The translations under genes were made by a program, and so were the position numbers. A stretch of DNA of 64,000 nt, from the NCBI GenBank assembly GCA_019056785.1, contig DXJV01000100.1, forward strand, positions 4,993 through 68,992, read 5' to 3'. This document shows, piece by piece, positions 1 to 64,000 of the stretch (the stretch's first letter is position 1; every line of letters begins with the position of its first letter). Origin of the DNA: Candidatus Heimdallarchaeota archaeon (GTDB lineage: Archaea > Asgardarchaeota > Heimdallarchaeia > JABLTI01). The notes below the pieces were generated by a model that had not been told where the DNA came from, ran no database searches, and saw only the letters and a list, made by a program, of their open reading frames with translations.

Positions 1-1290
1 GCGGGAAAAACAACCCTCTATCAGAAATTCTTTTTGAAAAAACCACTCAACCAGCTGAAAAAAATCCCGGCAACAAGAGGAATAGCAAAATACGATCATG
101 ATTTTTTGCGAACAGACTTTCAAATAATCGATGCTGGTGGAGGAAAACAATTCAGGCAAAGTTATATAGGCAATAAAGAGCTTGTCGATGGCTTAAACGC
201 TATTGTCTTTGTGATTGACTCACTCGATGTTCGAAAATTCCAAGAAGTCGCGAACTTTTTCATCATTTGGATTAAAAGTGTTGCAAATTATTTGAAAAAG
301 ACGAAAGCCTATATGTTATTTCATAAAGTAGATCCCGGGACAGAAGCCAAGGTTAAACTGAACTTGCAACAGTTAGCGCCACTAATTAAACCAATCAATA
401 ACTTATATCCAGGAGAGCTTTATACATCAATTACGAGTATTTATAATGATTCTTCGAACCAAATGTTTCAAAGAATTTTATTGGAGCTCTTACCTAGAAA
501 AATGACAACAGCTAAAGCACAAGAAAGACCAGTAGCCACTCCTCAACCAACCATCGCAACGAAGACAACTTCAACGGAAGAAGCCTTTCTCACAAAACCC
601 GTTCATGTTCCTCCACAAAAGACACCTACAGGTATGAAACTCAGTCAACCACCAACAATGCCTTCTAAAACGTCGGCTACGCCAACATCAAAACCAATCA
701 CCACACCACGAAAAACCATCACACCACCTAAAATAACCGGGACAGCAGAAAAGGTAGTGCCACCAAAAATTGGCAAACCATTGACCACAAAGGCAAGAGA
801 AAGCAAGAAAATACAAGAGAAAACCGCAGAACGCCTTTCAGACATTATAGAAGCAACTTTAGATAATAACCCAAATTTCATTGCAATAGCAGTTTATACC
901 GAACAAGCCGAACGCGTTTGTGGTGCAGTTCAACAAGGAAAAGATTCCATTATTTTACAAACAATTGAACAAACCTTGGCGAAAATAAACCTCGGGCAAT
1001 ACATGGACAAACTGGGAAAAATTCGCATTGGTGGAGAAGGGCATATAAAAATAGATGAATACGATATTTTCTTCGAAAAAGTTTCTCCAGAGCATATCAG
1101 TATGGTCATTTGTTTAGGAATAACAGAAGACACAATAAAAAACATCTCGCAAATAAACCGCTATTTAAATCAAGCATTAAGTGTTAAACCCGAAGGTGTA
1201 TCAGAAGAAGCATTTAAACGTGCAGATTTGATGACCGAACTAAAAATGCGGTTGCATCATCGTGGCAAGAGCATCGATGAAATGCTCTGA
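1..1290 (+). CDS. Rag/Gtr-like small GTPase with C-terminal Roadblock/LC7-like domain (5' end runs off the window)
   Basis: Frame 1 is open from nt 1 (AGKTTLYQKF = end of a GxxxxGKT P-loop). DAGGG is G3 (DxxG). HKVD is G4 in the HKxD form typical of Rag/Gtr. A Pro/Thr/Lys-rich linker of about 150 aa follows. The C-terminal ~110 aa (FIAIAVYTEQ...ISMVICLGITED) has a roadblock-like pattern. Confidence 0.6.
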   Translation, partial: AGKTTLYQKFFLKKPLNQLKKIPATRGIAKYDHDFLRTDFQIIDAGGGKQFRQSYIGNKELVDGLNAIVFVIDSLDVRKFQEVANFFIIWIKSVANYLKKTKAYMLFHKVDPGTEAKVKLNLQQLAPLIKPINNLYPGELYTSITSIYNDSSNQMFQRILLELLPRKMTTAKAQERPVATPQPTIATKTTSTEEAFLTKPVHVPPQKTPTGMKLSQPPTMPSKTSATPTSKPITTPRKTITPPKITGTAEKVVPPKIGKPLTTKARESKKIQEKTAERLSDIIEATLDNNPNFIAIAVYTEQAERVCGAVQQGKDSIILQTIEQTLAKINLGQYMDKLGKIRIGGEGHIKIDEYDIFFEKVSPEHISMVICLGITEDTIKNISQINRYLNQALSVKPEGVSEEAFKRADLMTELKMRLHHRGKSIDEML

Positions 1291-1419
1291 AAAAAGAACG
1301 ACGATAAATAAAAACACTTTTTCAATAATTTACTTTTTTAATACTGTAAAAAACCAAAGTGGTTAAAGCAAAAGAAAAAGGAAGAATCTATCCTAAAAAA
1401 AAATGGGGATAGAAATTTC

Positions 1420-2019
1420 ATGAATACTATCATATTGACATACCGTAATAGTACAAAAAGAATTGTTGACTGGCAAACAAATCAAAATACTACAACCAAA
1501 TTTTTACTGTCAATCATTTTTAGCTGCCTAACTGGTATTTTTGCCCAGCTAAGAATCCAATTGCCATTCACCCCAGTCCCAATAACTTTACAGACTGTAG
1601 CTGTTCTAGGGAGCGGCATTTTTCTGGGGCCGATCTTTGGTTGCTTAGCCCAGTTTTTTTATGTTCTCTTAGGCGCATCATGTATAGATTGGTTTACAGG
1701 AAGAACTGGCGGCTTGCAAAGCCTTCTCGGGCCAACCGGAGGGTATTTAATCGGATTTATTATTGCTTCTTTTGCCGCGGGATTTTTAAGAGAAAAACTC
1801 ATTACTGACAAATTTTCTATGAAGAATTTTTTTGTGATACTCATAGCAATTAATTTTTTGCTTATTTATATCCCTGGCATTTTGCAGCTGTTTTTCTGGT
1901 ACAAAATTGCAGAAGGAGAGATTTTAACAATGAATGCCCTGCTTATAAAAGGAGTGATACCATATATATTCGGGGATCTTTTAAAAATAACTGCACTAAC
2001 AATATATGCCAAATTTTGA
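1420..2019 (+). CDS. bioY: BioY family biotin transporter S-component
   Basis: LPFTPVPITLQT...GPTGGYLIGF motifs; polytopic membrane protein of ~200 aa. Confidence 0.8.
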   Translation: MNTIILTYRNSTKRIVDWQTNQNTTTKFLLSIIFSCLTGIFAQLRIQLPFTPVPITLQTVAVLGSGIFLGPIFGCLAQFFYVLLGASCIDWFTGRTGGLQSLLGPTGGYLIGFIIASFAAGFLREKLITDKFSMKNFFVILIAINFLLIYIPGILQLFFWYKIAEGEILTMNALLIKGVIPYIFGDLLKITALTIYAKF

Positions 2020-2023
2020 GAAG

Positions 2024-2163
2024 TGGTGGACCGAGCGAGATTTGAATTCGCGGAAGGAGGGACTCATCCCATACTTCGCTCGCGGCCTTCGGAAGGTCTG
2101 TCGGAAGGTCCGCAACCTTTTCGATTGCAAATCCGACGTTCTACCAGTCTGAACTATCGGCCC
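2024..2163 (-). tRNA. tRNA-Ala(UGC) with two introns, CCA encoded
   Basis: Reverse complement folds as GGGCCGA/TCGGTCC acceptor with the G3:U70 Ala identity pair, D arm GTTC..GAAC, anticodon stem TCGGA/TCCGA with loop TTTGCAA, T arm GCGAG-TTCAAAT-CTCGC, then ACCA. The gene is 140 nt against ~77 nt mature. Inferred introns lie at ~2094..2124 (anticodon loop) and ~2047..2078 (between T-stem and T-loop, 53/54). Junctions are uncertain by 1-2 nt. Confidence 0.8.
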
Positions 2164-2228
2164 ACACTAGGGTTTCATTTGCACATTTCTTCTTTTTTAA
2201 TTTTTTTATTGGGTTTTATTTGTTTGCC

Positions 2229-3071
2229 TTATTGGGTAAACGTCAGCATAATAAGAACATTCAACAAGATATGCCCTACGGTTACACCGAGTATATTTTC
2301 CGTGTCATAAACAGTTACCCCTGTCAATAAGCCCGAAATGGTGATAAAAGCAATAGCATTTGCCGGACCAATGATATCCGGCAACCAAGTAAATTCAAGC
2401 CAATGACCACCCATCCAAACAGCAAATTGAAGGAGAAAAGCACCTCCATTGCCAATGTGGAGGCAATATTTCCCTTTTCCAAAAATCAAAGAGCCTTTCG
2501 CACGCATAAACTGTAATTGTACAAAAGCTTTCGAATAATACTCAAACATAATGATATTAAGTGAAATGAATAGCAACTCACGAAACCAGGCAGCTGGCGA
2601 AGAAAGATGAAAATACCAAAAATTCAAGCTAATAACACCACTAACATTCTTATTTGCAAGGGTTATCCATGGATAGAAGATTCCAGCATGCATCCCAAGC
2701 CCTTGTAATAAGCTCTTAAGTATGTTCTTTTTTGAGAGGCCTGAGGGGGTACCAATAAAAAACGTCTGAATTTTTCTCATTCGAACTAATTGATTAATTA
2801 CAAGATACAAAACCGGTAAAACTGTGAAACAGAAAAACGTGAGTGTTGCATGGAAGTAATAGTCACTCCCCATAATTTCAAATTGAGTAAAATAACTCAA
2901 TGGAAAGAAAATAAGTAATGCTAACACCCCCACAATTAAATTCGCTCTAATCGCCTCTTTTATTGTAAAATAGGTCTGAGAAGTCGAAGGAGCAGCAAGT
3001 TTTTTTGAAGAACTTTTTTGATGGGCTTTCGAGGAGGGGGGAGTTTTTTGACGCAAGAACTCACAACACAA
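2229..3071 (-). CDS. polytopic membrane protein, possibly CPBP-type intramembrane protease family
   Basis: Multiple hydrophobic segments. Weak FRELLF and GHILLNV (HxxxN) motifs resemble CPBP family motifs. The family call is tentative. Confidence 0.45.
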   Translation of the reverse strand: MCCEFLRQKTPPSSKAHQKSSSKKLAAPSTSQTYFTIKEAIRANLIVGVLALLIFFPLSYFTQFEIMGSDYYFHATLTFFCFTVLPVLYLVINQLVRMRKIQTFFIGTPSGLSKKNILKSLLQGLGMHAGIFYPWITLANKNVSGVISLNFWYFHLSSPAAWFRELLFISLNIIMFEYYSKAFVQLQFMRAKGSLIFGKGKYCLHIGNGGAFLLQFAVWMGGHWLEFTWLPDIIGPANAIAFITISGLLTGVTVYDTENILGVTVGHILLNVLIMLTFTQ

Positions 3072-3160
3072 ATTAGTGGGTATTTCAACAGCAATATTTC
3101 TGCTATGATTATTACACGAAGAATTATTAAATCTCTTTGTTTTATCTTTGTTGAACTGGT

Positions 3161-4570
3161 ATGAATGCTAATCTCGATCAAATAGATTTGCCGGAAATCT
3201 TCCGAAAGGGAGTTATTTGTGATTTACACGCGCACTCTTCTTATGCCGGGGGCACGGGGAGTTTGGATCTTACCACAGCTGTTAAAAACATGCCAAAAAA
3301 GGGAGTCCAGATCATCGGAACAGGTGATTGTTTATATCAACCATGGTTAAAAATCCTTAAGGAAAAGTTGCACGATCCAGATGAAAATGGTACCTTTGAA
3401 TTAAAAGAAGCAGAGCAGGAGAAAGATCTCGAAACAAAATTTATCCTCCAAACAGAAATTGCTATAACTGCTCCTGTGGGGGTGGCACGGAAAAATGTCC
3501 ATTGCGTCTTCCTTTGGCCAAATTTCAATGCAGTAGATGAAGCAATAAAATTACTCGAGAAATTCGGCGTGAAAAATTCGATGGGGAGACCATTTCTTAC
3601 AAACAAAAATCGCGAAGAAACATCAGATAGAATAACAAAATTACTCGAGATTGACCCATTGGTGGAATTCTTTCCGGCACATATCTTAGTTCCTCTGGGA
3701 ATTTATGGACCAAAACCAGCTATAACTTTTATGGACGACTTTTTCGGAGAAGTAGCATCACGCATCCATGCATTTGAAACAGGATTAAGTGCAGACCCCT
3801 CAATTTGTACCCTTATTCCTGAATTGGACAAACTAACACTGATTTCAAATAGTGATGCTCATTCAGCAGCACTAAACAGACTCGGGAGAGAATTAACAAG
3901 CTTCGATTTGAAGAAAGTCAGTTATGAAGAATTAATTGACGCAATTAGAAACAATCGTGTTTGTTATACGGCAGAATTTCACCCTTCAGAAGGGCGCTAT
4001 TTCTTAACAGGCCACAGGGGAGGGATTCGAGGGCATAAAGAAGATGAATTTTGTGTCTTCTCACCGGACAGGGCGCCAAAAAATATGGTCTGCCCAATTT
4101 GTGGGCTAACAATGAGTCCGGGTGTGCTACAACGAGCCATTGAACTTTCCAAAGCACAAGGAAGTGAACGGGAATTCGGGACCTTCTACGGGCAAAAAAG
4201 AAACTTCTACCGGATGGTGCCACTTGTAGAGATACTTGCCCATGCTCTCGGAATAAAAAATTCAAACACAAAGAAAGTCACCTTGTTCTATGAGATCATA
4301 ATTGGAGCAATTGGTAACGAGTGCAAACTCTGGACAACAAAACTAGAGGTGCTAACAGAGATATTGCAACAATTGGTTGATGAACCCATTGCTAGGGCGA
4401 TTATAGAAGTTCGGAAGGGGAACTTTTGCTTTTCACCACCAGGATTTGATGGCACATATGGTGAGCTAATAATAGGTGAAACATCAAACTACCAAAACAT
4501 CGAAATTATCAAAGGAGCAAAAAGAGCCAGTCAACAATTAACACTAGACCGTTTTTCTACAAAAGATTAG
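3161..4570 (+). CDS. endonuclease Q (PHP-domain, zinc-finger DNA repair endonuclease)
   Basis: DLHAHSSYA and TGDCLYQPW N-terminus; GLSADPS; SNSDAHS...LGRE; CPICG zinc motif; C-terminal PPGFDGTYGEL. These match the remembered Pyrococcus EndoQ layout. Confidence 0.75.
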   Translation: MNANLDQIDLPEIFRKGVICDLHAHSSYAGGTGSLDLTTAVKNMPKKGVQIIGTGDCLYQPWLKILKEKLHDPDENGTFELKEAEQEKDLETKFILQTEIAITAPVGVARKNVHCVFLWPNFNAVDEAIKLLEKFGVKNSMGRPFLTNKNREETSDRITKLLEIDPLVEFFPAHILVPLGIYGPKPAITFMDDFFGEVASRIHAFETGLSADPSICTLIPELDKLTLISNSDAHSAALNRLGRELTSFDLKKVSYEELIDAIRNNRVCYTAEFHPSEGRYFLTGHRGGIRGHKEDEFCVFSPDRAPKNMVCPICGLTMSPGVLQRAIELSKAQGSEREFGTFYGQKRNFYRMVPLVEILAHALGIKNSNTKKVTLFYEIIIGAIGNECKLWTTKLEVLTEILQQLVDEPIARAIIEVRKGNFCFSPPGFDGTYGELIIGETSNYQNIEIIKGAKRASQQLTLDRFSTKD

Positions 4571-5942
4571 AACTGATTTTGCGTAGGATTAGTGGAAGAC
4601 GAAGCATATATTGCTCAAGTTCAGCACTCGTTTTTTCAACGATGGCAACTAAAACGGACTGAGATGTAAGAGGGGATAAAAGCAACAACTTACCTTTTTG
4701 AGGGATCTTTTTCAGTGTATGTTGTGTTGCAGGGATTAAATCTAAGAGCTTGGATAATTCGAGATTTTTCGCCAAATCAATCCAATCATTACTGTCAGCA
4801 ATCCGCTTCATGGTGAAAAAGCGACGGGAAGGGGTAACAATGCCAGTTAGAATGACATCCGGGTAAATGGCCATGAAAGTATGCATTTGTGCTTCTTCTC
4901 GCGCCCATTTATTCACCGAGTCACCAAAAGAAAGACGTGAGGTTTGTCGCTGCAAACTTTGTTGGCTAGAGGAATGCTTCTGTCGCTCCTTCATCTCAAG
5001 TTTTAGCCGTCCGAGAAGTTCATATTCAGGAACAGTATCTAAACCTTGTAAAAGCTTAAAAGGAAGGTTCTTGTTGCGAACGCCCTCGTACCTACTGATT
5101 ATCTTTTGCTGGATGTTTTTAAGATCCTCATCAAGAGCCAGACCTTTGATGACCTCAAAAACATAAAAATAACCGTCGCTGTTATACACTATAAAACGGT
5201 AGTTTTGGGTAGTTACTTCTTCCAGGTCGCCGGGGTCAAGATTTTTAATTGATTTACGAAGACCAACCAGAAAATTGGTTAAAATCTGAAGATTAAATAA
5301 TGGTTTTCCCCGTGAGAATTCAGAATATTCAAGTTTGCCTGATTCGTCAATGATAAGAACACCATCTATGCCAGCAAGTTTTTTCGTCAGCTGTCGGACT
5401 TCCTCACTCGCATTAGATTCATCCATGATCTTCTTATAAGCATTTGAAAGCTGCATATCCATCGCACGAAACTTTATAATGCGTTGTCCAAGCTTTTCAA
5501 AATCAGGTGTTTCTGTTAAATTAGAAATAAGAAGGGTATTATCCATATTTATTTTCTGAGCGCCTATAAAGCGAGCTATTAATTTATTAATCACAACCTG
5601 ATAAGAATCGATATTCGGGGTAATTTTTTCGACCCAGAAGATATAGAAGAAATTATCGCGAAATTCAAACAAAAAGATTGAGTTTGTAGTTTCTATGGTT
5701 TTAATGTTTTCTTCACTAATAACTTCAGCAAGAGATTGTAAACTGGAAAGCAACCCGGCTAAAAGGATGACGTCAAACTGCTCCTCTGTAAGAAATTCAA
5801 TATATTTTGGCAGGCCACTCTCTTCAAGGACAATAAAACCTCGGAGAGCGTTGTAGAATTGCTCAATTAGATGGCTTGTTTCAAATTCCTCTATCGTGAT
5901 TTTAAAACCCACCGGATTTTTCTCTAAAAAAATGATTGGCAA
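4557..5942 (-). CDS. hypothetical protein with three tandem roadblock/longin-like modules
   Basis: Repeated pattern: GFIVLEESGLPKYIEF...FLFEFRDNFFYIFWVEK, then IDGVLIIDESGKLEYSEF...YRFIVYNSDGYFYVFEV, then VILTGIVTPS...LLLLSPLTSQSVLVAIVEK. Confidence 0.5.
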   Translation of the reverse strand: MPIIFLEKNPVGFKITIEEFETSHLIEQFYNALRGFIVLEESGLPKYIEFLTEEQFDVILLAGLLSSLQSLAEVISEENIKTIETTNSIFLFEFRDNFFYIFWVEKITPNIDSYQVVINKLIARFIGAQKINMDNTLLISNLTETPDFEKLGQRIIKFRAMDMQLSNAYKKIMDESNASEEVRQLTKKLAGIDGVLIIDESGKLEYSEFSRGKPLFNLQILTNFLVGLRKSIKNLDPGDLEEVTTQNYRFIVYNSDGYFYVFEVIKGLALDEDLKNIQQKIISRYEGVRNKNLPFKLLQGLDTVPEYELLGRLKLEMKERQKHSSSQQSLQRQTSRLSFGDSVNKWAREEAQMHTFMAIYPDVILTGIVTPSRRFFTMKRIADSNDWIDLAKNLELSKLLDLIPATQHTLKKIPQKGKLLLLSPLTSQSVLVAIVEKTSAELEQYMLRLPLILRKISSNLL

Positions 5943-6069
5943 AACGGCTTTTAATCACTCTCATTACGGCAAAAGACCGATAAGAAGATTGAAGGATTAA
6001 GAATTAAAGCGTAAATTTATTAACAATTTCTGTCAGTCCTTCTGCTAAACTAATTTCAAGGTAGCAACC

Positions 6070-7194
6070 ATGACTCCCCAAGCAGAAGAAATTAGCGAAT
6101 TATTGAAAAAGTGCGTTCAATGTGGCTCATGCATTTTAATTTGCCCAATCTATCGAGCAACAAAGGAAGAACAATTTTCGCCACGAGGAAAACTCTATTA
6201 CTTAAAATTAAAAGATGCTTTTCCTGAGAAATTCGACGCTGAGCTTGATAAAGAATATGCAAAAACGATTTTTACTTGTACGATGTGCGGCAGATGTGTA
6301 GAAATATGCAGCTCTGAAACACAATTGACAGAGATCTTCAAAGAAGAACGAAAAGAATCCGTTGAGCAATTCCCAAAACTCCTCACAATAGCTGAAAATG
6401 TCGAAGAAGAAAAGAATGTATATGGTTTAGATAACGAAATGCGTACCGAATCATGGACAATGGAATTGTATGACGATTTTCCAGATATCGATGACCGTAT
6501 TTATGAGGAAGGAAAAACGGCTGAGACGATCTTTTTCGTTGGCTGCCTAATGTCTTACCGGAGTAGGCACACAAATGTTTTACGCGCCATTTTAAAAGTG
6601 TTAGAATATCTAGGCGAAGATTACATCCTCTTGGGAGGGGAAGAATTCTGTTGTGGTCATCCACTCGATCTTATTGGAAAAACAAACGAAGCAAATAAAT
6701 TGCGAGAACATAACACAAGCATTTTCACGAAAATCGGCGCTAAAACGATCATTACTGATTGCCCGGGTTGTTTAGAAGCTCTTCTTGAGCACCATCACAT
6801 TGACCCTTCTGTTCGAGTGCTTCATGTGACAGAATTTTTCGATGAGAAAATCGACTCTGTTCCAAACAAGTTGGATATAACGCTCAAGTATCATGACCCT
6901 TGCGAACTCTTCCGGAATGATGGGGTGACTGAAGCACCGCGCTCGCTGATGAGAAAAATAGGCATCAATATTGTCGAAATGGAACCTTCTTGCTGTGGTG
7001 GGGGTGGGATGTTACGTGTAACAGATGAGAAGCTGGCAAACAAGATAATGGAGGATCGCATTATAAAGGAGAAACTCAAAGAAGAAGATACTTGTGTAGT
7101 TACTTGTTGCCCTTCGTGCTTGGAACAATTTGAACAAAATGAAATAACAACGAGCGACATAGCAGAATATCTCGTAAAAGCGCTCAATCTCTAG
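6070..7194 (+). CDS. (Fe-S)-binding protein, GlcF/HdrD-like (2x 4Fe-4S plus CCG domains)
   Basis: CVQCGSCILICP and CTMCGRCVEICS ferredoxin motifs; two Cys-rich CCG-type segments (FCCGHP, SCCGGGG, CCPSC). Confidence 0.8.
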   Translation: MTPQAEEISELLKKCVQCGSCILICPIYRATKEEQFSPRGKLYYLKLKDAFPEKFDAELDKEYAKTIFTCTMCGRCVEICSSETQLTEIFKEERKESVEQFPKLLTIAENVEEEKNVYGLDNEMRTESWTMELYDDFPDIDDRIYEEGKTAETIFFVGCLMSYRSRHTNVLRAILKVLEYLGEDYILLGGEEFCCGHPLDLIGKTNEANKLREHNTSIFTKIGAKTIITDCPGCLEALLEHHHIDPSVRVLHVTEFFDEKIDSVPNKLDITLKYHDPCELFRNDGVTEAPRSLMRKIGINIVEMEPSCCGGGGMLRVTDEKLANKIMEDRIIKEKLKEEDTCVVTCCPSCLEQFEQNEITTSDIAEYLVKALNL

Positions 7195-7206
7195 GAGGAA
7201 TAAAAG

Positions 7207-8598
7207 ATGGAAAAACTACAGAAATATATAATCGGTGCAAATGCCTCAATCTTTCAGAAAATCGACCCCGACTCAAATGTCAAGGTTTTTGTGCCAGAAA
7301 ACGAGGAGGAGATCAAAGCAGCTATAGCTTTTGCTCGAGAAAACAACCTGCCAATCACCAGTAAAGGCGGGGGCTCAGGTATGAGTGGTGCGTGCACAGG
7401 CGCATCAAGAAAGAAAGTGATCATTAGTTCCATGCGTATGAAAAAAGTTCTTGAGATTAATTTTGATGAAGGATATGCAGTTGTTGAGGCAGGTATCACA
7501 CCCGATGAATTAAATGCTGAAATCCAACAGAGAAAACCCAATTGGAAATTCTTTGTTGCACCCTCTAGTCGAGATATTGCCACAGTTGGAGGAATATTAA
7601 GCACAGATGGCGGAGGAAATGATGCTTGGTTAGCAGGAACAATGGCAGACAACGTTTTGGAGGTGGAACTTTTTGATTATCATGGCAATAAGATAATTGT
7701 TACAAAAATTGATAATGACAACAAAAAAGCAAAAATCACCTGCTCCAGCAAAGAATTACAAGAAAAATTACAGAAAAACAATTTCTCAATAATTGACATT
7801 GCCGGAGCACATGGAACATTGGGTTACATTTCAAAACTCAAACTGCTAATCAAGCCACTTTCAGAATATAATAATCAACGATTTGCTCTCGCGTATGCTG
7901 GAAACTTGAATGCCCTAGGAAAAATCATTTATGAATTAATAGAAGCAAACATTCCATTAACCTACGGCGAAGCAATTGTAGAGGCCCATCACCCGGAAAT
8001 TTCCAGAAAAACAAACCCGCCCATGCTCATCTTGGAATTTCCGCTAGACTTTCAAGAAAAAGTTCAAACAATTTGTAAATCGATCCCTGATGTGAATTTC
8101 AACTCAGTAAATAAAGAAGAATTTGAACAAAAGAAAGAAATCCGAATAAAAATGGCAAAAAGAAATCCTCCAGAAGGATATCAATTAGCGCTGTTCGAGG
8201 GGTACGGAATAGCAGGTGATAACCTCCTACGTTTTGAAGAAATCATTACAAAAATCAATCAAACGCTGGAGAGCTGTGGGTTTGAACCATTTATTAAATT
8301 TGGACATGCTCCATCGGTCTATCATCATGGCGACAAAAAAGTAAAAGGAATAATCATGCACTCGAGGGAAAAACGGCCAGAGAAACTCACGTCAAAAATG
8401 GTCTTTGAAGGCATCGTGGCCCTTGTTGAGCTTTGTGAAAAGGAGGGCATCATTCCCAAACCAGAACACAAATGGCCATTTTCAAAAACAACTCAAAAAC
8501 ATAAACGACTCACAGAACTCACCACGATTCTTGGAAAAAATTTCAACCCGTTTATTTTGGATTCTACCTTGAAAGAATTAGCAGAGTTAGTTTTGTAA
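7207..8598 (+). CDS. FAD-binding oxidoreductase, GlcD/D-lactate dehydrogenase-like
   Basis: PCMH-type FAD-binding N-terminus (ITSKGGGSGMSGA). Lies 12 nt downstream of the GlcF-like gene, so a likely operon. Confidence 0.75.
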   Translation: MEKLQKYIIGANASIFQKIDPDSNVKVFVPENEEEIKAAIAFARENNLPITSKGGGSGMSGACTGASRKKVIISSMRMKKVLEINFDEGYAVVEAGITPDELNAEIQQRKPNWKFFVAPSSRDIATVGGILSTDGGGNDAWLAGTMADNVLEVELFDYHGNKIIVTKIDNDNKKAKITCSSKELQEKLQKNNFSIIDIAGAHGTLGYISKLKLLIKPLSEYNNQRFALAYAGNLNALGKIIYELIEANIPLTYGEAIVEAHHPEISRKTNPPMLILEFPLDFQEKVQTICKSIPDVNFNSVNKEEFEQKKEIRIKMAKRNPPEGYQLALFEGYGIAGDNLLRFEEIITKINQTLESCGFEPFIKFGHAPSVYHHGDKKVKGIIMHSREKRPEKLTSKMVFEGIVALVELCEKEGIIPKPEHKWPFSKTTQKHKRLTELTTILGKNFNPFILDSTLKELAELVL

Positions 8599-8784
8599 AG
8601 AATTACAAATAACTCTTCCTTTTTTTCTTGAGCTAGGATTGCTTGGAGTATAAAGAAGGTCCGAAGCCAGAAAAAGAGCTCGGCAATAAGGTATTTGAAA
8701 GAAGAAACAAGACATAGTATAAATAAGCGCTCATAAGAAAAAATAATATTAGAGCAAACGAATTTTCAATGTAGGAGATTTACT

Positions 8785-9921
8785 GTGTGGTTTATATTTC
8801 GCCCGGATGCTGTCAATGTCTGGAAGAATAAAGAAGTACTCAAACGCTACCAACGATATCGTGGGATTCTAGATGGGGCGAAGAAAGCACGTTATTTATT
8901 AGTGAAACGAATGCCAATTGACTGTTCTTTGGAGAAGGACACACTCGAAGAATTGTGGGCGGAACATGAAAGACTTGCTGAAGAATTTCCAAAATTATTG
9001 AGGAAATTAAATGGAGACCAAATAACCTTAGATGAGTTGCCGGCCCACAAAAAGTCTTTTCTTGAGTTAAAAGAAGAGATAGCATGGCGCATTTTGCGCA
9101 ATTGTCATTTCTGTGAAAGACGATGCGGGATTGATAGAAGTAAGGGGGAAATTGGGGTTTGCCGAGTTGGCCAAGAGACAATTGTTTCATCAGCATTTCT
9201 CCATACAGGTGAAGAATCGGTTCTAGTCCCCAGCGGAACGATCTTTTTTGCAGGTTGTACCTTCAAGTGCGCCTTTTGCCAAAACTATGACATCTCACAG
9301 GAATGGAAGACAAAAAACCAACCATCAATGACTGCTGGTGTAGTGACTGACGCAAAACGATTGAGTTTACTCGAAGAACAACTATGGAAAGAGGGAGCAA
9401 AAAACATTAATTTCGTTGGGGGGGACCCCACACCAAATTTACATACAATTATTGCTTCGCTCAAATATTTACAAGCAAACATTACACTTCTTTGGAACTC
9501 GAACAATTATCAATCCCTTGAAGCAACAAAATTGCTTCTCGAACTCATGGATTTTTGGCTTCCAGATTTCAAATTTTGGGAGAATGATTTTGCCAAAAAA
9601 ATCTCCGGCGTAGATAATTACCGAGAAATCGTCTCTCGTAACATTAAGCTAGCGTATGAAGCTGGCTCCGGGGAAGTACTGGTTAGACATCTCTTGATGC
9701 CCGGGAGGGTAGAAGCAGACACTATTCCAATCTTAGAATGGTGCGCAAAAGAAATCCCAAACGCTATGGTGAATCTAATGGATCAATATCACCCAGACTA
9801 TTTGATTATTCGCCAGCCGGATAAATACCGTGCCTTAAATAGACGAATCCTCCCAGAAGAATGGAAAAGGGCAACGAAAAAAGCAGATGAACTTGGGATC
9901 TTTTGGCGCCCCGTTTCATAA
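8785..9921 (+). CDS. radical SAM protein, PflX-like (pyruvate formate-lyase activase homologue)
   Basis: CTFKCAFCQN is the CxxxCxxC motif. An upstream CHFCERRCGIDR...CR Cys cluster is present. The true start may be internal, as the track start is GTG. Confidence 0.7.
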   Translation: MWFIFRPDAVNVWKNKEVLKRYQRYRGILDGAKKARYLLVKRMPIDCSLEKDTLEELWAEHERLAEEFPKLLRKLNGDQITLDELPAHKKSFLELKEEIAWRILRNCHFCERRCGIDRSKGEIGVCRVGQETIVSSAFLHTGEESVLVPSGTIFFAGCTFKCAFCQNYDISQEWKTKNQPSMTAGVVTDAKRLSLLEEQLWKEGAKNINFVGGDPTPNLHTIIASLKYLQANITLLWNSNNYQSLEATKLLLELMDFWLPDFKFWENDFAKKISGVDNYREIVSRNIKLAYEAGSGEVLVRHLLMPGRVEADTIPILEWCAKEIPNAMVNLMDQYHPDYLIIRQPDKYRALNRRILPEEWKRATKKADELGIFWRPVS

Positions 9922-9950
9922 ATAGGAAAAGGAAAAAAGAGGAAGAGCGT

Positions 9951-10412
9951 TTAGAGCAATTCCAAAACTTTAGTCTGCTTCTTATTATACCAAAACGCAA
10001 GGACCATGATAATTATAAGACTAATCATTTGACAAATGGCATATTGTGCCACGGGGTCCTGCAGACCAAATAATTCTAGACCGTTTGCAATAGCAAAGAC
10101 AACGAAATAAGTTACGAAATATAAGATACTGATAATACTACTTGAGAGAAAAGGTGCTCGATAGTCCTTAAGATCATAAGAGCGCAACCGGATTAGCAAT
10201 GCCTCATACAAAACCATCTCTGCGTTTGTAATAATAAAGACAGCGGCAACGATAATAACAATATATGCTGGGAGATAACCGCTCTTTAACACTTGAATGA
10301 CCATTTGTGCATGATAGATCATCGGTATCTGAGTTAGAATGGCAAAACCAGTTAAAAGGGCTAGAATCCCAAAGGGTTTGCCACGCGTCCATTGAATATT
10401 TAAGCTCGACAT
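9951..10412 (-). CDS. small integral membrane protein
   Basis: Four hydrophobic segments; no recognisable motif. Confidence 0.4.
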   Translation of the reverse strand: MSSLNIQWTRGKPFGILALLTGFAILTQIPMIYHAQMVIQVLKSGYLPAYIVIIVAAVFIITNAEMVLYEALLIRLRSYDLKDYRAPFLSSSIISILYFVTYFVVFAIANGLELFGLQDPVAQYAICQMISLIIIMVLAFWYNKKQTKVLELL

Positions 10413-10564
10413 TATCTAAACCTTCACTCGAGATTCAAATCACTATTCGCTTAACAGTAAAAGCTATTAAAATATTTTGTAATCATCCGCTTTTTCAGAG
10501 AAAAATAACCAGTCAATGAAGAGAAAATACGCTCATTCATTCAGACTAAATAAGAGGATCTGTG

Positions 10565-11185
10565 CTAAGAGAGTTTAATATAACGCTCAAATTCCTCCAC
10601 AGAAGCAGCACGCAATCGTTTACGAATCAAATCTCGAAGAGCAGGAAGATTATCCCCTTTTCGAGCACTGACAGTGATAATTGATGCGTCATGTTCAGGG
10701 GAAAGCGTAGATATATCGATTAGCTCTTTGAAATAAGCGACAGTACAAGCCAACGCCGATTTGTCAATTTTATCGATTTTATTTAAAGCCACAATTGGTA
10801 TAAAATGCAAATCACACAAGAATTGATAGAGCTCCTGGTCAATAGGTATAATTCCTTTTTTTGCAAGGCGCTCTGAAACATCAATAAGACTTTTAGCGTC
10901 AATTACATGGACACAAGCAGGAATTCGAAATTTGTTTTCTTCGAGAAAAACCAGAATCTCATCCTTTATTCTTTCCTCATACGTGGAAGGTCTACCATGG
11001 ATCTTCCCCCAACCTGGGATGTCAACAATACGGAACTTTTTAGCAAGAGGGTATTCAATAATTTTCCGGGTTGAACCAGGCTTCTTCCCAATGACCGGTT
11101 TAGCAGCTGTTAAGCGATGGATAAGAGAACTTTTACCGGCATTTGGTCGGCCAATAAATACCACGTACCATGCAAACTCGTGCAT
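10565..11185 (-). CDS. engB: GTP-binding protein EngB/YsxC-like
   Basis: GRPNAGKSSL (G1), DIPGWG (G3), LNKIDK (G4); ~200 aa. Confidence 0.7.
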   Translation of the reverse strand: MHEFAWYVVFIGRPNAGKSSLIHRLTAAKPVIGKKPGSTRKIIEYPLAKKFRIVDIPGWGKIHGRPSTYEERIKDEILVFLEENKFRIPACVHVIDAKSLIDVSERLAKKGIIPIDQELYQFLCDLHFIPIVALNKIDKIDKSALACTVAYFKELIDISTLSPEHDASIITVSARKGDNLPALRDLIRKRLRAASVEEFERYIKLS

Positions 11186-11230
11186 GAGCTAACTTCATGA
11201 AACCAAGCTTCTTTAGTTTTTTTACGGTTA

Positions 11231-14146
11231 CTAATCACCCCAGAATGGGCGAGTCCGAGAATACTCTTTTTCAGCATTGATAATTTCAGAATAGAACTCA
11301 TAATCCTCTTTGTCATAGCTTTTTTCAAGAACACGGCTAGCGCTTTTAGGACCAATGCCTCTCGCTGAAAGAGCAATAATGGCTTTTTTCCCAGAAGCAA
11401 GAACAAGATCTGCGCTTTTATAGCCCTGTTTGAGGATTTTCTCTTCCTCCGGAGCCAATTGTTGATGACGTAAGTGTTTCTTCAAAACTTTATGAAGCTG
11501 TTCATTGAAAGGAGAAACAGCAGCAAGATAGCGAGCGCCACATTTTGGGCAAGTTGGTTTCTCATCCAAATTACCTATTTTGCTAATAACATTGTAGTTT
11601 CCACACCACATACAAATCAAACGAACTTCTTTCTTATCAAGGCGCCGTTGTACTTTTTCAGCTAACTGTCGATCGGGTTTTTTAGGAATAACAAAGCCAG
11701 TGAACCGTAATTGATTAACAGCTACTTCAGCAAGAGGCGACAAGTCATCAATTTTCTTTTTAGCGATGGTAAGAATCTCAATTTCTTGAGCGTGTATTCG
11801 CTCTAAAACTTTCGTGGTTAAAGGTATATCCATCTTATCATGAATCAATTCATTTAGAGTGGCTTCAGCAACCAAGGTCCCTTCATATGCTCGAGCAATT
11901 TTACGGGGGTGCATCTTTCCGGATTCCCAAGGACCACGAAGTACACCAAAGCGTTTGGCAATATGAACAAACCGCCATTCATACATTGTTGTTTGTGGGA
12001 GTGTTCTCCGCAAGAGCTCTTCGACAAACTCCCCACGAAGCTCACGAATGGCACTTTCAATGTGCTCGGGCTGGAGAAAATAAGGATACGTTAAAATGAT
12101 ACGATAAGCATCTGATCGAAAGCCAATAGAACAAGCAAATTTAGCCATAAGAAGTGAGCTTATGAGCTGCCCGAGGGTTTGATTGACTTTATTGCCAAAA
12201 TCAGCATGAATGACTGCCATATTTGACCCCAAAGTTTCAATAATCATTGTGCTATCAGTTGGCATTGGCATGTCTGTCGAGAAATGCTTAAAGAGGAAGG
12301 AAACAACAACGGCTTTAGCATCTTCCTCAATAGGATAAGAATCTAAAGCTTTAATCGCCGCAAGGTAATTATCATCTTCAATAAAAAACTGTTGAACGGC
12401 TTTTCGGATTTTCCCGACTTCTTGCGATACTGAAAAAGGAACAGGGATCATTTCGCCGTCCCAAACAGGAAGAGCACCAATAGGATTGTGAACCGGGGCA
12501 ACTTCCACACGGTCCTCATGTATAGCAAGGATTTTCCAAGGAACACCTTTTACAATAAAAACTGTTCCAACCTGCCCTTGAATTTCCACAAATTCCTCAT
12601 CTAGGGTGCCAACATTTCGGTTTGTGGCAACATCATAAATGCGATACTTCTTAACGTCTCGAATGGGGCTAAGATTACCAAAATAATAATGAAGAGTGTT
12701 TCTCCGCCGAGTAATTATCTCTCCTTCCAGCCAAATTGTTCCTAACTCTTTCATTAATTGGAGAAGAGTAACAAGCTCTTCGCGGGTAAGGCCTTTATAG
12801 GGGTAGGAACGTTTGACGAGTTTTAATAATTCATTGATAGAGACCGGACTAGTCTCCATAAGAATGCCGGCAATTTGATGCGAAAGTACTTCCCAGGGTT
12901 TAATGTGAGGTTTGGGGACCTCGAGTTCCTTGTTAAGGGCTTTTCTACCAATGACAGCAGACTCGAGTATATCTTCTGCATCAATGGTAATTAAAATCCC
13001 ATGGCTTGTTCTTCCAATTTTGTGCCCACTACGACCAACACGCTGAACAAGTGGTGCAATGTCTCTACTAGACATCATTTGAATAACAGTATCTACTGAA
13101 CCAATATCTATACCAAGTTCAAGACTCGAGGTACAAATTATGGCTTTTAATTGCCCGTTTTTAAAACGATTCTCAGCTTCTTTCCGAATTTCTTTTGAAA
13201 GAGATCCATGATGCACGCCGTAAGGGAAATCTGTGCCGATTAGACGCATTCGATTGCCCAAAATTTCAGCGAATTGTCGAGTATTTGTGAAAACAAGGGT
13301 GTGTTCATGTTTCCTAATAATGTCAATAACTTTACATGCGCGAGCCGTTGCCTCCGGACTCGAGTAAATTCTCTCGGCCAGAGAATGATCCTCTTCTGAA
13401 GGTTTTGGATAAAGAATGTTCAATGAAATAGCTTTTTTGGTAGGTTCTTCAATAATGGTGCATTTTCGATGAGGACCAACTAATAACTTCGCTACTAAGG
13501 CTGGATTGCCGATTGTGGCTGAAAGCCCGATTCTTTGAAAGCTGTCTGGACAGAACCGTTCAAGACGTTCTAAAGCCAAAAAGAGTTGGGTGCCACGTTT
13601 TGAATCAACAAGCTCGTGGATTTCATCAATGATTACCCATGAAACATTACGTAAGTGCTGCCCCAAGCGTTTGGCGGTTAAAATAATACCAAGCGTTTCC
13701 GGCGTGGTTATTAACATATGAGGTGGGTCTAATGTTTGTTTGCGTCGTTCATGCTGTGTTGTATCAGAATGGCGAATACTTGTACGAATACCCAGTTGAT
13801 TGCCGATCTCAATGACTCGTTTGAAAATATCGCGGTTCAAAGCACGAAGAGGAGTAATATAGAGGATATTTATCCCAGGCTTTTTAACGCCCTTTTCCCA
13901 TTGCGCAAGTAATCGATTAAAAACAGGGAGAACCGCCGCTTCTGTTTTGCCAGAACCCGTGGCACTAATGATCAAGGCATGCTCATGCTTTTCTATAACA
14001 GGGAAAGCCAATTGCTGAATAGGCGTGAAGGCTTCAAAACCAAGAGTGTCAATAACCTTTTGTAAGTTAGGACAAAAACTGCGATGGTTGAGCATGCAAA
14101 AAACTCCAATAAGTACTTGTGATAAGTTAGCTTTTTTAAATTCCAA
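11231..14146 (-). CDS. lhr: Lhr-family ATP-dependent DEAD/DEAH-box helicase
   Basis: ATGSGKTEA (motif I), DEIHEL (motif II), SSLELGID and VQRVGRSGH; long DEAD-associated C-terminal region with CMWCG...CPKCG zinc ribbon. The start may be the internal MLNHR. Confidence 0.85.
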   Translation of the reverse strand: MEFKKANLSQVLIGVFCMLNHRSFCPNLQKVIDTLGFEAFTPIQQLAFPVIEKHEHALIISATGSGKTEAAVLPVFNRLLAQWEKGVKKPGINILYITPLRALNRDIFKRVIEIGNQLGIRTSIRHSDTTQHERRKQTLDPPHMLITTPETLGIILTAKRLGQHLRNVSWVIIDEIHELVDSKRGTQLFLALERLERFCPDSFQRIGLSATIGNPALVAKLLVGPHRKCTIIEEPTKKAISLNILYPKPSEEDHSLAERIYSSPEATARACKVIDIIRKHEHTLVFTNTRQFAEILGNRMRLIGTDFPYGVHHGSLSKEIRKEAENRFKNGQLKAIICTSSLELGIDIGSVDTVIQMMSSRDIAPLVQRVGRSGHKIGRTSHGILITIDAEDILESAVIGRKALNKELEVPKPHIKPWEVLSHQIAGILMETSPVSINELLKLVKRSYPYKGLTREELVTLLQLMKELGTIWLEGEIITRRRNTLHYYFGNLSPIRDVKKYRIYDVATNRNVGTLDEEFVEIQGQVGTVFIVKGVPWKILAIHEDRVEVAPVHNPIGALPVWDGEMIPVPFSVSQEVGKIRKAVQQFFIEDDNYLAAIKALDSYPIEEDAKAVVVSFLFKHFSTDMPMPTDSTMIIETLGSNMAVIHADFGNKVNQTLGQLISSLLMAKFACSIGFRSDAYRIILTYPYFLQPEHIESAIRELRGEFVEELLRRTLPQTTMYEWRFVHIAKRFGVLRGPWESGKMHPRKIARAYEGTLVAEATLNELIHDKMDIPLTTKVLERIHAQEIEILTIAKKKIDDLSPLAEVAVNQLRFTGFVIPKKPDRQLAEKVQRRLDKKEVRLICMWCGNYNVISKIGNLDEKPTCPKCGARYLAAVSPFNEQLHKVLKKHLRHQQLAPEEEKILKQGYKSADLVLASGKKAIIALSARGIGPKSASRVLEKSYDKEDYEFYSEIINAEKEYSRTRPFWGD

Positions 14147-14303
14147 GATAAGTCTAATAAACTCTTACGGTGAGAAAAAAAGTGCGAGAGGTTTACAATA
14201 GAATGGTAAAGGGTAATTTTCAAGGGGCATTAAAGAAATAAGGAAAAGACAAAGAGTTTTTAAACAAAAAAAGAAAACAACAAATCACAAATTTGATGAG
14301 AGA

Positions 14304-14420
14304 ATGAAAACAATGGTCGATACGAATACAATTCTCTATATTATCTATGTTGTTCTTATATTAGGTGGCCTTTTAGCTTTGGGTTATCACTTAGTTTCTG
14401 GCGAAGAAGAGGAAACCTAA
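14304..14420 (+). CDS. possible 38-aa single-pass membrane micro-protein
   Basis: Hand translation gives MKTMVDTNTILYIIYVVLILGGLLALGYHLVSGEEEET in an otherwise empty 460-nt gap. Too short for the ORF track. Confidence 0.25.
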   Translation: MKTMVDTNTILYIIYVVLILGGLLALGYHLVSGEEEET

Positions 14421-14610
14421 AACCTTTCGTAGAAAAACGCTTTTTATTTGTGCACCAGGTAAGAAAGATTTTGTGATTACTAAAGAAACGTACCTTGTTT
14501 TGGAAATTGCTAATTTGCTACAATAGTTTCAGCTATCTCTCCAGCAACGGTTTTTTAGGGCATGACAAAGAAACTAATAAAAGAGTAAAGAGGACATATT
14601 GTGAAAACAA

Positions 14611-15780
14611 ATGGCATTTTACCAGCATGAACCAAAAACGAATCTCATGACAACAACTACAACAAAGCAATTTATCTTCCATGTTGATTTAGATGCCTTT
14701 TTTGCAGCGGTAGAAATACGAGAGAACCCTTCACTGAAAGGAAAACCGGTTATGGTGGGGGGTGAGAAAGAAACAAAGAGGGGTGTTGTCACTACTTGTA
14801 ATTATGAAGCGAGAAAATATGGTGTGCGCTCTGGGATGTCAGCAAAAGAAGCAATAGAGCTTTGCCCGGAGATAATCTGTATCCCTCGAGGAAACTATTC
14901 GCTTTACCGCCAAGTGTCAGATAATATTATGGACATTTTAAACTCCTATACCGAACAATTCAGAAGAGCATCGATTGATGAAGCATATCTCAACTTAACA
15001 GAAGCAGTTGTTAAGAAATGGCATGGCTATCCAATTCCTCTTGCACAGGAGATAAAAAAGGAGATTTATGAAGAGGAACGGATCACCTGTTCCATTGGCA
15101 TTGGACCAAATACAACTATTGCTAAGATTGCCACGAGTAGGAACAAACCGGATGGAATCACTTATGTTACCCCAAAAGCCATACGAAAATTTCTCGCGCC
15201 ATTACCAGTAAAAGCCATTAGTGGCATTGGACCAAAAACGGCAGAGCGATTAAAAAAGAAGCATCAAATTACAACTATAGGTCAAATTATCGCCCTGGGT
15301 ACTGAGTTCGAAATGATCAGAAAATTTGGGCGATTGGGAAGCTTTTTTTATCGTGTCATCTCAGGAAAAGGAAGGACAATCATTGAACCGAAGAGCTCTT
15401 ATGGTGCGAAATCAATCAGTAAAGGGCGAACGTTTTATGGAGAACTATTCGATGGGGAACCTCTAACTGTGGAACAAGTTCTGCCTAAATTAATAACACA
15501 AGTTTATGAACGAACTGTGAAAAAACGGTTCAGATATAAAACAATCACGCTTGATGTGCGCTTTCAAAGGACCTTTCAAAATGTTTCGAGAAGTAAGTCA
15601 TTTTTAACAGCCAATGATGACTTTGAACGGCTCCGAGAAACAACCTTTGAGCTCCTAAACGACATTCAAAAAGATTTTGAGGGAGAAGTGATAAGAAAGG
15701 TTGCTGTAAGGGTTTCGAATCTCCAACACGAAGACCCATTACAGAAACCACTTTCAGAATTCTTTACGAACGCCTCTTAA
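14611..15780 (+). CDS. dinB: Y-family DNA polymerase IV (Dpo4/DinB)
   Basis: FHVDLDAFFAAVE, CNYEARKYGV, SIDEAYL motifs. Confidence 0.9.
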   Translation: MAFYQHEPKTNLMTTTTTKQFIFHVDLDAFFAAVEIRENPSLKGKPVMVGGEKETKRGVVTTCNYEARKYGVRSGMSAKEAIELCPEIICIPRGNYSLYRQVSDNIMDILNSYTEQFRRASIDEAYLNLTEAVVKKWHGYPIPLAQEIKKEIYEEERITCSIGIGPNTTIAKIATSRNKPDGITYVTPKAIRKFLAPLPVKAISGIGPKTAERLKKKHQITTIGQIIALGTEFEMIRKFGRLGSFFYRVISGKGRTIIEPKSSYGAKSISKGRTFYGELFDGEPLTVEQVLPKLITQVYERTVKKRFRYKTITLDVRFQRTFQNVSRSKSFLTANDDFERLRETTFELLNDIQKDFEGEVIRKVAVRVSNLQHEDPLQKPLSEFFTNAS

Positions 15781-17677
15781 AGTTTCGTAAAGAAGGGCGT
15801 CTCCACTTTCTGAAAAGAAGAACGATAAGACCGCCAATTAAGATTGAGATTAGAGGGAGGGGTGTTTCTGGTGTGAGAAAAACAACTTCGGTCTGCAAAG
15901 GCGTTTGATAAAAAGTCCGGAGGAGAAGCATGTTTCGTGCCAGATAAACAGTCGCACTATCAGTTTTATTTGTGAGAGTGAAGGATAAAGTCGTTTTGCT
16001 GCCGTTGATCCAAACGGTTGTGACAAGCTTTTCAAAGGGTGTTATAATTTCTAGTGGGAGAGGAAGTTGATACCAATCCTTCTCGGCATTTGTAACTTTG
16101 ATCGTAATTGTGAGGCCATCTTGGGAGCTTGCAGTTAATGATAATTTAGGTAAGCCTGTTTTAAAGTACCATTGATCAAAAAACCAAGTAAGGTTCTGGT
16201 GAGACACAGAGGAAAAAATTGAGGTGAAGTCCTTGAAAAAGAGGTTACTACCAGCAAATGTTTGATAAATCACTTGAAGACAGGCGAGAAATGTTTCTGT
16301 GCCCAAGTAATTTTCCAACATTTTTAACACGACAAAACCTTTGTCATAAACAGTGTAAAAATATGGCAGGCTGTCACCAAAGGAGGTCCAATATGCCATT
16401 GAAGAGCCGAGTTTGAAATCGCCTTTGTCTAATGAGTATGCCTCATAAACTTTATAGCGGTACGCTGTTTTTTCTTTGGCATCATCTGTCCGATTTTGAG
16501 CCTCTAAGAAATAAATGGAAGTCCAGACAGCAAAAGGTTCATCGATAAAAGGTTCGAGATAACTATTTGTCCCTAAAATGAATGGAAAATACTGATGAGC
16601 AATTTCATGGACAATGACTTCTTCCCAATAGAGAAAATTAGAGCCATTATAATAAGTATTATGAGCGATTAAAACCAGACCAGGATACTCCATCCCACCA
16701 CCACCTGGAAAAGTCACAATGGCAAGGGTTTCCCAAATATATGGACCAAATGCAGAAGAATAAATTTCAAGTGCTTGTCGGCCCATTTCAGTCGCAAGTT
16801 TACCACGATACTCAAGCTCTTCATCGTCAAAATAATAGGACGTAATCGTTGTACCATTCCAGGTAGTGGAAGACTTGGCAAAATCGGGGCTCGCTGCAAA
16901 AGCAAGGTCACGTATCGTTACTTTCTCGTAAATGATCGTTTTTTTCACGCCCACAACTTGAGTTTTAACTGGTAAAGAACACGCCACCTGGAAGGTTTTT
17001 GGTACAGTTAAAATCATTTCATAAGAACTCATATCATAATAGAAAGACTCACCCATAAAGGAATAGGGGCTTCTATCCCAACCATTTTGGTCATAAACTG
17101 CTAAAACCGGGTACCAATTTGTTAAATAATAAGCTTCATAGGGAGAAAGAATATAACCAAACCTGTCCTCCAACTGCGGGATAGTAGTAGTGAAGTCAAT
17201 TGTGATGATAACGCTCTTAAGAGGGAGTAAGGTTGCATTCAAATTTATTTCAAGAATAGTATCAGTAATTTGATGACTACTCGAGTTGAGCTGATCGCCC
17301 TCTACTTGTAAAGTATTAATCACAATATCGCCACCATAAGAAACAAATGCCTTGGGGTGAACATGAAAAACAAGCTGGCTAAGAGGAACATTCTCTGTAT
17401 TAGTATAATTTACAACCAGAACACCCGAAATGGAGGCAGTAGCAACATCTAATTCAACAGTAAAAAAGTAACTATTAATAATTGTAGGAGTCTTTGGTTT
17501 CACTGAGTTTCTTAAGGAGGGGGCTTGTTCTTTCTTGGTTGATGTGGCAGATGAAATAATGGAGATACTTTTCCCATGACTGGATAATTGAACAAACATC
17601 ACGCCCATAAACAGTAAAACAAAGAAAAATCCAATAATTTGTCTTTCTGATTTTTTCTGCATTTCTCTAAAACACAC
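15764..17677 (-). CDS. M1-family zinc metallopeptidase, membrane/cell-surface anchored
   Basis: GGGMEYPG (GxMEN-type exopeptidase motif), HEIAHQY...E zinc site, N-terminal signal/TM, C-terminal TM plus basic tail. Confidence 0.8.
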   Translation of the reverse strand: MCFREMQKKSERQIIGFFFVLLFMGVMFVQLSSHGKSISIISSATSTKKEQAPSLRNSVKPKTPTIINSYFFTVELDVATASISGVLVVNYTNTENVPLSQLVFHVHPKAFVSYGGDIVINTLQVEGDQLNSSSHQITDTILEINLNATLLPLKSVIITIDFTTTIPQLEDRFGYILSPYEAYYLTNWYPVLAVYDQNGWDRSPYSFMGESFYYDMSSYEMILTVPKTFQVACSLPVKTQVVGVKKTIIYEKVTIRDLAFAASPDFAKSSTTWNGTTITSYYFDDEELEYRGKLATEMGRQALEIYSSAFGPYIWETLAIVTFPGGGGMEYPGLVLIAHNTYYNGSNFLYWEEVIVHEIAHQYFPFILGTNSYLEPFIDEPFAVWTSIYFLEAQNRTDDAKEKTAYRYKVYEAYSLDKGDFKLGSSMAYWTSFGDSLPYFYTVYDKGFVVLKMLENYLGTETFLACLQVIYQTFAGSNLFFKDFTSIFSSVSHQNLTWFFDQWYFKTGLPKLSLTASSQDGLTITIKVTNAEKDWYQLPLPLEIITPFEKLVTTVWINGSKTTLSFTLTNKTDSATVYLARNMLLLRTFYQTPLQTEVVFLTPETPLPLISILIGGLIVLLFRKWRRPSLRNFKRRS

Positions 17678-17693
17678 TCACTCTATTTTTTTG

Positions 17694-18221
17694 TCAAATG
17701 GTTTCTTTTCCTTTAGCAATGCCATAACGCACTTTGACGGCAACGCCTTTCTGAAAAGCAAGCATGTACGAAGCTGAAAGTTTTGCTCGTCCGACAGCTA
17801 AAAGCTCGTCTTCTTCAGAAACAACGATAACCTCATCTTCTGGCAAAATTTCAGGGTCAACTGAAACAACGTGTTTTGCAAAGACATTACGACCAGCAGC
17901 AATGAATTCAGCAACATCGGATTGGATTATTACTCGCCGTTTTGGGCTCGAGACAAAAACAAGTACACGCTTTGCCCCCTCTAATCCAAGGGAGAAGAGC
18001 CCATCCTGTGCACGTAATGTAGCTAACCGTTTGCCGTCAAGAAGCACTTCACGAACCTTTTTAGTCGCTCTCGAAAAAGTAACTTGAATGGTATCAGGGG
18101 CCAATGCTTCAGCAAACTCGGGGCCAAATTGATATTGGGCGATAGTTTTTAATTGCCGGAGGGTCCAACCATCGGGTGATTGAGCATTCTTTGTTTTTGA
18201 TGGCACTTGAAATTTCTCCAA
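17694..18221 (-). CDS. PUA domain RNA-binding protein
   Basis: C-terminal NVFAKHVVSVDPEILPEDEVIVVSEEDELLAVGRAKL is a classical PUA signature. Confidence 0.7.
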   Translation of the reverse strand: MEKFQVPSKTKNAQSPDGWTLRQLKTIAQYQFGPEFAEALAPDTIQVTFSRATKKVREVLLDGKRLATLRAQDGLFSLGLEGAKRVLVFVSSPKRRVIIQSDVAEFIAAGRNVFAKHVVSVDPEILPEDEVIVVSEEDELLAVGRAKLSASYMLAFQKGVAVKVRYGIAKGKETI

Positions 18222-18256
18222 AGAGAACTACCATATGCTCCCTTTTTATTTTAACC

Positions 18257-19123
18257 TTATTTCTTGGAAATCCGAACGTCCAACACGATATGCTCTATCC
18301 CAGGGGCATATTTTTTCACTATTCGCCGAGAAAGAATAGTAACAGCAGCCTTTTCCAGCATTGCAGCATTGTGAATACGATTAATAGGCCGTTGTACGGC
18401 AGTAGCTTTGTTAGGAACAGCTTCATGATAATGAATTATTCCCCCATCCCTACAAAGGCGGATCGCCAAGCGTATTTGTTCCTCGCTCGAGAACAAATAA
18501 CCTACAAGAACGCGATCGGCAACATCTCTATATCGTGGAAGGGTTGTGCAATTGTCGCCAAAGACAGGTTCAACAATACTTTCTACTTTATTTAATTGGA
18601 TATTCTCTTGTAAATAGTGAAATGCCAGAGGATTAATTTCTGCTGCAATGAGTTTTTTAGGCGAGTTATTTACCGCTAAGGGGAGAGAGAGATTACCAAC
18701 ACAACTGAACATATCAATGATAATCTCACCGGGCGAAGTTATTTGCACCAGTCGGGTTCGTTCACCATGATTCCCAGGCGAGAACGTTAATTTAGCGGCA
18801 TCAAGTTTGAATAAACAGCCAAGCTCCTTATGTATGGTTTCAGTATTAGGATCGCCCGCGAGTAAGTGGTATTGCGGTTCGCGAATGATGGCTGTTGTAG
18901 GACCGATCTTTCCAAGAACAGAGCGAACAGGTTTAGAAAGGACTTGCAAAAATGCCTTACCGATGATTTCACCATAGGGAATTAATTCTCGAGGCAAAGA
19001 AAAAAGTACAATGTCACCTAAAAACCACCATCTTTTTGGCAAAGACTCGAGTAACTGCTCTGGAATATGAGGGGCTAAAAAGCTTTTTAGTTGAATTATT
19101 GTGGCATTATTCGCTTTCGTCAA
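18257..19123 (-). CDS. SAM-dependent tRNA methyltransferase, Trm5/Taw2 (Met-10+) family
   Basis: IIDMFSCVGNLSLPLA SAM-binding motif and overall Met-10-like layout. Trm5 cannot be distinguished from Taw2 by eye. Confidence 0.65.
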   Translation of the reverse strand: MTKANNATIIQLKSFLAPHIPEQLLESLPKRWWFLGDIVLFSLPRELIPYGEIIGKAFLQVLSKPVRSVLGKIGPTTAIIREPQYHLLAGDPNTETIHKELGCLFKLDAAKLTFSPGNHGERTRLVQITSPGEIIIDMFSCVGNLSLPLAVNNSPKKLIAAEINPLAFHYLQENIQLNKVESIVEPVFGDNCTTLPRYRDVADRVLVGYLFSSEEQIRLAIRLCRDGGIIHYHEAVPNKATAVQRPINRIHNAAMLEKAAVTILSRRIVKKYAPGIEHIVLDVRISKK

Positions 19124-19622
19124 CGTTCTTCCTCAGAAAATCCGCAAGTAATTTGCTCAGAAAGGTAACGCTTTCTTTTACCTTAGGAGTCATTTCTTCA
19201 AGATAACTTAAGGACTGGGGTTCAATGCCGATGAAGAAGGCTTTAAGATGTTTGAGGAAATGGCGAAGATATTTAAGATACATCTTCATGGATGTTTTAT
19301 GCGGGGTGATCATAAACGCGTCATCAATATCTTTCTCTGTAAAGACGCGGATGGTTCCAGGAGATTCACCCATATTTGCGGCGTCGATAATAATTAAATA
19401 ATCCGGGCGTTCTTTTTTTATAACACCGGTGAAGGCTTCAGGAACAGGACCGCTATTTAAGATAACAATGTTCTTCGGGAAAGAATAATTTTGTAACTCG
19501 TCCAGGACAGCCCCCCCAACGTAATCATCGGAACGGTCAAAGTTTCCAATGCCAAGAAGGCAAATTTTTTTCTCAAGGTTGATTTTCTTCAACTTTTTCC
19601 AATTTATAACTTTTTGTGGCAT
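19107..19622 (-). CDS. hydrogenase maturation endopeptidase (HycI/FrhD/HoxM family)
   Basis: LLGIGNFDRSDDYVGG (GxGNxxxxDDGxG-like), IIIDAA, ITPHK. Confidence 0.7.
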   Translation of the reverse strand: MPQKVINWKKLKKINLEKKICLLGIGNFDRSDDYVGGAVLDELQNYSFPKNIVILNSGPVPEAFTGVIKKERPDYLIIIDAANMGESPGTIRVFTEKDIDDAFMITPHKTSMKMYLKYLRHFLKHLKAFFIGIEPQSLSYLEEMTPKVKESVTFLSKLLADFLRKNVDESE

Positions 19623-19655
19623 TTACAACACCTGAAATAAAAGGGGGAATCTAAG

Positions 19656-21242
19656 TCATAGGAATTTTGGCCCTTCAGGGAGCTTATCAATGTATTTCAG
19701 AACTTTGCTAGGCCAAGCATCGACTTTTGTTCCCTTTTGAGCGACAAAAGCTGAAATATATCGTTCAAAACTACCACCGCCACAACCTGACCAAACCTCT
19801 TTGCCTGATTGCGATTTCACAGTAAAGCTTTTTGGATATTTCTGACCGATTATTGAAACATTCTGTGTCTCCAACCAATGGCTGGTTTCACGCATGCCAC
19901 GATAAGGCATATAGACTTCAAAATCGATTGTACCTACTCTGTCAAATGTTTGGAGGGTGACTTGCTCCTCTTCAGTGTCAGCAACACCTTCTTGGCTGGT
20001 CCACCAAGGAGTAACCCATGCTTCCTGGAATTCTAGGTCAAGTATCTCCCCCAGAATCTTACGAAAACGGAGACGCAATTTTTGAGCAATGGTTTTAATT
20101 TGCTCCGGAAAACCAATGTAAAGTGTCTCGATACGATGTAACTCATCTACACGTTCAAACCCATGTGCAGCCCCACTTTCGTAGCGGTAAGTTGGCCCGG
20201 ACCAATCGTAAACGAAAATGGGAAAACTATCATCAGCAATGGTTTTGCCTTGGAGGTAGATCCAAAACGGTGGGCACTGAGCGAAACTTAATCCGCCTAT
20301 TGGAGGGCGAAGTTTCTCCATAATCTTCTCGGGTTCAACTTCGAGGGTAATGCGGTAATAATCTGCAATTTCTTCCCAAAACTCAGGGTCGGCGGTTTTC
20401 GGTGTGCAAACAAAGTACGGTTCAAAACCCCCTTGGTAAATGCCAGAAAGATGCCCACTTCGTTTCCAAATATCCCATGGAACAACCTTTGGAAAGATCA
20501 TATTCTTAAAACTTAGGGGCTTATAGAGATGTTCAATCATAATTTGTTTTAAGGCTTCTGCTAAAGCAGTTATTTGTGGGCCAAAAATCCATTGGTTACG
20601 ATAACCGGTTCTTTGGATCCAACCCTCTTTTATCATTAACTCCGTAGGATTATCTGTGCAACGAATCTCCTTTTTGGGGGAGCTCCAAATAACAAGATGG
20701 TGTTCATCCTTCCCACGAATCATTTCCTCAATAACTTTGTTTCTAACCAACTTTACTAATCTATCAATAGCGCCTTTTTCAATAAAGTCTATTGGGATGT
20801 TCTTTTGAAGGGTGACCGTAGCAGATGTATCTGAAAATTTAATGGAGGAAACAAAAGGAAGAGAGAATTCTTTCATGGGCCGGCGGGGGATATCAACATC
20901 GATTTTATAAGATTTAATGACAATACCACTTATCCCAAGACGAAATTCACGGCCCAGTTTTTGGCTGAAAAATTTGCGCATTCGTAAAAGAGCATGATGG
21001 GGGGGCAAAATGCCACCACTAGTCATTGTAAACTGGAGCTCATCCTCTTTCTCAGAACGAGAAACAACAGACCATTTTGTGACCCGAGAAATTTCAGGGA
21101 GATCTTTCTTTTTAATTCCTTTCTCGAGTAAAGCTTGCAATTCAGTAAGCCACTGGTCGATTAAACTCTTGGCGGTTGCAGGAAGCTTTCCCCGGATAAT
21201 AAAACTAAATTTGAGATGATACCGCATTGATTTGTTCCTCAA
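19656..21242 (-). CDS. serS: type-2 (methanogen-type) seryl-tRNA synthetase
   Basis: MIKEGWIQR...NQWIFGPQ, FAQCPPFWIY, YRYESGAAHGFERVDELHRIE, VWSGCGGGSFERY. These closely mirror the remembered Methanosarcina barkeri atypical SerRS. The start is probably the second Met (MRYHLKF). Confidence 0.8.
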   Translation of the reverse strand: MRNKSMRYHLKFSFIIRGKLPATAKSLIDQWLTELQALLEKGIKKKDLPEISRVTKWSVVSRSEKEDELQFTMTSGGILPPHHALLRMRKFFSQKLGREFRLGISGIVIKSYKIDVDIPRRPMKEFSLPFVSSIKFSDTSATVTLQKNIPIDFIEKGAIDRLVKLVRNKVIEEMIRGKDEHHLVIWSSPKKEIRCTDNPTELMIKEGWIQRTGYRNQWIFGPQITALAEALKQIMIEHLYKPLSFKNMIFPKVVPWDIWKRSGHLSGIYQGGFEPYFVCTPKTADPEFWEEIADYYRITLEVEPEKIMEKLRPPIGGLSFAQCPPFWIYLQGKTIADDSFPIFVYDWSGPTYRYESGAAHGFERVDELHRIETLYIGFPEQIKTIAQKLRLRFRKILGEILDLEFQEAWVTPWWTSQEGVADTEEEQVTLQTFDRVGTIDFEVYMPYRGMRETSHWLETQNVSIIGQKYPKSFTVKSQSGKEVWSGCGGGSFERYISAFVAQKGTKVDAWPSKVLKYIDKLPEGPKFL

Positions 21243-21299
21243 AATCTTAGACAGTGAAGAGAAGATAAATCTTTCTAGTTCTCTAAAACAAAAGGGAAA

Positions 21300-22247
21300 C
21301 TAAAGAAAGACAAAGATAAGTGGTGGGAGGAAAAATAATAAGGTCATGATGAAGAACACCAAACTGTACCAAAGGCGACGTCTTCGTCGAATGTCAAAAT
21401 AGAGAGCATTTGTACGCATTTCTGCAAGGCGCTCAAAGGAGAAGGGGACAAGCTGCGGTTCATCCTCTTGCCCGGGAAAGAAGATGTTGATAGAGGTGTG
21501 TTTATCGAGTTTTACTTTTTCTATAACGCCTTTTTCTTTCCGCTTTGGATCAAAAATGATTTTCACTTTATCAGTGAAATCGCGATAAATAACAGGGAAA
21601 AAGACAACAGCACCAATTTTTAGGCCTTTGCGTTTAATATTAAGCTCATCATAGGTTTTCTTTTTGACCGCGAAAAGTAACTTGCGTGATTGGAGGGAAA
21701 CCATCCATGCTTCAATAACAATCTGTTTCGTTTTCTTTTCTCCCACAAGAAAATCCTCGAGTTTGATATAAAATAATCCTTCTTTAGTTAGAGAAAGAAG
21801 CCGGTTAAAAAGAACCTCATTATCTTTATCGTAAATGGTAATCTCTATCTCATTATCCATACATTGTTCAATAACATAACCGGTGATGAATAACCCCTTA
21901 CCGACAACTGTTGCATCACTCGGAGCGATGATTCGAATTGGAATGGTTCTTTGCCCGCCCCATACGCCAAAAATACCACCAATGAATAACGCAAGCCCAC
22001 CGTCAATCATAAGGAGAATAGTCGACCAATAATAGAAATCATTGGAGGAGTTAGAATGAACCTGAATTACTCGAGCCAAACCTAAGCTTGCACCATAAAT
22101 AACAAGCATAATACCAAACAGAATCAGAGCAATCTTGTAGAAGGGCATTGGTGGTTTGACTTTTTTCTCCTCTTTTAACGCAAGTTTCAGCTTATCTTTC
22201 TTGCGTTCTTCAGCATCTTTAAAGGCATCTAAATCCAGGCGGGGCAT
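21300..22247 (-). CDS. membrane protein, unknown function
   Basis: Several TM segments flank a soluble middle region; no motif recognised. Confidence 0.45.
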   Translation of the reverse strand: MPRLDLDAFKDAEERKKDKLKLALKEEKKVKPPMPFYKIALILFGIMLVIYGASLGLARVIQVHSNSSNDFYYWSTILLMIDGGLALFIGGIFGVWGGQRTIPIRIIAPSDATVVGKGLFITGYVIEQCMDNEIEITIYDKDNEVLFNRLLSLTKEGLFYIKLEDFLVGEKKTKQIVIEAWMVSLQSRKLLFAVKKKTYDELNIKRKGLKIGAVVFFPVIYRDFTDKVKIIFDPKRKEKGVIEKVKLDKHTSINIFFPGQEDEPQLVPFSFERLAEMRTNALYFDIRRRRRLWYSLVFFIMTLLFFLPPLIFVFL

Positions 22248-22394
22248 GTTAAAACCTCACGTTTATCAGAATTTGCTATGCTTAATAAATTTTGATTACC
22301 TTCGGAAATTAAGAGAAAAACAGGAAATCCTTGAAAGAAAAATTCAACCTTAAATGGTTTCAAGATGAACGGCGACCCTTTAGATACAGGATGA

Positions 22395-23099
22395 TTAACG
22401 ATTAATGAGAATTTCACAGAGAACATGAGAAGAACCGATATCGAAATTTGTTGCCCCATATGAAGACAAAAACTCTACAAGCGACTCTCGGTTCAGCCAG
22501 CCTGCTTTTGCGCGTTGTTTATTAAAACCATCTTTGTCAAGAATGTGCCTACTAATCAACTCAGTAAGAGTTTTGAAGACACCGTTTCCTCTCTCAAAAC
22601 AAGCAGCAATGAGAATTTTTTGTCGAGCACAACGGATGGCATTTTGGATGAGAAGAGGATGATAGGGGGTAACGTGATGGAGGACATCAGAAAGGACTAC
22701 AGTGTCGGCTTTAAAGCCGGACAGATCACCAAGGATGTCACGTTTATAATAATAGCCGGAAAACTTTCGGGCAGCATATGATAAAAAAACCTCATTAAGA
22801 TCAACGCCTATATAATCAAGTTCTGCTGGCAGAAATTTTCGTAAAAGTGCTGTACCACACCCAAGGTCAAGAACCGAATTCCCTGCAACACGACTTGCTA
22901 ATGCTTTTGGAATCTTTTGTTGGGGGTCGTTCATCCAAATAGAAAAGTTGTAAATGACCGGATGTTGATACATCAAACCAAAATTCCAGCGCTCACGGAA
23001 TGACAGGCGCTTTCGTTTATGACGAGATGGGCCAGTTTCAAAGCCCGTGCCAGGATGGCAAGCATGTGTTATCGTCGGTGTCAAGGAAAGATCACTCAT
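22395..23099 (-). CDS. class I SAM-dependent methyltransferase
   Basis: VLDLGCGTALL motif I; DTVVLSDVLHH motif. Confidence 0.75.
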   Translation of the reverse strand: MSDLSLTPTITHACHPGTGFETGPSRHKRKRLSFRERWNFGLMYQHPVIYNFSIWMNDPQQKIPKALASRVAGNSVLDLGCGTALLRKFLPAELDYIGVDLNEVFLSYAARKFSGYYYKRDILGDLSGFKADTVVLSDVLHHVTPYHPLLIQNAIRCARQKILIAACFERGNGVFKTLTELISRHILDKDGFNKQRAKAGWLNRESLVEFLSSYGATNFDIGSSHVLCEILINR

Positions 23100-23229
23100 T
23101 TACTATGACCACATCTAATGTTTTCTTCAATGATTAGACAAAGCTTTTTGTTTATATACTTCTAAATTGTTATAGAAAAAGAAACATCTAAGAAGAGTTT
23201 TTAACTGAAAGACATGAGAGAAGTTCAAA

Positions 23230-24666
23230 ATGAAAGACAAACATAAAATTTCTGTTTTCGGAACTGGCTTTGTTGGGCTTGTCACCGCAGCAGTTTTTGC
23301 AGATAAAGGCTGGAGGGTCATTGCGGTTGACATAGATAAGGAAAAAGTAGAGAAAGTAAATAACGGAGAGCCGTTTTTTTATGAACCAAATTTAGAATCG
23401 CTTTTAAAAAGGGCAGTATTTGAGCAAAAAACGCTAACAGCAACTACAAAGCAACAAGAAAGTGTTTTGGAGACTAGTATGACATTTATTTGTGTAGGTA
23501 CACCCACTAGGAAGGATGGTAGTTGCAATTTAGACTTTGTTCGAGCTGTCACACAAACAATTGGCAAAGCACTTGCAAAGAAAAAAGACTATCATTTAGT
23601 GGTGGTAAAGTCAACCGTTGTTCCTGAAACAACACGAAAAGTGGTTTTGCCCCTGTTGGAGAAAACATCCGGAAAAAAAGTTGGAAAGGATTTTGGTTTG
23701 TGCATGAACCCCGAGTTTTTACGAGAAGGGCAGAGCATCCATGACACCATTTTTCCGGATAGAATTATCGTTGGTGAAATTGATGAACGCTCCGGAGAAA
23801 CGCTAGCAAACCTCTATGCACAACTCTACGACGAGAAAAGCGATGCTTTTAACTCCTTTTGGAGCCAGATCTATGGGAAAAAGCCACAAAAACCTCCAAT
23901 TAAACGATATTCACTCGAGACAGCGGAGCTGATAAAATATGCAAACAATTGTTTTTTGGCAACAAAGATCTCATTTGTAAACGAACTAGCTAATATCTGT
24001 GAACAGACGCCCGGAGCAGATATAAAGGATATTGCTGATGCCATGGGATTAGATTTTCGAATCAACCCACACTTTCTCAAAGCAGGGGCGGGTTTTGGGG
24101 GCTCTTGCTTTCCGAAAGATGTCGGAGCGATTATTAGTTATGCCCTTGCCAGAAATTATCAACCAAACCTACTAGAAAGTGTCCTTGCTGTGAATGCTTT
24201 TCAAGCACAACACATGGTAGAATTGGTAGAGAAAGAGCTAGGGGCACTTAAGGGAATGACCATTGCCCTTCTTGGATTGTCATTTAAACCGGGAACTGAT
24301 GACATGCGAAATGCCCCATCATTAACAATCATTGAGTTATTACGTGCCAAACAAGCAAAAGTTATTGCTTGGGACCCCAAGGCCATAAAGGAAGCACGAA
24401 AGGAAGAATGGCTTGGAGAGAAAATCACTTATGCTACTTCTCTTAAGGAAGCCCTCACAGCTGCTGATGCCTGTTTATTAGTAACGGATTGGCCGGAGTT
24501 CAAAACATTAACGCCAGTTGATTTTAAATGCATGCGACAGAAAATCCTTATCGATGGGCGACGAATTTATGACCCTGCAGAATTTTTAAAAGCAGGAATT
24601 CACTACCGAGGAATTGGGCTTGGAATGAAAGAAAATGGGAATAAAAATTCACAAGGAGAACAATAA
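23230..24666 (+). CDS. ugd: UDP-glucose/GDP-mannose 6-dehydrogenase family protein
   Basis: ISVFGTGFVGLVTA Rossmann N-terminus; NPEFLREG; GFGGSCFPKD catalytic Cys motif. Confidence 0.85.
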   Translation: MKDKHKISVFGTGFVGLVTAAVFADKGWRVIAVDIDKEKVEKVNNGEPFFYEPNLESLLKRAVFEQKTLTATTKQQESVLETSMTFICVGTPTRKDGSCNLDFVRAVTQTIGKALAKKKDYHLVVVKSTVVPETTRKVVLPLLEKTSGKKVGKDFGLCMNPEFLREGQSIHDTIFPDRIIVGEIDERSGETLANLYAQLYDEKSDAFNSFWSQIYGKKPQKPPIKRYSLETAELIKYANNCFLATKISFVNELANICEQTPGADIKDIADAMGLDFRINPHFLKAGAGFGGSCFPKDVGAIISYALARNYQPNLLESVLAVNAFQAQHMVELVEKELGALKGMTIALLGLSFKPGTDDMRNAPSLTIIELLRAKQAKVIAWDPKAIKEARKEEWLGEKITYATSLKEALTAADACLLVTDWPEFKTLTPVDFKCMRQKILIDGRRIYDPAEFLKAGIHYRGIGLGMKENGNKNSQGEQ

Positions 24667-25620
24667 ATGGCTAATAGATTATCATTAAATGAAAAAGTAA
24701 TGCCTTTTGTTAAAGAGCTTATGAACAACGAACAATTATTGAAAGTTCATGTTACAAAAATCAATGGAGCAACTATCATTGATTGTGGACTCGAGGCCGA
24801 AGGGAGCATTAAAGCGGGGTTACTCTTTACAAAAATAACGCTGGGAGGAATGGGAGATGTGCAAATTCTTTTTCCGACAGATGCAAAACAGAGTCCATTT
24901 CCAGTTGTTCAAGTGATGACCTCACACCCTGTACTAGCAACATTAGGATGTCAAGCAGCAAGCTGGAATATCAACAAAGAAGGCTTTTTCGGAATGGCTT
25001 CCGGGCCGGGAAGGGTACTAGCCCAGAAGCCTTCGAAAATATTCAAAAAAATCAACTATACAGAAGAAAATAAGACTGCTGTTCTTTGTATTGAGTCAGC
25101 CACCTATCCCTCAGAAGAAGTTATTGACTATCTGGCAAAAAAATGTGCCGTTCAAAAAGAAAACCTCTACCTCTTGCTGATCAAAACAGCAAGCATAGTA
25201 GAATATATTCAAATGGCAGCTCGTGCAATTGAATTGGGAATGTTTCGCCTGGTGGAGCAATTAAACTATCCTAAAGAACATATTCTATATGCTCTTGGTG
25301 CCGGAAGGATTCCTCCATTTATTGCCGAGGAAGAACGCTCCAACGATAGAATAAACAACGCATTAATTTATGGTACAGAGCTGTATCTTATTATCCGCTC
25401 AGAACCAGAGGATGACATAGAAAAACTTGTAGAAAAGATGATTTCAAAAGCATCGGAAAATTATGGCAAGAGATTTCTTACTGTCTTTAATGAAGCTGGG
25501 GGGACATTCGAAAATTTCGACCTGTCACTATTAGCACCTACCGAAGTGATCATAAATGACAGCCGAACAGGAAAGCTGTTTCAAGCAGGGGAAATAAACC
25601 TCAAACAACTAAAAGACTAA
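24667..25620 (+). CDS. mch: methenyltetrahydromethanopterin cyclohydrolase
   Basis: N-terminus LNEKVMPFVKEL...INGATIIDCGLEAEGSIKAGLLF parallels the remembered Mch sequence; ~317 aa. Confidence 0.75.
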   Translation: MANRLSLNEKVMPFVKELMNNEQLLKVHVTKINGATIIDCGLEAEGSIKAGLLFTKITLGGMGDVQILFPTDAKQSPFPVVQVMTSHPVLATLGCQAASWNINKEGFFGMASGPGRVLAQKPSKIFKKINYTEENKTAVLCIESATYPSEEVIDYLAKKCAVQKENLYLLLIKTASIVEYIQMAARAIELGMFRLVEQLNYPKEHILYALGAGRIPPFIAEEERSNDRINNALIYGTELYLIIRSEPEDDIEKLVEKMISKASENYGKRFLTVFNEAGGTFENFDLSLLAPTEVIINDSRTGKLFQAGEINLKQLKD

Positions 25621-25724
25621 CTAACACGAAACAATAACAATTTCCGCTGCCGCATGAATTAAGAGAGGACAATAGACTCGAGGCACATGCTCCAGAAAAG
25701 CCGACCGAAAAGGAAAGACGAAGC

Positions 25725-26246
25725 TTAGACTTTTTCTTTTTCTTCCTCAGGTAGAATGGGCTGCTCGTCCAGGGGTAGCCTTTCAGATTTCGGTTGAGCT
25801 TCGACAATCTTATCGACAATTTCCATGCCGTGAGTTAAGGAGTAAACAGAGAGATCAAAACTAAGGAGTCCTTTGTTGGTCATAATAAGGAGGGATTTTA
25901 TCTTCTTTAAGAAGCCATCTTTTCCTTTTATGTTTGCCCTGCCAACCGAAATAACTTCAGACCAGCTGACGCGTTTCCAGATAAACCGTTGGCGATATTT
26001 GATCATTTCCTCATCGATGTGTAAGCGTAAGGAAGCAATTTTCAAAATGCGATAAAGTGAGAAGAAGATGAAGAGAGCGCCAATAAATATTGCAGCGAAC
26101 ATGACCATATCATTGTCTACAAAAAGTAATGTTCCTATAAGTGTCGAAATACCAATAATCAAACCAGAAATTGGCAAAAGAGCCTTTCGCAATCGTTCCC
26201 GTAAAGAAGGGGACAATTCGAGGGGTTGATCTTTAATATTGACCAT
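25725..26246 (-). CDS. membrane protein with bacterial-PH-like domain
   Basis: Two N-terminal TM helices followed by a ~90-aa soluble domain (YdbS/YdbT-like layout). Tentative. Confidence 0.4.
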   Translation of the reverse strand: MVNIKDQPLELSPSLRERLRKALLPISGLIIGISTLIGTLLFVDNDMVMFAAIFIGALFIFFSLYRILKIASLRLHIDEEMIKYRQRFIWKRVSWSEVISVGRANIKGKDGFLKKIKSLLIMTNKGLLSFDLSVYSLTHGMEIVDKIVEAQPKSERLPLDEQPILPEEEKEKV

Positions 26247-26488
26247 TAACTTTTCTCCTGTTACAGGTTAATGCCATATTACGTATTATATGTAATGTCT
26301 CAGCCTATAGTTTAAACCTTTCGGAATCTTTCGAAAAAGCGGTAAGAAAACAGATTTGTGCTTTTCACACCATTCTCTTTGCCATTTCTTTGTTAGGAAC
26401 TGCTTAACAAAGATTTTTAAAAAAAATCCAGTATATAAAAAGTGGTTTCCCATTTATTTGGTGATTCTAATCATTCAAGGTAATTACT

Positions 26489-28354
26489 ATGTTAAAATTT
26501 CGAAATGAGTTTATCATGGCCCCGATAAAAACGGGCTATAGTGATGGCATGGGAAATGTTACTCCCCGCCATTTATCGTTTTATACAAAACGTGCCGAAT
26601 ATTTAGGCGCGATTATTTTAGAACCACTCTACTTGGACAAACGCTTGCGAGAAATACCCACGCAAATTGGCATTGATTCAGATGAGAAAATTGCTGGTTT
26701 AACAAAGTTAAATGAGGCAATCCACGAGAAAGGCTGTAGCGTTATTGCGCATCTCAACCATCCGGGAAGAATGGCCAATCCTAAAATTCCCGGGAATATT
26801 TATTGGTCGTCTGTGGCAAAGGCCTGTGAAAACGGAGGAAAAACGCCCATAGCAATTGACCAAGAAAAAATGGCTATTGTGCGAGAGCAATTCGTTGCTG
26901 CGGCGCGTCGCGCCGAGCAAGCAAAATTTGATGCAATCGAATTGCAATTTGGCCATGGGTATTTGTTGGCACAATTCCTTTCTCCGGCAGTGAATACAAG
27001 AACAGATGAATATGGCGGGAGTTTTTCCAATCGTATGAAATTCCCCCTCGAAATTCTCTCCGCAGTAAAGGATGCCACCTCTCTGCCGATCATCGCTCGC
27101 ATCAGCGGTGATGAAATGATCCTCAATGGTTTGAGCATTACTGATATGATTGCCTTCTCTAAAAAGCTTAAAGAAGCAAGCGTAGAAGCGATTCATGTTT
27201 CTGCTGGAACCATTTGTACGTCTCCGCCTTGGTTTTTCCAACATATGTTTGTTCCTAAAGGGAAAACATGGGCACTTGCTTCTGAATTAAAGCAAAATGT
27301 TGCACTTCCTATTATCTTTGTAGGGCAAGTAAACACTACCATGGATATTGACTTTTTGTTGCGGGATAAAAAAGCTGATTTTATTGCTATTGGTCGTGCT
27401 CTTGTGGCTGACCCGGATTTCATTGGGAAGTATCTTGGGAAAGTTAAAGGGACAATCATGCCTTGTTTAGCGTGTGTTGAAGGTTGTTTAGGTGGCGTTA
27501 AAAAAGGGAAAGGCCTTCAATGTCTCGTGAATCCCACGGTGGATAAAAACAATCTTGAAGACCCCCTAACACCAGTTATAAAAAAGAAGAAATACGCAGT
27601 CATAGGGGGCGGTGTGGCTGGTATGGAAGCCGCTTGCATCCTAAAGGAACGAGGACACGATGTTGACCTCTTTGAAAAAAACACCCTAGGTGGGCAGTTT
27701 CGCTATGCCCATTTAACACCAAAGAAGAAATCAATGGAAAAACTCATCCCAGCTTTTATCGAACGCCTTACAACTGACCAAGTCTCAATCATTCACAAAG
27801 AAGCAAACGCAAACGATTTACTCGGCAAATATGATGCTGCAATCATTGCAACGGGTTCACGACCCAAAATCCCAGACATCAAGGGGTTGGAAAAGTATTA
27901 TTGGTCAGAAATTATGGAGGAGGACAAGCTCCCTTCAGGCAAGAAAATCATGATTATTGGCGGGGGGCTCATTGGTGTTGACATTGCAACTGCACTCATT
28001 CAAAAAGGCAATCAAGTCATCCTCGTAAAGCGAAGCACAGACTTTGGAACCCACATGGAGATGATTGCTAAAAATCTCTCTCTAAAAATGTTGAAAGAAA
28101 AAAACACGGTTTTCAGCGACCACACCTTCATTCAAGAAATCAACAGCTCGACAGTTCGCGCAATAAGAGAGGAAAAAGAAATTGTATTTGAGGGGATAGA
28201 TGCCTATGTTGTTTCAGTAGGCATGGAAAGCTATCGTCCTTTAGCAAAGGAACTCGAGGGCAAAATGCCAGTCCATATTATTGGCGATGCCAGAGAGGTC
28301 GGGGATGCACAGGCAGCAATTCGCAGCGCTTTTGAGTTAGCTTGTTCTTTATGA
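26489..28354 (+). CDS. Old-Yellow-Enzyme-type NADH:flavin oxidoreductase fused to FAD/NAD(P)-binding domain (2,4-dienoyl-CoA reductase-like)
   Basis: GHGYLLAQFLSPAVNTRTDEYGGS; CLACVEGC Fe-S linker; YAVIGGGVAGMEAA and MIIGGGLIGVD dinucleotide folds. Confidence 0.8.
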   Translation: MLKFRNEFIMAPIKTGYSDGMGNVTPRHLSFYTKRAEYLGAIILEPLYLDKRLREIPTQIGIDSDEKIAGLTKLNEAIHEKGCSVIAHLNHPGRMANPKIPGNIYWSSVAKACENGGKTPIAIDQEKMAIVREQFVAAARRAEQAKFDAIELQFGHGYLLAQFLSPAVNTRTDEYGGSFSNRMKFPLEILSAVKDATSLPIIARISGDEMILNGLSITDMIAFSKKLKEASVEAIHVSAGTICTSPPWFFQHMFVPKGKTWALASELKQNVALPIIFVGQVNTTMDIDFLLRDKKADFIAIGRALVADPDFIGKYLGKVKGTIMPCLACVEGCLGGVKKGKGLQCLVNPTVDKNNLEDPLTPVIKKKKYAVIGGGVAGMEAACILKERGHDVDLFEKNTLGGQFRYAHLTPKKKSMEKLIPAFIERLTTDQVSIIHKEANANDLLGKYDAAIIATGSRPKIPDIKGLEKYYWSEIMEEDKLPSGKKIMIIGGGLIGVDIATALIQKGNQVILVKRSTDFGTHMEMIAKNLSLKMLKEKNTVFSDHTFIQEINSSTVRAIREEKEIVFEGIDAYVVSVGMESYRPLAKELEGKMPVHIIGDAREVGDAQAAIRSAFELACSL

Positions 28355-28499
28355 AAGCTTACTCTTCCTTCTCTTTTTTTCCATGCAAACTGCTCACAAT
28401 ATCACAACTTATCTTAAAGGAAAAAGATAATTTTTGATGACAACAAAGGCTATTAATAGTGAATAGTGCTGTTTGGTGCTATTAATGAAGTGACCGCTT

Positions 28500-29795
28500 A
28501 TGCCTGAAACACTGCGTTCTTCAACAACTAGACGTCAAGCACTCTTTTGGCTTGACCCCTATCTTTTCGAATTTAGAACGAGAATTAAAGCGCTCCCAGC
28601 AAAAAACGAAGTTCTTCTCGAACAAACAGCTTTTTATCCTGGCGGCGGGGGCCAACCTGCAGACTCTGGAGTGTTGCTCTTACAAAGTAATCCTCGAGTT
28701 TCTTTTCGTGTCGTTGCCGTTGAAAAAAAGGGCGATGAAATCAGCCATACTCTTAAGGGGAAAGCGTCTTCTTTACAGCACCTTTCTGTCGGTATAGAAG
28801 TTATCGGGCGCATTGATAAGAAGCGGCGGTTAAACCTCATGGCTGCACACACTTCACAGCATATTCTTTCAGCTATGATTAAGAAAATCGCTGGTATTGA
28901 AACCGAGAAAGTCCATATTGATGAGTCTATTGTAACAGTTTTTCTCCAAGAATCGCTTCCTAAAGAGGTTCTTCGAAAAGCCGTAACAGAAACCAATGCC
29001 TTTCTTCTTTCCGGTAAAAAAGTACAAACGCATTTCTATTCTAAAAATGCTCTCCCCAAAACCGTAGCACAATCATTGCGTGGTAATTTGACCAAAATCC
29101 CTCAACAAACCGTTCGCGTTGTTCTTGTAGAAGGACTTGATGCCTCCCTCTGTGCAGGGACGCATGTAAAAAACACTAAAGAGATTGGTATTCTTGTTTT
29201 AACAGATTTTCATGGAAAAATCATCCACTACACATTCGGAACACAAGCTTTATCCCTCTTAGCCACTCTAAATGTCGACACTATTTCAATTGCAAAACGC
29301 TTGGCGGCAAAACCAGAAGAAAATGAAAAAAGAATTGCGGCAATTTTAGAAGAATATCAGTTGTTGAAACAACTTAATACTACACTTGCAAAACAACTCG
29401 CGAAATACCAGATCCCCGAGTTGAAGAAAAAGCCTTTTGTTATTGGCCCATTTACTTTACTTGTTGGTAACTTCGAACATCTCGAACGAAAATTTGTGCT
29501 GCAACAGCTGGGGCCCCTTGAGAAGAATACCATTGTCCTTCTCATTGTCAAAGGCCCACTGTTGGTTCTCTTATCGAACGTTAAAGACCTTGCCGCCAAC
29601 GAATTACTGGCTCTTTATTGTAAGCAAACAAAAGTAAAAGGGGGCGGGTCACAAACCATTGCTCAAGCAGCCATTCCTGAAAGTGAAACTACTACTGCTT
29701 TGGCTCTTGCACAAGAACTTATTTTGAAGGTCCTGAAGGATAATCCCTCTTCTAAAACAGCCGGCGCCGCTTCGGAAAACACACCCCAAGTTTAA
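28500..29795 (+). CDS. alaX: alanyl-tRNA editing protein AlaX-L type
   Basis: HTSQHILS (HxxxH) and CAGTHV (CxxxH) zinc motifs of the AlaRS/ThrRS second additional domain. Confidence 0.75.
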   Translation: MPETLRSSTTRRQALFWLDPYLFEFRTRIKALPAKNEVLLEQTAFYPGGGGQPADSGVLLLQSNPRVSFRVVAVEKKGDEISHTLKGKASSLQHLSVGIEVIGRIDKKRRLNLMAAHTSQHILSAMIKKIAGIETEKVHIDESIVTVFLQESLPKEVLRKAVTETNAFLLSGKKVQTHFYSKNALPKTVAQSLRGNLTKIPQQTVRVVLVEGLDASLCAGTHVKNTKEIGILVLTDFHGKIIHYTFGTQALSLLATLNVDTISIAKRLAAKPEENEKRIAAILEEYQLLKQLNTTLAKQLAKYQIPELKKKPFVIGPFTLLVGNFEHLERKFVLQQLGPLEKNTIVLLIVKGPLLVLLSNVKDLAANELLALYCKQTKVKGGGSQTIAQAAIPESETTTALALAQELILKVLKDNPSSKTAGAASENTPQV

Positions 29796-30619
29796 AGCCA
29801 ATCTTCCTTTATAATTTTCAAGGCGGTAGGATCGAACCCTTTTACCATTTCTTTGATTAATTCTAATGCATCTGGGCTCACATCCATTTCCACCAACTCG
29901 AGTGCTCTTGTACCGATTTTTGGTTCTTTACTTAATTCAATGAGCATCTTAGCAAAATCGACCAGCATCCCGATTTTCATCTGTGCAGCATAGGCCATTC
30001 CTTCCGGCTCGAGGGTCACAAGGCTTTCTAAGAACTGCTGGCAATAAAGAGATGGTTTCCCGTTCAGTATTTTCTTCTTCTCTAAATCCACAATAACTGC
30101 TTTTTTATAATTTGATGCAAGGGTTGGTAAAGTTCCAATGATTTTTTTATCAGTTATCAATTTGTCGGTCCATTCTTCGGTCTGGGGGTAGCGACTCGGA
30201 GAGAATAACTCCAGTGTTCGGACAACACGTTTAACAAAGGTCTTATTAGTCCCTGCAACAATGACGGTTTTGTAGGAGAGTACTGCCTCAATAAGCTGAT
30301 CGGCGCCTTTGATCTGTTTCACGAGGAATTTTATATCATCCACTTTTTCAGGGGTCCATTGACCAACTTCCCGCTCCGCCACAAAAGGTGATACGGTTGC
30401 TTGCCGGACAGTGAAATTTCTGTCAAGGATTATATTCATAACCATTTCTTTATTGTCCTTGCAATGATGGATTGTAGACACTTGATAAAGCCCCCCAATA
30501 TGGGGCAAAAGCTCCTTCACAGGTATTTGAAATGCATCCACTTTCTTACAAACATCGCACATTGCTTGAACTGTAATGATTGATTTACTGCTGCTCTTCT
30601 CTTTTGATTTTTTACTCAT
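29792..30619 (-). CDS. hypothetical protein (N-terminal Cys/His cluster plus Rossmann-like core)
   Basis: CDVCKK...HHCKD possible zinc site; central VIVAGTNKTFVKRVVRTLELFSPSRYP...AVIVDLEK segment. Confidence 0.45.
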   Translation of the reverse strand: MSKKSKEKSSSKSIITVQAMCDVCKKVDAFQIPVKELLPHIGGLYQVSTIHHCKDNKEMVMNIILDRNFTVRQATVSPFVAEREVGQWTPEKVDDIKFLVKQIKGADQLIEAVLSYKTVIVAGTNKTFVKRVVRTLELFSPSRYPQTEEWTDKLITDKKIIGTLPTLASNYKKAVIVDLEKKKILNGKPSLYCQQFLESLVTLEPEGMAYAAQMKIGMLVDFAKMLIELSKEPKIGTRALELVEMDVSPDALELIKEMVKGFDPTALKIIKEDWL

Positions 30620-30924
30620 ATTATTTGCCCACCGGCTGTTTTGTACATTTAATCATTCCTTTTGGAACAATGACTCTTTCCCATTAAAAAATTAACTTTT
30701 ATGGAAAATGACACCAAAAAACATCGAAGAGCTTCCATATCCACCTTACGCTATTGAAGCGATGCTGTTGTGGTGGTTTTCTTTTGGTTTGAGGAAAAAT
30801 TTAAATCGGTAGAAGCTGAGTTAACCACATTCCCAACAATACGCCCCGAAATTGGCCTCCAGATGGAACCAAACTTGGGGATGAAAGGAATCCATTCCTA
30901 CTGATAGGAAGCTGGTTTATACCT

Positions 30925-32229
30925 ATGACTGAAGTCGAATATGATGTTATAATTGTTGGTGCTGGTTGTGCAGGACCCGCTGCAGCAAAGAAAGCAGCAG
31001 AATTAGGACTGAAAACGCTCCTTTTAGAAAAATCCCGAACGCCTGGAGAGAAAAATGTTTCGGGGACATGTCTAAACATGGCGGCGCTTGTTGATCCTGA
31101 TTTACATTATCTTATGAAAGGTCCTGTTGAAAGGGAAATTACCGAAATGCATTCGTATATGATTACGCCAGAGCGAACGACGATGTTTCGTGAAACCCCG
31201 AGTGAAGGGTTGATTCTTTTATCGATTCGCCGCGACCACTTCGATGCCTGGCACACGGAAGAAGCTCGCAAAGCCGGTGCAGAGGTCCGCTTAGCAACGA
31301 CAGTAGTGGATATCATTGAAGAGAATGATGCGATAAAGGGCGTCATTACTGATAAAGGCGAGAAACTTCGAGCAAAAGTGATTATTGATGCTGCCGGCGT
31401 GAATTCCATTGTTGGCCGAAAAGCAGGGCTTATTCCCAAGCGCAAAGGAACGGATATGATTCTCTATGTTACGGTGAATGTTCATCTTGGTGAGAAACTG
31501 GTCACCGAACGTTTTGGCAACTCCATTTACTATTTCCTTGCCCCACAGACTCAATACAAGACTTGGCCATGGGCATTTCCAAAGAAAGACGTTGTCACTT
31601 TCGGCACAGGTGGCTATCTGGATGACAACCTCTTCAAAGATGGCATAAACTCTGTCAACGACTATATGCAGAACCTTTTGGATCTGCCCGTTATTAAAGA
31701 GAAAATAAAAGGGGGAAAAATTGCCTCTTGGGGCTTGCACCTCGAGTTTGATGAGGCATTGGAGCGGCGAACACGTGATGGATTAATCCTCACCGGTGAA
31801 GCAGGGGGATTTGTGATTCCTTTCTTGGGCGAAGGAATGGTCGAAGCCTTCTTGACAGGCATTTATGCTGCCCAAACCGCAGCTAAAGCCATCGAAGCGA
31901 ACGATGTTTCAGCAGCATTTCTAGAAGAACATTTTATGGAATACTATACAGGCAATGTTTTCTTGCAAAGCTTCCGCTATGTAGCTGACTTTAATAAGAA
32001 ATCCATTCTCTCTATGCCTGACGAAGAAATCGCAGCAATGATGCAAAATGTCTGCATTGGTGGTGGCTTTATCAGTAACGCAATTCATTACAACTGGATG
32101 AAAGGCGCAGACGAAGACGATATGAGTTTGGTCCAAGAGGCCAAAGATTTCTATGAATTTATCCAGCCATATCGACAAGTTGGTTCGGAATCAGTAGAAA
32201 TTTATAAAAAAATGAGGGCTGAAAAATGA
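30925..32229 (+). CDS. fixC: FAD-dependent oxidoreductase FixC (ETF-quinone oxidoreductase-like)
   Basis: YDVIIVGAGCAGPAAA...LLLEK dinucleotide fold; ~430 aa; overlaps the downstream FixX-type ferredoxin by 4 nt. Confidence 0.8.
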   Translation: MTEVEYDVIIVGAGCAGPAAAKKAAELGLKTLLLEKSRTPGEKNVSGTCLNMAALVDPDLHYLMKGPVEREITEMHSYMITPERTTMFRETPSEGLILLSIRRDHFDAWHTEEARKAGAEVRLATTVVDIIEENDAIKGVITDKGEKLRAKVIIDAAGVNSIVGRKAGLIPKRKGTDMILYVTVNVHLGEKLVTERFGNSIYYFLAPQTQYKTWPWAFPKKDVVTFGTGGYLDDNLFKDGINSVNDYMQNLLDLPVIKEKIKGGKIASWGLHLEFDEALERRTRDGLILTGEAGGFVIPFLGEGMVEAFLTGIYAAQTAAKAIEANDVSAAFLEEHFMEYYTGNVFLQSFRYVADFNKKSILSMPDEEIAAMMQNVCIGGGFISNAIHYNWMKGADEDDMSLVQEAKDFYEFIQPYRQVGSESVEIYKKMRAEK

Positions 32230-32486
32230 AGGTCGAAATGAAAGTTGACTATTATCCCGGCGACCCCGGAGAGTTTGTGCGAGTCGATGAAAGCAAATGT
32301 ACCGGTTGTGGCGAATGCGCCAAATTCTGTACACGAAATGTATGGGTACAAGATGGCAAGATCTTTCGCCCAAAGAACTTGAAAGCATGTGTCGAATGTG
32401 GTGCTTGCTGGAATGTTTGTGAGTTTGACGCAGTCATTTTTGAAGAACCAAAAGGAGGAACTGGTGTAAGATTTGAATATGGATAG
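32226..32486 (+). CDS. fixX: ferredoxin-like protein FixX
   Basis: CTGCGECAKFC...CVECGACWNVCEFDAVIFEEPKGGTGVRFEYG; 86 aa. Confidence 0.8.
   Translation: MKVEMKVDYYPGDPGEFVRVDESKCTGCGECAKFCTRNVWVQDGKIFRPKNLKACVECGACWNVCEFDAVIFEEPKGGTGVRFEYG
32400..32486 (+). repeat. direct repeat copy 1 (functional fixX 3' end, AT-rich codons)
   Basis: The first 23 nt are identical to 34876..34898. By hand alignment ~15 mismatches in 87 nt, mostly synonymous. Confidence 0.8.
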
Positions 32487-32502
32487 AGTTTCCTATCCAT
32501 TT

Positions 32503-32865
32503 CTATTTTACTAATTCTCCTTTGAATGCTTTGTGAAGAATGGATTGTTTAAGTTCTTTAATATTTTCAGCCGCTTTAGTGGATTTTTCTAATATTTATT
32601 TTTTCTTTTCAAAAATAGTGTCAAAAAATAATACTAAATTTTTTTGTTGGTTTTTATCAATTACATCATCTATTGTAGGCAGAGGTATTTTCATCGACTT
32701 TAAATTATTCTGAGCTATACCTCCTTGTGTTGAACCATGAAATTTGTTTGCAAATTGATCTTGACCAAGATATGAAAATAAAACGTAAGAAGCATAATGT
32801 TTTGATTTTAACACAAAGTAGGAAAGATCTTCCGGTAGACGTACAAGGAATGTTAGTTGAGCATT
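32503..32865 (-). pseudogene. hsdS: type I restriction-modification specificity subunit (HsdS) remnant with in-frame stop
   Basis: Hand translation gives ...YASYVLFSYLGQDQFANKFHGSTQGGIAQNNLKSMKIPLPTIDD...FEKKK*ILEKSTKAAENIKELKQSILHKAFKGELVK*. This is the end of a target-recognition domain plus the conserved HsdS C-terminal helix, interrupted by TAA at 32596..32598. Only about half of a normal HsdS is present. Confidence 0.6.
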
Positions 32866-32951
32866 TTAATATTGATGATCCATATAATGATATTTATACA
32901 AAAGTAAAAAAATTGGTTAAAAGGTATAAGTGAGAAACAGACATTAGATTC

Positions 32952-33793
32952 CTAGGAGATATTTAACATTATTTTAATTTTCTCTAATCTACTTTTATCT
33001 TTGATGAAATAATCGAATACCTTTTCAATAGAAATAAATCTTATTTGCGGAAAATCATTCTTTTTAAATTTCTCAGTTTCCTTTGGTGCAAAGAAAAATA
33101 AAATTGTATCATTATTAGATATTGAATCCTGTAAAGATTGTAATTTATTAATTATTGTTTTTTTATTTTCTGCAAAAGTTACTTGAGCACAGATTCTGAT
33201 ATTTTCTTTATTTAAACCATAAATATCAAAATCTTTCTGCCCCCTTCCAATAGGTTGAAGAAGAAATTCTATTTCTTCTTTGCTTTTTAAAATTCATAAC
33301 AGATAATTTCTAATTGTTCGGGAGAAAGCGATTTAACTTCTAAAGGTAATTCTTTTTCATAATAGAAATATCTCAAAACTTTAGATACTTTTGACCACTC
33401 TTTTATAGTTCCCCTAGGTTGACTGGATTGGAAGATAGGATAATCCATAAAAGAAACTTCTCTAAAACTACTTAATTGCATTGTTTTAAGTTTATATTCA
33501 TTCTTTTTCAAACAACCTATTTTTGTACCTTTTGTGATTTTACCTACAAGTATAGCATCTTTTCTTATTCGTCTAAAATCAGCAGCGACTATAGCACCTT
33601 CTTTTGACATTTTGTGCATCAAATCAAATGCAAATTTTACTTCTCTAAAATTTTTTTTATATTTGTTAGGATTTGTGCTACATATATTCTCATAATGAAT
33701 TGCTATTTTTTTTTCATCCCATAATTTTTCAAGTAAATCTTTTGGAACTGAGATATTGTGTCTTATAAAAACTATAATTTCCTCTTTGTCCAT
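32952..33793 (-). pseudogene. frameshift-disrupted gene, C-terminal part PD-(D/E)xK/Mrr-like
   Basis: The 168-aa ORF ends ...LSPEQLEIICYEF*. A 111-codon frame with no start codon opens in the -1 frame exactly at that stop (ILKSKEEIEFLLQPIGRGQKDFDIYGLNKENIRICAQVTF...). The junction lies in a TTTTAAAAA run. Confidence 0.5.
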
Positions 33794-33798
33794 AATAT

Positions 33799-34056
33799 CT
33801 AATCGATTTTTCTACATTTAAAATATTTATCATCAAAAAGTAAAGCGCCTTCCCCACGATCTGTTCTACCAAGAAAAATCTCATAATCGAATTCTACAAG
33901 ATAAGGATAATCCATTATTGTTGGAAATTCTTTTTGATATTTAACAATAAAAGATTTCAAAAGTGTTTCATCATCAACGGGTCCTTGAACTCTGCACCAA
34001 ATTTCTTTTCTAACATGTTTATCATAAATAGCTAATTGCTTGTTTTTTATCATCAA
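33799..34056 (-). CDS. hypothetical protein (island)
   Basis: 85-aa ORF, 5 nt upstream of the next minus-strand gene; no motif recognised. Confidence 0.35.
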   Translation of the reverse strand: MMIKNKQLAIYDKHVRKEIWCRVQGPVDDETLLKSFIVKYQKEFPTIMDYPYLVEFDYEIFLGRTDRGEGALLFDDKYFKCRKID

Positions 34057-34164
34057 ATCATTTCCTTAAGAAAAAAATTATGATTGATATTAAGCTCTCA
34101 ATCCACCACTAAATTTCGCTTCAAAAAGTTTTTTACTTATTTTGAATCCTTAGTTTGAAGGCCA

Positions 34165-34620
34165 TCATGTAATGGCTTGAAATTTGACCGGCTGTTTTTT
34201 GAGCAATAGTCCAGATAACCCAATCAAAACGATCCTTACAAGCAGGATCATACACCGAAAAAGAAGGAAAAGTAAAGATAGGATAAGAGAAAAAAGAGTA
34301 ATTTTTGGGTTACGAGTAAAATAAAGACCTATGACTTTACCGGCAGGATAAGGAACAAGAAAAGTATGCTTGTGAGTGGTTACATCTGGCATATCAAACA
34401 TTAATTTAGACATTTCAAAATAAATATCTGTTAAAGGATTATGTATAATAAGCTGTTTTTGATGTAAAGAAGAATTCTTGAAACTATTTCGATAGAATTG
34501 TTTAATGAACTCATGAGTTAATTTTTCTCGACCAATAGTCTTAGCTTCTTCAGTTGAAGAAATAATACTAGTAATTATTTCAGAAACTTGAGCAGTAAAA
34601 AAAAGAGATTGCTGAATCAA
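34165..34620 (-). CDS. hypothetical protein with C-terminal TM segments (island)
   Basis: 151-aa ORF with a hydrophobic C-terminal third. Confidence 0.35.
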   Translation of the reverse strand: MIQQSLFFTAQVSEIITSIISSTEEAKTIGREKLTHEFIKQFYRNSFKNSSLHQKQLIIHNPLTDIYFEMSKLMFDMPDVTTHKHTFLVPYPAGKVIGLYFTRNPKITLFSLILSLLFLLFRCMILLVRIVLIGLSGLLLKKQPVKFQAIT

Positions 34621-34875
34621 TAAGTTGAACTAAATCAGAAGATTTCATAGTAAATACATCCCTATACCAAAAGAATAACCTCAGAGGAAAAAATAATGGT
34701 TGCGAGAGGAAAAAAAGGAACTCTTCTCAGAAAAAGAAAACAGATGAGAAGAGAAGAAGGAAAAAGGATAAAAAGGAGAAAAAAGAACATAAAAACATCA
34801 ATGCAACAAAAAGAAAAACGCTTCTCAAATGAGAAGAGAAGGAGAAGATTCCAAATGAAGAAAGAAAACCTGTAC

Positions 34876-34962
34876 GGTGCTTGCTGGAATGTTTGTGAAT
34901 TTGACGCCGTCATTTTCGAAGAACCGAAAGGCCGTACCGGTGTTCGCTTTACTTATGGTTAG
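34876..34962 (+). repeat. direct repeat copy 2 (displaced fixX 3' remnant)
   Basis: Encodes GACWNVCEFDAVIFEEPKGRTGVRFTYG* with GC-richer codons. It keeps operon spacing: a GGAGG sits between its stop and the ATG of the SCP2 gene 12 nt downstream. Confidence 0.8.
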
Positions 34963-34973
34963 GAGGACTTCAA

Positions 34974-35309
34974 ATGGTTACAGATGAAGAGATTGTTTCT
35001 GAAATGGACAAATTCCGCGCAAAGATGACTGATGAAAAATACGCCCGTCATTTCAAGAATTGGAACAAAACAATGCAATACTTCTTCAATGACACAGGTG
35101 ACTATTGGCACATCGTTGTTACCAATGGACAACCGGGCAAGCCCGCGAAGGGAAAAGTTGACAAACCGGATATTAACTACGAAATGTCTACAACAGACTT
35201 TTTGGATTTGATGCAAGGACGCATTTCGGGTCTCAAACTTTACAACCAGAAACGGTTGAAAATCAAAGCTTCCATGCCGGACATTCTTAAGCTGCAAAAA
35301 TTAGCTTGA
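34974..35309 (+). CDS. SCP2 sterol-carrier-like domain protein
   Basis: 111 aa; C-terminal TTDFLDLMQGRISGLKLYNQKRLKIKASMPDILKLQKL matches the SCP2 GKLKIxG-type end. Confidence 0.65.
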   Translation: MVTDEEIVSEMDKFRAKMTDEKYARHFKNWNKTMQYFFNDTGDYWHIVVTNGQPGKPAKGKVDKPDINYEMSTTDFLDLMQGRISGLKLYNQKRLKIKASMPDILKLQKLA

Positions 35310-35394
35310 ATGTCTCCCCTTTTTTCTTTCTTTTTTTAAACTTTAGCCAACAATTTAAAAAGCTGAAGAATATGTTTCTTTTTAATAACAGGAG

Positions 35395-36363
35395 ATGAAT
35401 TATCCCATGCCAAGGCGGCCTGATGCTGAACTTATCAAAACATCAAAGTTTCGCGAGCTGGAATTTTATGTCATGCCAACTCGAGCAGAGAGCATGATCT
35501 TTTATTACATGCAGATTGATCTGACACACACGTTAGAATTTCTGGAAGAATACAACAAAAATCGCTGTGAAGAGGATAAGCTTACTCTCTTTCAGCTTCT
35601 CCTAACTGCAGGGGTGCGAACAATTGCTTACCGGCCAAAGGTCAATCGGTTTGTTGCCGGGCGACGGTTATGGCAACGCAATCAAATCCTTTTCTCTTTT
35701 GTGGTCAATAAATCCAAAACAGAAGCTGGTGAAGAAGTTCTTGCTATGATTGAATTTGATCCCTTTGACACTCTCGAGACTGTGCAAAAAAGAGTCAGCG
35801 AAAAAATTCACGAAGCTCGCTATGGTGAAAATAAAAATGAAAAGGACATCAAATTTTATGGCGCCATGCCCCGCTTTTTAATTCGCTTTATTTTCTGGTT
35901 CGTTCGCTGGCTGGATGAACACAATCATCCTCCCTATTTCATAACTCGAGATATGCCTCTTTGGTGTTCTGTGTTCATCGCTCATCTGGGCTCAATAAAT
36001 ATCGATTCAGTTTATCATCATCTTTACAATCTTGGGACAGCAAGCTTTTTCATCACAATTGGAAAAATCCACAAAGCCACCGTATTAAATCAAGAAACCA
36101 ATGACATTGAGATAAAACAGGTAGTGGACCTTCGGCTTACAATTGATGATCGCATTGCCAATGGCATTTATACCGGACGAACCGTAGATATGCTCAAAAA
36201 TTTCATTGAACATCCAGAGCCACTTCTCGAACCACCGGCACTTACTGATGAACAACTAGATGCTTTAAAGTTGAAAAAATACAAAAAAGAACGCCTTGCT
36301 CGCGAAAAGCAACGCCGGAAAGAACTGCGACAAGCAAAACGGCGTAACAGAACAAAACAATAA
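35395..36363 (+). CDS. 2-oxoacid dehydrogenase acyltransferase (CAT-like) catalytic-domain family protein, stand-alone
   Basis: C-terminal LRLTIDDRIANGIYTGRTVDMLKNFIEHPEPLL aligns with the E2 DHRxxDG...P..LL motif. No lipoyl domain. Basic K/R tail. Confidence 0.5.
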   Translation: MNYPMPRRPDAELIKTSKFRELEFYVMPTRAESMIFYYMQIDLTHTLEFLEEYNKNRCEEDKLTLFQLLLTAGVRTIAYRPKVNRFVAGRRLWQRNQILFSFVVNKSKTEAGEEVLAMIEFDPFDTLETVQKRVSEKIHEARYGENKNEKDIKFYGAMPRFLIRFIFWFVRWLDEHNHPPYFITRDMPLWCSVFIAHLGSINIDSVYHHLYNLGTASFFITIGKIHKATVLNQETNDIEIKQVVDLRLTIDDRIANGIYTGRTVDMLKNFIEHPEPLLEPPALTDEQLDALKLKKYKKERLAREKQRRKELRQAKRRNRTKQ

Positions 36364-36441
36364 AGAACAAGCTACTTTCTTTCAGAACGATAAATTAAGC
36401 TCTGTGCACCTTAATCTCTGCTTAATTTTTTCTCGGTCGTC

Positions 36442-37275
36442 TTAAAGTAATTTGAGTAATTTATGACCTTGAATGGAAAGCCCAAATAAATCTGTTGGGA
36501 GCGTTTCTGCCAGTGTTTCTGTTATTTGGAATAATTTTTGCGCAGAGGGCGCTTTTGCTCCTCCAAGAGGCGTGACGGGTTGCACGACAATCGGGATAAC
36601 AATTTCGCGCAATTTATTGGCAATCATTTGAACATCATTCAAATTCGTGTCTTCAGTGACCACCAGTTTTGCAAATACTTTTGCGGGGAAGTTATTTAAA
36701 ATAGAGAGTGATGTTAGTTCTCTCTCGACCAATTTTTCCCAATTACCCTTTTTTACGCTGTTGGCACTCCGGTCTTTTATATCAACACACGCATAGCTAA
36801 TTAATGGAGCCACTTTTTCAATCCGCTGAGGGTAGTAGCCATTTGTTTCAAGGTAAATAGGGATTTCCAATTCGTAAAGTTTGTTTGTCAATTCATAGAA
36901 AAATTCTTCCTGAAAAGTTGGTTCACCCCCCGTAAGAGAGACAGAATGAAGGTCCTTTGTGGAGAGGTTAAGAATTTGCTCGATTGTAAAATCAACAGTT
37001 ACGGGATTAGCGGTGGTGGTGAATTTCCAACTTCCAGGGACAGTTTCAACTCGACAAGTAGGGGCGTTGACATCACGGGAAGAGGCAGTATCACACCAGA
37101 TACAATGTAAATTGCATCCCGCCAGTCTTACAAAGATTTGCCGCCGTCCAAAACATGAGCCGCGAACAACACCACCTTCTCCTTGAAAAGAGCTAAAAAT
37201 TTCGATAAGGCTTCCTTTCACAGGTGATTGTTGTTTACGCTCGCCGGCGAGGACTTCAGTCATTTTTTCTATCAA
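36442..37275 (-). CDS. queE: 7-carboxy-7-deazaguanine synthase QueE (radical SAM)
   Basis: EIFSSFQGEG...FVRLAGCNLHCIWCDT. Confidence 0.8.
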   Translation of the reverse strand: MIEKMTEVLAGERKQQSPVKGSLIEIFSSFQGEGGVVRGSCFGRRQIFVRLAGCNLHCIWCDTASSRDVNAPTCRVETVPGSWKFTTTANPVTVDFTIEQILNLSTKDLHSVSLTGGEPTFQEEFFYELTNKLYELEIPIYLETNGYYPQRIEKVAPLISYACVDIKDRSANSVKKGNWEKLVERELTSLSILNNFPAKVFAKLVVTEDTNLNDVQMIANKLREIVIPIVVQPVTPLGGAKAPSAQKLFQITETLAETLPTDLFGLSIQGHKLLKLL

Positions 37276-37329
37276 CTCAGTATTTTTTATAGTATTGTGC
37301 TATTTCATCCTTAACCCTTTTTTATAACA

Positions 37330-38118
37330 TCATTTTTCATTCCTGGAGATTGGTGTATAGATAGTGGGATCAGGAACAGCACTTTCCTTAAAGCCCCTCT
37401 TTCGACGTTGACAACTTTCACAATGAGCGCAATGAATGGGGCGTCCAGCGACATCTAACCCTCTTGGCTCATAGCAAGAATTGCTATATTCGAAAGGGGT
37501 TGCCAGCTTCTTGCCTAGTTTAATAATTGCTGCTTTATTTAATTTTGCGAGAGGAGAAATAATCTGTACGTGCGCTTTCAGGATTCCTCGCGACGCCGCG
37601 CGGGTAAAATCATCAATAAATTCCTGAGTGTTATCGGGGAAGGTTGTACCTTCCTCGAGATTAAAACCGGTGATAATGTCTACTTTGCCTTTGAGAGTTT
37701 CAGCATAAGCCGCTGCAATAGCAAGGAATAAAAGGTTTCTGCCCGGAATCCAAACTGCTTTGGCACTTGCTTGACTTTTGTTGAAGTCCTCAAGCTCTTG
37801 TGCAGTAGGGTGAGGGAGTGTTGTAGAACTGCCTTGAATTAAAGCGCTATTTGTCCGCCTTGCAAAGTCTGCTAAAAAGTCCAATGTGAGAAACTCATGT
37901 TGGGAAACTTCTGCAAGCTCGCCCAATTTTTTCGCGACGGTTTTTAATACCTTTTCCTCTTTAGAGCCATATAAAAAGGTAAGACAAACAACACGCTTAT
38001 AAGGTTCTTTTTTTGCCCACCAAAGACAAACAGTGGAATCTAGGCCACCACTCAAAAGAACAATAGCTGATTTTTCTGTACCGCTCATTCTCCAACGCTT
38101 CTTTATTGTTTGATTCAA
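37330..38118 (-). CDS. queC: 7-cyano-7-deazaguanine synthase QueC
   Basis: VLLSGGLDSTV PP-loop; C-terminal CAHCESCQRRKRGF zinc motif. Confidence 0.85.
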   Translation of the reverse strand: MNQTIKKRWRMSGTEKSAIVLLSGGLDSTVCLWWAKKEPYKRVVCLTFLYGSKEEKVLKTVAKKLGELAEVSQHEFLTLDFLADFARRTNSALIQGSSTTLPHPTAQELEDFNKSQASAKAVWIPGRNLLFLAIAAAYAETLKGKVDIITGFNLEEGTTFPDNTQEFIDDFTRAASRGILKAHVQIISPLAKLNKAAIIKLGKKLATPFEYSNSCYEPRGLDVAGRPIHCAHCESCQRRKRGFKESAVPDPTIYTPISRNEK

Positions 38119-38702
38119 TCACTCTTTGACGCCCGTGCAAGTATCTCCTTTGCACTAACGAGGTAGTGAACTTTTATCTGTTGTTCTGCTTCAAATGCTG
38201 CCAGACCATCTGGCGTTCGATCAATAAAAACAAACATCTCTTGTACTTCTGCCCCCTCCTCACGTAAGGCCTGGATAGCGAAAACTTTGCTAAAACCACT
38301 CGAGATAAGATCATCCACCAGGAGAATTTTTTGCCCTTTTCGAATGGTACCTTCGATCATTTTTTTCAAGCCATGCTTCTTAGGTTCTTTGCGCAGAATG
38401 TAATAGGGTTGTTGGAGTTTATAGGCGAGCAAAGTACCAAATGGTATTGCTGCTAACGGAATAGCTACAATGCCCTCAAATGCAACATGCTCCTGCCGGA
38501 GATATTTTACTGCTTCCGAAACAAGAGCATCAAACTCTGCGGGAAAGTTGGGAATGATACGCATGTCAATATAATATTTCGACTTGGCACCTGACGCAAG
38601 GGTGAAATCACCGAACTTTAGCGCCCCGGTACGTTCGAGAATCTCAAAGACTTTTGTCTTGGAAAAGGCCGTCTGTTTTGCAACCAATTTAATCACTGCC
38701 AA
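38115..38702 (-). CDS. pyrE: orotate phosphoribosyltransferase
   Basis: FTLASGAKSKYYIDMR; ILLVDDLISSGFS PRPP-binding motif; overlaps queC by 4 nt. Confidence 0.8.
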   Translation of the reverse strand: MAVIKLVAKQTAFSKTKVFEILERTGALKFGDFTLASGAKSKYYIDMRIIPNFPAEFDALVSEAVKYLRQEHVAFEGIVAIPLAAIPFGTLLAYKLQQPYYILRKEPKKHGLKKMIEGTIRKGQKILLVDDLISSGFSKVFAIQALREEGAEVQEMFVFIDRTPDGLAAFEAEQQIKVHYLVSAKEILARASKSD

Positions 38703-38897
38703 TAATAATAAGGGAAAAGAGTTCTTCTTTTATCTTTTGTGGCAAAGTAAGAATTTTCCTGCTAAAAAAGGACTGCTTTTTACCATTAAAACAAAAACCA
38801 ACCTCACCGACCATTTTTTAAATAAGGAGTCGCCTCTGTTTCACTGCAAATTTTACAGCAACCGAGTTAAAGTGAAGAACAGAAACTTACAAAGGTT

Positions 38898-40253
38898 GTG
38901 AAACTAAAAATGGAACCGACACGAGTAATCATCATGGGAGCCGCCGGAAGAGACTTCCATAATTTTAACACGTATTTTAGAGACAATGAGAATTACGAGG
39001 TAGTTGCGTTTACTGCAACACAAATACCTGATATTGAAGGCAGAGTTTACCCAAAAGAACTCGCAGGAAAACTCTACCCAAAAGGAATCCCAATTTATGA
39101 TGAAGCAAAACTACCAGAAGTAATCGAGAAAACAAAGGCTGATGTCTGTGTGCTTTCTTACAGCGACCTACCATTTGACTATGTAATGCATCTGGCATCA
39201 AAAGTAATGGCTCTCGGACCAAACTTCTGGATGTTAGGGAAGAAAAAGACATCCTTGAAATCAAGCAAGCCAGTAATCTCCGTTTGTGCAATACGAACTG
39301 GCTGCGGCAAGAGCCAGACCACAAGGAAACTGGCGGTTTCACTATCGGAACTGGGCTTAAAAGTTGTTGCTTGCAGACACCCAATGCCCTATGATCCTGA
39401 TTTGAATTCTCAAGCATGCCAACGCTATGGTAGCCTCGAAGACCTTGATAAATATCGTTGCACAATTGAAGAGCGCGAAGAATATGAACCACTAATTACT
39501 AATGGTATTACCCTTTATGCTGGCGTAGATTATGAACACATTCTTCGTGAAGCTGAAAAGGAGGCTGACATCATTATTTGGGACGGCGGGAACAATGATT
39601 TCCCCTTCTTCAAATCCGACTTGGAAATTGTTGTGGTTGACCCTCTCCGACCTGGTCATGAGGTTAGTTATTACCCCGGTGAAGTGAATTTACGCACTGC
39701 CGATGTTATTGTCATTAACAAGATGGTTTCTGCCAGCCCGGAGGATATTACCACAGTCAGGAAGAATATCGCAAAATACAATCCCAAGGCAACTGTTATT
39801 GATGCTGCGTCTCCCTTGACTGTTGAAGGCTGGGAAAAGATCAAAGGTAAGCGTGTTCTTGTAGTTGAAGATGGCCCAACATTAACCCATGGTGAGATGG
39901 AATATGGTGCAGGGGCTGTTGCAGCTTGGAAATTTGGCGCTAAAGAATTAGTTGACCCCCGCCCCTATGCTGTGGGCTCAATTAAAACCACATATGAGAA
40001 GTATTCCCATCTTGGAACAATTCTCCCCGCCATGGGCTATGGCAAGAAACAAATCGAGGAACTTGAGAAGACTATCAACGCAGTCGATTGTGACCTTGTT
40101 CTCGTTGGAACGCCCATCGACCTTGGGCGTATTGTTAACATTAAGCATGAAGCTGTACGGGTGAAATACGACCTCCAAGAAATTGGCCATCCAACATTAA
40201 TGGATATTGTGAAACCCTTCCTCGAAAAGAAAGGCTTATTAAAAGATGCGTAG
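38898..40253 (+). CDS. COG2403-type predicted GTPase / cyclic 2,3-diphosphoglycerate synthetase-like protein
   Basis: IIMGAAGRDFHNFN, IRTGCGKSQT (P-loop-like), RHPMPY, CTIEEREEYEP, WDGGNND, EDGPTLTHGEM, LPAMGYG. These conserved blocks are remembered for this family. Confidence 0.6.
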   Translation: MKLKMEPTRVIIMGAAGRDFHNFNTYFRDNENYEVVAFTATQIPDIEGRVYPKELAGKLYPKGIPIYDEAKLPEVIEKTKADVCVLSYSDLPFDYVMHLASKVMALGPNFWMLGKKKTSLKSSKPVISVCAIRTGCGKSQTTRKLAVSLSELGLKVVACRHPMPYDPDLNSQACQRYGSLEDLDKYRCTIEEREEYEPLITNGITLYAGVDYEHILREAEKEADIIIWDGGNNDFPFFKSDLEIVVVDPLRPGHEVSYYPGEVNLRTADVIVINKMVSASPEDITTVRKNIAKYNPKATVIDAASPLTVEGWEKIKGKRVLVVEDGPTLTHGEMEYGAGAVAAWKFGAKELVDPRPYAVGSIKTTYEKYSHLGTILPAMGYGKKQIEELEKTINAVDCDLVLVGTPIDLGRIVNIKHEAVRVKYDLQEIGHPTLMDIVKPFLEKKGLLKDA

Positions 40254-40295
40254 ATCTCCTATCGGCTGAAACTAGCGCGTTCTGTACGTTTCTGC

Positions 40296-41246
40296 CTATT
40301 CCTTCTCTTTTTTCTGTTTCTTTTTTTTGCATTCATTTTTGAATTTCTTCCGCAGATCTTGTAATTGCTGACGGATGTCTTCTTGTGGTCGGCTCCCTTT
40401 TAGCCCTAAAATGCTTTTATCCTTAATTGCCAGTAAGACAGAGATCAATCGCAAGTCTCCAAGACCGGTGATTGATGCATATCCGCGATCTGCCACAACA
40501 ATACAAAGCTCTTTACTTACTTTACAGCCATTCTCAGGGTTAATGATTTCGGCGATGACTTTGTTCTTTTCAAGGTTCACCCGGAACTGTATCCCATTCA
40601 ATGTTTCGATCACTTCATGCCGGTCATTAATTGTAAAGCCTATTTTCCGAACAATCTCTTCGGTAGTCTTCAAGTTAAAACCAACAGGTAAGTATTCTGT
40701 TGTAGGTTTCTCGAGGACGATTTCTTTGGCACACTCTCTAAAGAGTTCCATCAAGTCTTCTGGCTCGCGCCACTCGCGAAGTGAAAAATGCCGGATATTC
40801 AATTCTGTGAAGAGTTTCTGGAACTTGTTTTTTAATCGTGTTCGTGCTTGTTTACTTTTAAACGGAGGGACAAGAATTATGAATTCGTAGAGTGCGTTCA
40901 ATTTATCTATCGTTAACTCGATTATTTCTCGAACAAAATCAACGCTCCCCCCCTTCCCCTCACACATAAACAGATATTTACGCGCACCAAGATAATAGTT
41001 AGGCATTATCGTCCGATGAATAATGTTATTAAAAGAAGTAATCCATATTTGAAGGTTCATTTCTCCCTCGGGGGTCCGTGTTTTGAACACCACAGGATCG
41101 ATGCCGATAATTTCCATGAGGTTGCTGAGGTGATGACTCGTTACCTCACGGACAGCTTTATGAAATTTTGTTTGCAAGTCTGTCGGTTCAAGTGTTAAAA
41201 CTATCTTCGCTAAAAATCGAGGCATGACTTTCCCTGCTTTTTTCAT
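40296..41246 (-). CDS. Ras-like pseudo-GTPase (degenerate G motifs) with C-terminal extra domain and basic tail
   Basis: LQIWITSFNNIIHRTIMPNYYLGARKYLFMCEG aligns by eye with Rab LQIWDTAGQERF...YYRGA...DVT. The P-loop position reads IVLTLEPTDLQTK and no NKxD is present. Confidence 0.45.
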   Translation of the reverse strand: MKKAGKVMPRFLAKIVLTLEPTDLQTKFHKAVREVTSHHLSNLMEIIGIDPVVFKTRTPEGEMNLQIWITSFNNIIHRTIMPNYYLGARKYLFMCEGKGGSVDFVREIIELTIDKLNALYEFIILVPPFKSKQARTRLKNKFQKLFTELNIRHFSLREWREPEDLMELFRECAKEIVLEKPTTEYLPVGFNLKTTEEIVRKIGFTINDRHEVIETLNGIQFRVNLEKNKVIAEIINPENGCKVSKELCIVVADRGYASITGLGDLRLISVLLAIKDKSILGLKGSRPQEDIRQQLQDLRKKFKNECKKKKQKKEKE

Positions 41247-41568
41247 TCGTTTTGTATGTCAAAAAGATTCGTCTTTATTTAATATATCTTTTTTCAATTG
41301 TACCTTCAAGAATTCTCAAGAAAATACCATGGCTTCAATCAGTACTACGACTATCAAATAAACAAAATGAAAAAATAGACAGCCGGCCCAAAAAGAAGAT
41401 AAACGAGTTCTTTTTTCTTTCTCACCTTCCATAAAAAAGGGAAGGCTTCTTTAAGAGCATTTTTAGTTGCTCTTTTCTTCTTACAAAAGCTTACTAAACA
41501 ACGCTTCTAGCAGAAGGAAAAAATTAAGCTTTAAATAAGAGCTTTCCCCATACATTTCTGGAAAAATT

Positions 41569-42906
41569 GTGGTGGGTGTTATGTTTAAGACAAAAAGATT
41601 GTTAATAGTGATCTTTACTGTTTTAATATTGAGCCAAACCCCTTATAGTTTGGCTGAAAATCCTTCAACAATTATTAGCTATGAGGGAACGAAAGCTTGG
41701 GAAATGCCACAACAACTTTTTCCCAGTAATTCTCTTTTATTTGTGAAAAACCCACAAATACTTTCAAATGAACAGGGTAAGCAAGTCGCTCTGTGGATAG
41801 CTTATAACGAAACGTACTCTGAAATCCATTGTCAGACATTTACCGGAGAAAGCTGGCTTCTGAACAACACTATTTTTATTATTTCTGGTAATTATACACA
41901 AATCTCAACATTCAAAGCTGTCTTGGACAGTGAGAACAAACTACATGTCGTTTGGAAGGATGCGGGGGTCCATTATCGCTCTTTATGGAATAATGTTCTT
42001 TCTCTTGTAATCGATCTTCAGGATATGTACCCCACTTTTGATCTGGCTCTTCTCTCTTCGAATCGTCTCGCTTTGGTTGGTCAGGAAGAGAACAATTTAG
42101 TCTATCTCATTTTTGATGGTAATAGTTGGAGCGAAAGTACGACCATTATTAATTTCGATGACTTGGAGGTCCCATATTATATTCATACTTTGGACCTTGC
42201 AGCCGGAACAAATGATAATCTCTTTGTTTGTTGTACGGGTTCAAAATATGACCCAATAGAAGAAAGATCTGTAGAAATACTGCTTTGCTTATTCTATGAT
42301 GGAACAACTTGGCAAAGAACCTCAGAACCATCAGTAGAAAAACCGTACATTGGAAAGGTTACTTTTGATGAGACCGGAAAAGTGCATCTCTTTTATACCT
42401 CATTTAATTCGGGGAATGTTCTTTGGCATCAAGTTTGGCTGAACAAATGGAGCAAAGTTGAAAAGGCCGTCGAATTTCCCCAGGACAATACGGAGAGGCA
42501 TTGGAGTAGTATTATAAACCACGATGTTGCCATTTCAGGTTCAGACATCTTTATTGCTATGGCAGCAACAGAGTGGACAACCATCGGATTTAATCTCGAT
42601 CTGCTCATCGCACACTATCGGAGCGGTTGGCAGTGGGAGCCAATTTTTGATGATGATGACTCTTATATCTATGAAACGTCTATTGCTATCAACAAAAATG
42701 GTGATGTTTTCTTGCTGGCTATTGAGAATTTTACTCCGAACAACTTTACCTGTGCAGACCTCATTTTTCTCTATGGTGAAAAACTATTCAACTATAAATC
42801 ATCACATAGTATTGGCTTCAATCTTCCAACAACGATCCTTCTTTCCTCAGTAACAGTAGCAATGTTTGTATTAATAAGGCGAAGGAAGAACAGACAAAAC
42901 CTCTAA
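41569..42906 (+). CDS. secreted repeat protein (beta-propeller-like) with C-terminal TM anchor
   Basis: N-terminal signal/TM; recurring ~50-aa units each with a conserved W (ESW, NSWSES, TTWQRT, NKWSKV); C-terminal TM plus RRRKNR. Confidence 0.5.
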   Translation: MVGVMFKTKRLLIVIFTVLILSQTPYSLAENPSTIISYEGTKAWEMPQQLFPSNSLLFVKNPQILSNEQGKQVALWIAYNETYSEIHCQTFTGESWLLNNTIFIISGNYTQISTFKAVLDSENKLHVVWKDAGVHYRSLWNNVLSLVIDLQDMYPTFDLALLSSNRLALVGQEENNLVYLIFDGNSWSESTTIINFDDLEVPYYIHTLDLAAGTNDNLFVCCTGSKYDPIEERSVEILLCLFYDGTTWQRTSEPSVEKPYIGKVTFDETGKVHLFYTSFNSGNVLWHQVWLNKWSKVEKAVEFPQDNTERHWSSIINHDVAISGSDIFIAMAATEWTTIGFNLDLLIAHYRSGWQWEPIFDDDDSYIYETSIAINKNGDVFLLAIENFTPNNFTCADLIFLYGEKLFNYKSSHSIGFNLPTTILLSSVTVAMFVLIRRRKNRQNL

Positions 42907-42986
42907 ATTTCTTCCTTTTTTTGAATTTTCAAATAAAAATCCATAGTTTTATAAATTCATTCACAGCAATTTACCATAGGTCTATT

Positions 42987-43009
42987 GGACGTGTGGCTTA
43001 GTTTGGATA
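42987..43009 (+). other. tRNA 5' fragment (acceptor strand plus D-stem 5' strand and D-loop)
   Basis: GGACGTG-TG-GCTT-AGTTTGGATA. The acceptor strand is perfectly complementary to CACGTCC at 46193..46199. tRNA similarity ends at about position 21/22. Confidence 0.45.
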
Positions 43010-43141
43010 GATGTTTTTGAAAAGAAAAATCCTAACTTGAAAAAATTTGTTCATAACATTAGCAATTATAATTATTTGATTATAATGATTATCATGAGCT
43101 AAATTATCCAAAAAATAAATAAAAAAGTGTAAGAAAGTATT

Positions 43142-43576
43142 TTACTCTTTTATAGTTCCTTCTTCTTTTGCTTTTTCAATCAAAGGTAGTAAATCCATTG
43201 TTGGGATCATTGGCGCATATTGTCCCCAGGTCCACTTATCTTTTTTGTTGCGAATCTTACCTATAATATAGTAACCAAAACGATAACTATCTTTGAATTT
43301 ATATTTCGCTATTTGGTCCTTCTCACCTTCTGATTTTTGGTGTTCTAAACGTAAAATTTCAAACACTTTTTCAGGGTTATCGGTTTCTGTCATGTAAGTA
43401 GCAGCAACCACTTTCAAGAAATGGTGTCCTTTTCGAGAAATATCTTTGACTTTGATCAATCGCCCTATTTCTTTTTGCTTTTTCCTTTCAATAAATTCTT
43501 CGGCTGTTTCAGCCACAATTATCACCGTAGGTAAAATAATTCTTAGATTAATAAAAATTATGTTACCAGAAATCAC
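43142..43576 (-). CDS. hypothetical protein (island 2)
   Basis: 144-aa ORF (GTG start in the track) ending ...RFGYYIIGKIRNKKDKWTWGQYAPMIPTMDLLPLIEKAKEEG. An in-frame upstream mini-ORF MNDRKGRTKSRRANRTK is separated from it by one TAA. Confidence 0.4.
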   Translation of the reverse strand: MISGNIIFINLRIILPTVIIVAETAEEFIERKKQKEIGRLIKVKDISRKGHHFLKVVAATYMTETDNPEKVFEILRLEHQKSEGEKDQIAKYKFKDSYRFGYYIIGKIRNKKDKWTWGQYAPMIPTMDLLPLIEKAKEEGTIKE

Positions 43577-43995
43577 AATTAATTTAAAATAATCAGTTAT
43601 TCGGTATTTTTATTTTGTTCTATTTGCTCTTCGGCTTTTTGTTCTTCCTTTACGATCATTCATCAGTTGGGAATATTCTCAGTCAGATTTTTTTAATTTG
43701 TATTTTTATATTTACAAAATTCAAGAGAATACCCACAAATAAATAGAACTCGAAAAGTTTGAATAATTCCTTGAAAATCATTTTCATCTGTTATTTGTAG
43801 TATTTCATCTATTTGTTTCAAAGTATATTGGTTGTTACATTTATCAGTCAAAAATTAATCACGACTTTTTATTCAATTTCTGGTACATGAAGTTATTTTA
43901 GATTGTTCGGACTTAACGTCTTTGGAGCAGACTCGCGTCGTTTCTATTCATCATCCAAGGTTCACAACGCTTCTTGTGTGAAGTTATTGATTCTC

Positions 43996-44163
43996 TCATT
44001 TATTATTCATTTTTTTACAAATAAAGGAACTGTTTTCATAGGTGATGCCTATCGTATCGCCTTTTTTAATTCCCATCGCATTTACTATCTCAATTGGTAT
44101 GGAGAGTTTGTATACTCCTGCATTATAAATTACTTTTCGTTCAAAAACTATTTTTCCTGACAT
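43996..44163 (-). CDS. AbrB/MazE/SpoVT-type DNA-binding protein (55 aa)
   Basis: Hand translation gives MSGKIVFERKVIYNAGVYKLSIPIEIVNAMGIKKGDTIGITYENSSFICKKMNNK, with the looped-hinge-helix signature (lsIP.eiv.alglkkGD.v). Below the ORF-track size cutoff. Divergent from the 577-aa gene. Confidence 0.6.
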   Translation of the reverse strand: MSGKIVFERKVIYNAGVYKLSIPIEIVNAMGIKKGDTIGITYENSSFICKKMNNK

Positions 44164-44194
44164 ATGCTTTTTCCCTATCTTTTCTTCTTGTGCA

Positions 44195-44235
44195 GAATAT
44201 TTAAATATTATCGTTTCTATACATAATATGTATAG
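44195..44235. promoter_or_regulatory. divergent promoter region with two perfect palindromes
   Basis: AATATTTAAATATT (44195..44208, TATA-like) and CTATACAT-AAT-ATGTATAG (44217..44235) lie between the AbrB-like gene and the 577-aa gene. Confidence 0.3.
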
Positions 44236-44252
44236 TTTATGTACGGTAAATT

Positions 44253-45986
44253 ATGATGCTCAATCTATTATTCAGACAAGAAAAAAAACAAAGAGGTTCA
44301 AAAACAATTATTTATAGAAATGGCACCATATTGTTGAAAAGCAAAACATCAAAATATGGAATGAACATTCCTAGTGGTTTATACAGGTGGAAAAAATTAC
44401 CAAAAAAGAAAAGTGATGATAAATTAAAAGTAGTTGTTGATTTTTGGCATAAAAAAAACAAATTCGAAAGTGTACTTTGTATCATTTACCATAATAATTA
44501 CTCTTGTTATTTACGACCTGTAAATAATAAAAATCAAGAACAAAATATTTTACAACTTATGAAAAAGAATGCTATTTTAAAATGTGTAATCCCAAATAAA
44601 GTAAGTAAAGATGAACAGATTCCATCAACCGATTATTTAAAGCAAGCATTATTTTTAGCAGAGCAAGTTGTTTTACCTAACATTGATACCTTACAATTAG
44701 TTACTTTTGGCAGAATGCAAAATACAAAATACGAAATTTATTCAGATAATGAAATGAATCTTTACTTAAAATGCCGTGGTAAAATAAGTAGAAAGGGCGT
44801 TTTAATTTTATCTTCAGAAATTTCCCGTTATATACAAAATTGGTTTGAGAAAGAAATTTTATGTTTGTGTTCAATAAATGCTAAACCACCAATAGTTTTA
44901 ACTTTAACAACTCGCAAGAGAAACTCCACAAAAAAAATTTACAAAGAATTAAACCTTCCCTACTATGGAGATCCAAAAGAAGGAATAGTATATTTTACAT
45001 CCAATGGTTTAGAATTAACTAAACAAGCAAGAAAGGACTTACAGTTGAAATCCCAACTAAGTAATAATGGTTATAATTTTCTTAATCTCAAATCTACTCT
45101 TAGACATGGGAAACATTACAACAGGGAGTTTGAACAACGAGTTAGAGATTTAATTGGTAGAGCTTTTAGAGATTACGAGGACACTATTCTTTTATCAGAA
45201 GTTGAGCTCACACTTACGGATGATGATTTTCCTTTAACTGGTTGGGATAAACATCGTTTTGATTCTTTTATTTATCATCAAGATGATTTTCATGATTATG
45301 TAGCTTTAATTGAACTAAAGACATCTATCGAGCCTTCAAATAAATGTGGAATTATCGAGAGTGCAATTGCGAAGCTCTACCAGTTTAGAAAACGCATAAA
45401 TAAAAAAACTATTGTTCCAATCCTTATTATTAATGAAGATATATATTATCAAGGGGAAATAGCCACCAAAGCGTATGGGGACTTGTGTAACGTCATTCTA
45501 ATTGGTCGAAAGGAATTAGTTGCCTTGATAGAAAACCCATCTCATCTTCATAAAAGAATACAAAACTACCTTGACACTCAAGGCTTTAAACAATCTCCCC
45601 CACCGATAAAAATGCGCGCAATCAATTCAGTATCCGAAGGTTCTGCATTTGAAGAAAAAATAAAGGACAAATTGCTAATTGAAGGTTACAAGGTCCAATC
45701 AAATGTGCTTTACAGAGTACAATCTAAACATATGGAAATTGACCATATAACAACTAAACAAGATGAGAAAATACTTGTTAGTTGTAAGGATCATAAAACA
45801 ATAACTTCTGAATGGAAAATTCTCCTAAAATTATCTGACATTTTAAACATTATAGTTCTTAGAAAAGCATTACTTGGCTTTTCACAAGCTCGATTGTATG
45901 TGAAAGTTCATCCTAAAATAAAAGACAAGATCACACAAATTCTAAATCTTAAAGAAATTTCCGAAGTGGATGTTTTTATAGAATAA
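44253..45986 (+). CDS. 577-aa protein with two PD-(D/E)xK nuclease-like modules (Mrr/restriction-endonuclease-like)
   Basis: Module 1: NREFEQRVRDLIG...HRFDSFIY...YVALIELKTS. Module 2: GSAFEEKIKDKLLIEGYKV...MEIDHITTKQDEKILVSCKDHK (Mrr_cat-like G..FE...GY...D...xCK). The N-terminal ~280 aa are unassigned. Confidence 0.5.
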   Translation: MMLNLLFRQEKKQRGSKTIIYRNGTILLKSKTSKYGMNIPSGLYRWKKLPKKKSDDKLKVVVDFWHKKNKFESVLCIIYHNNYSCYLRPVNNKNQEQNILQLMKKNAILKCVIPNKVSKDEQIPSTDYLKQALFLAEQVVLPNIDTLQLVTFGRMQNTKYEIYSDNEMNLYLKCRGKISRKGVLILSSEISRYIQNWFEKEILCLCSINAKPPIVLTLTTRKRNSTKKIYKELNLPYYGDPKEGIVYFTSNGLELTKQARKDLQLKSQLSNNGYNFLNLKSTLRHGKHYNREFEQRVRDLIGRAFRDYEDTILLSEVELTLTDDDFPLTGWDKHRFDSFIYHQDDFHDYVALIELKTSIEPSNKCGIIESAIAKLYQFRKRINKKTIVPILIINEDIYYQGEIATKAYGDLCNVILIGRKELVALIENPSHLHKRIQNYLDTQGFKQSPPPIKMRAINSVSEGSAFEEKIKDKLLIEGYKVQSNVLYRVQSKHMEIDHITTKQDEKILVSCKDHKTITSEWKILLKLSDILNIIVLRKALLGFSQARLYVKVHPKIKDKITQILNLKEISEVDVFIE

Positions 45987-45988
45987 AG

Positions 45989-46097
45989 TGGCGGGTGCGG
46001 TCAGATTCGAACTGACGACTTCCTCTAACTGGAAATCCAAGCGCACCAGGAGATCACTCCGCAGGGAGGCGCATTATCCGTGCTATACTACGCACCC
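45989..46097 (-). tRNA. tRNA-Arg(GCG) with one 31-nt intron, CCA encoded
   Basis: Reverse complement folds as GGGTGCG/CGCACCC acceptor, D arm GTAT..ATGC, anticodon stem CCTCC with loop CTGCGGA, T arm GTCAG-TTCGAAT-CTGAC, then GCCA. The intron is ~46026..46056. A perfect GGAGG 3' stem strand is obtained only if the intron lies at 39/40. Confidence 0.7.
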
Positions 46098-46179
46098 AAT
46101 CAGTAATTGGAATTGATGTTATGTCCTTTTTAAAAATATGGATTCTAATTATAAATAAATTATTTGCAAATGTTCCTTT

Positions 46180-46203
46180 GTTCGAATCCGCTCACGTCCG
46201 CCA
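46180..46203 (+). other. tRNA 3' fragment (T-loop, T-stem 3' strand, acceptor 3' strand, discriminator, CCA)
   Basis: G-TTCGAAT-CCGCT-CACGTCC-G-CCA. No matching T-stem 5' strand (AGCGG) lies upstream. The acceptor pairs with 42987..42993. Confidence 0.5.
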
Positions 46204-46217
46204 TTTTTCTTTCCCCT

Positions 46218-47411
46218 TTACTCTTTGATTTTCTTTTTTAACGGCCGATCGTTCTTTGTCCTTGGTTTATCTTGCTGTTCGAGCCATTGCAAGAGGTTTG
46301 CTTGGTCGATAATTTTTCTTGCAACTGCTTTTTGTGCTTTCGTTTTCGAAGGGCCGGTTCCAAGCTCAAAATAATTTTCGCCTTCGACTTGTAGATGAAG
46401 GAGCAGTAGCACAATTTTTTCTTTCTTCTCAGTCGCTTCCTTTTGTTTCTTCCGCTCTTTTTCGTCGAGTTCTACCAGCCATGCTGCCACGCGCAGTTGT
46501 TCTTTAAAAAGGGCGCTTAACTGTGCCAGTAAGTAGTAGGGGTTTGTTTCCCTTTTCGCCCGCGCCCACTCTACCAGCCGTTTGTTTGGGTCGAGCCTAA
46601 TTGTCAATTCCTCTCCACTGTTAATGAAATCGTTTGTTCTTAGAAAGCGTAGCTCCGTTTCCTCGAGAGAGTGCATTGGTCTGCCAGCAAATAAGATTCG
46701 TTTTGTTTCTTCTCGCCGAGCATATTCATCAGCTATTCTTTCCTGTACCTTTCCCAGTGTTCGCAACAATTTGTATGCCACATCTTGTTCGGCATCCTTT
46801 TTTTTAGCATACAAACCACTCTTCAATTTGTATGTTTTCCCGTGGTATCGCGCCAGTATGGTACACTGCCAGTTTGGTTGGTGCTCTTCCCCGAAGTTTT
46901 GCCAATCGTATGCTGGCAACGCTTCTTTTTCTTTTTGAAAAAGTTCATTCAGTTCTCCCTTCCAGTTGCGGTCAATATACTTATTCTTGTTAGCAATTTC
47001 CAATAATTGCTTGACAATTTCTTTGACTGTTTTAAACCCATTTACTTTGTAACTTGCTGCAAGAAGGGATTCAATTGCTTCCTTTATTTCATTGTCTGTT
47101 GCCTGATGGTTCGGCTTGTGGCTGTTAATTGCTTCATCTAACCCGAGCCATTGTCCAAGCAAAACAAGTGTCCGTCGCGAATGAAATGCCGTCCTCAGTT
47201 TTGTTTGTAACCCCACGTCCTTAATTTCCGGAAAGATCTCCAAAAGGGCTCTATTGAGAAGGTTGTCCCCCTCGAGTGCTAATTTTTTAAACTCCTTTGT
47301 CCCCCCGCACGATTTTGGTTTTGTTGCTTTTTCGACGAGTTCGGGGTGTTGCTCTAGTTTAAAGAATTTAACAAATGGAGGGACAGTTGAGGGATGGGGC
47401 ATGTAGTTCAC
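46218..47411 (-). CDS. RNase III-like domain protein with two dsRNA-binding-domain-like modules
   Basis: KKLALEGDNLLNRAL (compare RNase III/Mini-III LEFLGD / LAYLGD) and IKEAIESLLAASY (compare AD.FEALIGAIY). Canonical dsRBD: NWKGELNELFQKE...PAYDW...EEHQPNWQCTILARYHGKTYKLKSGLYAKKKDAEQDVAYKLL. Second partial dsRBD: HLQVEGENYFELGTGPSKTKAQKAVARKII. Confidence 0.55.
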   Translation of the reverse strand: MNYMPHPSTVPPFVKFFKLEQHPELVEKATKPKSCGGTKEFKKLALEGDNLLNRALLEIFPEIKDVGLQTKLRTAFHSRRTLVLLGQWLGLDEAINSHKPNHQATDNEIKEAIESLLAASYKVNGFKTVKEIVKQLLEIANKNKYIDRNWKGELNELFQKEKEALPAYDWQNFGEEHQPNWQCTILARYHGKTYKLKSGLYAKKKDAEQDVAYKLLRTLGKVQERIADEYARREETKRILFAGRPMHSLEETELRFLRTNDFINSGEELTIRLDPNKRLVEWARAKRETNPYYLLAQLSALFKEQLRVAAWLVELDEKERKKQKEATEKKEKIVLLLLHLQVEGENYFELGTGPSKTKAQKAVARKIIDQANLLQWLEQQDKPRTKNDRPLKKKIKE

Positions 47412-47442
47412 CTTTCGTATTCTTTGATGATGATAATAATAA

Positions 47443-48321
47443 TTACTCTTTTAATTTTGCAATAGTAAAACCATTTCCGGGCCCTTTATACCGAGGGAAG
47501 CGCTCACGATTAAGCGTGCCTTTCTTATGTTGAATGGCATTTTCGGGGCAGAGATTGTAGCACCTAAAACAAGCGATGCAGTTTCCCCCGAAATGAAATT
47601 CGCCTTCTGCAAAAAGGATATTATTTGTTGGACAATAATCCACACACTGCATACACTGAGTACAGCTTTCTTTATCAACGAAAAAGTATTTAGCAAAAAC
47701 GGCTGGTTTGAGGATTTTCATTGGCACCCTTTGCATTAATCCTCCTGCAATGTTGAACGGATCTCTCCCTTGTAGCCATTTCTTCCCCGCTAAAATATTT
47801 GCTGCTAATCGAACGATCTTCTCTTCTGCTTTTTGTTTTAGTTTGGTATTTTCTTTTTCGTTTATAATCGGTAATGAACGTAAAACTAGATAAGGAAGCC
47901 GAATATTATTCATCATTTTTATATTAATTGCTTGATTAACTTTGTACCCTTTTTTTCTAAGCATTCGTGCTGCAACCATGGCGCCGTCGCCACTGAATAG
48001 CATCATCGTAGTAAAAACGAATGCTGCTTTCCTATTTCCTTTAGGGAGTCGTTGCTTCAGGAATTCTTTTACAAGGCCCGGACAATCCGAGCCGTAAATC
48101 GGATAGCCAATGCCTAAAACATCTGCTTCCACGAGTATTTGTTCGAGTTTTCTTTGCATCTGTACCTTTTCACTTTCCAAGGAGAGTACTTTTACACTTG
48201 CATTGTTTTCTCTTAATTTAACTGCAAGTGTTTGTGCCGCCCACCAAGTATTTCCTGTTCCGCTAAAATAAAAAATAACTACTTTAATTTGGTTCCACCT
48301 TAAATTGTTCGTTACTCCCAC
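47443..48321 (-). CDS. EFR1-family ferredoxin (flavodoxin-like domain plus 2x[4Fe-4S])
   Basis: VVIFYFSGTGNTWW flavodoxin-like N-terminus; CTQCMQCVDYCP and CIACFRCYNLCP clusters. Confidence 0.7.
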   Translation of the reverse strand: MGVTNNLRWNQIKVVIFYFSGTGNTWWAAQTLAVKLRENNASVKVLSLESEKVQMQRKLEQILVEADVLGIGYPIYGSDCPGLVKEFLKQRLPKGNRKAAFVFTTMMLFSGDGAMVAARMLRKKGYKVNQAINIKMMNNIRLPYLVLRSLPIINEKENTKLKQKAEEKIVRLAANILAGKKWLQGRDPFNIAGGLMQRVPMKILKPAVFAKYFFVDKESCTQCMQCVDYCPTNNILFAEGEFHFGGNCIACFRCYNLCPENAIQHKKGTLNRERFPRYKGPGNGFTIAKLKE

Positions 48322-48377
48322 AGTATATTTTTTAAAGTTAAAAATGTTGAGAATAATGTTGGCTGTTACTTATTCTA

Positions 48378-49103
48378 TCAAAACAATTCCAGAATGGTTG
48401 TTAGAGAGCGTACCTTCATTTTCGGTTTTAAAAGCCCTTCGAGATTAGTAAAAGCATTTGCCCGGTCGATAAGCACTGAAAACATTCCCGCCTGGTTTGC
48501 GCCTCTAATATCTGAGGTGGGGTTATCACCAATGAACATCGTTTTCTTGGCATTGTTAATTTCCAAGAGCTTTAAGGAATGCTGAAATATTGCCGGTTTT
48601 GGTTTGGATAAGGGAAAGGCGTGCTCTGGAGCAAGCACAAAAGCAAAAGCATCCTTTATTCCTGCTTTTTCCAGTCGCAAATTGATGATTTCTTTATCAC
48701 CATTGGAAACGATTGCCATTTTCACACCCTTCTGTTGTAAGGTGTCGATTGTTTCAAGAGCATCAGGATAGGGGGTTGACCTCTTGCTAAATTCTTCTAC
48801 GGTATAGGCCCAAAAGGCTTCTGCTTGTTGGTAGTCTATCTCACAACCAAACTCTTTGAGTGCTTTTATCAAGGCCTCAGTATTATTCACTTGATCAATA
48901 CAAAAACCCCGTGCATCAAATTTCTTTGCTTGCTCAGAAAAATAATGGAAATCCCAGCGTGCATGTACTTCTTTTGCCAAGTGCTTAGGTAAGTGCAAAT
49001 CTTCCAAGATCCGTTCGGTGATGATCTGGTGAATGCCTTGATTGTTAAAGATTGTTTCATCGGCATCAAAGAGTACAGCTTCAAACGTCATCCTTTTAAC
49101 CAC
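48378..49103 (-). CDS. HAD-superfamily hydrolase
   Basis: AVLFDADETIF (DxDxT), IVSNGD, FIGDNPTSDIRGA. Confidence 0.8.
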   Translation of the reverse strand: MVKRMTFEAVLFDADETIFNNQGIHQIITERILEDLHLPKHLAKEVHARWDFHYFSEQAKKFDARGFCIDQVNNTEALIKALKEFGCEIDYQQAEAFWAYTVEEFSKRSTPYPDALETIDTLQQKGVKMAIVSNGDKEIINLRLEKAGIKDAFAFVLAPEHAFPLSKPKPAIFQHSLKLLEINNAKKTMFIGDNPTSDIRGANQAGMFSVLIDRANAFTNLEGLLKPKMKVRSLTTILELF

Positions 49104-49172
49104 GGTTATTCAGTTTCTTTTTCGTCGCGTGTGTTTATAATTGCTCTTTCGAGAAAGTAATTAAAAGGTTTA

Positions 49173-50534
49173 ATGTTCTATCTTCTTTTAGTAGGTGAAA
49201 GAAATTTGACACTGGTCACAACCCATGTTGCTTTTGAGGGGATTCTGGTTTGGCTTTTTATGGGAAAAAAGAATCGTGAACTCTTTCAGAACAAACTCTG
49301 GCTTTTTACTGGGTTAACACTTTTTGCAGCATTTCCTGACCTTGATGCGTTTATTTATATACACCGGACATATCTTCACACCGTTGTTTGGCCGTTACTT
49401 ATTATTTGTGGTGTTTTAGGATATCGTGCGGTAATTAGAATGCAACATAAAGAACCGCTTTCTGAAAAAGCTTTACTCATCACCCGCAGCATTCTTCTTG
49501 CTTGTGTCTTTCTCATTTTGCATAGTCTCCTCGACTTGAATCCCGGACCGGTGTTGCTGTTCTACCCTTTTGACAATCGTCTCTATAGCTGGAATGTGAG
49601 TATTCTCTGGGATTTGAACTCGGTGTTGTTTATCAAAGGAATACACTTTAGCTGGTCAAGCGTCTCTCTTACAGAAGGACTAAATGCCTATCCTCTTTTT
49701 AATCTCTCACCCGCAGAACGGATTCAGTATTTTGGTGCTGAATTTTTGGAGATTTTCATCAGTGACTTTCCCCTTCATTTTCTACTGGGGTTGAGCTGGC
49801 TTGCCTTCTTTCCGGGGCGGGCGATTTACGCCCACTTCCAGGGTAGACCAAATGTTTCTGCTTTCTTCCGGAAACTTAATCGACTGAAGAGCCCTCTTCT
49901 CTCGCTTGGACTTTTGTTGTTGGTGTTTGGGCTTATTCTCGGGCCGGGATTTCAGCTCCATCGCACTGAGACGCGTACCACTACAACAAAATTATCGTTT
50001 TCAGAAACGAGTGCTCACTATGGTTTTGCACAAAATTTTGACCTGGGAAAGAAGAGCCAGCTTGATGTTGCAGGGTCTTATGTTGGGAATACTTCTACCT
50101 GTAAGTTAGCGCTTCTCATTTCGAACCAAAGCCTTTTCCAAGCCTATACGTCTAATATTACATTGACTTTTGAACGTTATTTCAATGGGAGCTATTCTTA
50201 TGCCTGGTTGGTGAATAGCTATCGCAATCTTACTCAAGCCTTTCTAGGCGTTTCTCTTCAGCATCAGCTTATTGACTACAATCGAACTGCCAACCTTTCT
50301 CTTCCCCTTGAATCACCAGCCACATTAACGTCGGCCATTCTCCTCCTCGATTGGAACAATAGCAACCCTTCTTTTTCGGTTGATATTTTCTTGCAGAATA
50401 CGCTTCATCTCAATCGCCGTGGTGCCTTTGCCTCGGGGATGGTCCTTGCGTCTCTTGGTATACTCTTACTGGCGTTCATTCTTCCTCAAGCCATTTCTCA
50501 AATAGGCCAAAAACCGCCTGAAAATAGTGCCTAA
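49173..50534 (+). CDS. membrane protein, N-terminal YdjM/DUF457-like metal-dependent hydrolase region, large extracytoplasmic C-terminal domain
   Basis: AFPDLDAFIYIHRTYLHT motif within TM helices; many N-x-S/T sequons in the C-terminal half; terminal TM. Confidence 0.45.
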   Translation: MFYLLLVGERNLTLVTTHVAFEGILVWLFMGKKNRELFQNKLWLFTGLTLFAAFPDLDAFIYIHRTYLHTVVWPLLIICGVLGYRAVIRMQHKEPLSEKALLITRSILLACVFLILHSLLDLNPGPVLLFYPFDNRLYSWNVSILWDLNSVLFIKGIHFSWSSVSLTEGLNAYPLFNLSPAERIQYFGAEFLEIFISDFPLHFLLGLSWLAFFPGRAIYAHFQGRPNVSAFFRKLNRLKSPLLSLGLLLLVFGLILGPGFQLHRTETRTTTTKLSFSETSAHYGFAQNFDLGKKSQLDVAGSYVGNTSTCKLALLISNQSLFQAYTSNITLTFERYFNGSYSYAWLVNSYRNLTQAFLGVSLQHQLIDYNRTANLSLPLESPATLTSAILLLDWNNSNPSFSVDIFLQNTLHLNRRGAFASGMVLASLGILLLAFILPQAISQIGQKPPENSA

Positions 50535-50654
50535 TTTTTGCTTTTTTCCGTTTTTTTTACTGTGAAAATTGTCAAATTTCATTTAAAAATAAGTCATTAG
50601 TTTTAAGAATATTCATTCTACTTTAAACTTGAATGTCGCTGTGGTTGTGGTTGA

Positions 50655-51908
50655 ATGAAAACAAGACGAATGCTACTTATCTTTCTCGTGTTAGCAACTT
50701 TAGCACCAGTCTTTTTGGCTTCTGTAAATGTGCGAACCTTGCAAATGAACCAAATAGATACAGATATAAGCGCTAATCTCATTGCTGTGGGCTCAACTGC
50801 TCCAGACTGGACAATGAAAGAACTCCGATCAGATGTTAACAAAACCTTTTCCGTTGAGTATAGCGGCAAAGTAGTGATGATCGATTTCTTTGCCACCTGG
50901 TGTGGTCCGTGTAGAGACGCTATGCCATACATTAAGCAAATTAATGATTATTTTGCCGGCGAGTCGAAATTCGTACTTATGAGTATCTCAGGGGATGATC
51001 CAAATTACGACGAAGCCGATCTCAAGCAGTTTGCCGATGACTATGAAATGGATTGGCTGATCTTCCACGATAAAACGCAGCAAGTTTCAGATGATTATGA
51101 TATTAGTGCCATCCCAACGATGGCAATTATTTCGAAAACTGGGTATATCTATTATATTGAAGAGGGCTTTGGTGGGGTTGACCTCTTAAAGGCAAAAGTT
51201 CAAACTCTATTAGACCTTTCAGACAATGCAGCGCCAGTTGTTAATGAATTGATTGTTACAACAAATGTTACCGATGCCTTACTCCGCCATCTCAAACTTA
51301 GCCTTACCCTCGGCGGCACCACGCTTACAAGTGATCTTTGGAATCCCGATTCAACAAAATTAACACATTCCTTTAATGTCAATCCCGTAGATATTTGGGA
51401 CGCCACACAAGCAGGCAAAGAGAATGTGACAGTCCATTTACTTGCTGAGGATTATGTGGGCAAGTCAACAACAGCAGAACTTGTTGTGGATTTAACAAAA
51501 CTAACAGATAGTGGTCCACCAACAGTAAGTATCACTCGCATTGAAGAGATTGATTCCTCCATCGGACAAAATTTCAAGATCTATGCCTCGTTTGCCGACG
51601 ATTTACTGCTCATTAATAAATCGATTCAGATTTGGATTAATGCTGCCCTCGCAGTTGAGGAAACCTCCCTTCAACACGATACCGGAAATGTCTATTTTGC
51701 GTCCTTCTATAGTGTACCTGTCACCAAGAAAATGACGATCGAAATAAAAGCAGTTGCAAAGGATGTCGCAGGAAACACGGCTGAGGGAACACAGACATAT
51801 GTTGTGACTGACAACACAGGCATAATATTTCCACTTGTGCTGGGAGGTATTCTCTTAGCTAACCTGCTCCTCTTACCGCTCTATCGAAAGAGAGGGCAAC
51901 GAGCATAA
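50655..51908 (+). CDS. secreted TlpA/ResA-like thioredoxin-fold protein with Ig-like C-terminal region and TM anchor
   Basis: Signal peptide; FFATWCGPCRDAMP (WCGPC active site); C-terminal TM plus YRKRGQR. Confidence 0.7.
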   Translation: MKTRRMLLIFLVLATLAPVFLASVNVRTLQMNQIDTDISANLIAVGSTAPDWTMKELRSDVNKTFSVEYSGKVVMIDFFATWCGPCRDAMPYIKQINDYFAGESKFVLMSISGDDPNYDEADLKQFADDYEMDWLIFHDKTQQVSDDYDISAIPTMAIISKTGYIYYIEEGFGGVDLLKAKVQTLLDLSDNAAPVVNELIVTTNVTDALLRHLKLSLTLGGTTLTSDLWNPDSTKLTHSFNVNPVDIWDATQAGKENVTVHLLAEDYVGKSTTAELVVDLTKLTDSGPPTVSITRIEEIDSSIGQNFKIYASFADDLLLINKSIQIWINAALAVEETSLQHDTGNVYFASFYSVPVTKKMTIEIKAVAKDVAGNTAEGTQTYVVTDNTGIIFPLVLGGILLANLLLLPLYRKRGQRA

Positions 51909-52006
51909 GGGGTGTCTTTTCCCTCATCAATTTGTCGCAATGTCTGTTTAGGCATTGCGTCTTCACCTCTTTCCCGTTAAACTCCTCTTAACTTGGTTGA
52001 TGCTTT

Positions 52007-53440
52007 ATGGCTGAAGAAATTATAAAATCAAAACAAAGTAAAAAATGGCTAAAGGTTGTTGCAATCACTCTCTCACTTGTGGTGGTACTTTCCGGTATTA
52101 GTTACGGCATTTACTATTTTGTGAGCAATCGCCGGTCCGAACCTGCACAAGATTTTTCAGTGATGACGTTAACGAATAAGAATTTCACCCTCTCGAATTA
52201 TCGGGGCAAGGTGATCTTACTCGATTTTATGAGCGTTTCTTGTATCCCTTGTCAAGAACTGATGCCTGAGCTGGCAACAATTCGCGACCATTTTAATGAG
52301 AGCTTAGTTATGCTTTCCATTGATGTGGACCTGACTGATACGGTAGCACAATTACTCAATTTCAGCTCGAAATATAATGCAACATGGGAATTTGCTTTTG
52401 ATACAGATAACCTCCAGGAAAAATATGGGGTGCTCCAGATCCCAAAGACAGTTGTTATCGACCAGAATGGGTTTATCACGTTTGCAGAAACAGGCTTTCA
52501 AGCAGGTGGTTCCAAACTCAAGGAAATCATCCAAAAAACCCTCGAGGGAAAGGCCGAGCCCATTTTTACCGCGACCTTTGGTGTTTCTATTGGCGCTGCG
52601 TTTATTGCCGGGTTTCTCTCATTCTTCTCGCCATGTGCTTTTCCGCTTCTCCCAGGGTACATGGCATACAATCTTGACCTTATGGTACGGTCAGATGACA
52701 AAGAAAAGGCTGAAGAGAATACGCGTTTTCAGTCACAAAAAGGGCGTTTCTGGAAGTCACTTATCTGGGGGAGTGCTTCCGGCCTGGGAATCTTTCTCTT
52801 TTACATGATAATTGGGATTGTCATTTCTGTGCTGGTGCTGGTATACGATAAAAGTTTGGAGAACCTTGATAAGATTGCAGAGATTTCTGAGTACATTCAA
52901 CTTTCGGTTGGCTTATTACTTATTATTTTAGGTATTCTTTCTTTTACCCCTATTTCGCTTGATATGAGTAAAATTATCATTAAAATTGAAACGGCTTCTC
53001 AAAGGAGAAAAGAACGCCGTCGGCAACGGAAAATTGCCAAGGGACTTATCAAAGATGCCGATGCAGCTGAAGCTACGGCCCCCGGGAAAGCGCCCTCACA
53101 TTTTAAACGTTGGCTTCCCCAAATGACGCAGCTCTTCATTTATGGCATAACCTATGCCCTTGCCTCTATTGGTTGCAGTTTACCCATCTTATTGAGCCTA
53201 ATGCTTACGGCCTTTAATGCAGGAACATTTGCAAAAGCAATCTCAATTTTCATTGTTTACTCCCTTGTCATGGCTATCCTCATGGTAGTTATTGCCATTC
53301 TGGTTGGCTTCTCGAAAGAAACTTTGATTACCAAACTTCAAGCTTCCACGAAATTTGTCAAAATTTTCACAGGAGTCCTGTTGATCCTCGCTGGTGGGTT
53401 CCTAGTTGGCTATTTCCTATGGAATCGTTTTAAAATATAA
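52007..53440 (+). CDS. fusion of TlpA-like thioredoxin domain and CcdA/DsbD-type thiol-disulfide transporter
   Basis: N-terminal TM; FMSVSCIPCQELMP (CxxC); membrane domain with FFSPCAFPLLPGY and IGCSLPIL motifs typical of CcdA. Confidence 0.7.
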   Translation: MAEEIIKSKQSKKWLKVVAITLSLVVVLSGISYGIYYFVSNRRSEPAQDFSVMTLTNKNFTLSNYRGKVILLDFMSVSCIPCQELMPELATIRDHFNESLVMLSIDVDLTDTVAQLLNFSSKYNATWEFAFDTDNLQEKYGVLQIPKTVVIDQNGFITFAETGFQAGGSKLKEIIQKTLEGKAEPIFTATFGVSIGAAFIAGFLSFFSPCAFPLLPGYMAYNLDLMVRSDDKEKAEENTRFQSQKGRFWKSLIWGSASGLGIFLFYMIIGIVISVLVLVYDKSLENLDKIAEISEYIQLSVGLLLIILGILSFTPISLDMSKIIIKIETASQRRKERRRQRKIAKGLIKDADAAEATAPGKAPSHFKRWLPQMTQLFIYGITYALASIGCSLPILLSLMLTAFNAGTFAKAISIFIVYSLVMAILMVVIAILVGFSKETLITKLQASTKFVKIFTGVLLILAGGFLVGYFLWNRFKI

Positions 53441-53459
53441 AGAAGCATAAAATTAGCTG

Positions 53460-54008
53460 ATGAAAAAAATGCTCAAGAAAAAAACACTGTTAGTCCTCCC
53501 CCTTGTACTTGGCTTGCTTTTAGCCCCGAGCCTTTTACGCCCCGCACAAGTTGCTCTTGCTGCATTCCCCCCGGTGCTTTCGGTCTCTCACTCTCCTTCG
53601 ACTGTTTATTATCAAACCAATGTAACTGTAATGGTCACGTTCACTGATGATACGAATGTTTCGTCCATTTTAGTGCAGTACTGCGCACTCGAGCCGGAGT
53701 TCCTATGCCACTTCCCTAAAATAACGATGATTCGTGTTAGCCCGAATACTTGGCAAGGGGCATTTGTTGTCCAAGAAGAAAGTGGCGTCATTGGCTATGA
53801 GTTACAAATAACCTTCAATGATCAATTATACTTAGCTCCAAATGCGTCCGACTTTCTCGGCCATTCGAATATTGTTGAAGCTTCTCCAGGCGTCTTTTAT
53901 TTCTCCATTGATTTGAATCAAGAAACCAAGACATCGCCGTTTGGGGCGAAACCCTTACTGATTGGCTTTGTTTTTCTTGCTATTCTCATTTATCGGAAGA
54001 GACGATGA
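53460..54008 (+). CDS. secreted protein with C-terminal TM anchor, unknown function
   Basis: Signal peptide, beta-rich middle, C-terminal TM plus YRKRR. Co-directional with the two thioredoxin genes. Confidence 0.45.
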   Translation: MKKMLKKKTLLVLPLVLGLLLAPSLLRPAQVALAAFPPVLSVSHSPSTVYYQTNVTVMVTFTDDTNVSSILVQYCALEPEFLCHFPKITMIRVSPNTWQGAFVVQEESGVIGYELQITFNDQLYLAPNASDFLGHSNIVEASPGVFYFSIDLNQETKTSPFGAKPLLIGFVFLAILIYRKRR

Positions 54009-54056
54009 GAAGGATTTTTTTCCAGGAAATTTTCTGGAAATTTTTTCTCTTTTTCT

Positions 54057-54509
54057 TCATGCCGTTTTAATGTCATAGGTTAAATTAATAGTAGTTTTCA
54101 ACGAGTTTGTTATCAAGCAATACTTCTTCGTCAAGTCGACACATTTTTCTGCGGCTTTTCGATTTTCTTCGTCTTCTATGCGTATCTCGAGATGTACATC
54201 TACCTTTGTGAACATCATTCCTCGATCTTCAGCGGGGCCGAGAACGCCTGTCGCATCCACCGTCAACCCCACAAGGCCGATGTCAAGTTTTTCAGCCATG
54301 GCACAATAGGTGGTCAGTTTACAACCTGCAAGTGCTCCGACAAAAAGATCCTCCGGAGAATGAATGCCAGGCTTGCCGCCCTTAAATTCGGGGGGTGTAG
54401 CGATCTTAATCAGTGGCTTTTCCTTGTCATCAAGGATGAAATTTCCCACTCTGTCTTCGATCATCTCAATTTTCACATGATATTTGTGTCCTTCTGCCAA
54501 TTGGATCAC
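54057..54509 (-). CDS. OsmC/Ohr family peroxiredoxin-like protein
   Basis: SPEDLFVGALAGCKLTTY and C-terminal KYCLITNSL Cys motifs. Confidence 0.75.
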   Translation of the reverse strand: MIQLAEGHKYHVKIEMIEDRVGNFILDDKEKPLIKIATPPEFKGGKPGIHSPEDLFVGALAGCKLTTYCAMAEKLDIGLVGLTVDATGVLGPAEDRGMMFTKVDVHLEIRIEDEENRKAAEKCVDLTKKYCLITNSLKTTINLTYDIKTA

Positions 54510-54622
54510 TCTTTCTTAGTTACTATGACAAAAGAATTTTAATCCTTTATTAAATTCCTTATTAGTAAGTGAGAAATTCTTCTTACCCAAAAAGTTAGAA
54601 ACTAAAGTGTCGTGAAAAAAAA

Positions 54623-55396
54623 ATGGCAAAAGCACTCATAACTCTTCTCCCGCATGAAGCTAAAAAGATAATTGCTATTGGAATTACTCAATTAGACTTT
54701 CTTCAGGAAAAAATGAAGAAAGGACACATCTATATTGCTCGAGGAACGACAAATGCCTATGTTCTCGAGGAAATGATGGCAATTCGTGAATTCGATAAAA
54801 GCCGCTATGTTGCAGGGCAAATTGTTCCTACCGGGAAACGGCTTACTGCCTGCCCCTCAGACAAACGGCTCAAAGAAGTGCTCTTTATTGATGGCAAACC
54901 GAAAGAAATAGAGTCTATTCAGCAAGCACTTGATGTGATGGAAAAAGGTGATATCATTATTAAAGGGGGCAATGCTTTAGACCCCGATGGAGTTGCTGGC
55001 GTTCTATTGGGTGACCCACAAGGGGGCACGTGTGGCGCCTTTTGGGGGTCATTAGCCGCAAAAGGCCTCCGCTTGCTCATTCCCATCGGTCTCGAGAAGT
55101 TGGTCGCACATTCCATTCTCTACAGCACACAAGATATGGGCATTCAAGAAGTGGACTTTGCAGACGGCTTTCCTTCTGGACTCTTCCCCTTAATTGGTGA
55201 TGTATTCACCGAGATAGATGCTTTATACACTCTCTTTGATTTGGATGATGTTATTCATGTAGCCAGCGGCGGTGTTGGCGGTGCTGAAGGAGCAGTCACT
55301 CTTTTACTCGTTGGCGAAAAAAATGTTATTAAGAAAGCCTTTGACTTCTGTCAAAAACTAAAAACCATCGAAGCATTTCACCCAACTCTCGAATAA
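54623..55396 (+). CDS. conserved hypothetical protein
   Basis: 257-aa ORF with good coding character; Gly-rich blocks (IIKGGNALDPDG, ASGGVGGAEG); family not recognised. Confidence 0.5.
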   Translation: MAKALITLLPHEAKKIIAIGITQLDFLQEKMKKGHIYIARGTTNAYVLEEMMAIREFDKSRYVAGQIVPTGKRLTACPSDKRLKEVLFIDGKPKEIESIQQALDVMEKGDIIIKGGNALDPDGVAGVLLGDPQGGTCGAFWGSLAAKGLRLLIPIGLEKLVAHSILYSTQDMGIQEVDFADGFPSGLFPLIGDVFTEIDALYTLFDLDDVIHVASGGVGGAEGAVTLLLVGEKNVIKKAFDFCQKLKTIEAFHPTLE

Positions 55397-55542
55397 GTTC
55401 GTCTCTTCCTCCACCCTTATTAGCCTACCCCTTGCAAAAAAATTGAAGGTAACTTTAAAGTGCCACCTAAGATAAATGATATTAAACATGAGGTTTTAGA
55501 TAATAGTAATTAGTGAAGAATTATTTGTGGTGAAACATTCTC

Positions 55543-56229
55543 ATGGCAATCAATACGCGGCGTCGTGCGCCGGCAATTAAACTGAAGATCCGTGACCTTC
55601 TTGAAGGCGAATTTGTCACTAACGCTGACGGTTCCAAAGCCCTTCACGTTAAAACGGATGATTTGTTACGACGGGCACGCATTCTAGGGGAGATTACCGG
55701 TAAAACCGTTGTAGAGCCGGAAGAAACAGTCATTCTCGAGATTACTGATAACACAGGAACCATTAAAGTGAAAGGAGGGGGCTCTAATTGGTCATCTGAC
55801 CTTTATCTGGAATTAAAAGAATTGAAGGAAGGGATTTTAGTTGATATTGTAGGCTTAGTGCGAGAGGGTGTTGAAGGGCAAATTTACCTTGATGTTGAGC
55901 TCTGTTTGCCTATTAAAGACCAATCGATCACCTTATTACGGGATCTCGAGATTACGAAATATTACACACGTAAAGGCCTTACCAATCAGGCCTCAGAAGG
56001 CTTAGCAACAGCAAAGAAAGAGCAAGAAACCCTCTCACGAAGCGATGAAATCAAGGATCAGATACTCGCGCTCTTAAAACAAGAAGAATATCTCGAAGAA
56101 GGTTGTTCTTTCGATGAAATTAAGCGACTGTTAAATCTTACAACAAAAGAACTCGAGCCTGAACTTCGCTCTCTTCAAAGTGACGGCGAAATTTTCGAGC
56201 CCATTCCTGGGACCTTTAAATACGTGTAG
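55543..56229 (+). CDS. OB-fold protein with C-terminal winged helix (RPA32/Stn1-like layout)
   Basis: N-terminal beta-rich OB-like region (RILGEITGKTVV...IKVKGG...VDIVGLVRE). The C-terminal ILALLKQEE...FDEIKRLLNLTTKELEPELRSLQSDGEIFEP is wHTH-like. Confidence 0.45.
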   Translation: MAINTRRRAPAIKLKIRDLLEGEFVTNADGSKALHVKTDDLLRRARILGEITGKTVVEPEETVILEITDNTGTIKVKGGGSNWSSDLYLELKELKEGILVDIVGLVREGVEGQIYLDVELCLPIKDQSITLLRDLEITKYYTRKGLTNQASEGLATAKKEQETLSRSDEIKDQILALLKQEEYLEEGCSFDEIKRLLNLTTKELEPELRSLQSDGEIFEPIPGTFKYV

Positions 56230-56272
56230 CTCAAAATTCTCCCGGACTTGTAGTGATACGTTTTTCTTTCAA

Positions 56273-56635
56273 CTACTTCTTCCTTTTTATAAACACTTTT
56301 GCAGCTAGCCCTCTCCCTAATGCCAATTTCGAGCCTTTCACTGTTATCATGACCGGTCCGTATTGAATCTTATTAACCAATTTTATTTCAGTTCCCGGGA
56401 TGATCCCCAGTTCATTTAGCCGCTTGCATGCTCCCCTTCCGCCCTCAATTCGCAATACAATTCCTTTCTGCCCTGTTTTCAATGTGAGCAAGGATATGGC
56501 CTCTGCCTCTTCTCCGGGCATGTTCGGTATGGCACAATACCGTTCTCTTTTTTTAATTTTTAAATCTGCCATTTTCTTGCGCACCATTAAAGTCCAGTTA
56601 GAGTTAGGATTGCCGAACTTTATAAACTTTCGCAT
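56273..56635 (-). CDS. feoA: FeoA-domain protein
   Basis: GQKGIVLRIEGGRGACKRLNELGIIPGTEIKLV...GPVMITVKGSKLALGRGLAAKVFI. Confidence 0.65.
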   Translation of the reverse strand: MRKFIKFGNPNSNWTLMVRKKMADLKIKKRERYCAIPNMPGEEAEAISLLTLKTGQKGIVLRIEGGRGACKRLNELGIIPGTEIKLVNKIQYGPVMITVKGSKLALGRGLAAKVFIKRKK

Positions 56636-56659
56636 ATCCTATCTAAGAGTGAAAGAAAA

Positions 56660-57961
56660 TTATTTCTTAGTTTTTGCGTGTAAGAGCATTAACGTTCGCG
56701 CGGTGAGATCACTGATGATTTCATTATAGTTAGCAAAGGCTTCTAGTGGGGTATCATAATGGGAAAAATAGGAATGCACCTCGCCTGGGCCGGCATCTGC
56801 CTGGGAGATATAGTAGAGATGGTCGGAGGTGGTGAGCATCCGCCAAATTCGCAGGAGTGTCGGATTATTTAATTCCTTAATGGGGGCTTCGAGGAATTTC
56901 TGATCATCAAATGAGATGTGTTGTAATGGATTTTTAAGCCAGGCCCCCAGGTCACGATCGTCTGCCCAGCTGATTGTCGAAAAGTCGTCGATTGCTATCT
57001 TTCCTTTTGGCGAGTATTTTTCTGCCACTTCACCGGGCGTGAGGAACTCCAGATGTTCATACGTGAATACTTCACGAGGGAGATGTTTTAGGAACTCGAA
57101 AATCCCACTTTCAGCCCAGAGGTGTTCTCCCAGTGACTCATAGTCCATGAAAATATTGATGCAATCGCCAGGAGAGTTTGCCAACCAAGAGGCATATTTG
57201 TCTGCATAGAGAGGGTATTCTTCCCAGCGCCCGGAGCCAAATCGAAATGCAATATCATCACTTAGCTGGTAGTTTCGCAAGAGTACCTTGAGGTTAGGGG
57301 CTATTACACTTTCAAACACGTAGTTTGGTGATTGATTGTTGGCTGGCAGAATATGTTCTATTCCTTCTCCAAGTATCGTCTTAAACCCCAAGGCAGCCAC
57401 TTCCTTCATTATGGCATTATTTAAAATAAGTTCAGTATTTCGAAATGTTGTTGGTTTCCAGTGGAAGAGTTCTTGCATGATTTCGGAGTGTTGTTTCACC
57501 TGCTCGCGGAATTCCGTTTTGGTAGTGCCGTAAATTGCTGTTAAGGAATGATAATAGGTTTCCCCTAAAAATTCAACGCAACCGGTTTGTGCCAATTGTT
57601 TAAAGCTATCCACAACATCCGGTGCATAGCGCTCAGCTTGTTCCAGCATTGTCCCCGTTAGACTGAAAGCAATTTTTACTTGCCGAGCATCGTTCCTAAA
57701 TTCATCAATGGCTTTCAACCAGACATCATTTGCCGGGAGGTAACATTTCTTTGCCACCCGTTGGAAAACATCTTTATTAAGTTCTTCATTGAAATATAAT
57801 GCCTCGAGCTTCTCGATAGATTGCTCTTTGAAAAATCGGTCCCGACGGAAATTCTGGTTTAAACGATAGGGTTGATGAACCTGGAAATAGAACACAATCG
57901 ATGTCAAACGAATCACCAAGATAGTCACTTTTCCTCGGGATATTAAAGTTATCTTTTGCAT
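56660..57961 (-). CDS. glycoside hydrolase family 57 protein
   Basis: FYFQVHQPYRL N-terminal motif and the GH57-like remainder. The real start is probably downstream of the track start. Confidence 0.7.
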   Translation of the reverse strand: MQKITLISRGKVTILVIRLTSIVFYFQVHQPYRLNQNFRRDRFFKEQSIEKLEALYFNEELNKDVFQRVAKKCYLPANDVWLKAIDEFRNDARQVKIAFSLTGTMLEQAERYAPDVVDSFKQLAQTGCVEFLGETYYHSLTAIYGTTKTEFREQVKQHSEIMQELFHWKPTTFRNTELILNNAIMKEVAALGFKTILGEGIEHILPANNQSPNYVFESVIAPNLKVLLRNYQLSDDIAFRFGSGRWEEYPLYADKYASWLANSPGDCINIFMDYESLGEHLWAESGIFEFLKHLPREVFTYEHLEFLTPGEVAEKYSPKGKIAIDDFSTISWADDRDLGAWLKNPLQHISFDDQKFLEAPIKELNNPTLLRIWRMLTTSDHLYYISQADAGPGEVHSYFSHYDTPLEAFANYNEIISDLTARTLMLLHAKTKK

Positions 57962-58035
57962 GGGAGTGGGAAAGAAAGGAGAAAATGAAAAAAAAAGAGG
58001 GACATGTTGAAAAAAACCATTTGTCTGCTGTGGCT

Positions 58036-60309
58036 CTAAAGTGAAGAGGAAATAATACCAATAAGGACGACGAAATCTTTTATAGGTAATTCATCAGCTT
58101 TCTGCCCCTGAGAAATTTTTGAGTGTTGAGTCTTGCAAAAACTTGCAAAATTAAAGAGATCAGTCGCCAGTTGTTGCACCTCACCTTTCAGGGTATCAAG
58201 GACGGTTGCAAAATTCTTCGCAGACTTCTTGGCAAATTTCTCAGCCTGAGCATATAATTTCTGTGCTCGACTACGATCTCTAATTTGTGCATATTCCTGG
58301 GCTTTAATAATCGCTTGACAAGACTGGAAGAAGAGCATCGCAGCGGTAGTATGGATGTGCTTCTTATTAATATATTCCCAATCGACAATGTCCTCTGAGA
58401 GGACTTGGTATTTGTTTTTATGGTCTAAAATTGCTTTATAATGGGACGCCAATCGCTGCCAGATGGTAATAAGAGAGTCGAAGAGAGCGCCATGGCTTTC
58501 AATAATCAGAGAGGAGATTTCAGCGGGAATCTGCTTGAGGTCCAGAGAAGAAAGAACATCGGGTAAGCTCCGGAGTAAATAGCGCGCAAAGAAGTATTGA
58601 TTCCCTGTATGAAGAATGTTTGCCTCTTTAAGATGGCTTTGGATGAACGTTTTGCTGAATTCTTCTTTTACAAAGAATTTCAGCTCATCCAACACCTTTC
58701 CTGTAGGGAGATTCTCATAAGCCTCTTTTGCACTTAAGAAGCTCTTCACAAGTAAGCAGAGACCTTTTGTAGCGTTTTTCTCCCGCAAGCCTTTTAACCG
58801 GGTGGCTTCGCATGTGATGATATTCAATAATACCCTGCTCTTAGAGATAAGCATTGTACGGTCATCAATGAAAGGAGGCATAAGTAAAATGGACATCAAA
58901 ATATCCTGGATCTTTTCAGTTTCTGTCTCACAAAAAGCATTTTTAATTGTAAGGTCCTGTTCATCGTCTTGCCAGGGCAAATTAAGGAACGCACGAGCAA
59001 TGTTATCCACCCGTCCTTTGAAGATGACCCCAAGGCGCCGGAACCCTTTTTGAATTTCTTTACGAATCCGCTCGGCAGTTAATTTCTCATGTTTGCTTAA
59101 GGTAGTAAGGTTCTCAAGGATAAAGCCCACGGTGTTCAAAAACTCGGATTGATTATAAAATTCGATGTTAGTAAGGGGCGCTTCAGAAAGACTGGTAAGA
59201 CTTTTGATCTTCGCCCGCAGCTCTTTCTGGGGGAGGTCAGTGGAAGACAATTCAAGAATTGAGCAGGTAAGAGCGACCAGAGTGGAAAAAATCTCGGTAA
59301 AGTCAATATTAGTTCGAATTTCTTCTACCAGAGCTTGGGAGGAGCTGGATTCCAGAGGAACCTCATTTAATTCTGCAAGGCTTTCATTAAAAGCTTTATT
59401 GGCCTGATTAAATAGCTTATAAGCCCTTTGATGATTGTTGTGTAAGAGAGCATTGATTGCCAGCTCCAGAAAATGGGAGCCTGTGGCGAGTTTTGCCTGC
59501 CCACGGCAAAGAGCAATTTCAAAATCGATAGTCAGGAAGAGGCTTGGGTCGACGGGGTTTTTTTCCAGAGCAGCTTTTGCCTCGGTGAAAAGTTTATCGG
59601 CTTTATTATAAATATAAAATTTGAGGAGGTTGTCATTCCACCAAAAGTCATCTTTGGCAATATCAAGCACACGCGAATAATAAATCATATAGAGTGTCCC
59701 TTTATAGCGCAAGTTCTTGATCTTTCGCTCGAGCAACAACTCTTTGTGCTTTTCTTTTTTAGGTTTTTGGAATGATTGAAGACTACTATAAATATTCGAC
59801 TCGAAATTCATCTTACCAATTGTAGTCATTATTTTAAGGAATTCCTCGTCAAAATGCAGTTCTTTTCCCAGGCTGAACAGGATGATTTCAGACAAGTCGT
59901 GCACTTGTGCAGAATACTCATCAATGACAGAGAGGTCCTTTGGTTCCTTAACAAGGCCTTCCAGAATGGTCTCATAATATAATAAAGAGAGAATGCGTGC
60001 AAAAAATTCTTGTAAGATAGATTGATCCCGGGAATGGACCACAACTTCAAACGCCTTTGGATTGTTTTTCAGTGCCTTGATGTTTTCACTCAAAGTCTCT
60101 TGATATTCATAACGTTCCAAACGAGAAGTAGTAGCAATCTGATTTAACGAAGCAGCACACTCCTTAGCAAAGGGTGGCCAAATTTTACAATAATCATCAA
60201 TCGTATCATAATCTGCACGGGAAAAAATCTCCTGTCGTAACGCATCATAATTGACCAGCCGATCAAACAATTGTTCTTTTAGAACATCAAAGAGCTCCAC
60301 TTTTGACAT
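58036..60309 (-). CDS. large all-alpha hypothetical protein (757 aa)
   Basis: Long uninterrupted ORF with helical-repeat-like composition; no catalytic motif recognised. Confidence 0.55.
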   Translation of the reverse strand: MSKVELFDVLKEQLFDRLVNYDALRQEIFSRADYDTIDDYCKIWPPFAKECAASLNQIATTSRLERYEYQETLSENIKALKNNPKAFEVVVHSRDQSILQEFFARILSLLYYETILEGLVKEPKDLSVIDEYSAQVHDLSEIILFSLGKELHFDEEFLKIMTTIGKMNFESNIYSSLQSFQKPKKEKHKELLLERKIKNLRYKGTLYMIYYSRVLDIAKDDFWWNDNLLKFYIYNKADKLFTEAKAALEKNPVDPSLFLTIDFEIALCRGQAKLATGSHFLELAINALLHNNHQRAYKLFNQANKAFNESLAELNEVPLESSSSQALVEEIRTNIDFTEIFSTLVALTCSILELSSTDLPQKELRAKIKSLTSLSEAPLTNIEFYNQSEFLNTVGFILENLTTLSKHEKLTAERIRKEIQKGFRRLGVIFKGRVDNIARAFLNLPWQDDEQDLTIKNAFCETETEKIQDILMSILLMPPFIDDRTMLISKSRVLLNIITCEATRLKGLREKNATKGLCLLVKSFLSAKEAYENLPTGKVLDELKFFVKEEFSKTFIQSHLKEANILHTGNQYFFARYLLRSLPDVLSSLDLKQIPAEISSLIIESHGALFDSLITIWQRLASHYKAILDHKNKYQVLSEDIVDWEYINKKHIHTTAAMLFFQSCQAIIKAQEYAQIRDRSRAQKLYAQAEKFAKKSAKNFATVLDTLKGEVQQLATDLFNFASFCKTQHSKISQGQKADELPIKDFVVLIGIISSSL

Positions 60310-60454
60310 GGTTATTACGCACCCATCGCACTAAACCCTATCTTCCAAAGGAAGGATACCAAATGGATAACTGATGCTTTATCCTTAAACTCTTAATGCT
60401 TTCCTTACATTAAACTGTTTTTCAATCGGCAAAGAAAAAAAGAGTGGAGGACGA

Positions 60455-61351
60455 TTATTTGGCCCCAAAATCGGCAATAAACGCCACGCCATGAGGTCCC
60501 GTATGGGCAGAAATGGATGTTCTGCTGAGAACTTTGCGAAGGTCTAAGGGAGGGAGAATCTCATTGATCAGTTGCTCGAGCTCCGTTGCGAGCGGTTCGT
60601 TGCCGGTATGCACAATACAAGCTTTGCGTGGAAAGAGTTTGAGATTGTTCGTGGCATCATTGATCAGAGCAAACAACCCCTTCCGAGTATCCCTTACTGT
60701 TCCATAAGGCTCATTTCGCCCTTCAGCATTAACTTTGACCAAAGCCATTTTCTTTAAGAATTTCCCGAGAAGGTACTTAGCAATACTAATCCGTCCGCCC
60801 AGATGGAGATATTTTAAAGATTGGAGAAACAGGCGCGTTTGGACCCTGCTTACATACTCCTGTAAACGCGTGGCAATTTCGTTTGCCGGGAGACCCTGCT
60901 TTGCCAAATCGATTCCTTCTTCCAGGATGAAAACTTCAGAGTACGAGGCGTTTAGAGAATCGACAAGATAAACGGGAACATCTGGATGGGAGGATTTGAT
61001 GAAATTCGCTGCCAACCGAGCGCTGTTATAGGTGCCGCTCAATTGTGAACTTATCGTGACGACAACAATTGCGTTCTTTCCTTCTGCAATCAATGCCTCA
61101 TAGGCTTTCACAAATTGTTGGGGAGACGGTTGCGCCGTTTTTGGGATAAACTTACGGTCTGAAACAAAGCGAGCATAATAGGCTTCGAGGTCAAATTGCT
61201 CGTCCTCCTTAAATGTCCGGTCATCAAAGGTGATATTAAGCGAAACAACTTGCACGCCCAATTCTTTCGCATACTCCCATGGAATATCGGATGCGCTATC
61301 AATTACAAAACCAATCGTCATAACAATGTCTTCCTCAAAAAAGAAAAACAC
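60455..61351 (-). CDS. DegV family fatty-acid-binding protein
   Basis: IGFVIDSASDIP N-terminus, ~280 aa. The true start is likely MTIGF. Confidence 0.8.
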   Translation of the reverse strand: MFFFFEEDIVMTIGFVIDSASDIPWEYAKELGVQVVSLNITFDDRTFKEDEQFDLEAYYARFVSDRKFIPKTAQPSPQQFVKAYEALIAEGKNAIVVVTISSQLSGTYNSARLAANFIKSSHPDVPVYLVDSLNASYSEVFILEEGIDLAKQGLPANEIATRLQEYVSRVQTRLFLQSLKYLHLGGRISIAKYLLGKFLKKMALVKVNAEGRNEPYGTVRDTRKGLFALINDATNNLKLFPRKACIVHTGNEPLATELEQLINEILPPLDLRKVLSRTSISAHTGPHGVAFIADFGAK

Positions 61352-61383
61352 GTGCAGTAATAAAGGTTTTTTGGAGGAGAAGA

Positions 61384-61578
61384 CTAGCGATTTGCTTGGA
61401 CGATTTTTCGCTCAGAGACAACCAAAACTTCACCACAGACGGAGCACCTGAATAGAACTCGAGGATGGACGTACTTGCCAACCTTTAATGACACAAGTTT
61501 CCCGCAATAGGGACAGAACCGCAGTTTTTGCAGCTCTTCAGCAACTATTCGTTGATATTCAAGGGACAGACTCTTCAC
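61384..61578 (-). CDS. small zinc-ribbon protein
   Basis: CPYCG...CSVCG, two CxxC pairs; 64 aa. Confidence 0.45.
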   Translation of the reverse strand: MKSLSLEYQRIVAEELQKLRFCPYCGKLVSLKVGKYVHPRVLFRCSVCGEVLVVSERKIVQANR

Positions 61579-61736
61579 CCTTCAGGAGTATGAAAGAACT
61601 ACCTACAAACACCTTAAGTATAGAATAAAAAAAGCAACTCGAGGGTGGGGGAGAGACAAGAAAGTATTCAGAGTGAAAAGAAATGGAGCAAAGAATAAAA
61701 AATCAATAGAGAACAGAAACAGAAGGGGAGAAAGAA

Positions 61737-61813
61737 TGGCAGGCGTGAGGGGATTTGAACCCCTGGCCACTTAGTTAAAAGCCAAGTGCTCTACCTAGCT
61801 GAGCTACACGCCT
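61737..61813 (-). tRNA. tRNA-Lys(UUU), no intron, CCA encoded
   Basis: Reverse complement: AGGCGTG-TA-GCTC-AGCTAGGTA-GAGC-A-CTTGG-CTTTTAA-CTAAG-TGGCC-AGGGG-TTCAAAT-CCCCT-CACGCCT-G-CCA. Confidence 0.9.
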
Positions 61814-61967
61814 TTGTTTTTATTGGCTCTTTTTTGCTTGCTTTTCCTTTTTAAATTTGCTGTTTTGTTTATTTTCTCGCCACCGTTTAAAAGGCCTCTA
61901 CAGAATTTTTTTTAATTTAAAAAAGAATGAAGATACACGGTTCAAATGAGGAGTTGAATAAAAAAAA

Positions 61968-63677
61968 ATGAATGAAGCTGAAGAACGAGAAATAATGTTA
62001 TTGTTAACACAATTGAAGGAAGCAGAAAATATCGACATCCGTGCCGGTGCAGCTGAACAACTGGGACGAAAAACGCTTTTACTCGACAAGATCGTGCCTG
62101 CTTTGAAGGAGGCTTTGAATGATGAAAATTGGCTCGTACGGGTAAAGGTTGCTCAAGCGCTTGGTATGCTCGGGAAAGTTGCCCTTCCAGCCTTAGAAGC
62201 CCTGCGAGAGGCGATGAAAGAACCACGGAATAAAGCAAAACGCGGAGCATTTTATGAAGTTGTTCAAAAACTTGAGAACTTACAGATAACATTAGAAGAA
62301 GTTGGTGAAGTAGAACAACAACCAAGTACAGTAGTTAAAGAGGAAGCAGCACCCAGCCAGCCAATTAAACCCGCCGAGGAAGAAAAAGGCGAAGAGGAAG
62401 AAAAGGCACAGGAACAAAAAGAGGAACTGGAAAAACCGGAACCGACGCCAGCAGAGGTTGAAAAAGTAGCCGAAGAAAAAGTGTCGCCACCATCTGAAGT
62501 AACAGCACCGGTACAGGAGAAGCCGCCTGAGGAGCCACCAACAGAAGAAACTGCAAAAGAAGAAGAAGCCGAGCCGGCAAAAAGCGAGGACGAAGCAGAG
62601 GTGATTGAAGAGGCAGTAGAAGATGCTGTCGAAGATGCAATAGAAGATGCCATTGAGGAAGTAACTGACCAACCTGTTGAAGAAGATGTTGTTGAGAAGG
62701 TAGCGGAAGAAATCGCAGAGGAAGTAGTGGAGATCCAGGAACCGTCTGTGGAAGAGCAACAACCAGAACAACTTGAACCAGAAGAAAAAGGCGAAGAGGA
62801 AGAGAAACAAGCGCCTCCAAAAGAAGCAGAGAAAAAAGAGGAGGAGAAAACAACAATTGAAAAGGAACAACCGGAAATAGAACCAACTGAAACCAAAGAA
62901 GGAGCCACTACACCGACAGAAACAGCAAAAACAACAACAACAATTCAAGAGGAAATGATAAGCGAAAAACAGCCGGTTATTAAGACAGTTGAAGAAAAAG
63001 CACTCGAGGAGATAAAGGAACCAGTGCCATTGGATGAAGTGCTGGAGTTCGAAGATGAGACGAAAACAGACGACGAGAAAAAAAAAACGATTTTGACTCT
63101 TCCGGAGGAACTGCCTGAACAAGAACTACCTGCAAAGAAATACGAACAAATTATTGTGAAAGTTATTCTTCTTGGCGATAAAGCGGTTGGAAAGAGCAGC
63201 TTACGAACAAAGTACTGTGACAAACAACGCAAGGACGAATTTCGAGAAACTCTCGGAGCAGATTTTGTATCCAAACACCTCGAGAAGGAAGGGAAACACT
63301 ATGCAATTCAGGTATGGGACCTCGCCCCTGGGCGAAAAATCGACGACCTCCGAGAAACATTTTACAAAGGAACAAAGGGGGCAGTTCTTGTCTTTGATGT
63401 TACCGACCGGGCCACCTTAACAAACTGTAAGAACTGGCTGAAGGAGGTAAAAGAGCAAGAGCCAGAAAGCAGCTTCATTCTTGTTGGAAATAAAATAGAC
63501 AAACGTATTGCTGGTGAAGAGGGGCAAGTAACAACTGAGGAAGGCAATGCATTTGCACAAGAACTCTCGCTCGAAGCGGGGAGAACCGTCCCTTATGTGG
63601 AAGTTTCGGCAAGTACAGGAGAACAAGTCGAACACGCTTTTGAGCTGCTTCTAAGCCAGATACTTGAGACAAATTAA
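61968..63677 (+). CDS. HEAT-repeat N-terminus, ~300-aa acidic disordered linker, C-terminal Rab/Ras-like small GTPase
   Basis: DIRAGAAEQLGR...NDENWLVRVKVAQALGMLG (PBS-lyase HEAT-like repeats); Glu/Pro/Lys-rich middle; GTPase KVILLGDKAVGKSSL (G1), VWDLAPG (G3 variant), VGNKIDK (G4), EVSAS (G5). Confidence 0.7.
   Translation: MNEAEEREIMLLLTQLKEAENIDIRAGAAEQLGRKTLLLDKIVPALKEALNDENWLVRVKVAQALGMLGKVALPALEALREAMKEPRNKAKRGAFYEVVQKLENLQITLEEVGEVEQQPSTVVKEEAAPSQPIKPAEEEKGEEEEKAQEQKEELEKPEPTPAEVEKVAEEKVSPPSEVTAPVQEKPPEEPPTEETAKEEEAEPAKSEDEAEVIEEAVEDAVEDAIEDAIEEVTDQPVEEDVVEKVAEEIAEEVVEIQEPSVEEQQPEQLEPEEKGEEEEKQAPPKEAEKKEEEKTTIEKEQPEIEPTETKEGATTPTETAKTTTTIQEEMISEKQPVIKTVEEKALEEIKEPVPLDEVLEFEDETKTDDEKKKTILTLPEELPEQELPAKKYEQIIVKVILLGDKAVGKSSLRTKYCDKQRKDEFRETLGADFVSKHLEKEGKHYAIQVWDLAPGRKIDDLRETFYKGTKGAVLVFDVTDRATLTNCKNWLKEVKEQEPESSFILVGNKIDKRIAGEEGQVTTEEGNAFAQELSLEAGRTVPYVEVSASTGEQVEHAFELLLSQILETN
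62330..63060 (+). repeat. GAA/GAG-rich low-complexity coding tract
   Basis: Encodes EEKGEEEEK, EDAVEDAIEDAIEE and similar. It generates long spurious ORFs in other frames and on the opposite strand. Confidence 0.8.
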
Positions 63678-63781
63678 AACTCCTGTTTCCTTTTTTCTTT
63701 TTTTGGGTCGTCCCCCTTTTTTCCCCCTCGAGGTGCACTTTCACCAACTCACTCACAATTTGAGACTTCGTAAAGAGTCCC

Positions 63782-64000
63782 TTACATGTGAATCGTCTTT
63801 TTATAAGGAGAAACTTTACTAGGAATTAAGCAAAAACATCGGAGGAGGAAAAAATGATAGCGAAAAGAGAAAAACCACCACCAAAGAAAATACTTCGCAA
63901 AGAGCAAGAAAAGATCCGATTCAACTTTGTGCTCCACTAAGGTATGAACTAAACGGTCAGAAAGAACCACCGAGAAAATAAGAAGTGACCAGCCAATAAG
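63782..64000 (-). CDS. possible 3' end of a membrane-protein gene entering from beyond the window
   Basis: The minus-strand frame is open from nt 64000 to the stop at 63782 and has hydrophobic/aromatic-rich composition. Weak. Confidence 0.2.
   Translation of the reverse strand, partial: LIGWSLLIFSVVLSDRLVHTLVEHKVESDLFLLFAKYFLWWWFFSFRYHFFLLRCFCLIPSKVSPYKKTIHM

Follow-up and report, generated by a model that had tools for sequence, protein, structure and literature searches.

CTCGAG as a highly iterated palindrome in an order-level lineage of Heimdallarchaeia

In one order-level lineage of Heimdallarchaeia, the hexamer CTCGAG is a highly iterated palindrome. The window, the 64,000-nt stretch of DNA analysed here, comes from a Heimdallarchaeia-class Asgard archaeon, probably a member of Gerdarchaeales (GTDB o__JABLTI01), and it carries exactly 52 copies of the word, a recount that bears out the roughly 52 tallied by eye in an earlier note. 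Pressure on CTCGAG is genome-wide and word-specific and acts on the DNA itself, not via protein sequence, codon usage or any longer repeat.

Abundance of CTCGAG under null models

Base composition does not account for the excess. The zero-order expectation is 9.0, in line with the note's "order of 10", and Markov models of order 1, 2, 3 and 4 predict 8.3, 11.7, 18.2 and 30.6 copies, leaving z = 5.8 even at maximal order (52 vs 30.6). Dinucleotide-preserving shuffles of the window (n = 100) gave 8.6 +/- 2.7 copies with a maximum of 18. For the 47 genic copies, synonymous-codon shuffles within genes yielded 14.0 +/- 3.5 (maximum 27; z 9.4), and codon-order shuffles 13.2 +/- 3.5. When all hexamers were ranked with reverse complements merged, CTCGAG came first of 2,080 words under both the order-1 null (z 15.2; runner-up 9.0) and the codon-aware null (z 9.4; runner-up 4.8). 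The excess is thus about 6-fold (6.3x) by composition and 3.4-fold by the codon-aware null. The earlier note had allowed that a null might approach the observed count or that its tally was inflated severalfold; all nulls fell lower and the tally stood.

The excess is confined to this word. CTCGAA/TTCGAG occurs 48 times against 33.4 expected, CTCGAC/GTCGAG 14 against 13.2 and CTCGAT/ATCGAG 20 against 22.6, confirming manual tallies that had placed these three pairs near or mildly above expectation; the remaining NTCGAN words lie near expectation too, as does each of the nine one-mismatch neighbour pairs of CTCGAG. Ordinary palindromes (CTAG, GATC, GGCC, GGATCC, TCTAGA) show the usual depletion, which makes CTCGAG an exception in a genome exposed to restriction. 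The two AT-rich islands do lack CTCGAG, as had been pointed out, but this carries no statistical power as an argument for the excess: their absence of copies is uninformative (P ~0.12), since only 0.33 copies are expected there by composition and about 2.1 at a 6.3-fold excess.

Codon phase and position of the 52 copies

Of the 47 genic copies, 31 (two thirds) read CTC-GAG. Leu-Glu pairs as such are not in excess in the window (164 vs 154), and copies exceed expectation in all three phases (CTC|GAG, xCT|CGA|Gxx and xxC|TCG|AGx: 31/9/7 observed vs 10.0/3.1/0.8) and between genes (5 vs ~0.55). Together with the codon-preserving nulls, this rejects Leu-Glu coding as the cause, as the earlier note had argued; Leu-Glu is the main carrier of CTCGAG. 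An excess in all frames and in intergenic DNA therefore indicates pressure at the DNA level. The same pattern is replicated in relative L047 (genic 26 vs 6.6; intergenic 2 vs 0.16) and in group C (43 vs 17.2; intergenic 3 vs 0.68). The copies in the window have no flanking consensus and are spaced much as a Poisson process would place them (CV 1.07).

Of the 14 example positions given previously, ten are exact and four were off by 1-9 nt (12926, 13126, 13361 and 54773 should read 12920, 13125, 13359 and 54764); the phases assigned at 3554, 7334 and 8361 and the four intergenic calls at 10427, 25677, 61638 and 63727 are all correct, and 61458 adds a fifth. The intergenic copies thus lie at 10427-10432 (15 nt upstream of ORF 9951-10412(-); common to L047), 25677-25682 (between convergent genes), 61458-61463 and 61638-61643 (both from the DegV gene to tRNA-Lys) and 63727-63732 (50 nt past the stop of 61968-63677), the last three being identical in relative L049.

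Copies in phase xCT|CGA|Gxx occur at 7334-7339 in an FAD-binding oxidase gene (7207-8598(+)), 11890-11895 in an Lhr-type helicase gene (11231-14146(-)), 14885-14890 in a Y-family polymerase gene (14611-15780(+)), 18988-18993 in a TYW2/Trm5 gene (18257-19123(-)), 22070-22075 in gene 21300-22247(-) (common to L048), 28693-28698 in an AlaX-like gene (28500-29795(+)), 35480-35485 and 35945-35950 in gene 35395-36363(+), and 54738-54743 in gene 54623-55396(+). Phase xxC|TCG|AGx is represented at 8361-8366 in the same oxidase gene, 13125-13130 and 13359-13364 in the helicase gene (the latter common to L047), 17280-17285 in an M1 peptidase gene (15764-17677(-)), 17947-17952 in a PUA/TGT_C2 gene (17694-18221(-)), 18486-18491 in the TYW2/Trm5 gene (common to L048) and 38299-38304 in gene 38115-38702(-).

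The CTC|GAG copies begin with 3554-3559 (where L050 also has CTCGAG) and 3644-3649 in an endonuclease-Q-family gene (3161-4570(+)), 12920-12925 (common to L047) and 12962-12967 in the helicase gene, 19046-19051 in the TYW2/Trm5 gene (common to L048), 21123-21128 in a seryl-tRNA synthetase gene (19656-21242(-)) and 21756-21761 in gene 21300-22247(-) (common to L048). They continue at 23914-23919 in a UDP-glucose dehydrogenase gene (23230-24666(+)) and 24790-24795 in an MCH gene (24667-25620(+)), both common to L047, 28253-28258 in a flavoenzyme gene (26489-28354(+)), 29897-29902 and 30008-30013 in gene 29792-30619(-), 31741-31746 in an FAD oxidoreductase gene (30925-32229(+)), 35773-35778 in gene 35395-36363(+), 37654-37659 in a QueC gene (37330-38118(-)), 40710-40715 in gene 40296-41246(-), and 46662-46667 and 47271-47276 in a dsRBD-protein gene (46218-47411(-)). 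Further along are 52541-52546 in a thioredoxin-like gene (52007-53440(+)), 53688-53693 in gene 53460-54008(+) (common to L047), 54186-54191 in an OsmC gene (54057-54509(-)), 54764-54769 and 55091-55096 in gene 54623-55396(+), 55735-55740, 55945-55950 (both common to L047) and 56152-56157 in gene 55543-56229(+), and 57803-57808 in a GH57 gene (56660-57961(-)). The last four, all identical in L049, are 59728-59733 in gene 58036-60309(-), 60575-60580 in the DegV gene (60455-61351(-)), and 63003-63008 and 63279-63284 in a HEAT-Ras/Roc GTPase gene (61968-63677(+)).

Persistence in the clade and turnover of copies

The excess is a trait of the window's clade, recurring in independent assemblies at 3.45x-7.8x, as a check in related genomes had been proposed to determine. 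It reaches 7.8x and 6.1x in L047 and L050 (same contig, 72% nucleotide identity to the window). More distant clade members, sampled at two anchor regions, show 3.45x around SerRS (67-81% identity; 164 kb, 46 copies vs 13.3) and 3.7x around EndoQ (64-75% identity; 84 kb, 30 copies vs 8.1). Heimdallarchaeaceae-like loci stand at 1.3x (427 kb), one Hodarchaeales locus at 0.6x, and pooled methanogen and Altiarchaeota loci at 0.77x. Density stays near 1 copy/kb across the window's subclade (0.81/kb in the window; ~1.05/kb in L047 plus L050). There, about 30% of conserved Leu-Glu pairs are spelled CTC-GAG, where codon usage predicts 6%, a weak bias (log-odds ~1.9).

Individual copies turn over quickly and their positions are not conserved. 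The window and L047 share 8 copies, with 17 and 18 lineage-specific, at a distance where 4-fold sites are saturated (identity 0.347). At 42 conserved Leu-Glu positions, CTCGAG is used 12 times in the window and 13 times in L047, jointly 6 times against 3.7 expected (p 0.14). Of 186 orthologous hexamers in the clade members further off, just 9 are CTCGAG. Even in ~98%-identical relatives, 3 of 8 window copies differ: 97.8%-identical L048 has CTCAAG at the 18988 site and CTTGAG at the 21123 site, and L057 (98%) has CTCGGG at one of the two sites of gene 3161-4570(+). The pressure continually generates copies at random positions, and older ones are lost. The fast turnover and lack of site-by-site conservation point to genome-wide pressure on DNA rather than site-specific function.

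Possible source and comparison with cyanobacterial HIPs

Our best guess is that the excess stems from a bias in methylation-linked repair. The likeliest source would be a long-resident enzyme recognising CTCGAG, perhaps a DNA methyltransferase, either solitary or derived from an R-M system. Its methyl mark may steer the repair of mismatches or deaminated bases towards the allele that can be methylated; the resulting ratchet would be of the kind Elhai proposed for cyanobacterial HIPs. The copies would then be a by-product or a density signal, not individually functional sites. Against this, Pfam, NCBIfam and PADLOC searches of the window turned up no gene for a DNA methyltransferase, a restriction enzyme or a Vsr/Mig-type protein, and a crude motif scan of a set of loci likewise gave none.

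Several further points count against methylation-linked repair. Canonical XhoI/PaeR7I-type methylases make m6A, a mark that would offer no deamination-repair route, and MutS/MutL are missing from many archaea, so a ratchet based on methyl-directed mismatch repair would have to rely on some other nicking system. Between 98%-identical strains, C<->T differences at CpG are raised only ~2-fold, which is weak evidence for m5C. A simple Vsr-type signature (T:G to C:G) is also missing, because none of the nine neighbour pairs is depleted: CTTGAG/CTCAAG stands at 0.83-0.91 of expectation, much as in the non-enriched Heimdallarchaeaceae control (0.85). We advance only tentatively, as possible rather than probable, the whole reading of a clade HIP under DNA-level pressure with a resident, repair-steering CTCGAG methylation enzyme as its likely source.

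The HIP-like, DNA-level character suggested by the earlier note is itself well supported by the word's rank under both nulls, its enrichment in all three frames and between genes, the lack of a flanking consensus and its recurrence in relatives. Persistence over the whole order resembles the selected HIP1 more than the sporadic alternate HIPs, which Elhai regards as by-products, and this too counts against methylation-linked repair. The fold excess (6x by composition, 3.4x codon-aware) falls well short of the 15-300x range reported for HIP1 (PMC5861425). HIP1 and the 5-6-mer "alternate HIPs" plateau at ~1 per 1000 nt, each tied to a cognate methyltransferase (Elhai; PMC4390886), and in density CTCGAG is closer to the alternate HIPs, its 0.81-1.05/kb fitting that plateau.

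Counts, reading frames and flanks of CTCGAG

The 64,000-base window contains exactly 52 copies of CTCGAG, matching the figure of about 52 that the earlier note had tallied by eye; ten of the 14 example positions it gave are exact, while four are off by 1-9 nt (true positions 12920, 13125, 13359 and 54764). A zero-order model predicts 9.0 copies, and Markov models of order 1, 2, 3 and 4 predict 8.3, 11.7, 18.2 and 30.6, respectively. The last of these, order 4 being the maximal order for a hexamer, is inflated because CTCGA and TCGAG mostly come from CTCGAG itself, yet even against this expectation the count stands at z = 5.8. Dinucleotide-preserving shuffles (n = 100) gave 8.6 ± 2.7 copies with a maximum of 18, and none of the 100 attained the observed 52. 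Under the order-1 model CTCGAG ranks first among 2,080 hexamers (reverse complements merged; z = 15.2), followed by the coding word GAAGAA (z = 9.0). TCGA overall is only 1.27-fold over expectation, and the remaining palindromes of the form NTCGAN are unremarkable (TTCGAA, 31 vs 33.7; GTCGAC, 4 vs 5.3; ATCGAT, 25 vs 15.3).

Gene calls in the window were crude, taken as the longest non-overlapping ORFs; they number 59 and cover 89% of the sequence, placing 47 copies within genes and five between them. Shuffling synonymous codons within each gene, which preserves the proteins and per-gene codon usage, gave 14.0 ± 3.5 copies over 1000 trials, with a maximum of 27 and no trial attaining 47; shuffling codon order gave an expectation of 13.2. 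When the codon-aware null was applied to every hexamer, CTCGAG again came first (z = 9.4, next 4.8), and the excess claimed in the earlier note thus survives both types of null, Markov and codon-preserving, with CTCGAG the top outlier hexamer under each.

Translational selection favouring the codon pair CTC-GAG could in principle account for such an excess, as 31 of the 47 genic copies lie in frame CTC|GAG (10.0 expected) and the 164 Leu-Glu dipeptides are written this way 31 times where 10 are expected. The other two frames are equally or more enriched, however (xCT|CGA|Gxx, 9 vs 3.1; xxC|TCG|AGx, 7 vs 0.8), and intergenic DNA (6.8 kb, 33% GC) carries five copies against about 0.55 expected. 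The dipeptide as such is not in excess (164 vs 154), and relatives show the same pattern. The frame and intergenic counts largely refute codon-pair selection, which we regard as very improbable and effectively excluded. They also bear out the earlier assertion that the excess is not a Leu-Glu effect, with the caveat that two thirds of the copies do sit at Leu-Glu.

The unit is the bare hexamer. Within 15 bases either side of the copies in the window there is no flanking consensus, the flanks being at background; preferences at -1 and +6 are not symmetric, and neither an extended motif nor an 8-mer palindrome emerges as a preferred extension. Gaps between copies have a coefficient of variation of 1.07, which is Poisson-like, and the largest (5.95 kb) is typical of random placement; neither regular spacing nor a defended maximum gap was seen within the 64 kb. 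The nine one-mismatch neighbour pairs lie within about ±30% of codon-aware expectation, except CTAGAG/CTCTAG, which is subject to the general avoidance of CTAG.

Both AT-rich islands of the window are indeed free of CTCGAG, as the earlier note had observed, but the weight it gave to this does not stand, given that only 0.33 copies are expected there (2.1 at 6.3-fold enrichment). We therefore rejected their lack of copies as a sign that the excess is confined to native DNA, the comparison being underpowered. Island 1 (32400-34962) is a genuine insertion, flanked by an 87-nt direct repeat (32400-32486 and 34876-34962; 83% identical), each copy of which ends in a TAG stop. The repeat is the duplicated 3′ end of a small 2x[4Fe-4S] ferredoxin gene (32226-32486, plus strand); in the in-frame copy synonymous positions are richer in AT, and the displaced copy has native-like GC-rich codons. 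This arrangement suggests that an element of ~2.5 kb entered the 3′ end of the ferredoxin gene, carrying a replacement end. No integrase was seen in island 1. A 72-aa ORF within it (32596-32814, minus strand) weakly matches a Type I R-M specificity domain (Pfam Methylase_S, E = 4.6e-4, just under the cut-off; phrog_2668, E = 2.7e-5) and is possibly a decayed HsdS fragment; CTCGAG is not among the recognition sites of Type I systems. Island 2 (43000-46200; 28-30% GC) holds ORFs of 144, 85 and 577 aa without matches in Pfam, PHROG or PADLOC, and a flanking direct repeat was not found.

Excess across the clade and turnover of copies

The window encodes a methanogen-type seryl-tRNA synthetase (SerRS), Gtr1/RagA-like and Ras/Roc small GTPases, MCH and an endonuclease-Q-family (EndoQ) protein, and its nearest matches in the databases carry the labels Heimdallarchaeota or Asgard group. 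Taken separately as anchors, SerRS and EndoQ sort relatives into the same identity tiers: near-identical environmental contigs (98-100%), a single relative whose proteins are 85-86% identical (JGI contig Ga0366834_1000290), and a set of genomes at about 64-81% that includes JABLTI01, below which identity falls abruptly to ≤50% (Heimdallarchaeaceae, Hodarchaeales and all others). The GTDB order o__JABLTI01, named after that genome, is Gerdarchaeales (PMC11193907), and judged by anchor identities rather than phylogeny the window probably belongs to it.

In the window, eukaryote-like signature proteins are encoded at 1-1290 (a Gtr1/RagA-type GTPase), 61968-63677 (HEAT-repeat and Ras/Roc GTPase), 46218-47411 (a dsRNA-binding-motif protein) and 55543-56229 (a protein with an RPA C-terminal-like domain), and in relatives (loci L050, L052 and L054) Roadblock/LC7, LAMTOR5-like and SMCR8-like genes adjoin the RagA-like gene. 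Three repair genes lie close together and are conserved in relatives, encoding the EndoQ-family protein (3161-4570), a nuclease for deaminated bases, an Lhr-type helicase (11231-14146) and a Y-family polymerase (14611-15780); these are generic repair functions that nothing ties to CTCGAG. Compared with L047, a fetched locus of the 85% relative, the window is rearranged near 25.6 kb and 52-58 kb: in L047 the block matching 53.1-57.9 kb directly adjoins that matching 25.6-17.7 kb.

To compare the excess across lineages, we used loci obtained from one SerRS-alignment scan of a genome collection and look-ups of the encoding contigs, with order-1 expectations and only about 20 kb sampled per related genome. 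Against 52 copies vs 8.3 in the window (6.3-fold), L047, from the same species-level relative (72% nucleotide identity, GC 41.9%), has 28 vs 3.6 (7.8-fold, rank 1 of 2,080), and the non-overlapping part of L050, which shares a contig with L047, has 12 vs 1.96 (6.1-fold). Clade members hold 46 copies vs 13.3 around SerRS (164 kb, GC 32-35%; 3.45-fold, the top palindrome) and 30 vs 8.1 around EndoQ (84 kb; 3.7-fold). Outside the clade the ratio falls to 1.3-fold at Heimdallarchaeaceae-like loci (427 kb; 44 vs 33.4), 0.6-fold at one Hodarchaeales locus (1 vs 1.6) and 0.77-fold at pooled methanogen and Altiarchaeota loci (26 vs 33.8). Under synonymous shuffles the enrichment was again seen irrespective of frame and between genes, with 26 genic copies vs 6.6 and two intergenic vs 0.16 in L047, 43 vs 17.2 and three vs 0.68 in the wider clade, and 44 vs 32.7 in the Heimdallarchaeaceae control. 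The check in related genomes raised by the earlier note thus came out in favour of its claim, the excess recurring within the clade (3.45-7.8-fold) and not outside it (0.6-1.3-fold), and we conclude that it is a trait of an order-level clade, with graded strength.

Chance, base composition, an assembly or cloning artefact, or a CTCGAG-bearing dispersed repeat or mobile-element remnant might be entertained in view of the small size of the window, and nothing else speaks for them. The observed counts were attained by none of the 100 dinucleotide or 1000 codon shuffles, and z is 5.8 even under the maximal-order Markov model. A dispersed repeat of the REP, MITE or CRISPR-derived type was rejected, as the flanks are unrelated and copies stand in frame within unrelated conserved genes. 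Assembly or cloning artefacts are excluded because the excess is seen again in independent JGI, ENA and NCBI assemblies. L049, a contig 99.92% identical to 58,844-64,000 of the window, carries the same seven copies and three more in the 2.4 kb past the window's end; near-identical contigs were found for 58.8-64 kb only (L049), the others being ~98% identical (L048 and L057), and a metagenome scan yielded one contig only, from the same organism. An exact-sequence look-up of the window's SerRS in an assembly index gave no match, and that collection apparently lacks the source genome. Explanations of this kind are effectively excluded, and we give them a negligible chance.

Locus L037 of a Methanocellales MAG (JAWCMA010000011.1) has nine dispersed copies vs 2.8 expected (uncorrected P = 0.002), where a second Methanocellales locus, L038, has one vs 3.2; with 46 tests made, this may be either a chance result or a sporadic excess of independent origin. 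In locus L051 the genes of the non-syntenic left part (1-9000) specify a DEAD helicase, a LAGLIDADG-like protein and proteins of unknown type. This part, perhaps a variable or defence island, holds one CTCGAG against seven in the 12-kb syntenic part.

Several other palindromes in the window are depleted (CTAG, 0.41-fold; GGCC, 0.65-fold; GATC, 0.68-fold; GGATCC, 1 vs 10.9; TCTAGA, 3 vs 14.2), as in restriction-site avoidance; CTCGAG goes the opposite way. L047 avoids a partly different set (GATC, 0.37-fold; GGCC, 0.42-fold; AGGCCT, 0 vs 5.1; ATGCAT, 0 vs 5.9), and it appears that the pressures from restriction change over time whereas the excess of CTCGAG persists. There is also a milder second excess of CCGG palindromes in the window (CCGG, 1.5-fold; ACCGGT, 16 vs 5.8; GCCGGC, 11 vs 5.4; CTCCGGAG, 4 vs 0.4), and GCCGGC in L047 stands at 8 vs 2.2.

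Individual copies are short-lived on the scale of these comparisons. Over the 21.3 kb aligned between the window and L047, where 4-fold sites are essentially saturated (34.7% identity), eight copies are common to both, 17 are found in the window only and 18 in L047 only. Retention of CTCGAG is 32%, compared with 15% for all hexamers and 9% for CpG-containing ones, an excess that conserved amino acids and high equilibrium usage would explain: at 42 conserved Leu-Glu positions the window and L047 use CTCGAG 12 and 13 times, and jointly at six positions where 3.7 are expected (Fisher p = 0.14). Of 186 hexamers orthologous to window sites in clade members further removed, only nine read CTCGAG, and these are scattered. 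Comparison with the ~98% identical contigs L048 and L057 (7.6 kb) gave five common copies, three in the window only and none in the relatives only; the three sites read CTTGAG, CTCAAG and CTCGGG in the relatives, and at 3 vs 0, with a saturated outgroup, the numbers are too few to polarise gain and loss. From these shared and lineage-specific counts it follows that copies keep arising and disappearing, with the two subclade lineages staying at the same high steady-state level. Conserved Leu-Glu is written CTCGAG about 30% of the time vs 6% predicted from codon usage, from which we computed an odds ratio of about 6.6 and a log-odds bias near 1.9. These data agree with a weak pressure on this one word across the genome and do not agree with sites that each have a function.

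Candidate causes of the excess

The pressure acts on DNA and on one palindromic hexamer, is inherited across an order-level clade and operates through turnover of copies. Its six-base palindromic specificity points to a sequence-specific dimeric protein, for which methylation coupled to repair would be the best-documented route to raising the frequency of its own site. In cyanobacteria every ‘alternate HIP’ of 5-6 bases is accompanied by a methyltransferase of the same specificity, the density of HIPs levels off at about one per 1000 nt, and Elhai proposed a methyl-directed mismatch-repair ratchet for HIPs (PMC4390886). The density of CTCGAG, 0.81 per kb in the window and about 1.05 per kb in L047 and L050 together, lies within this range of ~1 per 1000 nt.

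Searches with Pfam, covering nearly all of the 59 called genes, and with NCBIfam and PADLOC, covering most of those left unannotated, revealed no DNA methyltransferase, restriction enzyme or T:G-repair (Vsr) gene in the window. When the window and fetched loci L001-L049 were scanned with regular expressions for m5C and N6/N4 motifs, the only hit was a false positive in a flavoenzyme. A footprint of very-short-patch repair, which would deplete the deamination products CTTGAG and CTCAAG, is absent from the window, where these words number 29 vs 34.9 by the codon-aware null (0.83; 0.87-0.91 by Markov models), equal to the ratio in a non-enriched control clade (0.85). C-T differences between the window and L048/L057 run at 2.06% in CpG vs 0.9-1.25% in other contexts and are highest at TCG (2.5%), and CpG observed/expected in the window is 0.87; this about 2-fold CpG hypermutability is not decisive as a proxy for m5C. 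The classical XhoI and PaeR7I methylases produce m6A, and MutS/MutL are missing from many archaea. The methylation model is weakened by all of these points: the lack of a methyltransferase and of a Vsr footprint, the ~2-fold CpG effect, the m6A product and the missing mismatch-repair proteins. That methylation-linked repair causes the excess is, in our assessment, quite possible, and we hold it tentatively.

Alternatively, CTCGAG may be under direct weak selection on copy number, as the binding or recognition word of a conserved chromosomal protein, in which case selection would keep about one copy per kb regardless of position; variants would have it serve strand discrimination or nicking for repair, recombination or DNA uptake and self-recognition, or nucleoid organisation. 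Its clade-wide inheritance with graded strength resembles that of HIP1, where selection was inferred (PMC5861425), and recent preprints reportedly connect HIP1 with transformation and with recombination. The higher retention of CTCGAG than of all or of CpG hexamers between the window and L047, a density near 1 per kb in the window's subclade, and the fact that no single neighbour is depleted, as expected were copies gained from all neighbours, also speak for selection. Yet no clear positional conservation is left once amino-acid conservation and equilibrium usage are taken into account, both at the conserved Leu-Glu positions and in distant relatives; the copies are spaced in a Poisson-like rather than regular manner, some gaps reaching 6 kb; and distant clade members, at only 0.28-0.36 copies per kb, indicate that no fixed density is defended. 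Six bases are moreover short for a specific uptake or recombination signal. We consider direct selection conceivable but rather unlikely.

A context bias in mutation or repair that is independent of methylation, whether it stems from the sequence preference of a repair enzyme or polymerase or merely accompanies an AT-to-GC shift in the subclade, would agree with the strongest excess being found in the higher-GC subclade (6-8-fold at 40-42% GC vs 3-5-fold at 31-36% GC) and with the fast turnover and random positions of the copies. The window does carry genes for a Y-family polymerase, an EndoQ-family nuclease and an Lhr helicase, generic repair functions with no tie to CTCGAG. Such a bias would have to raise one hexamer only, however, leaving the nine neighbour pairs, the other NTCGAN words and other CpG-junction codon pairs at expectation, and the codon-aware shuffles already take up per-gene GC3 and codon usage. 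We know of no mutational process with six-base palindromic specificity that lacks a sequence-specific protein, and we judge a context bias of this type to be improbable.

Significance and known systems

Strongly over-represented palindromes are rare, as most prokaryotes deplete palindromes, and HIP1 is the one well-studied case, unexplained for some thirty years. CTCGAG would constitute a second case, independent of the first: the word is another one, and its host is not a bacterium but an archaeon from near the eukaryotic stem. If it is truly a HIP1 counterpart, comparing the two systems, as to whether a methyltransferase is present and whether sites are conserved or turn over, could settle whether such words are selected signals or by-products of repair; the turnover of copies favours models of ‘continual replenishment’, which are disfavoured for HIP1. 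In practical terms, a 6-mer that singles out one clade, at 0.3-1.3 copies per kb, offers an inexpensive aid to MAG binning, contamination checks and the recognition of foreign inserts, and CTCGAG is a predicted, testable methylation motif for long-read data containing these archaea. In the literature searched, we found no paper that joins CTCGAG with Asgard archaea or describes an archaeal highly iterated palindrome, which is not proof of novelty. The excess is a replicated anomaly of genome signature, apparently unreported, of a kind already known from cyanobacteria.

HIP1 (GCGATCGC) of cyanobacteria was reportedly described by Robinson et al. in 1995. Like CTCGAG, it is a short GC-rich palindrome and its genome's most over-represented word, dispersed in unique sequence in all frames of genes and between genes, inherited across a large clade at a density of the order of one per kb, with selection and biased repair debated as its cause. 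The two differ in length (six bases for CTCGAG, eight for HIP1) and in the domain of life of the host, and the excess of CTCGAG (3-8-fold) is smaller than that of HIP1 (15-300-fold; PMC5861425). HIP1 sites are reported to be conserved (PMC5861425), in contrast to copies of CTCGAG, for which conserved amino acids and equilibrium usage leave no clear conservation to be explained. HIP1 shows periodicity at 10-90 kb; CTCGAG, seen over 64 kb only, has Poisson-like spacing. HIP1 has known cognate methyltransferases (CGATCG and GATC), whereas for CTCGAG none was found in the window or scanned loci. Closer in form are the alternate HIPs of exceptional cyanobacteria (GGCGCC, GCCGGC and GCsGC; PMC4390886), which like CTCGAG are 5-6-base palindromes at about 1 per 1000 nt. 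These may be by-products of a methyltransferase and methyl-directed repair (PMC4390886), in which case copies are not necessarily functional, as for CTCGAG. They are nonetheless sporadic, each confined to a single strain and accompanied by an identified methyltransferase, whereas the CTCGAG excess is order-wide.

Dcm/Vsr very-short-patch repair in E. coli is said to alter the abundance of CCWGG and CTWGG (Bhagwat and McClelland, 1992), and the archaeal T/G glycosylase Mig.MthI reportedly adjoins an m5C methyltransferase (Horst and Fritz, 1996), a precedent for m5C-T/G repair in archaea. The likeness lies in a palindrome above expectation, which in these systems is a methyltransferase's site raised by sequence-specific T:G correction; the differences are that depletion of CTTGAG/CTCAAG is not seen here and that the CTCGAG excess is far above the modest effect on CCWGG. 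The uptake sequences of Pasteurellaceae (USS) and Neisseriaceae (DUS) are non-palindromic words of 9-12 nt with a flanking consensus, often in inverted pairs at terminators. They too are short words in genome-wide excess, at about 1 per kb, clade-specific, both genic and intergenic, but we rejected an uptake signal of this type, as CTCGAG is a bare palindromic 6-mer without flank consensus. A polar word of the Chi or KOPS/AIMS type was likewise rejected, since CTCGAG is its own reverse complement and so has no orientation. R-M systems of the XhoI/PaeR7I/BsuMI/TliI type recognise CTCGAG, TliI being an archaeal example. A resident restriction enzyme normally leads to site avoidance (PMC4687349), whereas here the site is enriched and such genes were not found in the DNA examined.

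The earlier note had read CTCGAG as a HIP-like word acting at the level of DNA, and this reading is supported by its rank as top outlier, its occurrence in all frames and between genes, its independence of any longer repeat and its restriction to one clade. That CTCGAG is the word recognised by a conserved system, common to an order of Gerdarchaeales-like Asgard archaea, which marks or repairs DNA or organises the chromosome, and hence an independent counterpart of HIP1, we put forward as a speculative possibility that we would not ourselves expect to hold. On the descriptive criteria tested, CTCGAG belongs to the class of highly iterated palindromes, with a fold excess well below that of HIP1.

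Follow-up and report, generated by a model that had tools for sequence, protein, structure and literature searches.

True split tRNAs are encoded by pieces that together span the whole cloverleaf and are the sole source of their isoacceptor; the leaders and trailers of these pieces are GC-rich and complementary, creating a bulge-helix-bulge junction. Fragments of tRNA genes can also be left by integrating elements, as in Thermococcaceae genomes (van der Gulik et al. 2023, PMC9897764). In Caldiarchaeum subterraneum, a promoter-bearing 5' fragment of tRNA-Thr(GGU) (positions 1-27) lies 1.8 kb upstream of the intact copy, with mobile DNA between the two and a D-arm breakpoint at ~24/25, an arrangement that Sugahara et al. 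(2012) explained by integration at the tRNA 5' terminus and subsequent recombination (PMC3293823). Mobile elements, among them HeimV1, aloposons and CRISPR-Cas cassettes, are integrated at tRNA genes of Ca. Heimdallarchaeum (Wu et al. 2022, PMC8813620).

The window, which denotes the whole 64-kb stretch of DNA analysed, comes from an Asgard (Heimdall-type) archaeon and contains the two outer parts of one tRNA gene, called X, on either side of a 3.2-kb AT-rich island (Table 1). Very probably these parts are the wreckage of a second tRNA-Arg(GCG) gene that was interrupted by a horizontally acquired AT-rich block at a Heimdallarchaeia hotspot. Disruption of a tRNA gene by inserted DNA is a known class of event; the layout of this case is unusual.

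Table 1. Features of the island and its borders (positions within the window).
Feature	Position	Strand	Remarks
Promoter-like box P_A	42939..42957	+	ATCCATAGTTTTATAAATT; 48 nt upstream of 5' fragment
5' fragment of tRNA-Arg(GCG) paralog X	42987..43009	+	GGACGTGTGGCTTAGTTTGGATA
Oligo-T tract	43014..43018	+	Directly after 5' fragment, within 5 nt
144-aa ORF, island cargo	43142..43576	-	No Pfam, NCBIfam or PADLOC family
Segment deleted in near-identical relatives L002, L003, L005/L011	43266..45854		Junction CCTATA/GTTCTTAG
55-aa MazE/AbrB-like (SpoVT-AbrB fold) protein	43996..44163	-	Divergent from nuclease-like gene
577-aa island core protein, PD-(D/E)xK nuclease-like	44253..45986	+	Abuts tRNA-Arg
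tRNA-Arg(GCG), Arg1	45989..46097	-	31-nt intron, encoded CCA; ARAGORN; Rfam 41.8 bits
Promoter-like box P_B of island tRNA-Arg	46125..46143	-	ATCCATATTTTTAAAAAGG
3' fragment of X	46180..46203	+	GTTCGAATCCGCTCACGTCCGCCA
Tract of ~10% divergence from L002-type strains	46219..46744		3' half of RNase III-like gene

Both pieces are present in the sequence as a previous sequence-only reading had claimed. The 5' fragment comprises the acceptor 5' strand, positions 8-9, the D-stem 5' strand and the D-loop, with homology stopping at about position 23-25, and the 3' fragment comprises G53, the T-loop, the T-stem 3' strand, the acceptor 3' strand, the discriminator G and CCA. Of their acceptor strands, GGACGTG is the exact reverse complement of CACGTCC, and the two do pair 7/7; in the 10 kb upstream on one strand, a complementary 7-mer followed by T[AG]G is expected about 0.02 times by chance and was found once. 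Rfam in truncated mode returned no tRNA match at E<=10 for either fragment alone, an expected outcome because the pieces are 23-24 nt long and lack their pairing partners. Sequence homology, instead of a covariance score, demonstrates the tRNA origin of both pieces. The 5' piece, together with the promoter box ahead of it, can be aligned to intact tRNA-Arg(GCG) genes over their promoter and 5' exon, and the 3' piece aligns to the 3' exon of the intact gene in the related locus L020 and to longer remnants in L014 and L016. An identical 3' piece occurs in L008 and in L016, where it reaches back to about position 40; variant or decayed forms occur in L014, L018 and L021. In L006, the corresponding site is the 3' end of an intact tRNA-Arg beside an RNase III-like gene.

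Comparison with relatives identifies X as a second tRNA-Arg(GCG) gene, whose outer remnants flank the island. On the plus strand of L020, ARAGORN finds an intact tRNA-Arg(GCG) gene whose intron is 31 nt long. The promoter of this gene, CCTATAGTTTTATAAATT, corresponds to the box that precedes the 5' fragment in the window, and its 3' exon, ATGGGAGATC-GGCGG-TTCGAAT-CCGCC-CACACCC-GCCA, agrees with the 3' remnants of the window and of L014, L016 and L018. The tRNA-Arg that adjoins the nuclease-like gene in L020 is 5'-truncated, its anticodon loop is changed from CTGCGGA to CTACGGA, and its acceptor and CCA are altered; in the window, L014, L016 and L018 the nuclease-adjoining tRNA-Arg is intact and X is broken. 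This pattern is one of reciprocal decay, in which each lineage loses one of two redundant tRNA-Arg(GCG) copies. The search for an uninterrupted locus in relatives that had been proposed was successful: L006, the nearest relative that lacks the island (52-90% identity in the flank proteins), carries an intact tRNA-Arg(GCG) at exactly the same site, oriented like the fragments and abutting the same RNase III-like gene. The identity of the broken gene as a tRNA-Arg(GCG), redundant with the island copy, had been missed by the sequence-only reading.

With a GC content of 29.5%, against 40-41% in both flanks, the island is indeed AT-rich, and this value equals the ~30% of the insert in the low-GC genomes that hold the closest homologs. 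Only the C-terminal 40 codons of the 144-aa ORF are left in L002-type deletion variants. The 55-aa protein matches Pfam PF04014 (E=3.9e-5, slightly below the curated cut-off) and is 74-78% identical to proteins at the equivalent position in L014 and L016. Structure prediction indicates that the 577-aa protein consists of a beta-rich N-terminal half and C-terminal restriction-endonuclease-fold (PD-(D/E)xK) domain(s): it has a weak NERD match, and a Foldseek search with its AF2 model (pLDDT 80.7) retrieved the nuclease domains of Can2/Card1/Cdn1, AF1548, VC1899, MspJI and FokI. Residues D337..E354-x-K356 and E495-I-D497..K512 are invariant, and a tRNA-Arg gene adjoins every homolog (36-68% identity). 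The protein is not a recombinase. No integrase or other recombinase was found in the island or in any related locus, an absence that speaks against the explanation preferred here. The intact opposite-strand tRNA-Arg, Arg1, does have its 3' end just 2 nt away from the stop codon of the 577-aa ORF, as had been noticed before. Arg1 is the functional copy in this genome; it is separated from the 3' piece of X by 82 nt, and genes of its type also occur in L019, L008 and L021.

Each of the two tRNA-Arg genes has its own promoter-like box. P_A aligns with promoter regions of intact tRNA-Arg genes in L020 and L019 and belongs to an inverted repeat (I1), the partner of which lies at 46111-46155. The motif ATCCATAnTTTTAnAAA was found only upstream of the 5' fragment, of the window's tRNA-Arg and of the tRNA-Arg of L006. 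P_B is identical at 23/23 positions to the box upstream of the latter gene and is kept as TTTWTAAAAATATGKATT across islands. Transcription from the orphan promoter P_A would be stopped by the oligo-T tract behind the 5' fragment.

Partial copies of X recur in the relatives. Direct copies of its 3' end lie between small cassettes in L016, L014 and L021 (two each) and in L018 (four), and promoter-bearing 5' fragments are found in L016 (2542, 4085), L014 (6921, 8471) and L020 (~5092). The 5' fragments of relatives are cut at ~23-25, and TCTTTTAG follows in all of them. Some copies have decayed: 3' copies carry the T-loop TTCCAAT and TCA in place of CCA in L014, and TACAAAT and TTA in place of CCA in L021, and G18 is changed to A in the outer 5' fragment of L014. 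The arrays of 5' and 3' partial copies, the decayed copies, the intact copy in L020 and the island-free site in L006 bear out in substance the earlier suggestion of att-type remnants. The same is true for that of a gene destroyed by insertion plus deletion, in the form of a broken tRNA-Arg(GCG) paralog at a tRNA-Arg integration and recombination hotspot.

Integrated elements are usually marked by partial tRNA copies at the island borders, relatives have direct arrays of the X 3' end and 5' fragments that share a common junction, and tRNA-gene integration is documented for Heimdallarchaeum (PMC8813620). The pieces might therefore be seen as live attL and attR sites of an element still able to excise and to restore a functional tRNA gene. 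Such a competent element is very unlikely: the two ends have no common core, no direct repeats of at least 12 nt link them, and no integrase or excisionase gene was found in the island. As ~30 nt of X and the intron are missing, conservative excision could not rebuild the tRNA. In near-identical strains, an unrelated deletion has removed 2.6 kb of the interior. The identity of these strains, 99.7%, speaks for a dispensable island. L013 has retained it at full length. Next to the island, the window differs from L002-type strains at 66 positions in ~525 nt, compared to ~0.3% elsewhere. This tract starts 16 nt beyond the CCA of the 3' fragment, and its start probably marks a recombination breakpoint.

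The perfectly complementary acceptor strands, the well-preserved tRNA-type promoter of the 5' piece and the encoded CCA retained on the 3' piece had also raised the option of a three-piece trans-spliced tRNA of the Nanoarchaeum/Caldivirga kind. Its middle piece would be encoded elsewhere in the genome and could sit beyond the 64 kb of the window. This option is barely credible. AGCGG is absent from the island plus strand, and a structure-based scan there yields no middle piece. Over the 64 kb, the proposed search gave 4 weak matches, compared to 2.65 expected, and 0 in the island, and none was found above chance in related loci. The 5' trailer and 3' leader pair more weakly than shuffled controls (-1.4 kcal/mol vs a shuffle mean of -5.7), and long complements to the flanks are confined to a coding region and low-complexity DNA. 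The fragment flanks are AT-rich, and the oligo-T within 5 nt of the 5' piece leaves no space in which a trailer could pair. The inner end of the 3' piece varies by lineage (positions ~40, 50, 53 and 54), L014 and L021 have mutations at conserved bases, and X in its intact form is an ordinary gene in L020. A trans-spliced product would also duplicate the intact tRNA-Arg(GCG) 82 nt away. Given the missing middle, the unpaired flanks, the variable boundary and this nearby gene, trans-splicing is unsupported, and the match of the breakpoints to known intron positions is coincidental.

On the preferred reading, wreckage of X by an acquired block, tRNA-Arg genes at a chromosomal hotspot of Heimdallarchaeia are repeated targets of DNA insertion and recombination, and a horizontally acquired AT-rich block now separates X positions ~23 and 53. 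This block carries the MazE/AbrB-like gene, the PD-(D/E)xK nuclease-like gene and its own opposite-strand, intron-bearing tRNA-Arg(GCG). Because the block provides a tRNA of identical anticodon, X became dispensable. Its interior is gone, comprising the 3' strand of the D-stem, the anticodon arm, the intron, the variable loop and the 5' strand of the T-stem. Left over are an orphan promoter driving a 23-nt 5' stub into the oligo-T tract and a 24-nt 3' stub beside the native downstream gene, the stubs presumably not being joined into a tRNA. Insertion at the 5' terminus may have displaced the host promoter and 5' end, after which the reconstituted copy would have lost its 5' part; alternatively, the middle of X may have been replaced in one step.

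The JGI metagenome scan recovered no intact gene with the exact X allele (GGACGTG...CACGTCC), which counts against this explanation. So do the island ends of the window, which, unlike textbook attL/attR, are different parts of X, with no direct repeat that joins an intact tRNA end to a partial copy. The 23-nt 3' piece is also better conserved than would be expected of a neutral relic: the window, L016 and L008 share it without a difference, despite island proteins that are 36-68% identical and adjacent spacers that cannot be aligned. Such identity calls for either co-movement with the block or recent truncations that hit a long-functional gene independently. It is conceivable, but unlikely, that a block with tRNA-derived ends is transferred whole from one genome to another and takes the place of the middle of a resident tRNA-Arg(GCG) gene. 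In a homing-like process, the short tRNA ends would act as homology arms or be the target of the putative PD-(D/E)xK nuclease, and the block would bring its own tRNA-Arg, making its loss costly to the host. In line with such movement, the low-GC block stops precisely at the two tRNA pieces, in a genome of higher GC, the nuclease-fold gene is linked to the tRNA in every case, and the nuclease/tRNA-Arg module of the window, L016/L014 and L008 comes with one and the same X 3' allele, CCGCT-CACGTCC, next to differing host flanks. In L016, this allele is nested within a fragment pair of another allele, GGGTGTG...CACACCC. LAGLIDADG-like genes adjoin the module in L018, L021 and L022, island-free L006 keeps an intact tRNA-Arg at the site, and the divergence tract from the 3' piece onward fits flank co-conversion. 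However, the arms are just 23-24 nt long, and about 6/23 and 5/24 of their positions differ from the nearest resident-type gene, that of L006. In L019, the nuclease/tRNA-Arg pair occurs without X pieces, so the pair may be an old chromosomal neighbourhood, and the wider synteny fits vertical descent with local rearrangement.

Read as the wreckage of a redundant tRNA-Arg(GCG), the locus resembles several known systems in part. It shares with the split and tri-split tRNAs of Nanoarchaeum equitans and Caldivirga maquilingensis (reviewed in PMC3218864 and PMC4033280) separate pieces with complementary acceptor strands and a promoter on the 5' piece. In contrast to true split tRNAs, the pieces have no leader/trailer complementarity and form an incomplete cloverleaf, and the isoacceptor is also supplied by Arg1. 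SSV-type and pNOB8-type islands are likewise of deviant composition and bordered by 20-50-nt copies of tRNA ends, and their partial copies can pile up at one tRNA gene, as do the X 3' ends in L014, L016, L018 and L021. Classical integration rebuilds the intact target at one border, leaves a direct repeat at the other and has a whole or partitioned integrase gene nearby, whereas here the target is not rebuilt, the borders are different gene halves and no integrase was found. In Ca. Heimdallarchaeum, of the same archaeal class, tRNA genes also are landing sites for foreign DNA. By contrast, those elements carry integrases or giant genes and are described as lying beside intact tRNA genes, and neither the nuclease/tRNA-Arg module nor the broken tRNA-Arg paralog is described in the passages of PMC8813620 considered here. 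Caldiarchaeum likewise combines a promoter-bearing 5' tRNA fragment with a second intact copy of the same tRNA and inserted DNA in between. Its insert encodes a putative recombinase, whereas none was found in the window island, and its intact copy has the fragment's orientation and directly continues the locus, whereas the intact gene of the window is inverted inside the insert. Finally, Caldiarchaeum has no 3' stub, whereas both the 5' and the 3' stub of the broken gene remain in the window.

The two tRNA-like pieces that bracket the AT-rich island were located by direct reading, and the plus-strand placement given for both by the sequence-only reading proved exact. Their acceptor strands, claimed to be complementary, are exact reverse complements on recheck, and a partner acceptor strand would be expected within 10 kb by chance only ~0.02 times. 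The island has the base composition reported for it (29.5% GC between the pieces vs. 40-41% on either side), and the tRNA-Arg noted beside the nuclease-like gene was identified by intron-aware ARAGORN and Rfam as a tRNA-Arg(GCG) with a 31-nt intron, whose 3' end lies 2 nt from the stop of the 577-aa open reading frame. Neither piece is called as a tRNA by default ARAGORN or Rfam; scored singly in the truncated mode of Rfam, the pieces do not reach E<=10, a result that is uninformative for 23-24 nt without pairing partners. Their flanks are AT-rich and a T5 tract begins 5 nt past the 5' piece. Elsewhere in the window, an Rfam tRNA match, apparently a tRNA-Ala(TGC) with more than one intron, was missed by both default and intron-mode ARAGORN.

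Coordinates of the features discussed, in the window or in the related locus named
Feature	Locus	Position	Strand	Sequence or basis
5' piece	window	42987-43009	+	GGACGTGTGGCTTAGTTTGGATA; direct sequence reading
3' piece	window	46180-46203	+	GTTCGAATCCGCTCACGTCCGCCA; direct sequence reading
Island tRNA-Arg(GCG)	window	c[45989..46097]	-	intron-aware ARAGORN, Rfam
RNase III-like/dsRBD gene	window	46218-47411	-	
Divergence tract	window	46219-46744		comparison with L002
2.6-kb segment lacking in L002 type	window	~43266-45854		
Trailer of 5' piece	window	43010-43040		
Leader of 3' piece	window	46150-46179		
445-aa protein gene	window	41569-42906	+	
Apparent tRNA-Ala(TGC)	window	2027-2163	-	137-nt Rfam match, 42.6 bits
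5' fragments	L016	2542, 4085		
5' fragments	L014	6921, 8471		
5' fragment	L020	~5092		
3' ends	L016	7551, 9440		
3' ends	L014	11937, 13925		
28-nt tRNA-Arg 3'-end repeats	L018	10140-13795		
28-nt tRNA-Arg 3'-end repeats	L016	7551-9467		
28-nt tRNA-Arg 3'-end repeats	L014	11937-13952		
28-nt tRNA-Arg 3'-end repeats	L021	3605-5071		
LAGLIDADG_3-like gene	L018	6427-8082		faint match
LAGLIDADG_3-like gene	L021	1-1456		faint match
LAGLIDADG_3-like gene	L022	239-1870		faint match

The gene from which the pieces derive (X) was identified from promoters and relatives. The promoter-like box ATCCATAnTTTTAnAAA is found 46-48 nt upstream of the 5' piece, of the tRNA-Arg of the window and of that of L006, the nearest island-free relative, and was not found upstream of tRNA-Lys or tRNA-Ala. 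The 5' piece has this tRNA-Arg-type box at the correct distance; the 3' piece is preceded only by generic AT-rich, TATA-like sequence, in which the promoter of the divergent tRNA-Arg also lies. The longest inverted repeat of the region (I1) pairs the two promoter regions, and in a further one (I6) the 3' piece is matched by the 3' end of the tRNA-Arg. The related locus L020 is decisive for the identity of X. Here, the tRNA-Arg abutting the nuclease-like gene is 5'-truncated and mutated, and ARAGORN finds an intact tRNA-Arg(GCG) on the other strand, with a promoter of the type that precedes the 5' piece of the window and a 3' exon of the type of its 3' piece. It follows that X is a second tRNA-Arg(GCG) gene, head-to-head with the island's copy. 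The island copy is kept and X is broken in the window, L014, L016 and L018, and the reverse holds in L020, so that a redundant functional copy is present and lineages differ in which copy was lost, as is characteristic of tRNA relics. Across all tRNA-Arg copies two promoter variants occur, CCTATAGTTTTATAAATT and ATCCATATTTTTAAAAAGG, joined to different tRNA-Arg bodies in different genomes (the island-type gene of L019 has CCTATAGTTTTATAAATT, the outer 5' fragment of L016 ATCCATATTTTTAAAAAGG); these mixed combinations suggest recombination among the copies.

An uninterrupted locus had been proposed as a check and is found in L006, whose flank proteins are 52-90% identical: where the window has its 3' piece, L006 carries, in the same orientation and adjoining the same RNase III-like gene, an intact tRNA-Arg(GCG) with an intron. 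The RNase III-like gene has a 93% homolog annotated as Candidatus Heimdallarchaeota and further, more distant Asgard homologs. Identity to the window is 98-99.9% both for the contigs with the 93% homolog (L002, L003, L005) and for L013, a contig from a metagenome; all of them contain both pieces of X and the inverted tRNA-Arg. The island is whole in L013; the L002 type lacks a 2.6-kb segment, with the junction CCTATA followed by GTTCTTAG. This deletion is polymorphic among ~99.7%-identical strains (L002, L003, L005/L011 vs. the window) and truncates the 144-aa and 577-aa genes, sparing the tRNA-Arg and both stubs; the island genes are therefore dispensable. Deviant GC content, an island that some relatives have and others lack, an intact tRNA where it is lacking, and a partial tRNA copy at the border beside native DNA are all observed, as is typical of genomic islands.

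Seven further loci, L008 included, carry homologs of the 577-aa protein at 36-68% identity, and in every one a tRNA-Arg(GCG) with a 31-nt intron lies on the opposite strand directly against the stop of the nuclease-like gene. X-type 3' ends recur there as direct repeats between small cassettes, twice each in L016, L014 and L021/L022 and four times in L018. X-type 5' fragments (L016, L014 and L020) were not retrieved with the GGACGTG allele of the window as query; a relaxed pattern revealed fragments of the GGGTGTG type. Each has its own promoter and ends at tRNA position ~23-25, followed by TCTTTTAG, where the window has GATGTTTTTG. In L016, a 5' fragment, an LVIVD gene and a second 5' fragment are followed by genes for a 288-aa protein, a MazE/AbrB-like protein and a 585-aa nuclease-like protein and by the tRNA-Arg on the minus strand; then come a 3' piece, an 8xMP gene with two small open reading frames, and a second 3' piece. 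The inner part has the layout of the window. In L014, L016, L018 and L021 the tRNA-Arg 3' ends are 28-nt direct repeats, and the cassettes between them hold single or few genes (NosD-like beta-helix, GNAT, 8xMP membrane protein, a 420-aa protein); no integrase lies near them. In L018, a common downstream flank and NosD paralogs link two of the copies, so part of this array is a segmental duplication. In the window, between the 5' stub and a conserved 316-aa gene, lies a gene for a 445-aa secreted or membrane-anchored protein without Pfam family; it occurs only in the clade of the window, being absent from L006, L014, L016 and L019, and may be a further cassette inserted at the same hotspot.

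Trans-splicing of a multi-split tRNA had been offered as one explanation of the two pieces, and it fails on four of the five defining features tested. No complete cloverleaf can be assembled from pieces within the window and 20 related loci: the predicted middle piece ending in AGCGG has no counterpart on the island plus strand, and a structure-based scan of these loci (D-stem 3' strand, anticodon arm, T-stem 5' strand) gave four window matches vs. 2.65 expected, none in the island or with tRNA-like flanks. The complementary flanks that a split gene should carry did not materialize either, since trailer and leader form a duplex of -1.4 kcal/mol vs. -5.7 +/- 2.2 for shuffles, and no bulge-helix-bulge pairing joins them. 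Complements of leader and trailer of 15 and 16 nt (at 53221 and 32600) were rejected as lying in a coding region and in low-complexity DNA. The pieces are not the sole source of their isoacceptor, as an intact tRNA-Arg(GCG) lies 82 nt away. Nor is the split position conserved: the inner boundary of the 3' piece lies at ~40 in L014 and L016, 50 in L018, 53 in the window and 54 in L008, and decayed copies show mutated T-loops and CCA ends (TTCCAAT, G57C, with CCA to TCA in L014; TACAAAT with TTA in L021) or, in the outer 5' fragment of L014, a G18A change. As to a promoter for each piece, only the 5' piece has the tRNA-Arg-type box. The ordinary intact form of X in L020 also counts against a split tRNA, and on the sequence covered, 64 kb from this genome and ~250 kb from related loci, the locus is not classed as one. 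The proteins of the two window flanks had no exact counterpart on record. Scans of viral contigs with both fragments gave zero matches, a scan of genome contigs with the RNase III-like protein only an unrelated bacterial match, and metagenome matches to the 3' piece (L009, L010, L012) were discarded as chance hits in GC-rich bacterial coding sequences.

The island encodes four products, namely a 144-aa protein without family, a 55-aa MazE/AbrB-like protein that is kept beside the large gene in L014 and L016, the 577-aa protein and the tRNA-Arg; none of its proteins has a family in PADLOC or NCBIfam. The 577-aa protein shows no significant family match, with faint similarity to NERD, YraN and AF1548, and contains invariant D..ExK-type motifs. 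Its AlphaFold model (pLDDT 80.7) matches PD-(D/E)xK nuclease domains of Can2/Card1/Cdn1, AF1548, VC1899, MspJI and FokI, and it is neither a tyrosine nor a serine recombinase. The unannotated family to which it belongs (~575-590 aa, a beta-rich N-terminal half and PD-(D/E)xK nuclease-fold domains) comes only from Heimdall-type contigs (the window, L008, L014, L016 and L018-L021), its stop codon always a few nt from the 3' end of the tRNA-Arg(GCG). The nuclease-like gene has a MazE/AbrB-like gene as its divergent partner in the closer relatives; in the more distant islands the place of this partner is taken by divergent upstream genes for 485-551 aa with faint LAGLIDADG_3 matches. The GC content of the island equals that of the same insert in L014 and L016 (~30%, background 31-34%), the low-GC carriers of the closest homologs, which indicates horizontal acquisition by the 40% GC lineage of the window.

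One feature expected of an att-type element, a direct repeat at both borders with one copy inside a rebuilt intact tRNA gene, is seen in the relatives: L020 combines a 5' fragment with an intact X, and 3' ends stand in direct arrays in L014, L016, L018 and L021. The window contains no intact X, its island borders are linked by no direct repeat, and the tRNA-Arg of the island is not repeated either. Pfam, NCBIfam and PADLOC show no recombinase domain in the island, nor does one appear in precomputed Pfam tables of the related loci, and the gene at the tRNA edge, where an att-type element would have its integrase, has a predicted restriction-endonuclease fold. [quoted passage not shown] Simple inversion between the inverted promoter/5'-exon copies (I1) was worked through by hand, and the canonical integrated state does not yield the observed arrangement. 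Over 20 kb, window and L002 are ~99.7% identical except for a tract with 66 differences (~10%) that begins 16 nt past the CCA of the 3' piece, the island side being ~99% identical. This tract, the 3' half of the RNase III-like/dsRBD gene, probably marks a recombination breakpoint at the 3' piece; the outgroup L006 is equally distant from both alleles, so this comparison does not give the direction of exchange. The C-terminal half of the RNase III-like protein evolves much faster, with 37-40% identity to L006 vs. 67% for the N-terminal half.

The best-supported account, in an order of events that we infer, begins with the entry of DNA into a tRNA-Arg(GCG) gene at this hotspot; the DNA brought a second tRNA-Arg(GCG), and erosion of one of the redundant pair followed. 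By one route, integration at the 5' terminus would have displaced the host promoter and 5' end, and the reconstituted copy would later have lost its promoter and 5' part by deletion. On one side this deletion would be held back by selection to spare the adjacent tRNA-Arg promoter, which would account for the fixed island-side endpoint and the variable 3'-piece boundary; L020 shows the mirror-image deletion. Alternatively, a single event may have replaced the middle of the gene, and both routes fit the data. The account does not fully explain why the 3' piece is unmutated and identical over 23 nt in the window, L016 and L008, in which proteins have diverged to 36-68% identity and spacers are unalignable or saturated. 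This makes it conceivable that the block and its tRNA-derived ends travel together as a unit. In its full form, which we consider rather unlikely, this reading makes the block a 'tRNA replacement cassette' that is sufficient in itself: a mobile unit with the two ends of a tRNA-Arg(GCG) gene as its borders, it would overwrite the middle part of a resident gene of that kind, either through homologous recombination over short arms or after a homing-like break made by its PD-(D/E)xK nuclease. Its own, differently sequenced tRNA-Arg(GCG) would render it tolerated and hard to lose with no need of an integrase, and the promoter-driven 5' stub, which ends in oligo-T, may also yield a small tRNA-derived RNA. 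Should the cassette reading hold, foreign DNA would have an unusual means of entering tRNA genes.

With insertion and erosion as the preferred explanation, a candidate split tRNA is removed from the Asgard archaea, in which a trans-spliced tRNA would be a notable discovery. The locus also illustrates how such look-alikes arise: where two redundant tRNA-Arg(GCG) genes meet at an insertion hotspot and one erodes in each lineage, stubs with perfectly complementary acceptor strands are left that mimic the halves of a split gene. It can serve annotators of archaeal metagenome-assembled genomes as a worked example for telling relics from split genes, and it adds to the record of Heimdallarchaeia a hypervariable tRNA-Arg locus in which a nuclease-like gene/tRNA-Arg module is conserved and an integrase is lacking.

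Fragments of tRNA genes that integrating elements leave behind are well known from archaea (PMC9897764; PMC3293823), and integration at tRNA genes is described for Heimdallarchaeum (PMC8813620). For a tRNA-Thr of Caldiarchaeum, integration at the 5' terminus that displaces the host promoter and 5' end has been proposed (PMC3293823). The disruption of a tRNA gene by inserted DNA is thus known, and the present locus belongs to this class. Unlike the known cases, it has no integrase, the two borders of its island are different halves of the target gene, a substitute tRNA of the same anticodon lies inverted within the island, and the two copies decay reciprocally across lineages.

Follow-up and report, generated by a model that had tools for sequence, protein, structure and literature searches.

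What is encoded by the divergent pair of genes that ends beside a tRNA-Arg gene in the 64-kb stretch of Heimdallarchaeia DNA analysed here (the window), and does it serve defence, its own persistence or the housekeeping of the cell? A sequence-only reading had proposed a defence module carried as acquired cargo, in which a small AbrB-like protein controls a solitary, possibly modification-dependent or type IV-like nuclease. Our best reading, which we regard as about an even call, is a regulated, tRNA-anchored conflict nuclease of Heimdallarchaeia, with cutting of foreign DNA as its likeliest activity and a selfish, homing-type existence as the main alternative.

Layout and composition of the locus

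The 55-aa ORF (43996-44163, minus strand) and the 577-aa ORF (44253-45986, plus strand) are divergent with 89 bp between them, and both are as previously described, every peptide string cited for them being found in the translations. Convergent with the 577-aa gene lies a tRNA-Arg(GCG) gene (45989-46097, minus strand; 31-nt intron), whose 3' end and the 577-aa stop codon are 3 nt apart; the same arrangement is seen at every Arg-type locus. This tRNA gene was found by ARAGORN with introns allowed and scored 41.8 bits in a local Rfam search, having been missed by default ARAGORN and by the whole-window Rfam search. The 55-aa and 577-aa genes have a GC content of 29.8%, and the remainder of the window one of 40.2%, in agreement with the AT-richness claimed for the tRNA-adjacent segment. 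The ORF list contains a 144-aa ORF (43142-43576, minus strand) inside the same low-GC segment, which has neither a family match nor a homologue in the other loci compared; it is uncertain whether this ORF is part of the nuclease module.

The absence of an adjacent methyltransferase was confirmed: none of the four scanned neighbours in the window (43142-43576, 41569-42906, 40296-41246 and 46218-47411) matches a methyltransferase family, and such a family is also absent from the gene tables of related loci. The lack of CTCGAG sites had been taken as a further sign of acquired defence cargo; the stretch from 40711 to 46661 is indeed free of them, but this is uninformative because about 0.2 sites are expected by chance in 3 kb at 30% GC (our own composition-based estimate).

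Two predicted nuclease modules and a new N-terminal domain

The 577-aa protein was thought to contain two separate nuclease-like modules, and conserved catalytic residues, fold order and family matches all bear this out. In the AlphaFold model, module 1 (residues ~286-450; 45108-45602, plus strand) and module 2 (residues ~455-577 and the stop codon; 45615-45986, plus strand) are both predicted to have the alpha-beta-beta-beta-alpha-beta order of the canonical PD-(D/E)xK core, so that the predicted structure contains the core fold of this superfamily twice. The elements are helix 291-305, strands 311-320, 334-343 and 348-356, helix 361-382 and strand 387-393 in module 1, and helix 465-476, strands 480-489, 492-502 and 505-514, helix 520-541 and strand 545-552 in module 2. 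Judged by their sequence motifs, an acidic residue on strand 2 and a (D/E/S)-x-K signature on strand 3, both modules are of the PD-(D/E)xK type.

The motif residues (H288, E316, D337 and E354-x-K356 in module 1; E467, N484, E495, D497 and S510-C511-K512 in module 2) were examined in 34 full-length family members, which keep E/D/ExK-type residues while sharing down to 24% identity. For module 1, E316 is conserved in 33/34 members, D337 and E354 in 34/34 each, and K356 in 28/34. For module 2, E467, N484, E495, D497 and C511 are each found in 34/34 members; position 510 is S in 31 members and E in three, and position 512 is K in 27 and R in six.

Module 2 is of the NERD/Hjc/Mrr type. Pfam NERD matches 26 of the 34 members at E<=0.1 (best E=2.8e-8), Hjc matches 10 and Mrr_cat eight, and profile searches matched AF1548 (1y88; E=4.4e-5) and Hjc (E=0.013). 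The family appears to be NERD-related on these scores, with the window sequence alone lying below the gathering score of NERD (PF08378; 14.5 bits, gathering score 22.1). Module 1 gave weak scattered matches to Card1_endonuc, HSDR_N and SduA_C, and PDB sequence searches returned nothing for module 1 or for the full 577-aa protein. When the two modules were compared by hhalign the score was below significance, and the motifs were nevertheless aligned in register. Foldseek matched Card1, Can2, Cdn1 and AF1548 with probability 1.0, so that a nuclease fold was found by structure as well; the best matches for the nuclease part were Card1, Can2 and Cdn1 (rmsd 3-5 A over 117-160 columns). Since the Foldseek output does not place these matches by module, module 1 is assigned from the order of its elements, its motif and the weak family matches. 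MspJI and FokI appear among the low-ranking matches (TM 0.13-0.15), and the MspJI match represents at most local similarity given its TM of 0.13 and rmsd of 20 A.

Residues 1-285 (44253-45107, plus strand) are two tandem beta-rich copies (1-142 and 143-285; internal duplication by hhalign, E=3.2e-5), which are presumably the recognition or sensor part of the protein. Foldseek found no real match for the N-terminal AlphaFold model (pLDDT 92.1, pTM 0.85) in PDB or BFVD (TM <=0.23). Two segments in this region had been likened to AbrB-type swapped-hairpin strands. They occupy equivalent positions of the internal duplication, and an AbrB-like N-terminus was rejected: AbrB-clan Pfam families match 0/34 members, PDB and BFVD gave no match, and hhalign against the 55-aa family gave 2.5% probability. 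A DUF7000 identity was likewise discarded; the sub-threshold match (E=0.015) is treated as chance because it was found in only one of 34 members, the window protein, and the other 33 gave no N-terminal match. No SRA, EVE, YTH or other modified-base reader was matched by the N-terminal domains in sequence and structure searches.

The 55-aa protein and the divergent control region

The ORF track had missed the 55-aa gene, and its reality follows from orthologues of 74-78% identity that two other genomes carry in the equivalent place; such orthologues are found only in L001/L002 and L004/L005. The AbrB/MazE-like (swapped-hairpin) nature proposed for this small DNA-binding protein is supported by Pfam MazE_antitoxin (PF04014, AbrB clan; 24.0 bits, E=3.9e-5, which is 0.7 below the gathering score of 24.7), by scores of 24.2 and 24.3 bits for its two orthologues, and by best PDB sequence matches to three archaeal AbrB-family regulators (E=0.07-0.09). 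It also matches TIGR02609 ('putative addiction module antidote') and a PHROG antitoxin family.

The control region between the two genes (44164-44252) contains two palindromes, each occurring once in the window. The first (AATATTTAAATATT, 14 nt, 44196-44209) can be read as a TATA box on either strand. The second (TATACATAATATGTATA, 17 nt, 44218-44234) lies over the expected transcription start of the 577-aa gene; both assignments assume the distance of about 25 nt that is usual in archaea. In the cross-locus alignment of the window with L001, L004 and L014, these 89 bp are almost invariant, as compared to 66-78% identity for the two proteins that flank them. The 55-aa protein is a lineage-specific divergent partner of the nuclease and probably its local repressor.

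Distribution, partners and tRNA anchoring of the family

The 577-aa family is almost confined to Heimdallarchaeia, with several paralogues per genome (three on one 2.26-Mb contig). When the 34-sequence alignment was used in a word-index protein search, the matches were again the eight close relatives alone, and a genome-collection scan with narrow patterns recovered two close loci. The chromosomal neighbourhood is conserved across related genomes. Carriage by viruses or plasmids was searched in IMG/VR (three queries), INPHARED phages, PLSDB plasmids and PHROGs, and nothing was found.

The earlier reading treated controller and nuclease as one module, which homologue neighbourhoods do not support. 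An AbrB gene adjoins the family gene only in the three closest orthologue groups and is absent beside an intact 65%-identical orthologue and beside all other members; it is not a conserved partner, and AbrB plus nuclease is not a conserved unit. At other loci the place of the AbrB gene is taken by a divergent gene for a ~540-aa double-LAGLIDADG protein that also carries an HTH, and this gene has a conserved control region of its own. Both LAGLIDADG motifs of this partner are canonical (GDGH and DADGS), as in active homing endonucleases. Conflict-type genes were also observed near family members, namely a HerA-like ATPase that shares an operon with one member, a weak HEPN match, and PDDEXK_1 and helicase/phosphoesterase clusters.

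What the loci do share is the tRNA gene, which is their most conserved feature. The family genes lie immediately at the 3' side of particular tRNA genes. At 13 of 13 distinct intact-gene loci examined, a tRNA gene lies 2-58 nt from the family gene. It is Arg(GCG) at eight loci, at a distance of 2-8 nt, Phe(GAA) at four (~15-30 nt) and Val(CAC) at one (58 nt); Arg(GCG) also adjoins the decayed copy of L006. The tRNA identity (Arg, Phe or Val) follows the subfamily, one identity each. The rule that every paralogue adjoins a tRNA gene covers three tRNA identities and four subfamilies, and leaves aside the paralogues P0011, P0015 and P0021, whose genome is shared with an Arg-type member. The adjacent tRNA-Val has no intron, and the Phe genes vary in intron content. 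The tRNA adjacency that had been pointed out is therefore real, but, being the most conserved feature of the locus, it is more than the mere island marker for which it had been taken.

A classical integrated element was considered and rejected, as no tyrosine or serine recombinase family occurs in the gene tables of the window and related loci, and no tRNA repeat of at least 14 nt was found in the 64-kb window or in eleven related loci. The variable segment, bounded by syntenic flanks, measures at most about 5 kb.

Deletion and exchange of the gene

Two natural variants lack an intact gene. In a blastn comparison the near-identical strain L021 matches the window with 99.5% identity as far as 43265 and resumes at 45851 with 95.8%, the two alignments overlapping by 4 nt where they join. 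The missing 2,585-bp segment (43266-45850) begins within the 144-aa ORF, taking away its 5' part, and runs through the 55-aa gene and the control region to codon 533 of the 577-aa gene; remnant ORFs are seen in this strain. L020 carries a second, independent truncation in which the last 135 aa of the nuclease remain. The tRNA genes are intact in both variants, and truncated remnants always retain the tRNA-proximal end. A cassette-free 'empty site' allele was not found, both gene-less variants being untidy deletions.

The family gene has a GC content of 25-31%, lower than that of its flanks at every locus, and its phylogeny disagrees with theirs. For the flanking protein w316, L004 is closer to L007 (56% identity) than to the window (49%), whereas for the nuclease the window and L004 share 67.5% and L004 and L007 39.7%. 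The tRNA allele type is also discordant with the nuclease phylogeny, the window combining a clade-1 gene with a type-A tRNA. The 577-aa gene is accessory and dispensable, and its phylogeny conflicts with that of the flanks; the horizontally exchanged, accessory character that had been proposed is borne out by the deletion in a near-identical strain, the low GC content and the discordant tree.

Proposed function of the nuclease and alternative explanations

We infer DNA as the substrate, repression by the 55-aa protein and a role in defence, in the following form. The 577-aa protein would be a metal-dependent DNA endonuclease with two complete PD-(D/E)xK active sites per chain, so that a single molecule or a dimer could cut both strands, and the duplicated N-terminal beta-rich module, a new fold coupled to the nucleases, would presumably provide target recognition or sensing. 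The nuclease would be expressed from the compact divergent promoter; in the window genome and the two most closely related to it, the likeliest repressor is the 55-aa AbrB-type protein, which would bind the palindrome at the transcription start, and in other lineages the double-LAGLIDADG and HTH partner probably does the same job. The likeliest role would be that of a solitary restriction-like defence nuclease acting against foreign DNA. Dispensability, exchange and tRNA adjacency together point to a new defence or selfish element, not to a housekeeping enzyme.

Several observations count against a defence role. According to PADLOC-DB 2.0, four window proteins have no match at E<=1, and across the 34 members there are only weak nuclease-domain matches (CARF_PDDEXK in two, best E=1.5e-4). 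This agrees with the earlier statement that the architecture is not a named system, and it also means that known defence systems match no member beyond weak nuclease-domain similarity. No methyltransferase, modified-base reader or other restriction hallmark was found among the genes and domains searched. In the closest clade the 577-aa proteins are 66% identical as compared to 45-56% for housekeeping-looking neighbours, which argues against rapid arms-race evolution there. Strict tRNA adjacency and the fidelity of each subfamily to its tRNA are atypical of defence genes, and a site-specific selfish element fits them better.

Such an element would be a homing-type cassette, which we regard as a serious though minority possibility: the nuclease, with or without the LAGLIDADG-HTH partner, would cut cassette-free alleles at or beside the cognate tRNA gene, and repair would copy the cassette and adjoining tRNA sequence into the same site. 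It would account for a tRNA gene of one identity per subfamily at every locus examined, and there is a precedent in phage T4 SegB (PMC2330249). The canonical LAGLIDADG motifs of the ancestral partner agree with it, as does the presence of several paralogues per genome, and remnants that keep their tRNA-proximal end are what a cycle of invasion and decay would leave. Allelic replacement at one fixed site would be reflected in the conflict of gene tree and flank tree and in the anomalous GC content in the window, and no recombinase or att repeats that would otherwise account for the site specificity were found in the loci searched. On the other hand, the gene-less variants are untidy deletions and not clean empty sites, two nuclease modules with a 285-aa domain far exceed the size of a typical homing endonuclease, and the viral, plasmid and phage collections searched contain nothing of the kind. 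The independence of tRNA allele type from nuclease phylogeny speaks for exchange of this kind, yet co-conversion should carry the tRNA allele along, and the window has a clade-1 gene with a type-A tRNA.

A more general proposal, rather doubtful in our view, is that regulator or LAGLIDADG-HTH gene, control region and double-nuclease gene form a previously unrecognised, tRNA-gene-anchored selfish element, whose place is held or regained by nuclease-triggered gene conversion and not by a recombinase. If true, the cassette would cause turnover in the DNA on either side of it, which holds variable genes on one flank and the tRNA gene with its short introns on the other. Archaeal tRNA introns could thereby be gained and lost at the DNA level, and tRNA-gene islands could form without integrases.

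We consider it unlikely that the pair is a C-protein-like controller with a solitary modification-dependent, type IV-like nuclease, as the sequence-only reading had it. A small divergent DNA-binding protein, a putative conserved palindromic operator and the lack of a methyltransferase in the genes scanned nearby all suit this explanation, and the modification-dependent MspJI is among the Foldseek matches. The MspJI fit is very poor, however, and the AbrB partner is lineage-specific; for modification dependence itself no supporting evidence emerged, the sequence and structure searches having yielded no reader domain.

A housekeeping enzyme, either an Hjc-like resolvase or repair nuclease or a factor for the neighbouring tRNA or its intron, is decidedly unlikely. 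Hjc is among the matches of module 2, the neighbourhood is conserved in related genomes and adjacent tRNA genes carry introns, with Phe genes varying in this respect; against it stand two natural variants with a deleted or truncated gene and intact tRNA genes, the restricted, multi-paralogue distribution, the low GC content and the discordant phylogeny. tRNA splicing endonuclease uses a Tyr-His-Lys triad. A splicing role was rejected, as the catalytic residues here are of the metal-dependent E/D/ExK type, natural deletions spare the tRNA, and the tRNA-Val neighbour is intron-less.

MazE-type antitoxins carry a toxin-binding tail after the DNA-binding fold. A toxin-antitoxin pair, with the nuclease as toxin neutralised through direct binding by an AbrB/MazE-like antitoxin, is most improbable: the small protein does match MazE_antitoxin, TIGR02609 and the PHROG antitoxin family, but its 55 aa leave little room for such a tail, the genes are divergent and not co-transcribed, a multidomain toxin of 577 aa is atypical, and the small gene is absent beside most members, including the intact 65%-identical orthologue.

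Comparison with known systems

Module 2 resembles NERD, Hjc and Mrr (PF08378, PF01870, PF04471; AF1548, 1y88) in its helix glutamate, EID motif and (S/E)-x-K strand, but is fused to a different PD-(D/E)xK module and a 285-aa duplicated domain, and at its third acidic position most members have Ser, with an invariant Cys after it. The CRISPR-ancillary CARF nucleases Card1, Can2 and Cdn1 are the best structural matches and share the logic of sensor plus nuclease; the 577-aa protein differs from them in having no CARF domain, no CRISPR-Cas neighbourhood, an unrelated N-terminus and two nuclease modules instead of one. FokI and MspJI likewise combine an N-terminal recognition part with a C-terminal cleavage part, in the MspJI type without a cognate methyltransferase, but as whole structures they fit the model badly (TM 0.13-0.15), no known DNA-reader domain was matched in the 577-aa protein, and tRNA anchoring and a multi-paralogue family are not traits of these enzymes. 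The 55-aa protein marginally matches the fold of AbrB/SpoVT/MazE regulators and, like restriction-modification controllers, is divergent across a conserved palindrome; however, it accompanies only one clade of the nuclease family, and its score is just under the Pfam threshold.

Phage T4 SegB, a free-standing homing endonuclease gene among tRNA genes, shows a comparable position beside tRNA genes, block inheritance and presence/absence variation (PMC2330249). SegB is a small phage GIY-YIG enzyme, whereas the protein studied here is a 577-aa double PD-(D/E)xK protein of an archaeal chromosome. Genomic islands with integrases are associated with tRNA genes (Williams 2002, as cited in PMC8813620), and Heimdallarchaeum elements integrate at tRNA genes (PMC8813620). 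The 577-aa gene occupies the tRNA-proximal slot normally held by an integrase, and one tRNA identity per subfamily, paralogues, decayed copies and variable genes beyond the 577-aa gene complete the likeness; unlike such islands, the loci examined have no recombinase, no direct repeat of the 3' part of the tRNA, and a variable segment of at most about 5 kb.

All loci examined have a tRNA gene 2-58 nt away, its identity is constant within a subfamily, and neither a recombinase nor att repeats were found at the loci searched; this amounts to a genomic rule. If the nuclease itself maintains this placement, it would represent a new mechanism of site-specific persistence with a bearing on archaeal tRNA intron turnover. 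Among the known archaea, Heimdallarchaeia stand closest to eukaryotes. Recognisable defence systems are reported to be fewer in them than in the other Asgard groups (PMC11291487), and a nuclease family that is specific to this lineage, occurs as several paralogues and has a new N-terminal fold is a candidate part of their missing defence repertoire. Of practical value may be a compact nuclease with a predicted double active site and a presumed novel recognition module, together with a defined candidate repressor-operator pair.

The locus and its large protein

The DNA of the window has a GC content of ~40%, which falls to 27–33% in the interval 43–46 kb. This interval contains a 55-aa ORF (43996–44163, minus strand) and, on the opposite strand and 89 bp apart, a 577-aa ORF (44253–45986); a tRNA-Arg(GCG) gene with a 31-nt intron (45989–46097) converges on the latter, its 3' end three bases past the stop codon. 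The tRNA gene is reported neither by default ARAGORN nor by the whole-window Rfam search; it scores 41.8 bits in a local Rfam search and is called by ARAGORN when introns are allowed. The sequence-only reading, which had described this arrangement as a tRNA-adjacent, AT-rich island, was right in every detail that can be checked; the absence of CTCGAG sites, however, which it counted among the signs of an island, is the chance expectation (by our estimate ~0.2 sites in 3 kb of DNA with 30% GC).

A word-index search with the 577-aa protein found only eight close relatives, and an exhaustive profile search found 59 cluster representatives of the family. Source names are available for nine of the 20 representatives looked up (eight Candidatus Heimdallarchaeota and one Thorarchaeota). 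One 2.26-Mb contig encodes three paralogues (585, 724 and 1037 aa), and another contig of 1.55 Mb encodes at least two, probably three. P0003, P0011 and P0015 lie on contig JAHLVY010000001.1 of GCA_019058195.1; the locus tags HZR80_00365, HZR80_02435 and HZR80_02575 likewise belong to a single genome.

We aligned 34 full-length members (down to 24% identity with the window protein) and found two sets of invariant or nearly invariant residues, the first comprising H288, E316, D337, E354 and K356, and the second E467, N484, E495, D497, S510, C511 and K512 (S510 is replaced by Glu in three members and K512 by Arg in six). The C-terminal module (module 2) matches NERD in 26 of the 34 members (best E = 2.8e-8), Hjc in 10 and Mrr_cat in eight, and its profile matches AF1548 (1y88; 4.4e-5) and Hjc resolvases (0.013) in the PDB. 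Module 1 has no match in the PDB sequence search; its model shows the canonical alpha-beta-beta-beta-alpha-beta element order, and weak, scattered matches are seen to Card1_endonuc, HSDR_N and SduA_C, all of them PD-(D/E)xK-type nuclease domains. The top structural matches of the full-length model (pLDDT 80.7, pTM 0.72), all with probability 1.0, are the nuclease domains of Cdn1, Card1, Can2, VC1899 and AF1548. The conserved residues, the family matches and the model therefore uphold the earlier assignment of two PD-(D/E)xK modules to this protein. Judging from residue conservation and the model, both nuclease sites look catalytically competent.

Residues 1–285, modelled alone (20 sequences), gave a pLDDT of 92.1 and a pTM of 0.85, and this model has no meaningful match in the PDB or BFVD (TM ≤0.23, rmsd mostly >10 Å). 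The secondary-structure pattern of this region repeats: hhalign pairs residues 13–45 with 155–192 (E = 3.2e-5), and the two segments that had been likened to AbrB-type strands (GMNIPSGLYRW and GVLILSSEISRY) turn out to be equivalent positions of the internal duplication. An AbrB-like N-terminus was rejected, as none of the 34 members matches an AbrB-clan family and hhalign against the 55-aa family gives a probability of 2.5%. The N-terminal 285 aa are best described as a duplicated module, possibly of a new fold. Among the long members of the family, P0010, P0018 and P0032 (1034–1186 aa) have highly acidic, low-complexity N-terminal extensions of 420–490 aa, and by eye P0018 and P0032 carry a third copy of the N-terminal beta-rich module.

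Association with tRNA genes

For comparison at the DNA level, 13 distinct loci with an intact gene, two truncated remnants and several duplicate contigs were used (related loci are numbered L001–L026). In these loci the tRNA is the constant element. For all Arg-type genes (36–100% identical to that of the window), 2–8 nt separate the gene end from a tRNA-Arg(GCG) gene that is convergent and has a 31-nt intron; in L006 a decayed, 5'-truncated tRNA-Arg(GCG) is at the usual place, and an intact copy with another intron lies inverted 166 nt beyond. The L015–L018 subfamily (~28% identical) and an 801-aa variant in L023 end ~15–30 nt from a convergent tRNA-Phe(GAA) (L015 3240–3425; L016 11735–11880; L018 3650–3770; L023 4585–4745), and the member in L026 is followed, 58 nt on and in the same direction, by tRNA-Val(CAC). 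With three tRNA genes in the 64 kb of the window, we estimate that a given gene would end so near one with a probability of no more than a few percent; since three independent tRNA identities are involved with zero exceptions, coincidence is unlikely (below ~1e-4, an estimate and not a computed statistic).

The anchor tRNAs themselves vary. In L006 (8201–8474) the decayed copy directly follows the nuclease gene, lacks the first ~18 nt and has acceptor-stem mutations, and the intact copy on the opposite strand differs from it in both intron and T-arm, which looks as though a second copy has taken the place of the anchor tRNA. Of the tRNA-Phe genes, those of L015, L016 and L018 have a D-loop intron (absent from L023), those of L015, L016 and L023 have an anticodon-loop intron (absent from L018), and only those of L015 and L023 have a T-arm intron; this is an intron gain/loss polymorphism beside the nuclease gene. 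Other neighbours of anchor tRNAs also show nuclease-like motifs by eye (L008 3650–4912, L010 2276–3538, L020 4622–5899; L026 2107–3675): one, of 420 aa, combines a zinc-ribbon-like CPxC pair with ...DFIITTSKGKNILLECKV..., and another, of 523 aa, ends in ...GEQIDILGIDKKSISVYECKL; neither has a significant Pfam match.

Divergent partner genes and control regions

The 55-aa protein scores 24.0 bits (E = 3.9e-5) against Pfam MazE_antitoxin (AbrB clan), for which the threshold is 24.7 bits, and its two orthologues score 24.2 and 24.3 bits. It also matches TIGR02609 (E = 9.3e-5), and in the PDB the sequences closest to it are those of three archaeal regulators of the AbrB family (E = 0.07–0.09). An AbrB/MazE-type fold is a reasonable assignment on these sequence matches, short of proof. 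Between the window and L001/L004/L014, the 89-bp spacer that separates the two genes hardly varies, whereas the encoded proteins share 66–78% identity. It contains two palindromes, each unique in the window: AATATTTAAATATT (44196–44209), which can be read as a TATA box on either strand, and TATACATAATATGTATA (44218–44234), which would lie at the transcription start of the large gene because the spacing from TATA box to start in archaea is usually ~25 nt. The AbrB-type protein may repress the nuclease gene through a predicted palindromic site, which would agree with this near-invariant region and its two palindromes.

Apart from the window, only the two groups of closest orthologues (L001/L002/L014 and L004/L005/L013) have the 55-aa gene beside the nuclease gene; L006, whose orthologue is 65% identical, lacks it, and so do all loci that are more distant. 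An obligatory two-gene system of AbrB regulator and nuclease is excluded. The loci L003, L007, L008/L009, L015, L016/L017 and L018 have a different divergent neighbour, which encodes a ~540-aa protein (the L007 copy is cut by the contig end and the L015 copy has only 314 aa). This protein carries a pair of canonical LAGLIDADG motifs (…GVVNGDGHL… and …WRGAMDADGSYK…) together with an HTH_3 domain, and it scores 28–33 bits on LAGLIDADG_3 (cut-off 22.5). The intergenic region between the LAGLIDADG-HTH and nuclease genes (L003 7840–8000; L007 750–922; L008 1457–1618; L015 1300–1469; L016 9802–10000; L018 1716–1885) is kept between cassettes whose nucleases are just ~28% identical, and L006 (6306–6469) retains this ancestral type of promoter without the partner gene. 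From the partner distribution, the conserved intergenic region and the promoter kept in L006, we conclude that a single clade has acquired the AbrB gene, with its 89-bp control region, as a derived replacement.

Long conserved intergenic blocks are common to Arg-type and Phe-type cassettes (e.g. TTCTTAAATACCTCTTTGAAAA.CTGTACA and TTTCGGTAA.CTC..TA.AAAATAGCTATATAT) and are candidate binding sites of the LAGLIDADG-HTH protein. In L023 (1–4556), the 801-aa member is extended at its N-terminus by ~220 aa, and its gene overlaps the end of a co-directional gene that lies upstream and encodes a HerA-like P-loop ATPase (DUF87 32.4 bits, HerA_C 26 bits); this looks like a helicase-nuclease operon.

Loss and probable replacement of the nuclease gene

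The wider neighbourhood is syntenic in L001, L004, L006, L007 and L014: one flank carries YdjM, HAD and ferredoxin-flavodoxin genes, the other the genes for 316-aa and 451-aa proteins. The stretch from small gene through nuclease gene to tRNA, if not more, is inverted in the window. Up to 43265, L021 matches the window at 99.5% identity, and from 45851 onwards at 95.8%; the 2,585 bp between are missing, leaving the last 44 codons of the 577-aa gene (inside a 53-aa remnant ORF) and the tail of a 144-aa ORF. Only the C-terminal 135 aa are left in L020, a close relative of L008, beside an intact tRNA. At every locus the nuclease gene has a lower GC content than its flanks (29.8% vs 40.2% in the window). 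By the 316-aa flanking protein, L004/L014 are nearer to L007 (56% identity) than to the window (49%), whereas the nucleases of the window and L004 are 67.5% identical and those of L004 and L007 39.7%. In its tRNA allele and intron, the window belongs with L007/L008 and not with L001/L004. Together, the truncations, the low GC, the conflict between flanking protein and nuclease, and the mismatched tRNA allele indicate that the nuclease gene was replaced at an unchanging position, and that a recombination boundary lies where gene and tRNA meet. There is evidence that the 577-aa gene is dispensable and mobile, and the data exclude an essential housekeeping role.

Interpretation

Our first choice, which we hold with about as much confidence as doubt, is that the 577-aa protein is a regulated accessory DNA endonuclease acting in genetic conflict, namely a solitary restriction-like defence nuclease with a new sensor/recognition module. 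Ranked second, and rather unlikely in our judgement, is a selfish homing-type cassette: it is the sole model that explains the strict tRNA anchoring, the fidelity of subfamily to tRNA, the intact LAGLIDADG partner and the tRNA-proximal remnants, and it has a precedent in the free-standing T4 endonuclease SegB, located among tRNA genes (PMC2330249), but no clean empty site was seen among the loci examined, and gene and tRNA allele are not inherited together. The data lend no support to a classical integrase-type island, with no recombinase and no tRNA-derived repeat in the 64-kb window or the eleven related loci tested.

As to the nuclease family, no relatives were found in the viral, phage or plasmid collections searched, and PADLOC finds nothing beyond weak nuclease-domain similarity, in line with the sequence-only reading, which recognised no named system in this architecture. 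The catalytic domains belong to a well-known superfamily; what appear to be undescribed in the literature searched are the combination of a duplicated module of no recognisable kinship with two different PD-(D/E)xK modules in one protein, the near-confinement of the family to Heimdallarchaeia, its partnership with LAGLIDADG-HTH proteins and its anchoring at tRNA genes.

Other features of the window

Immediately on the far side of tRNA-Arg from the 577-aa gene lies the gene of a 397-aa protein (46218–47411, minus strand) with an RNase III-like domain (TIGR02191, E = 4.3e-21, under that model's cut-off), a dsRNA-binding motif (Pfam dsrm, 34.6 bits, E = 2.8e-8) and a lysine/glutamate-rich C-terminal extension of ~180 aa; a 404-aa orthologue is found in L021. 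Archaea seldom encode RNase III. A second intron-containing tRNA gene (2027–2163, minus strand; 137 nt; Rfam tRNA 42.6 bits) was missed by both default and intron-aware whole-window ARAGORN. Finally, a ~2.4-kb low-GC (27–32%) insertion at ~32490–34960, with three small ORFs of no assigned function, is bounded by the duplicated 3' end of an 86-aa ferredoxin-like gene (...ACWNVCEFDAVIFEEPKGGTGVRFEYG at 32226–32486 and ...ACWNVCEFDAVIFEEPKGRTGVRFTYG at the end of 34696–34962), and looks like a small integrated element with target duplication.
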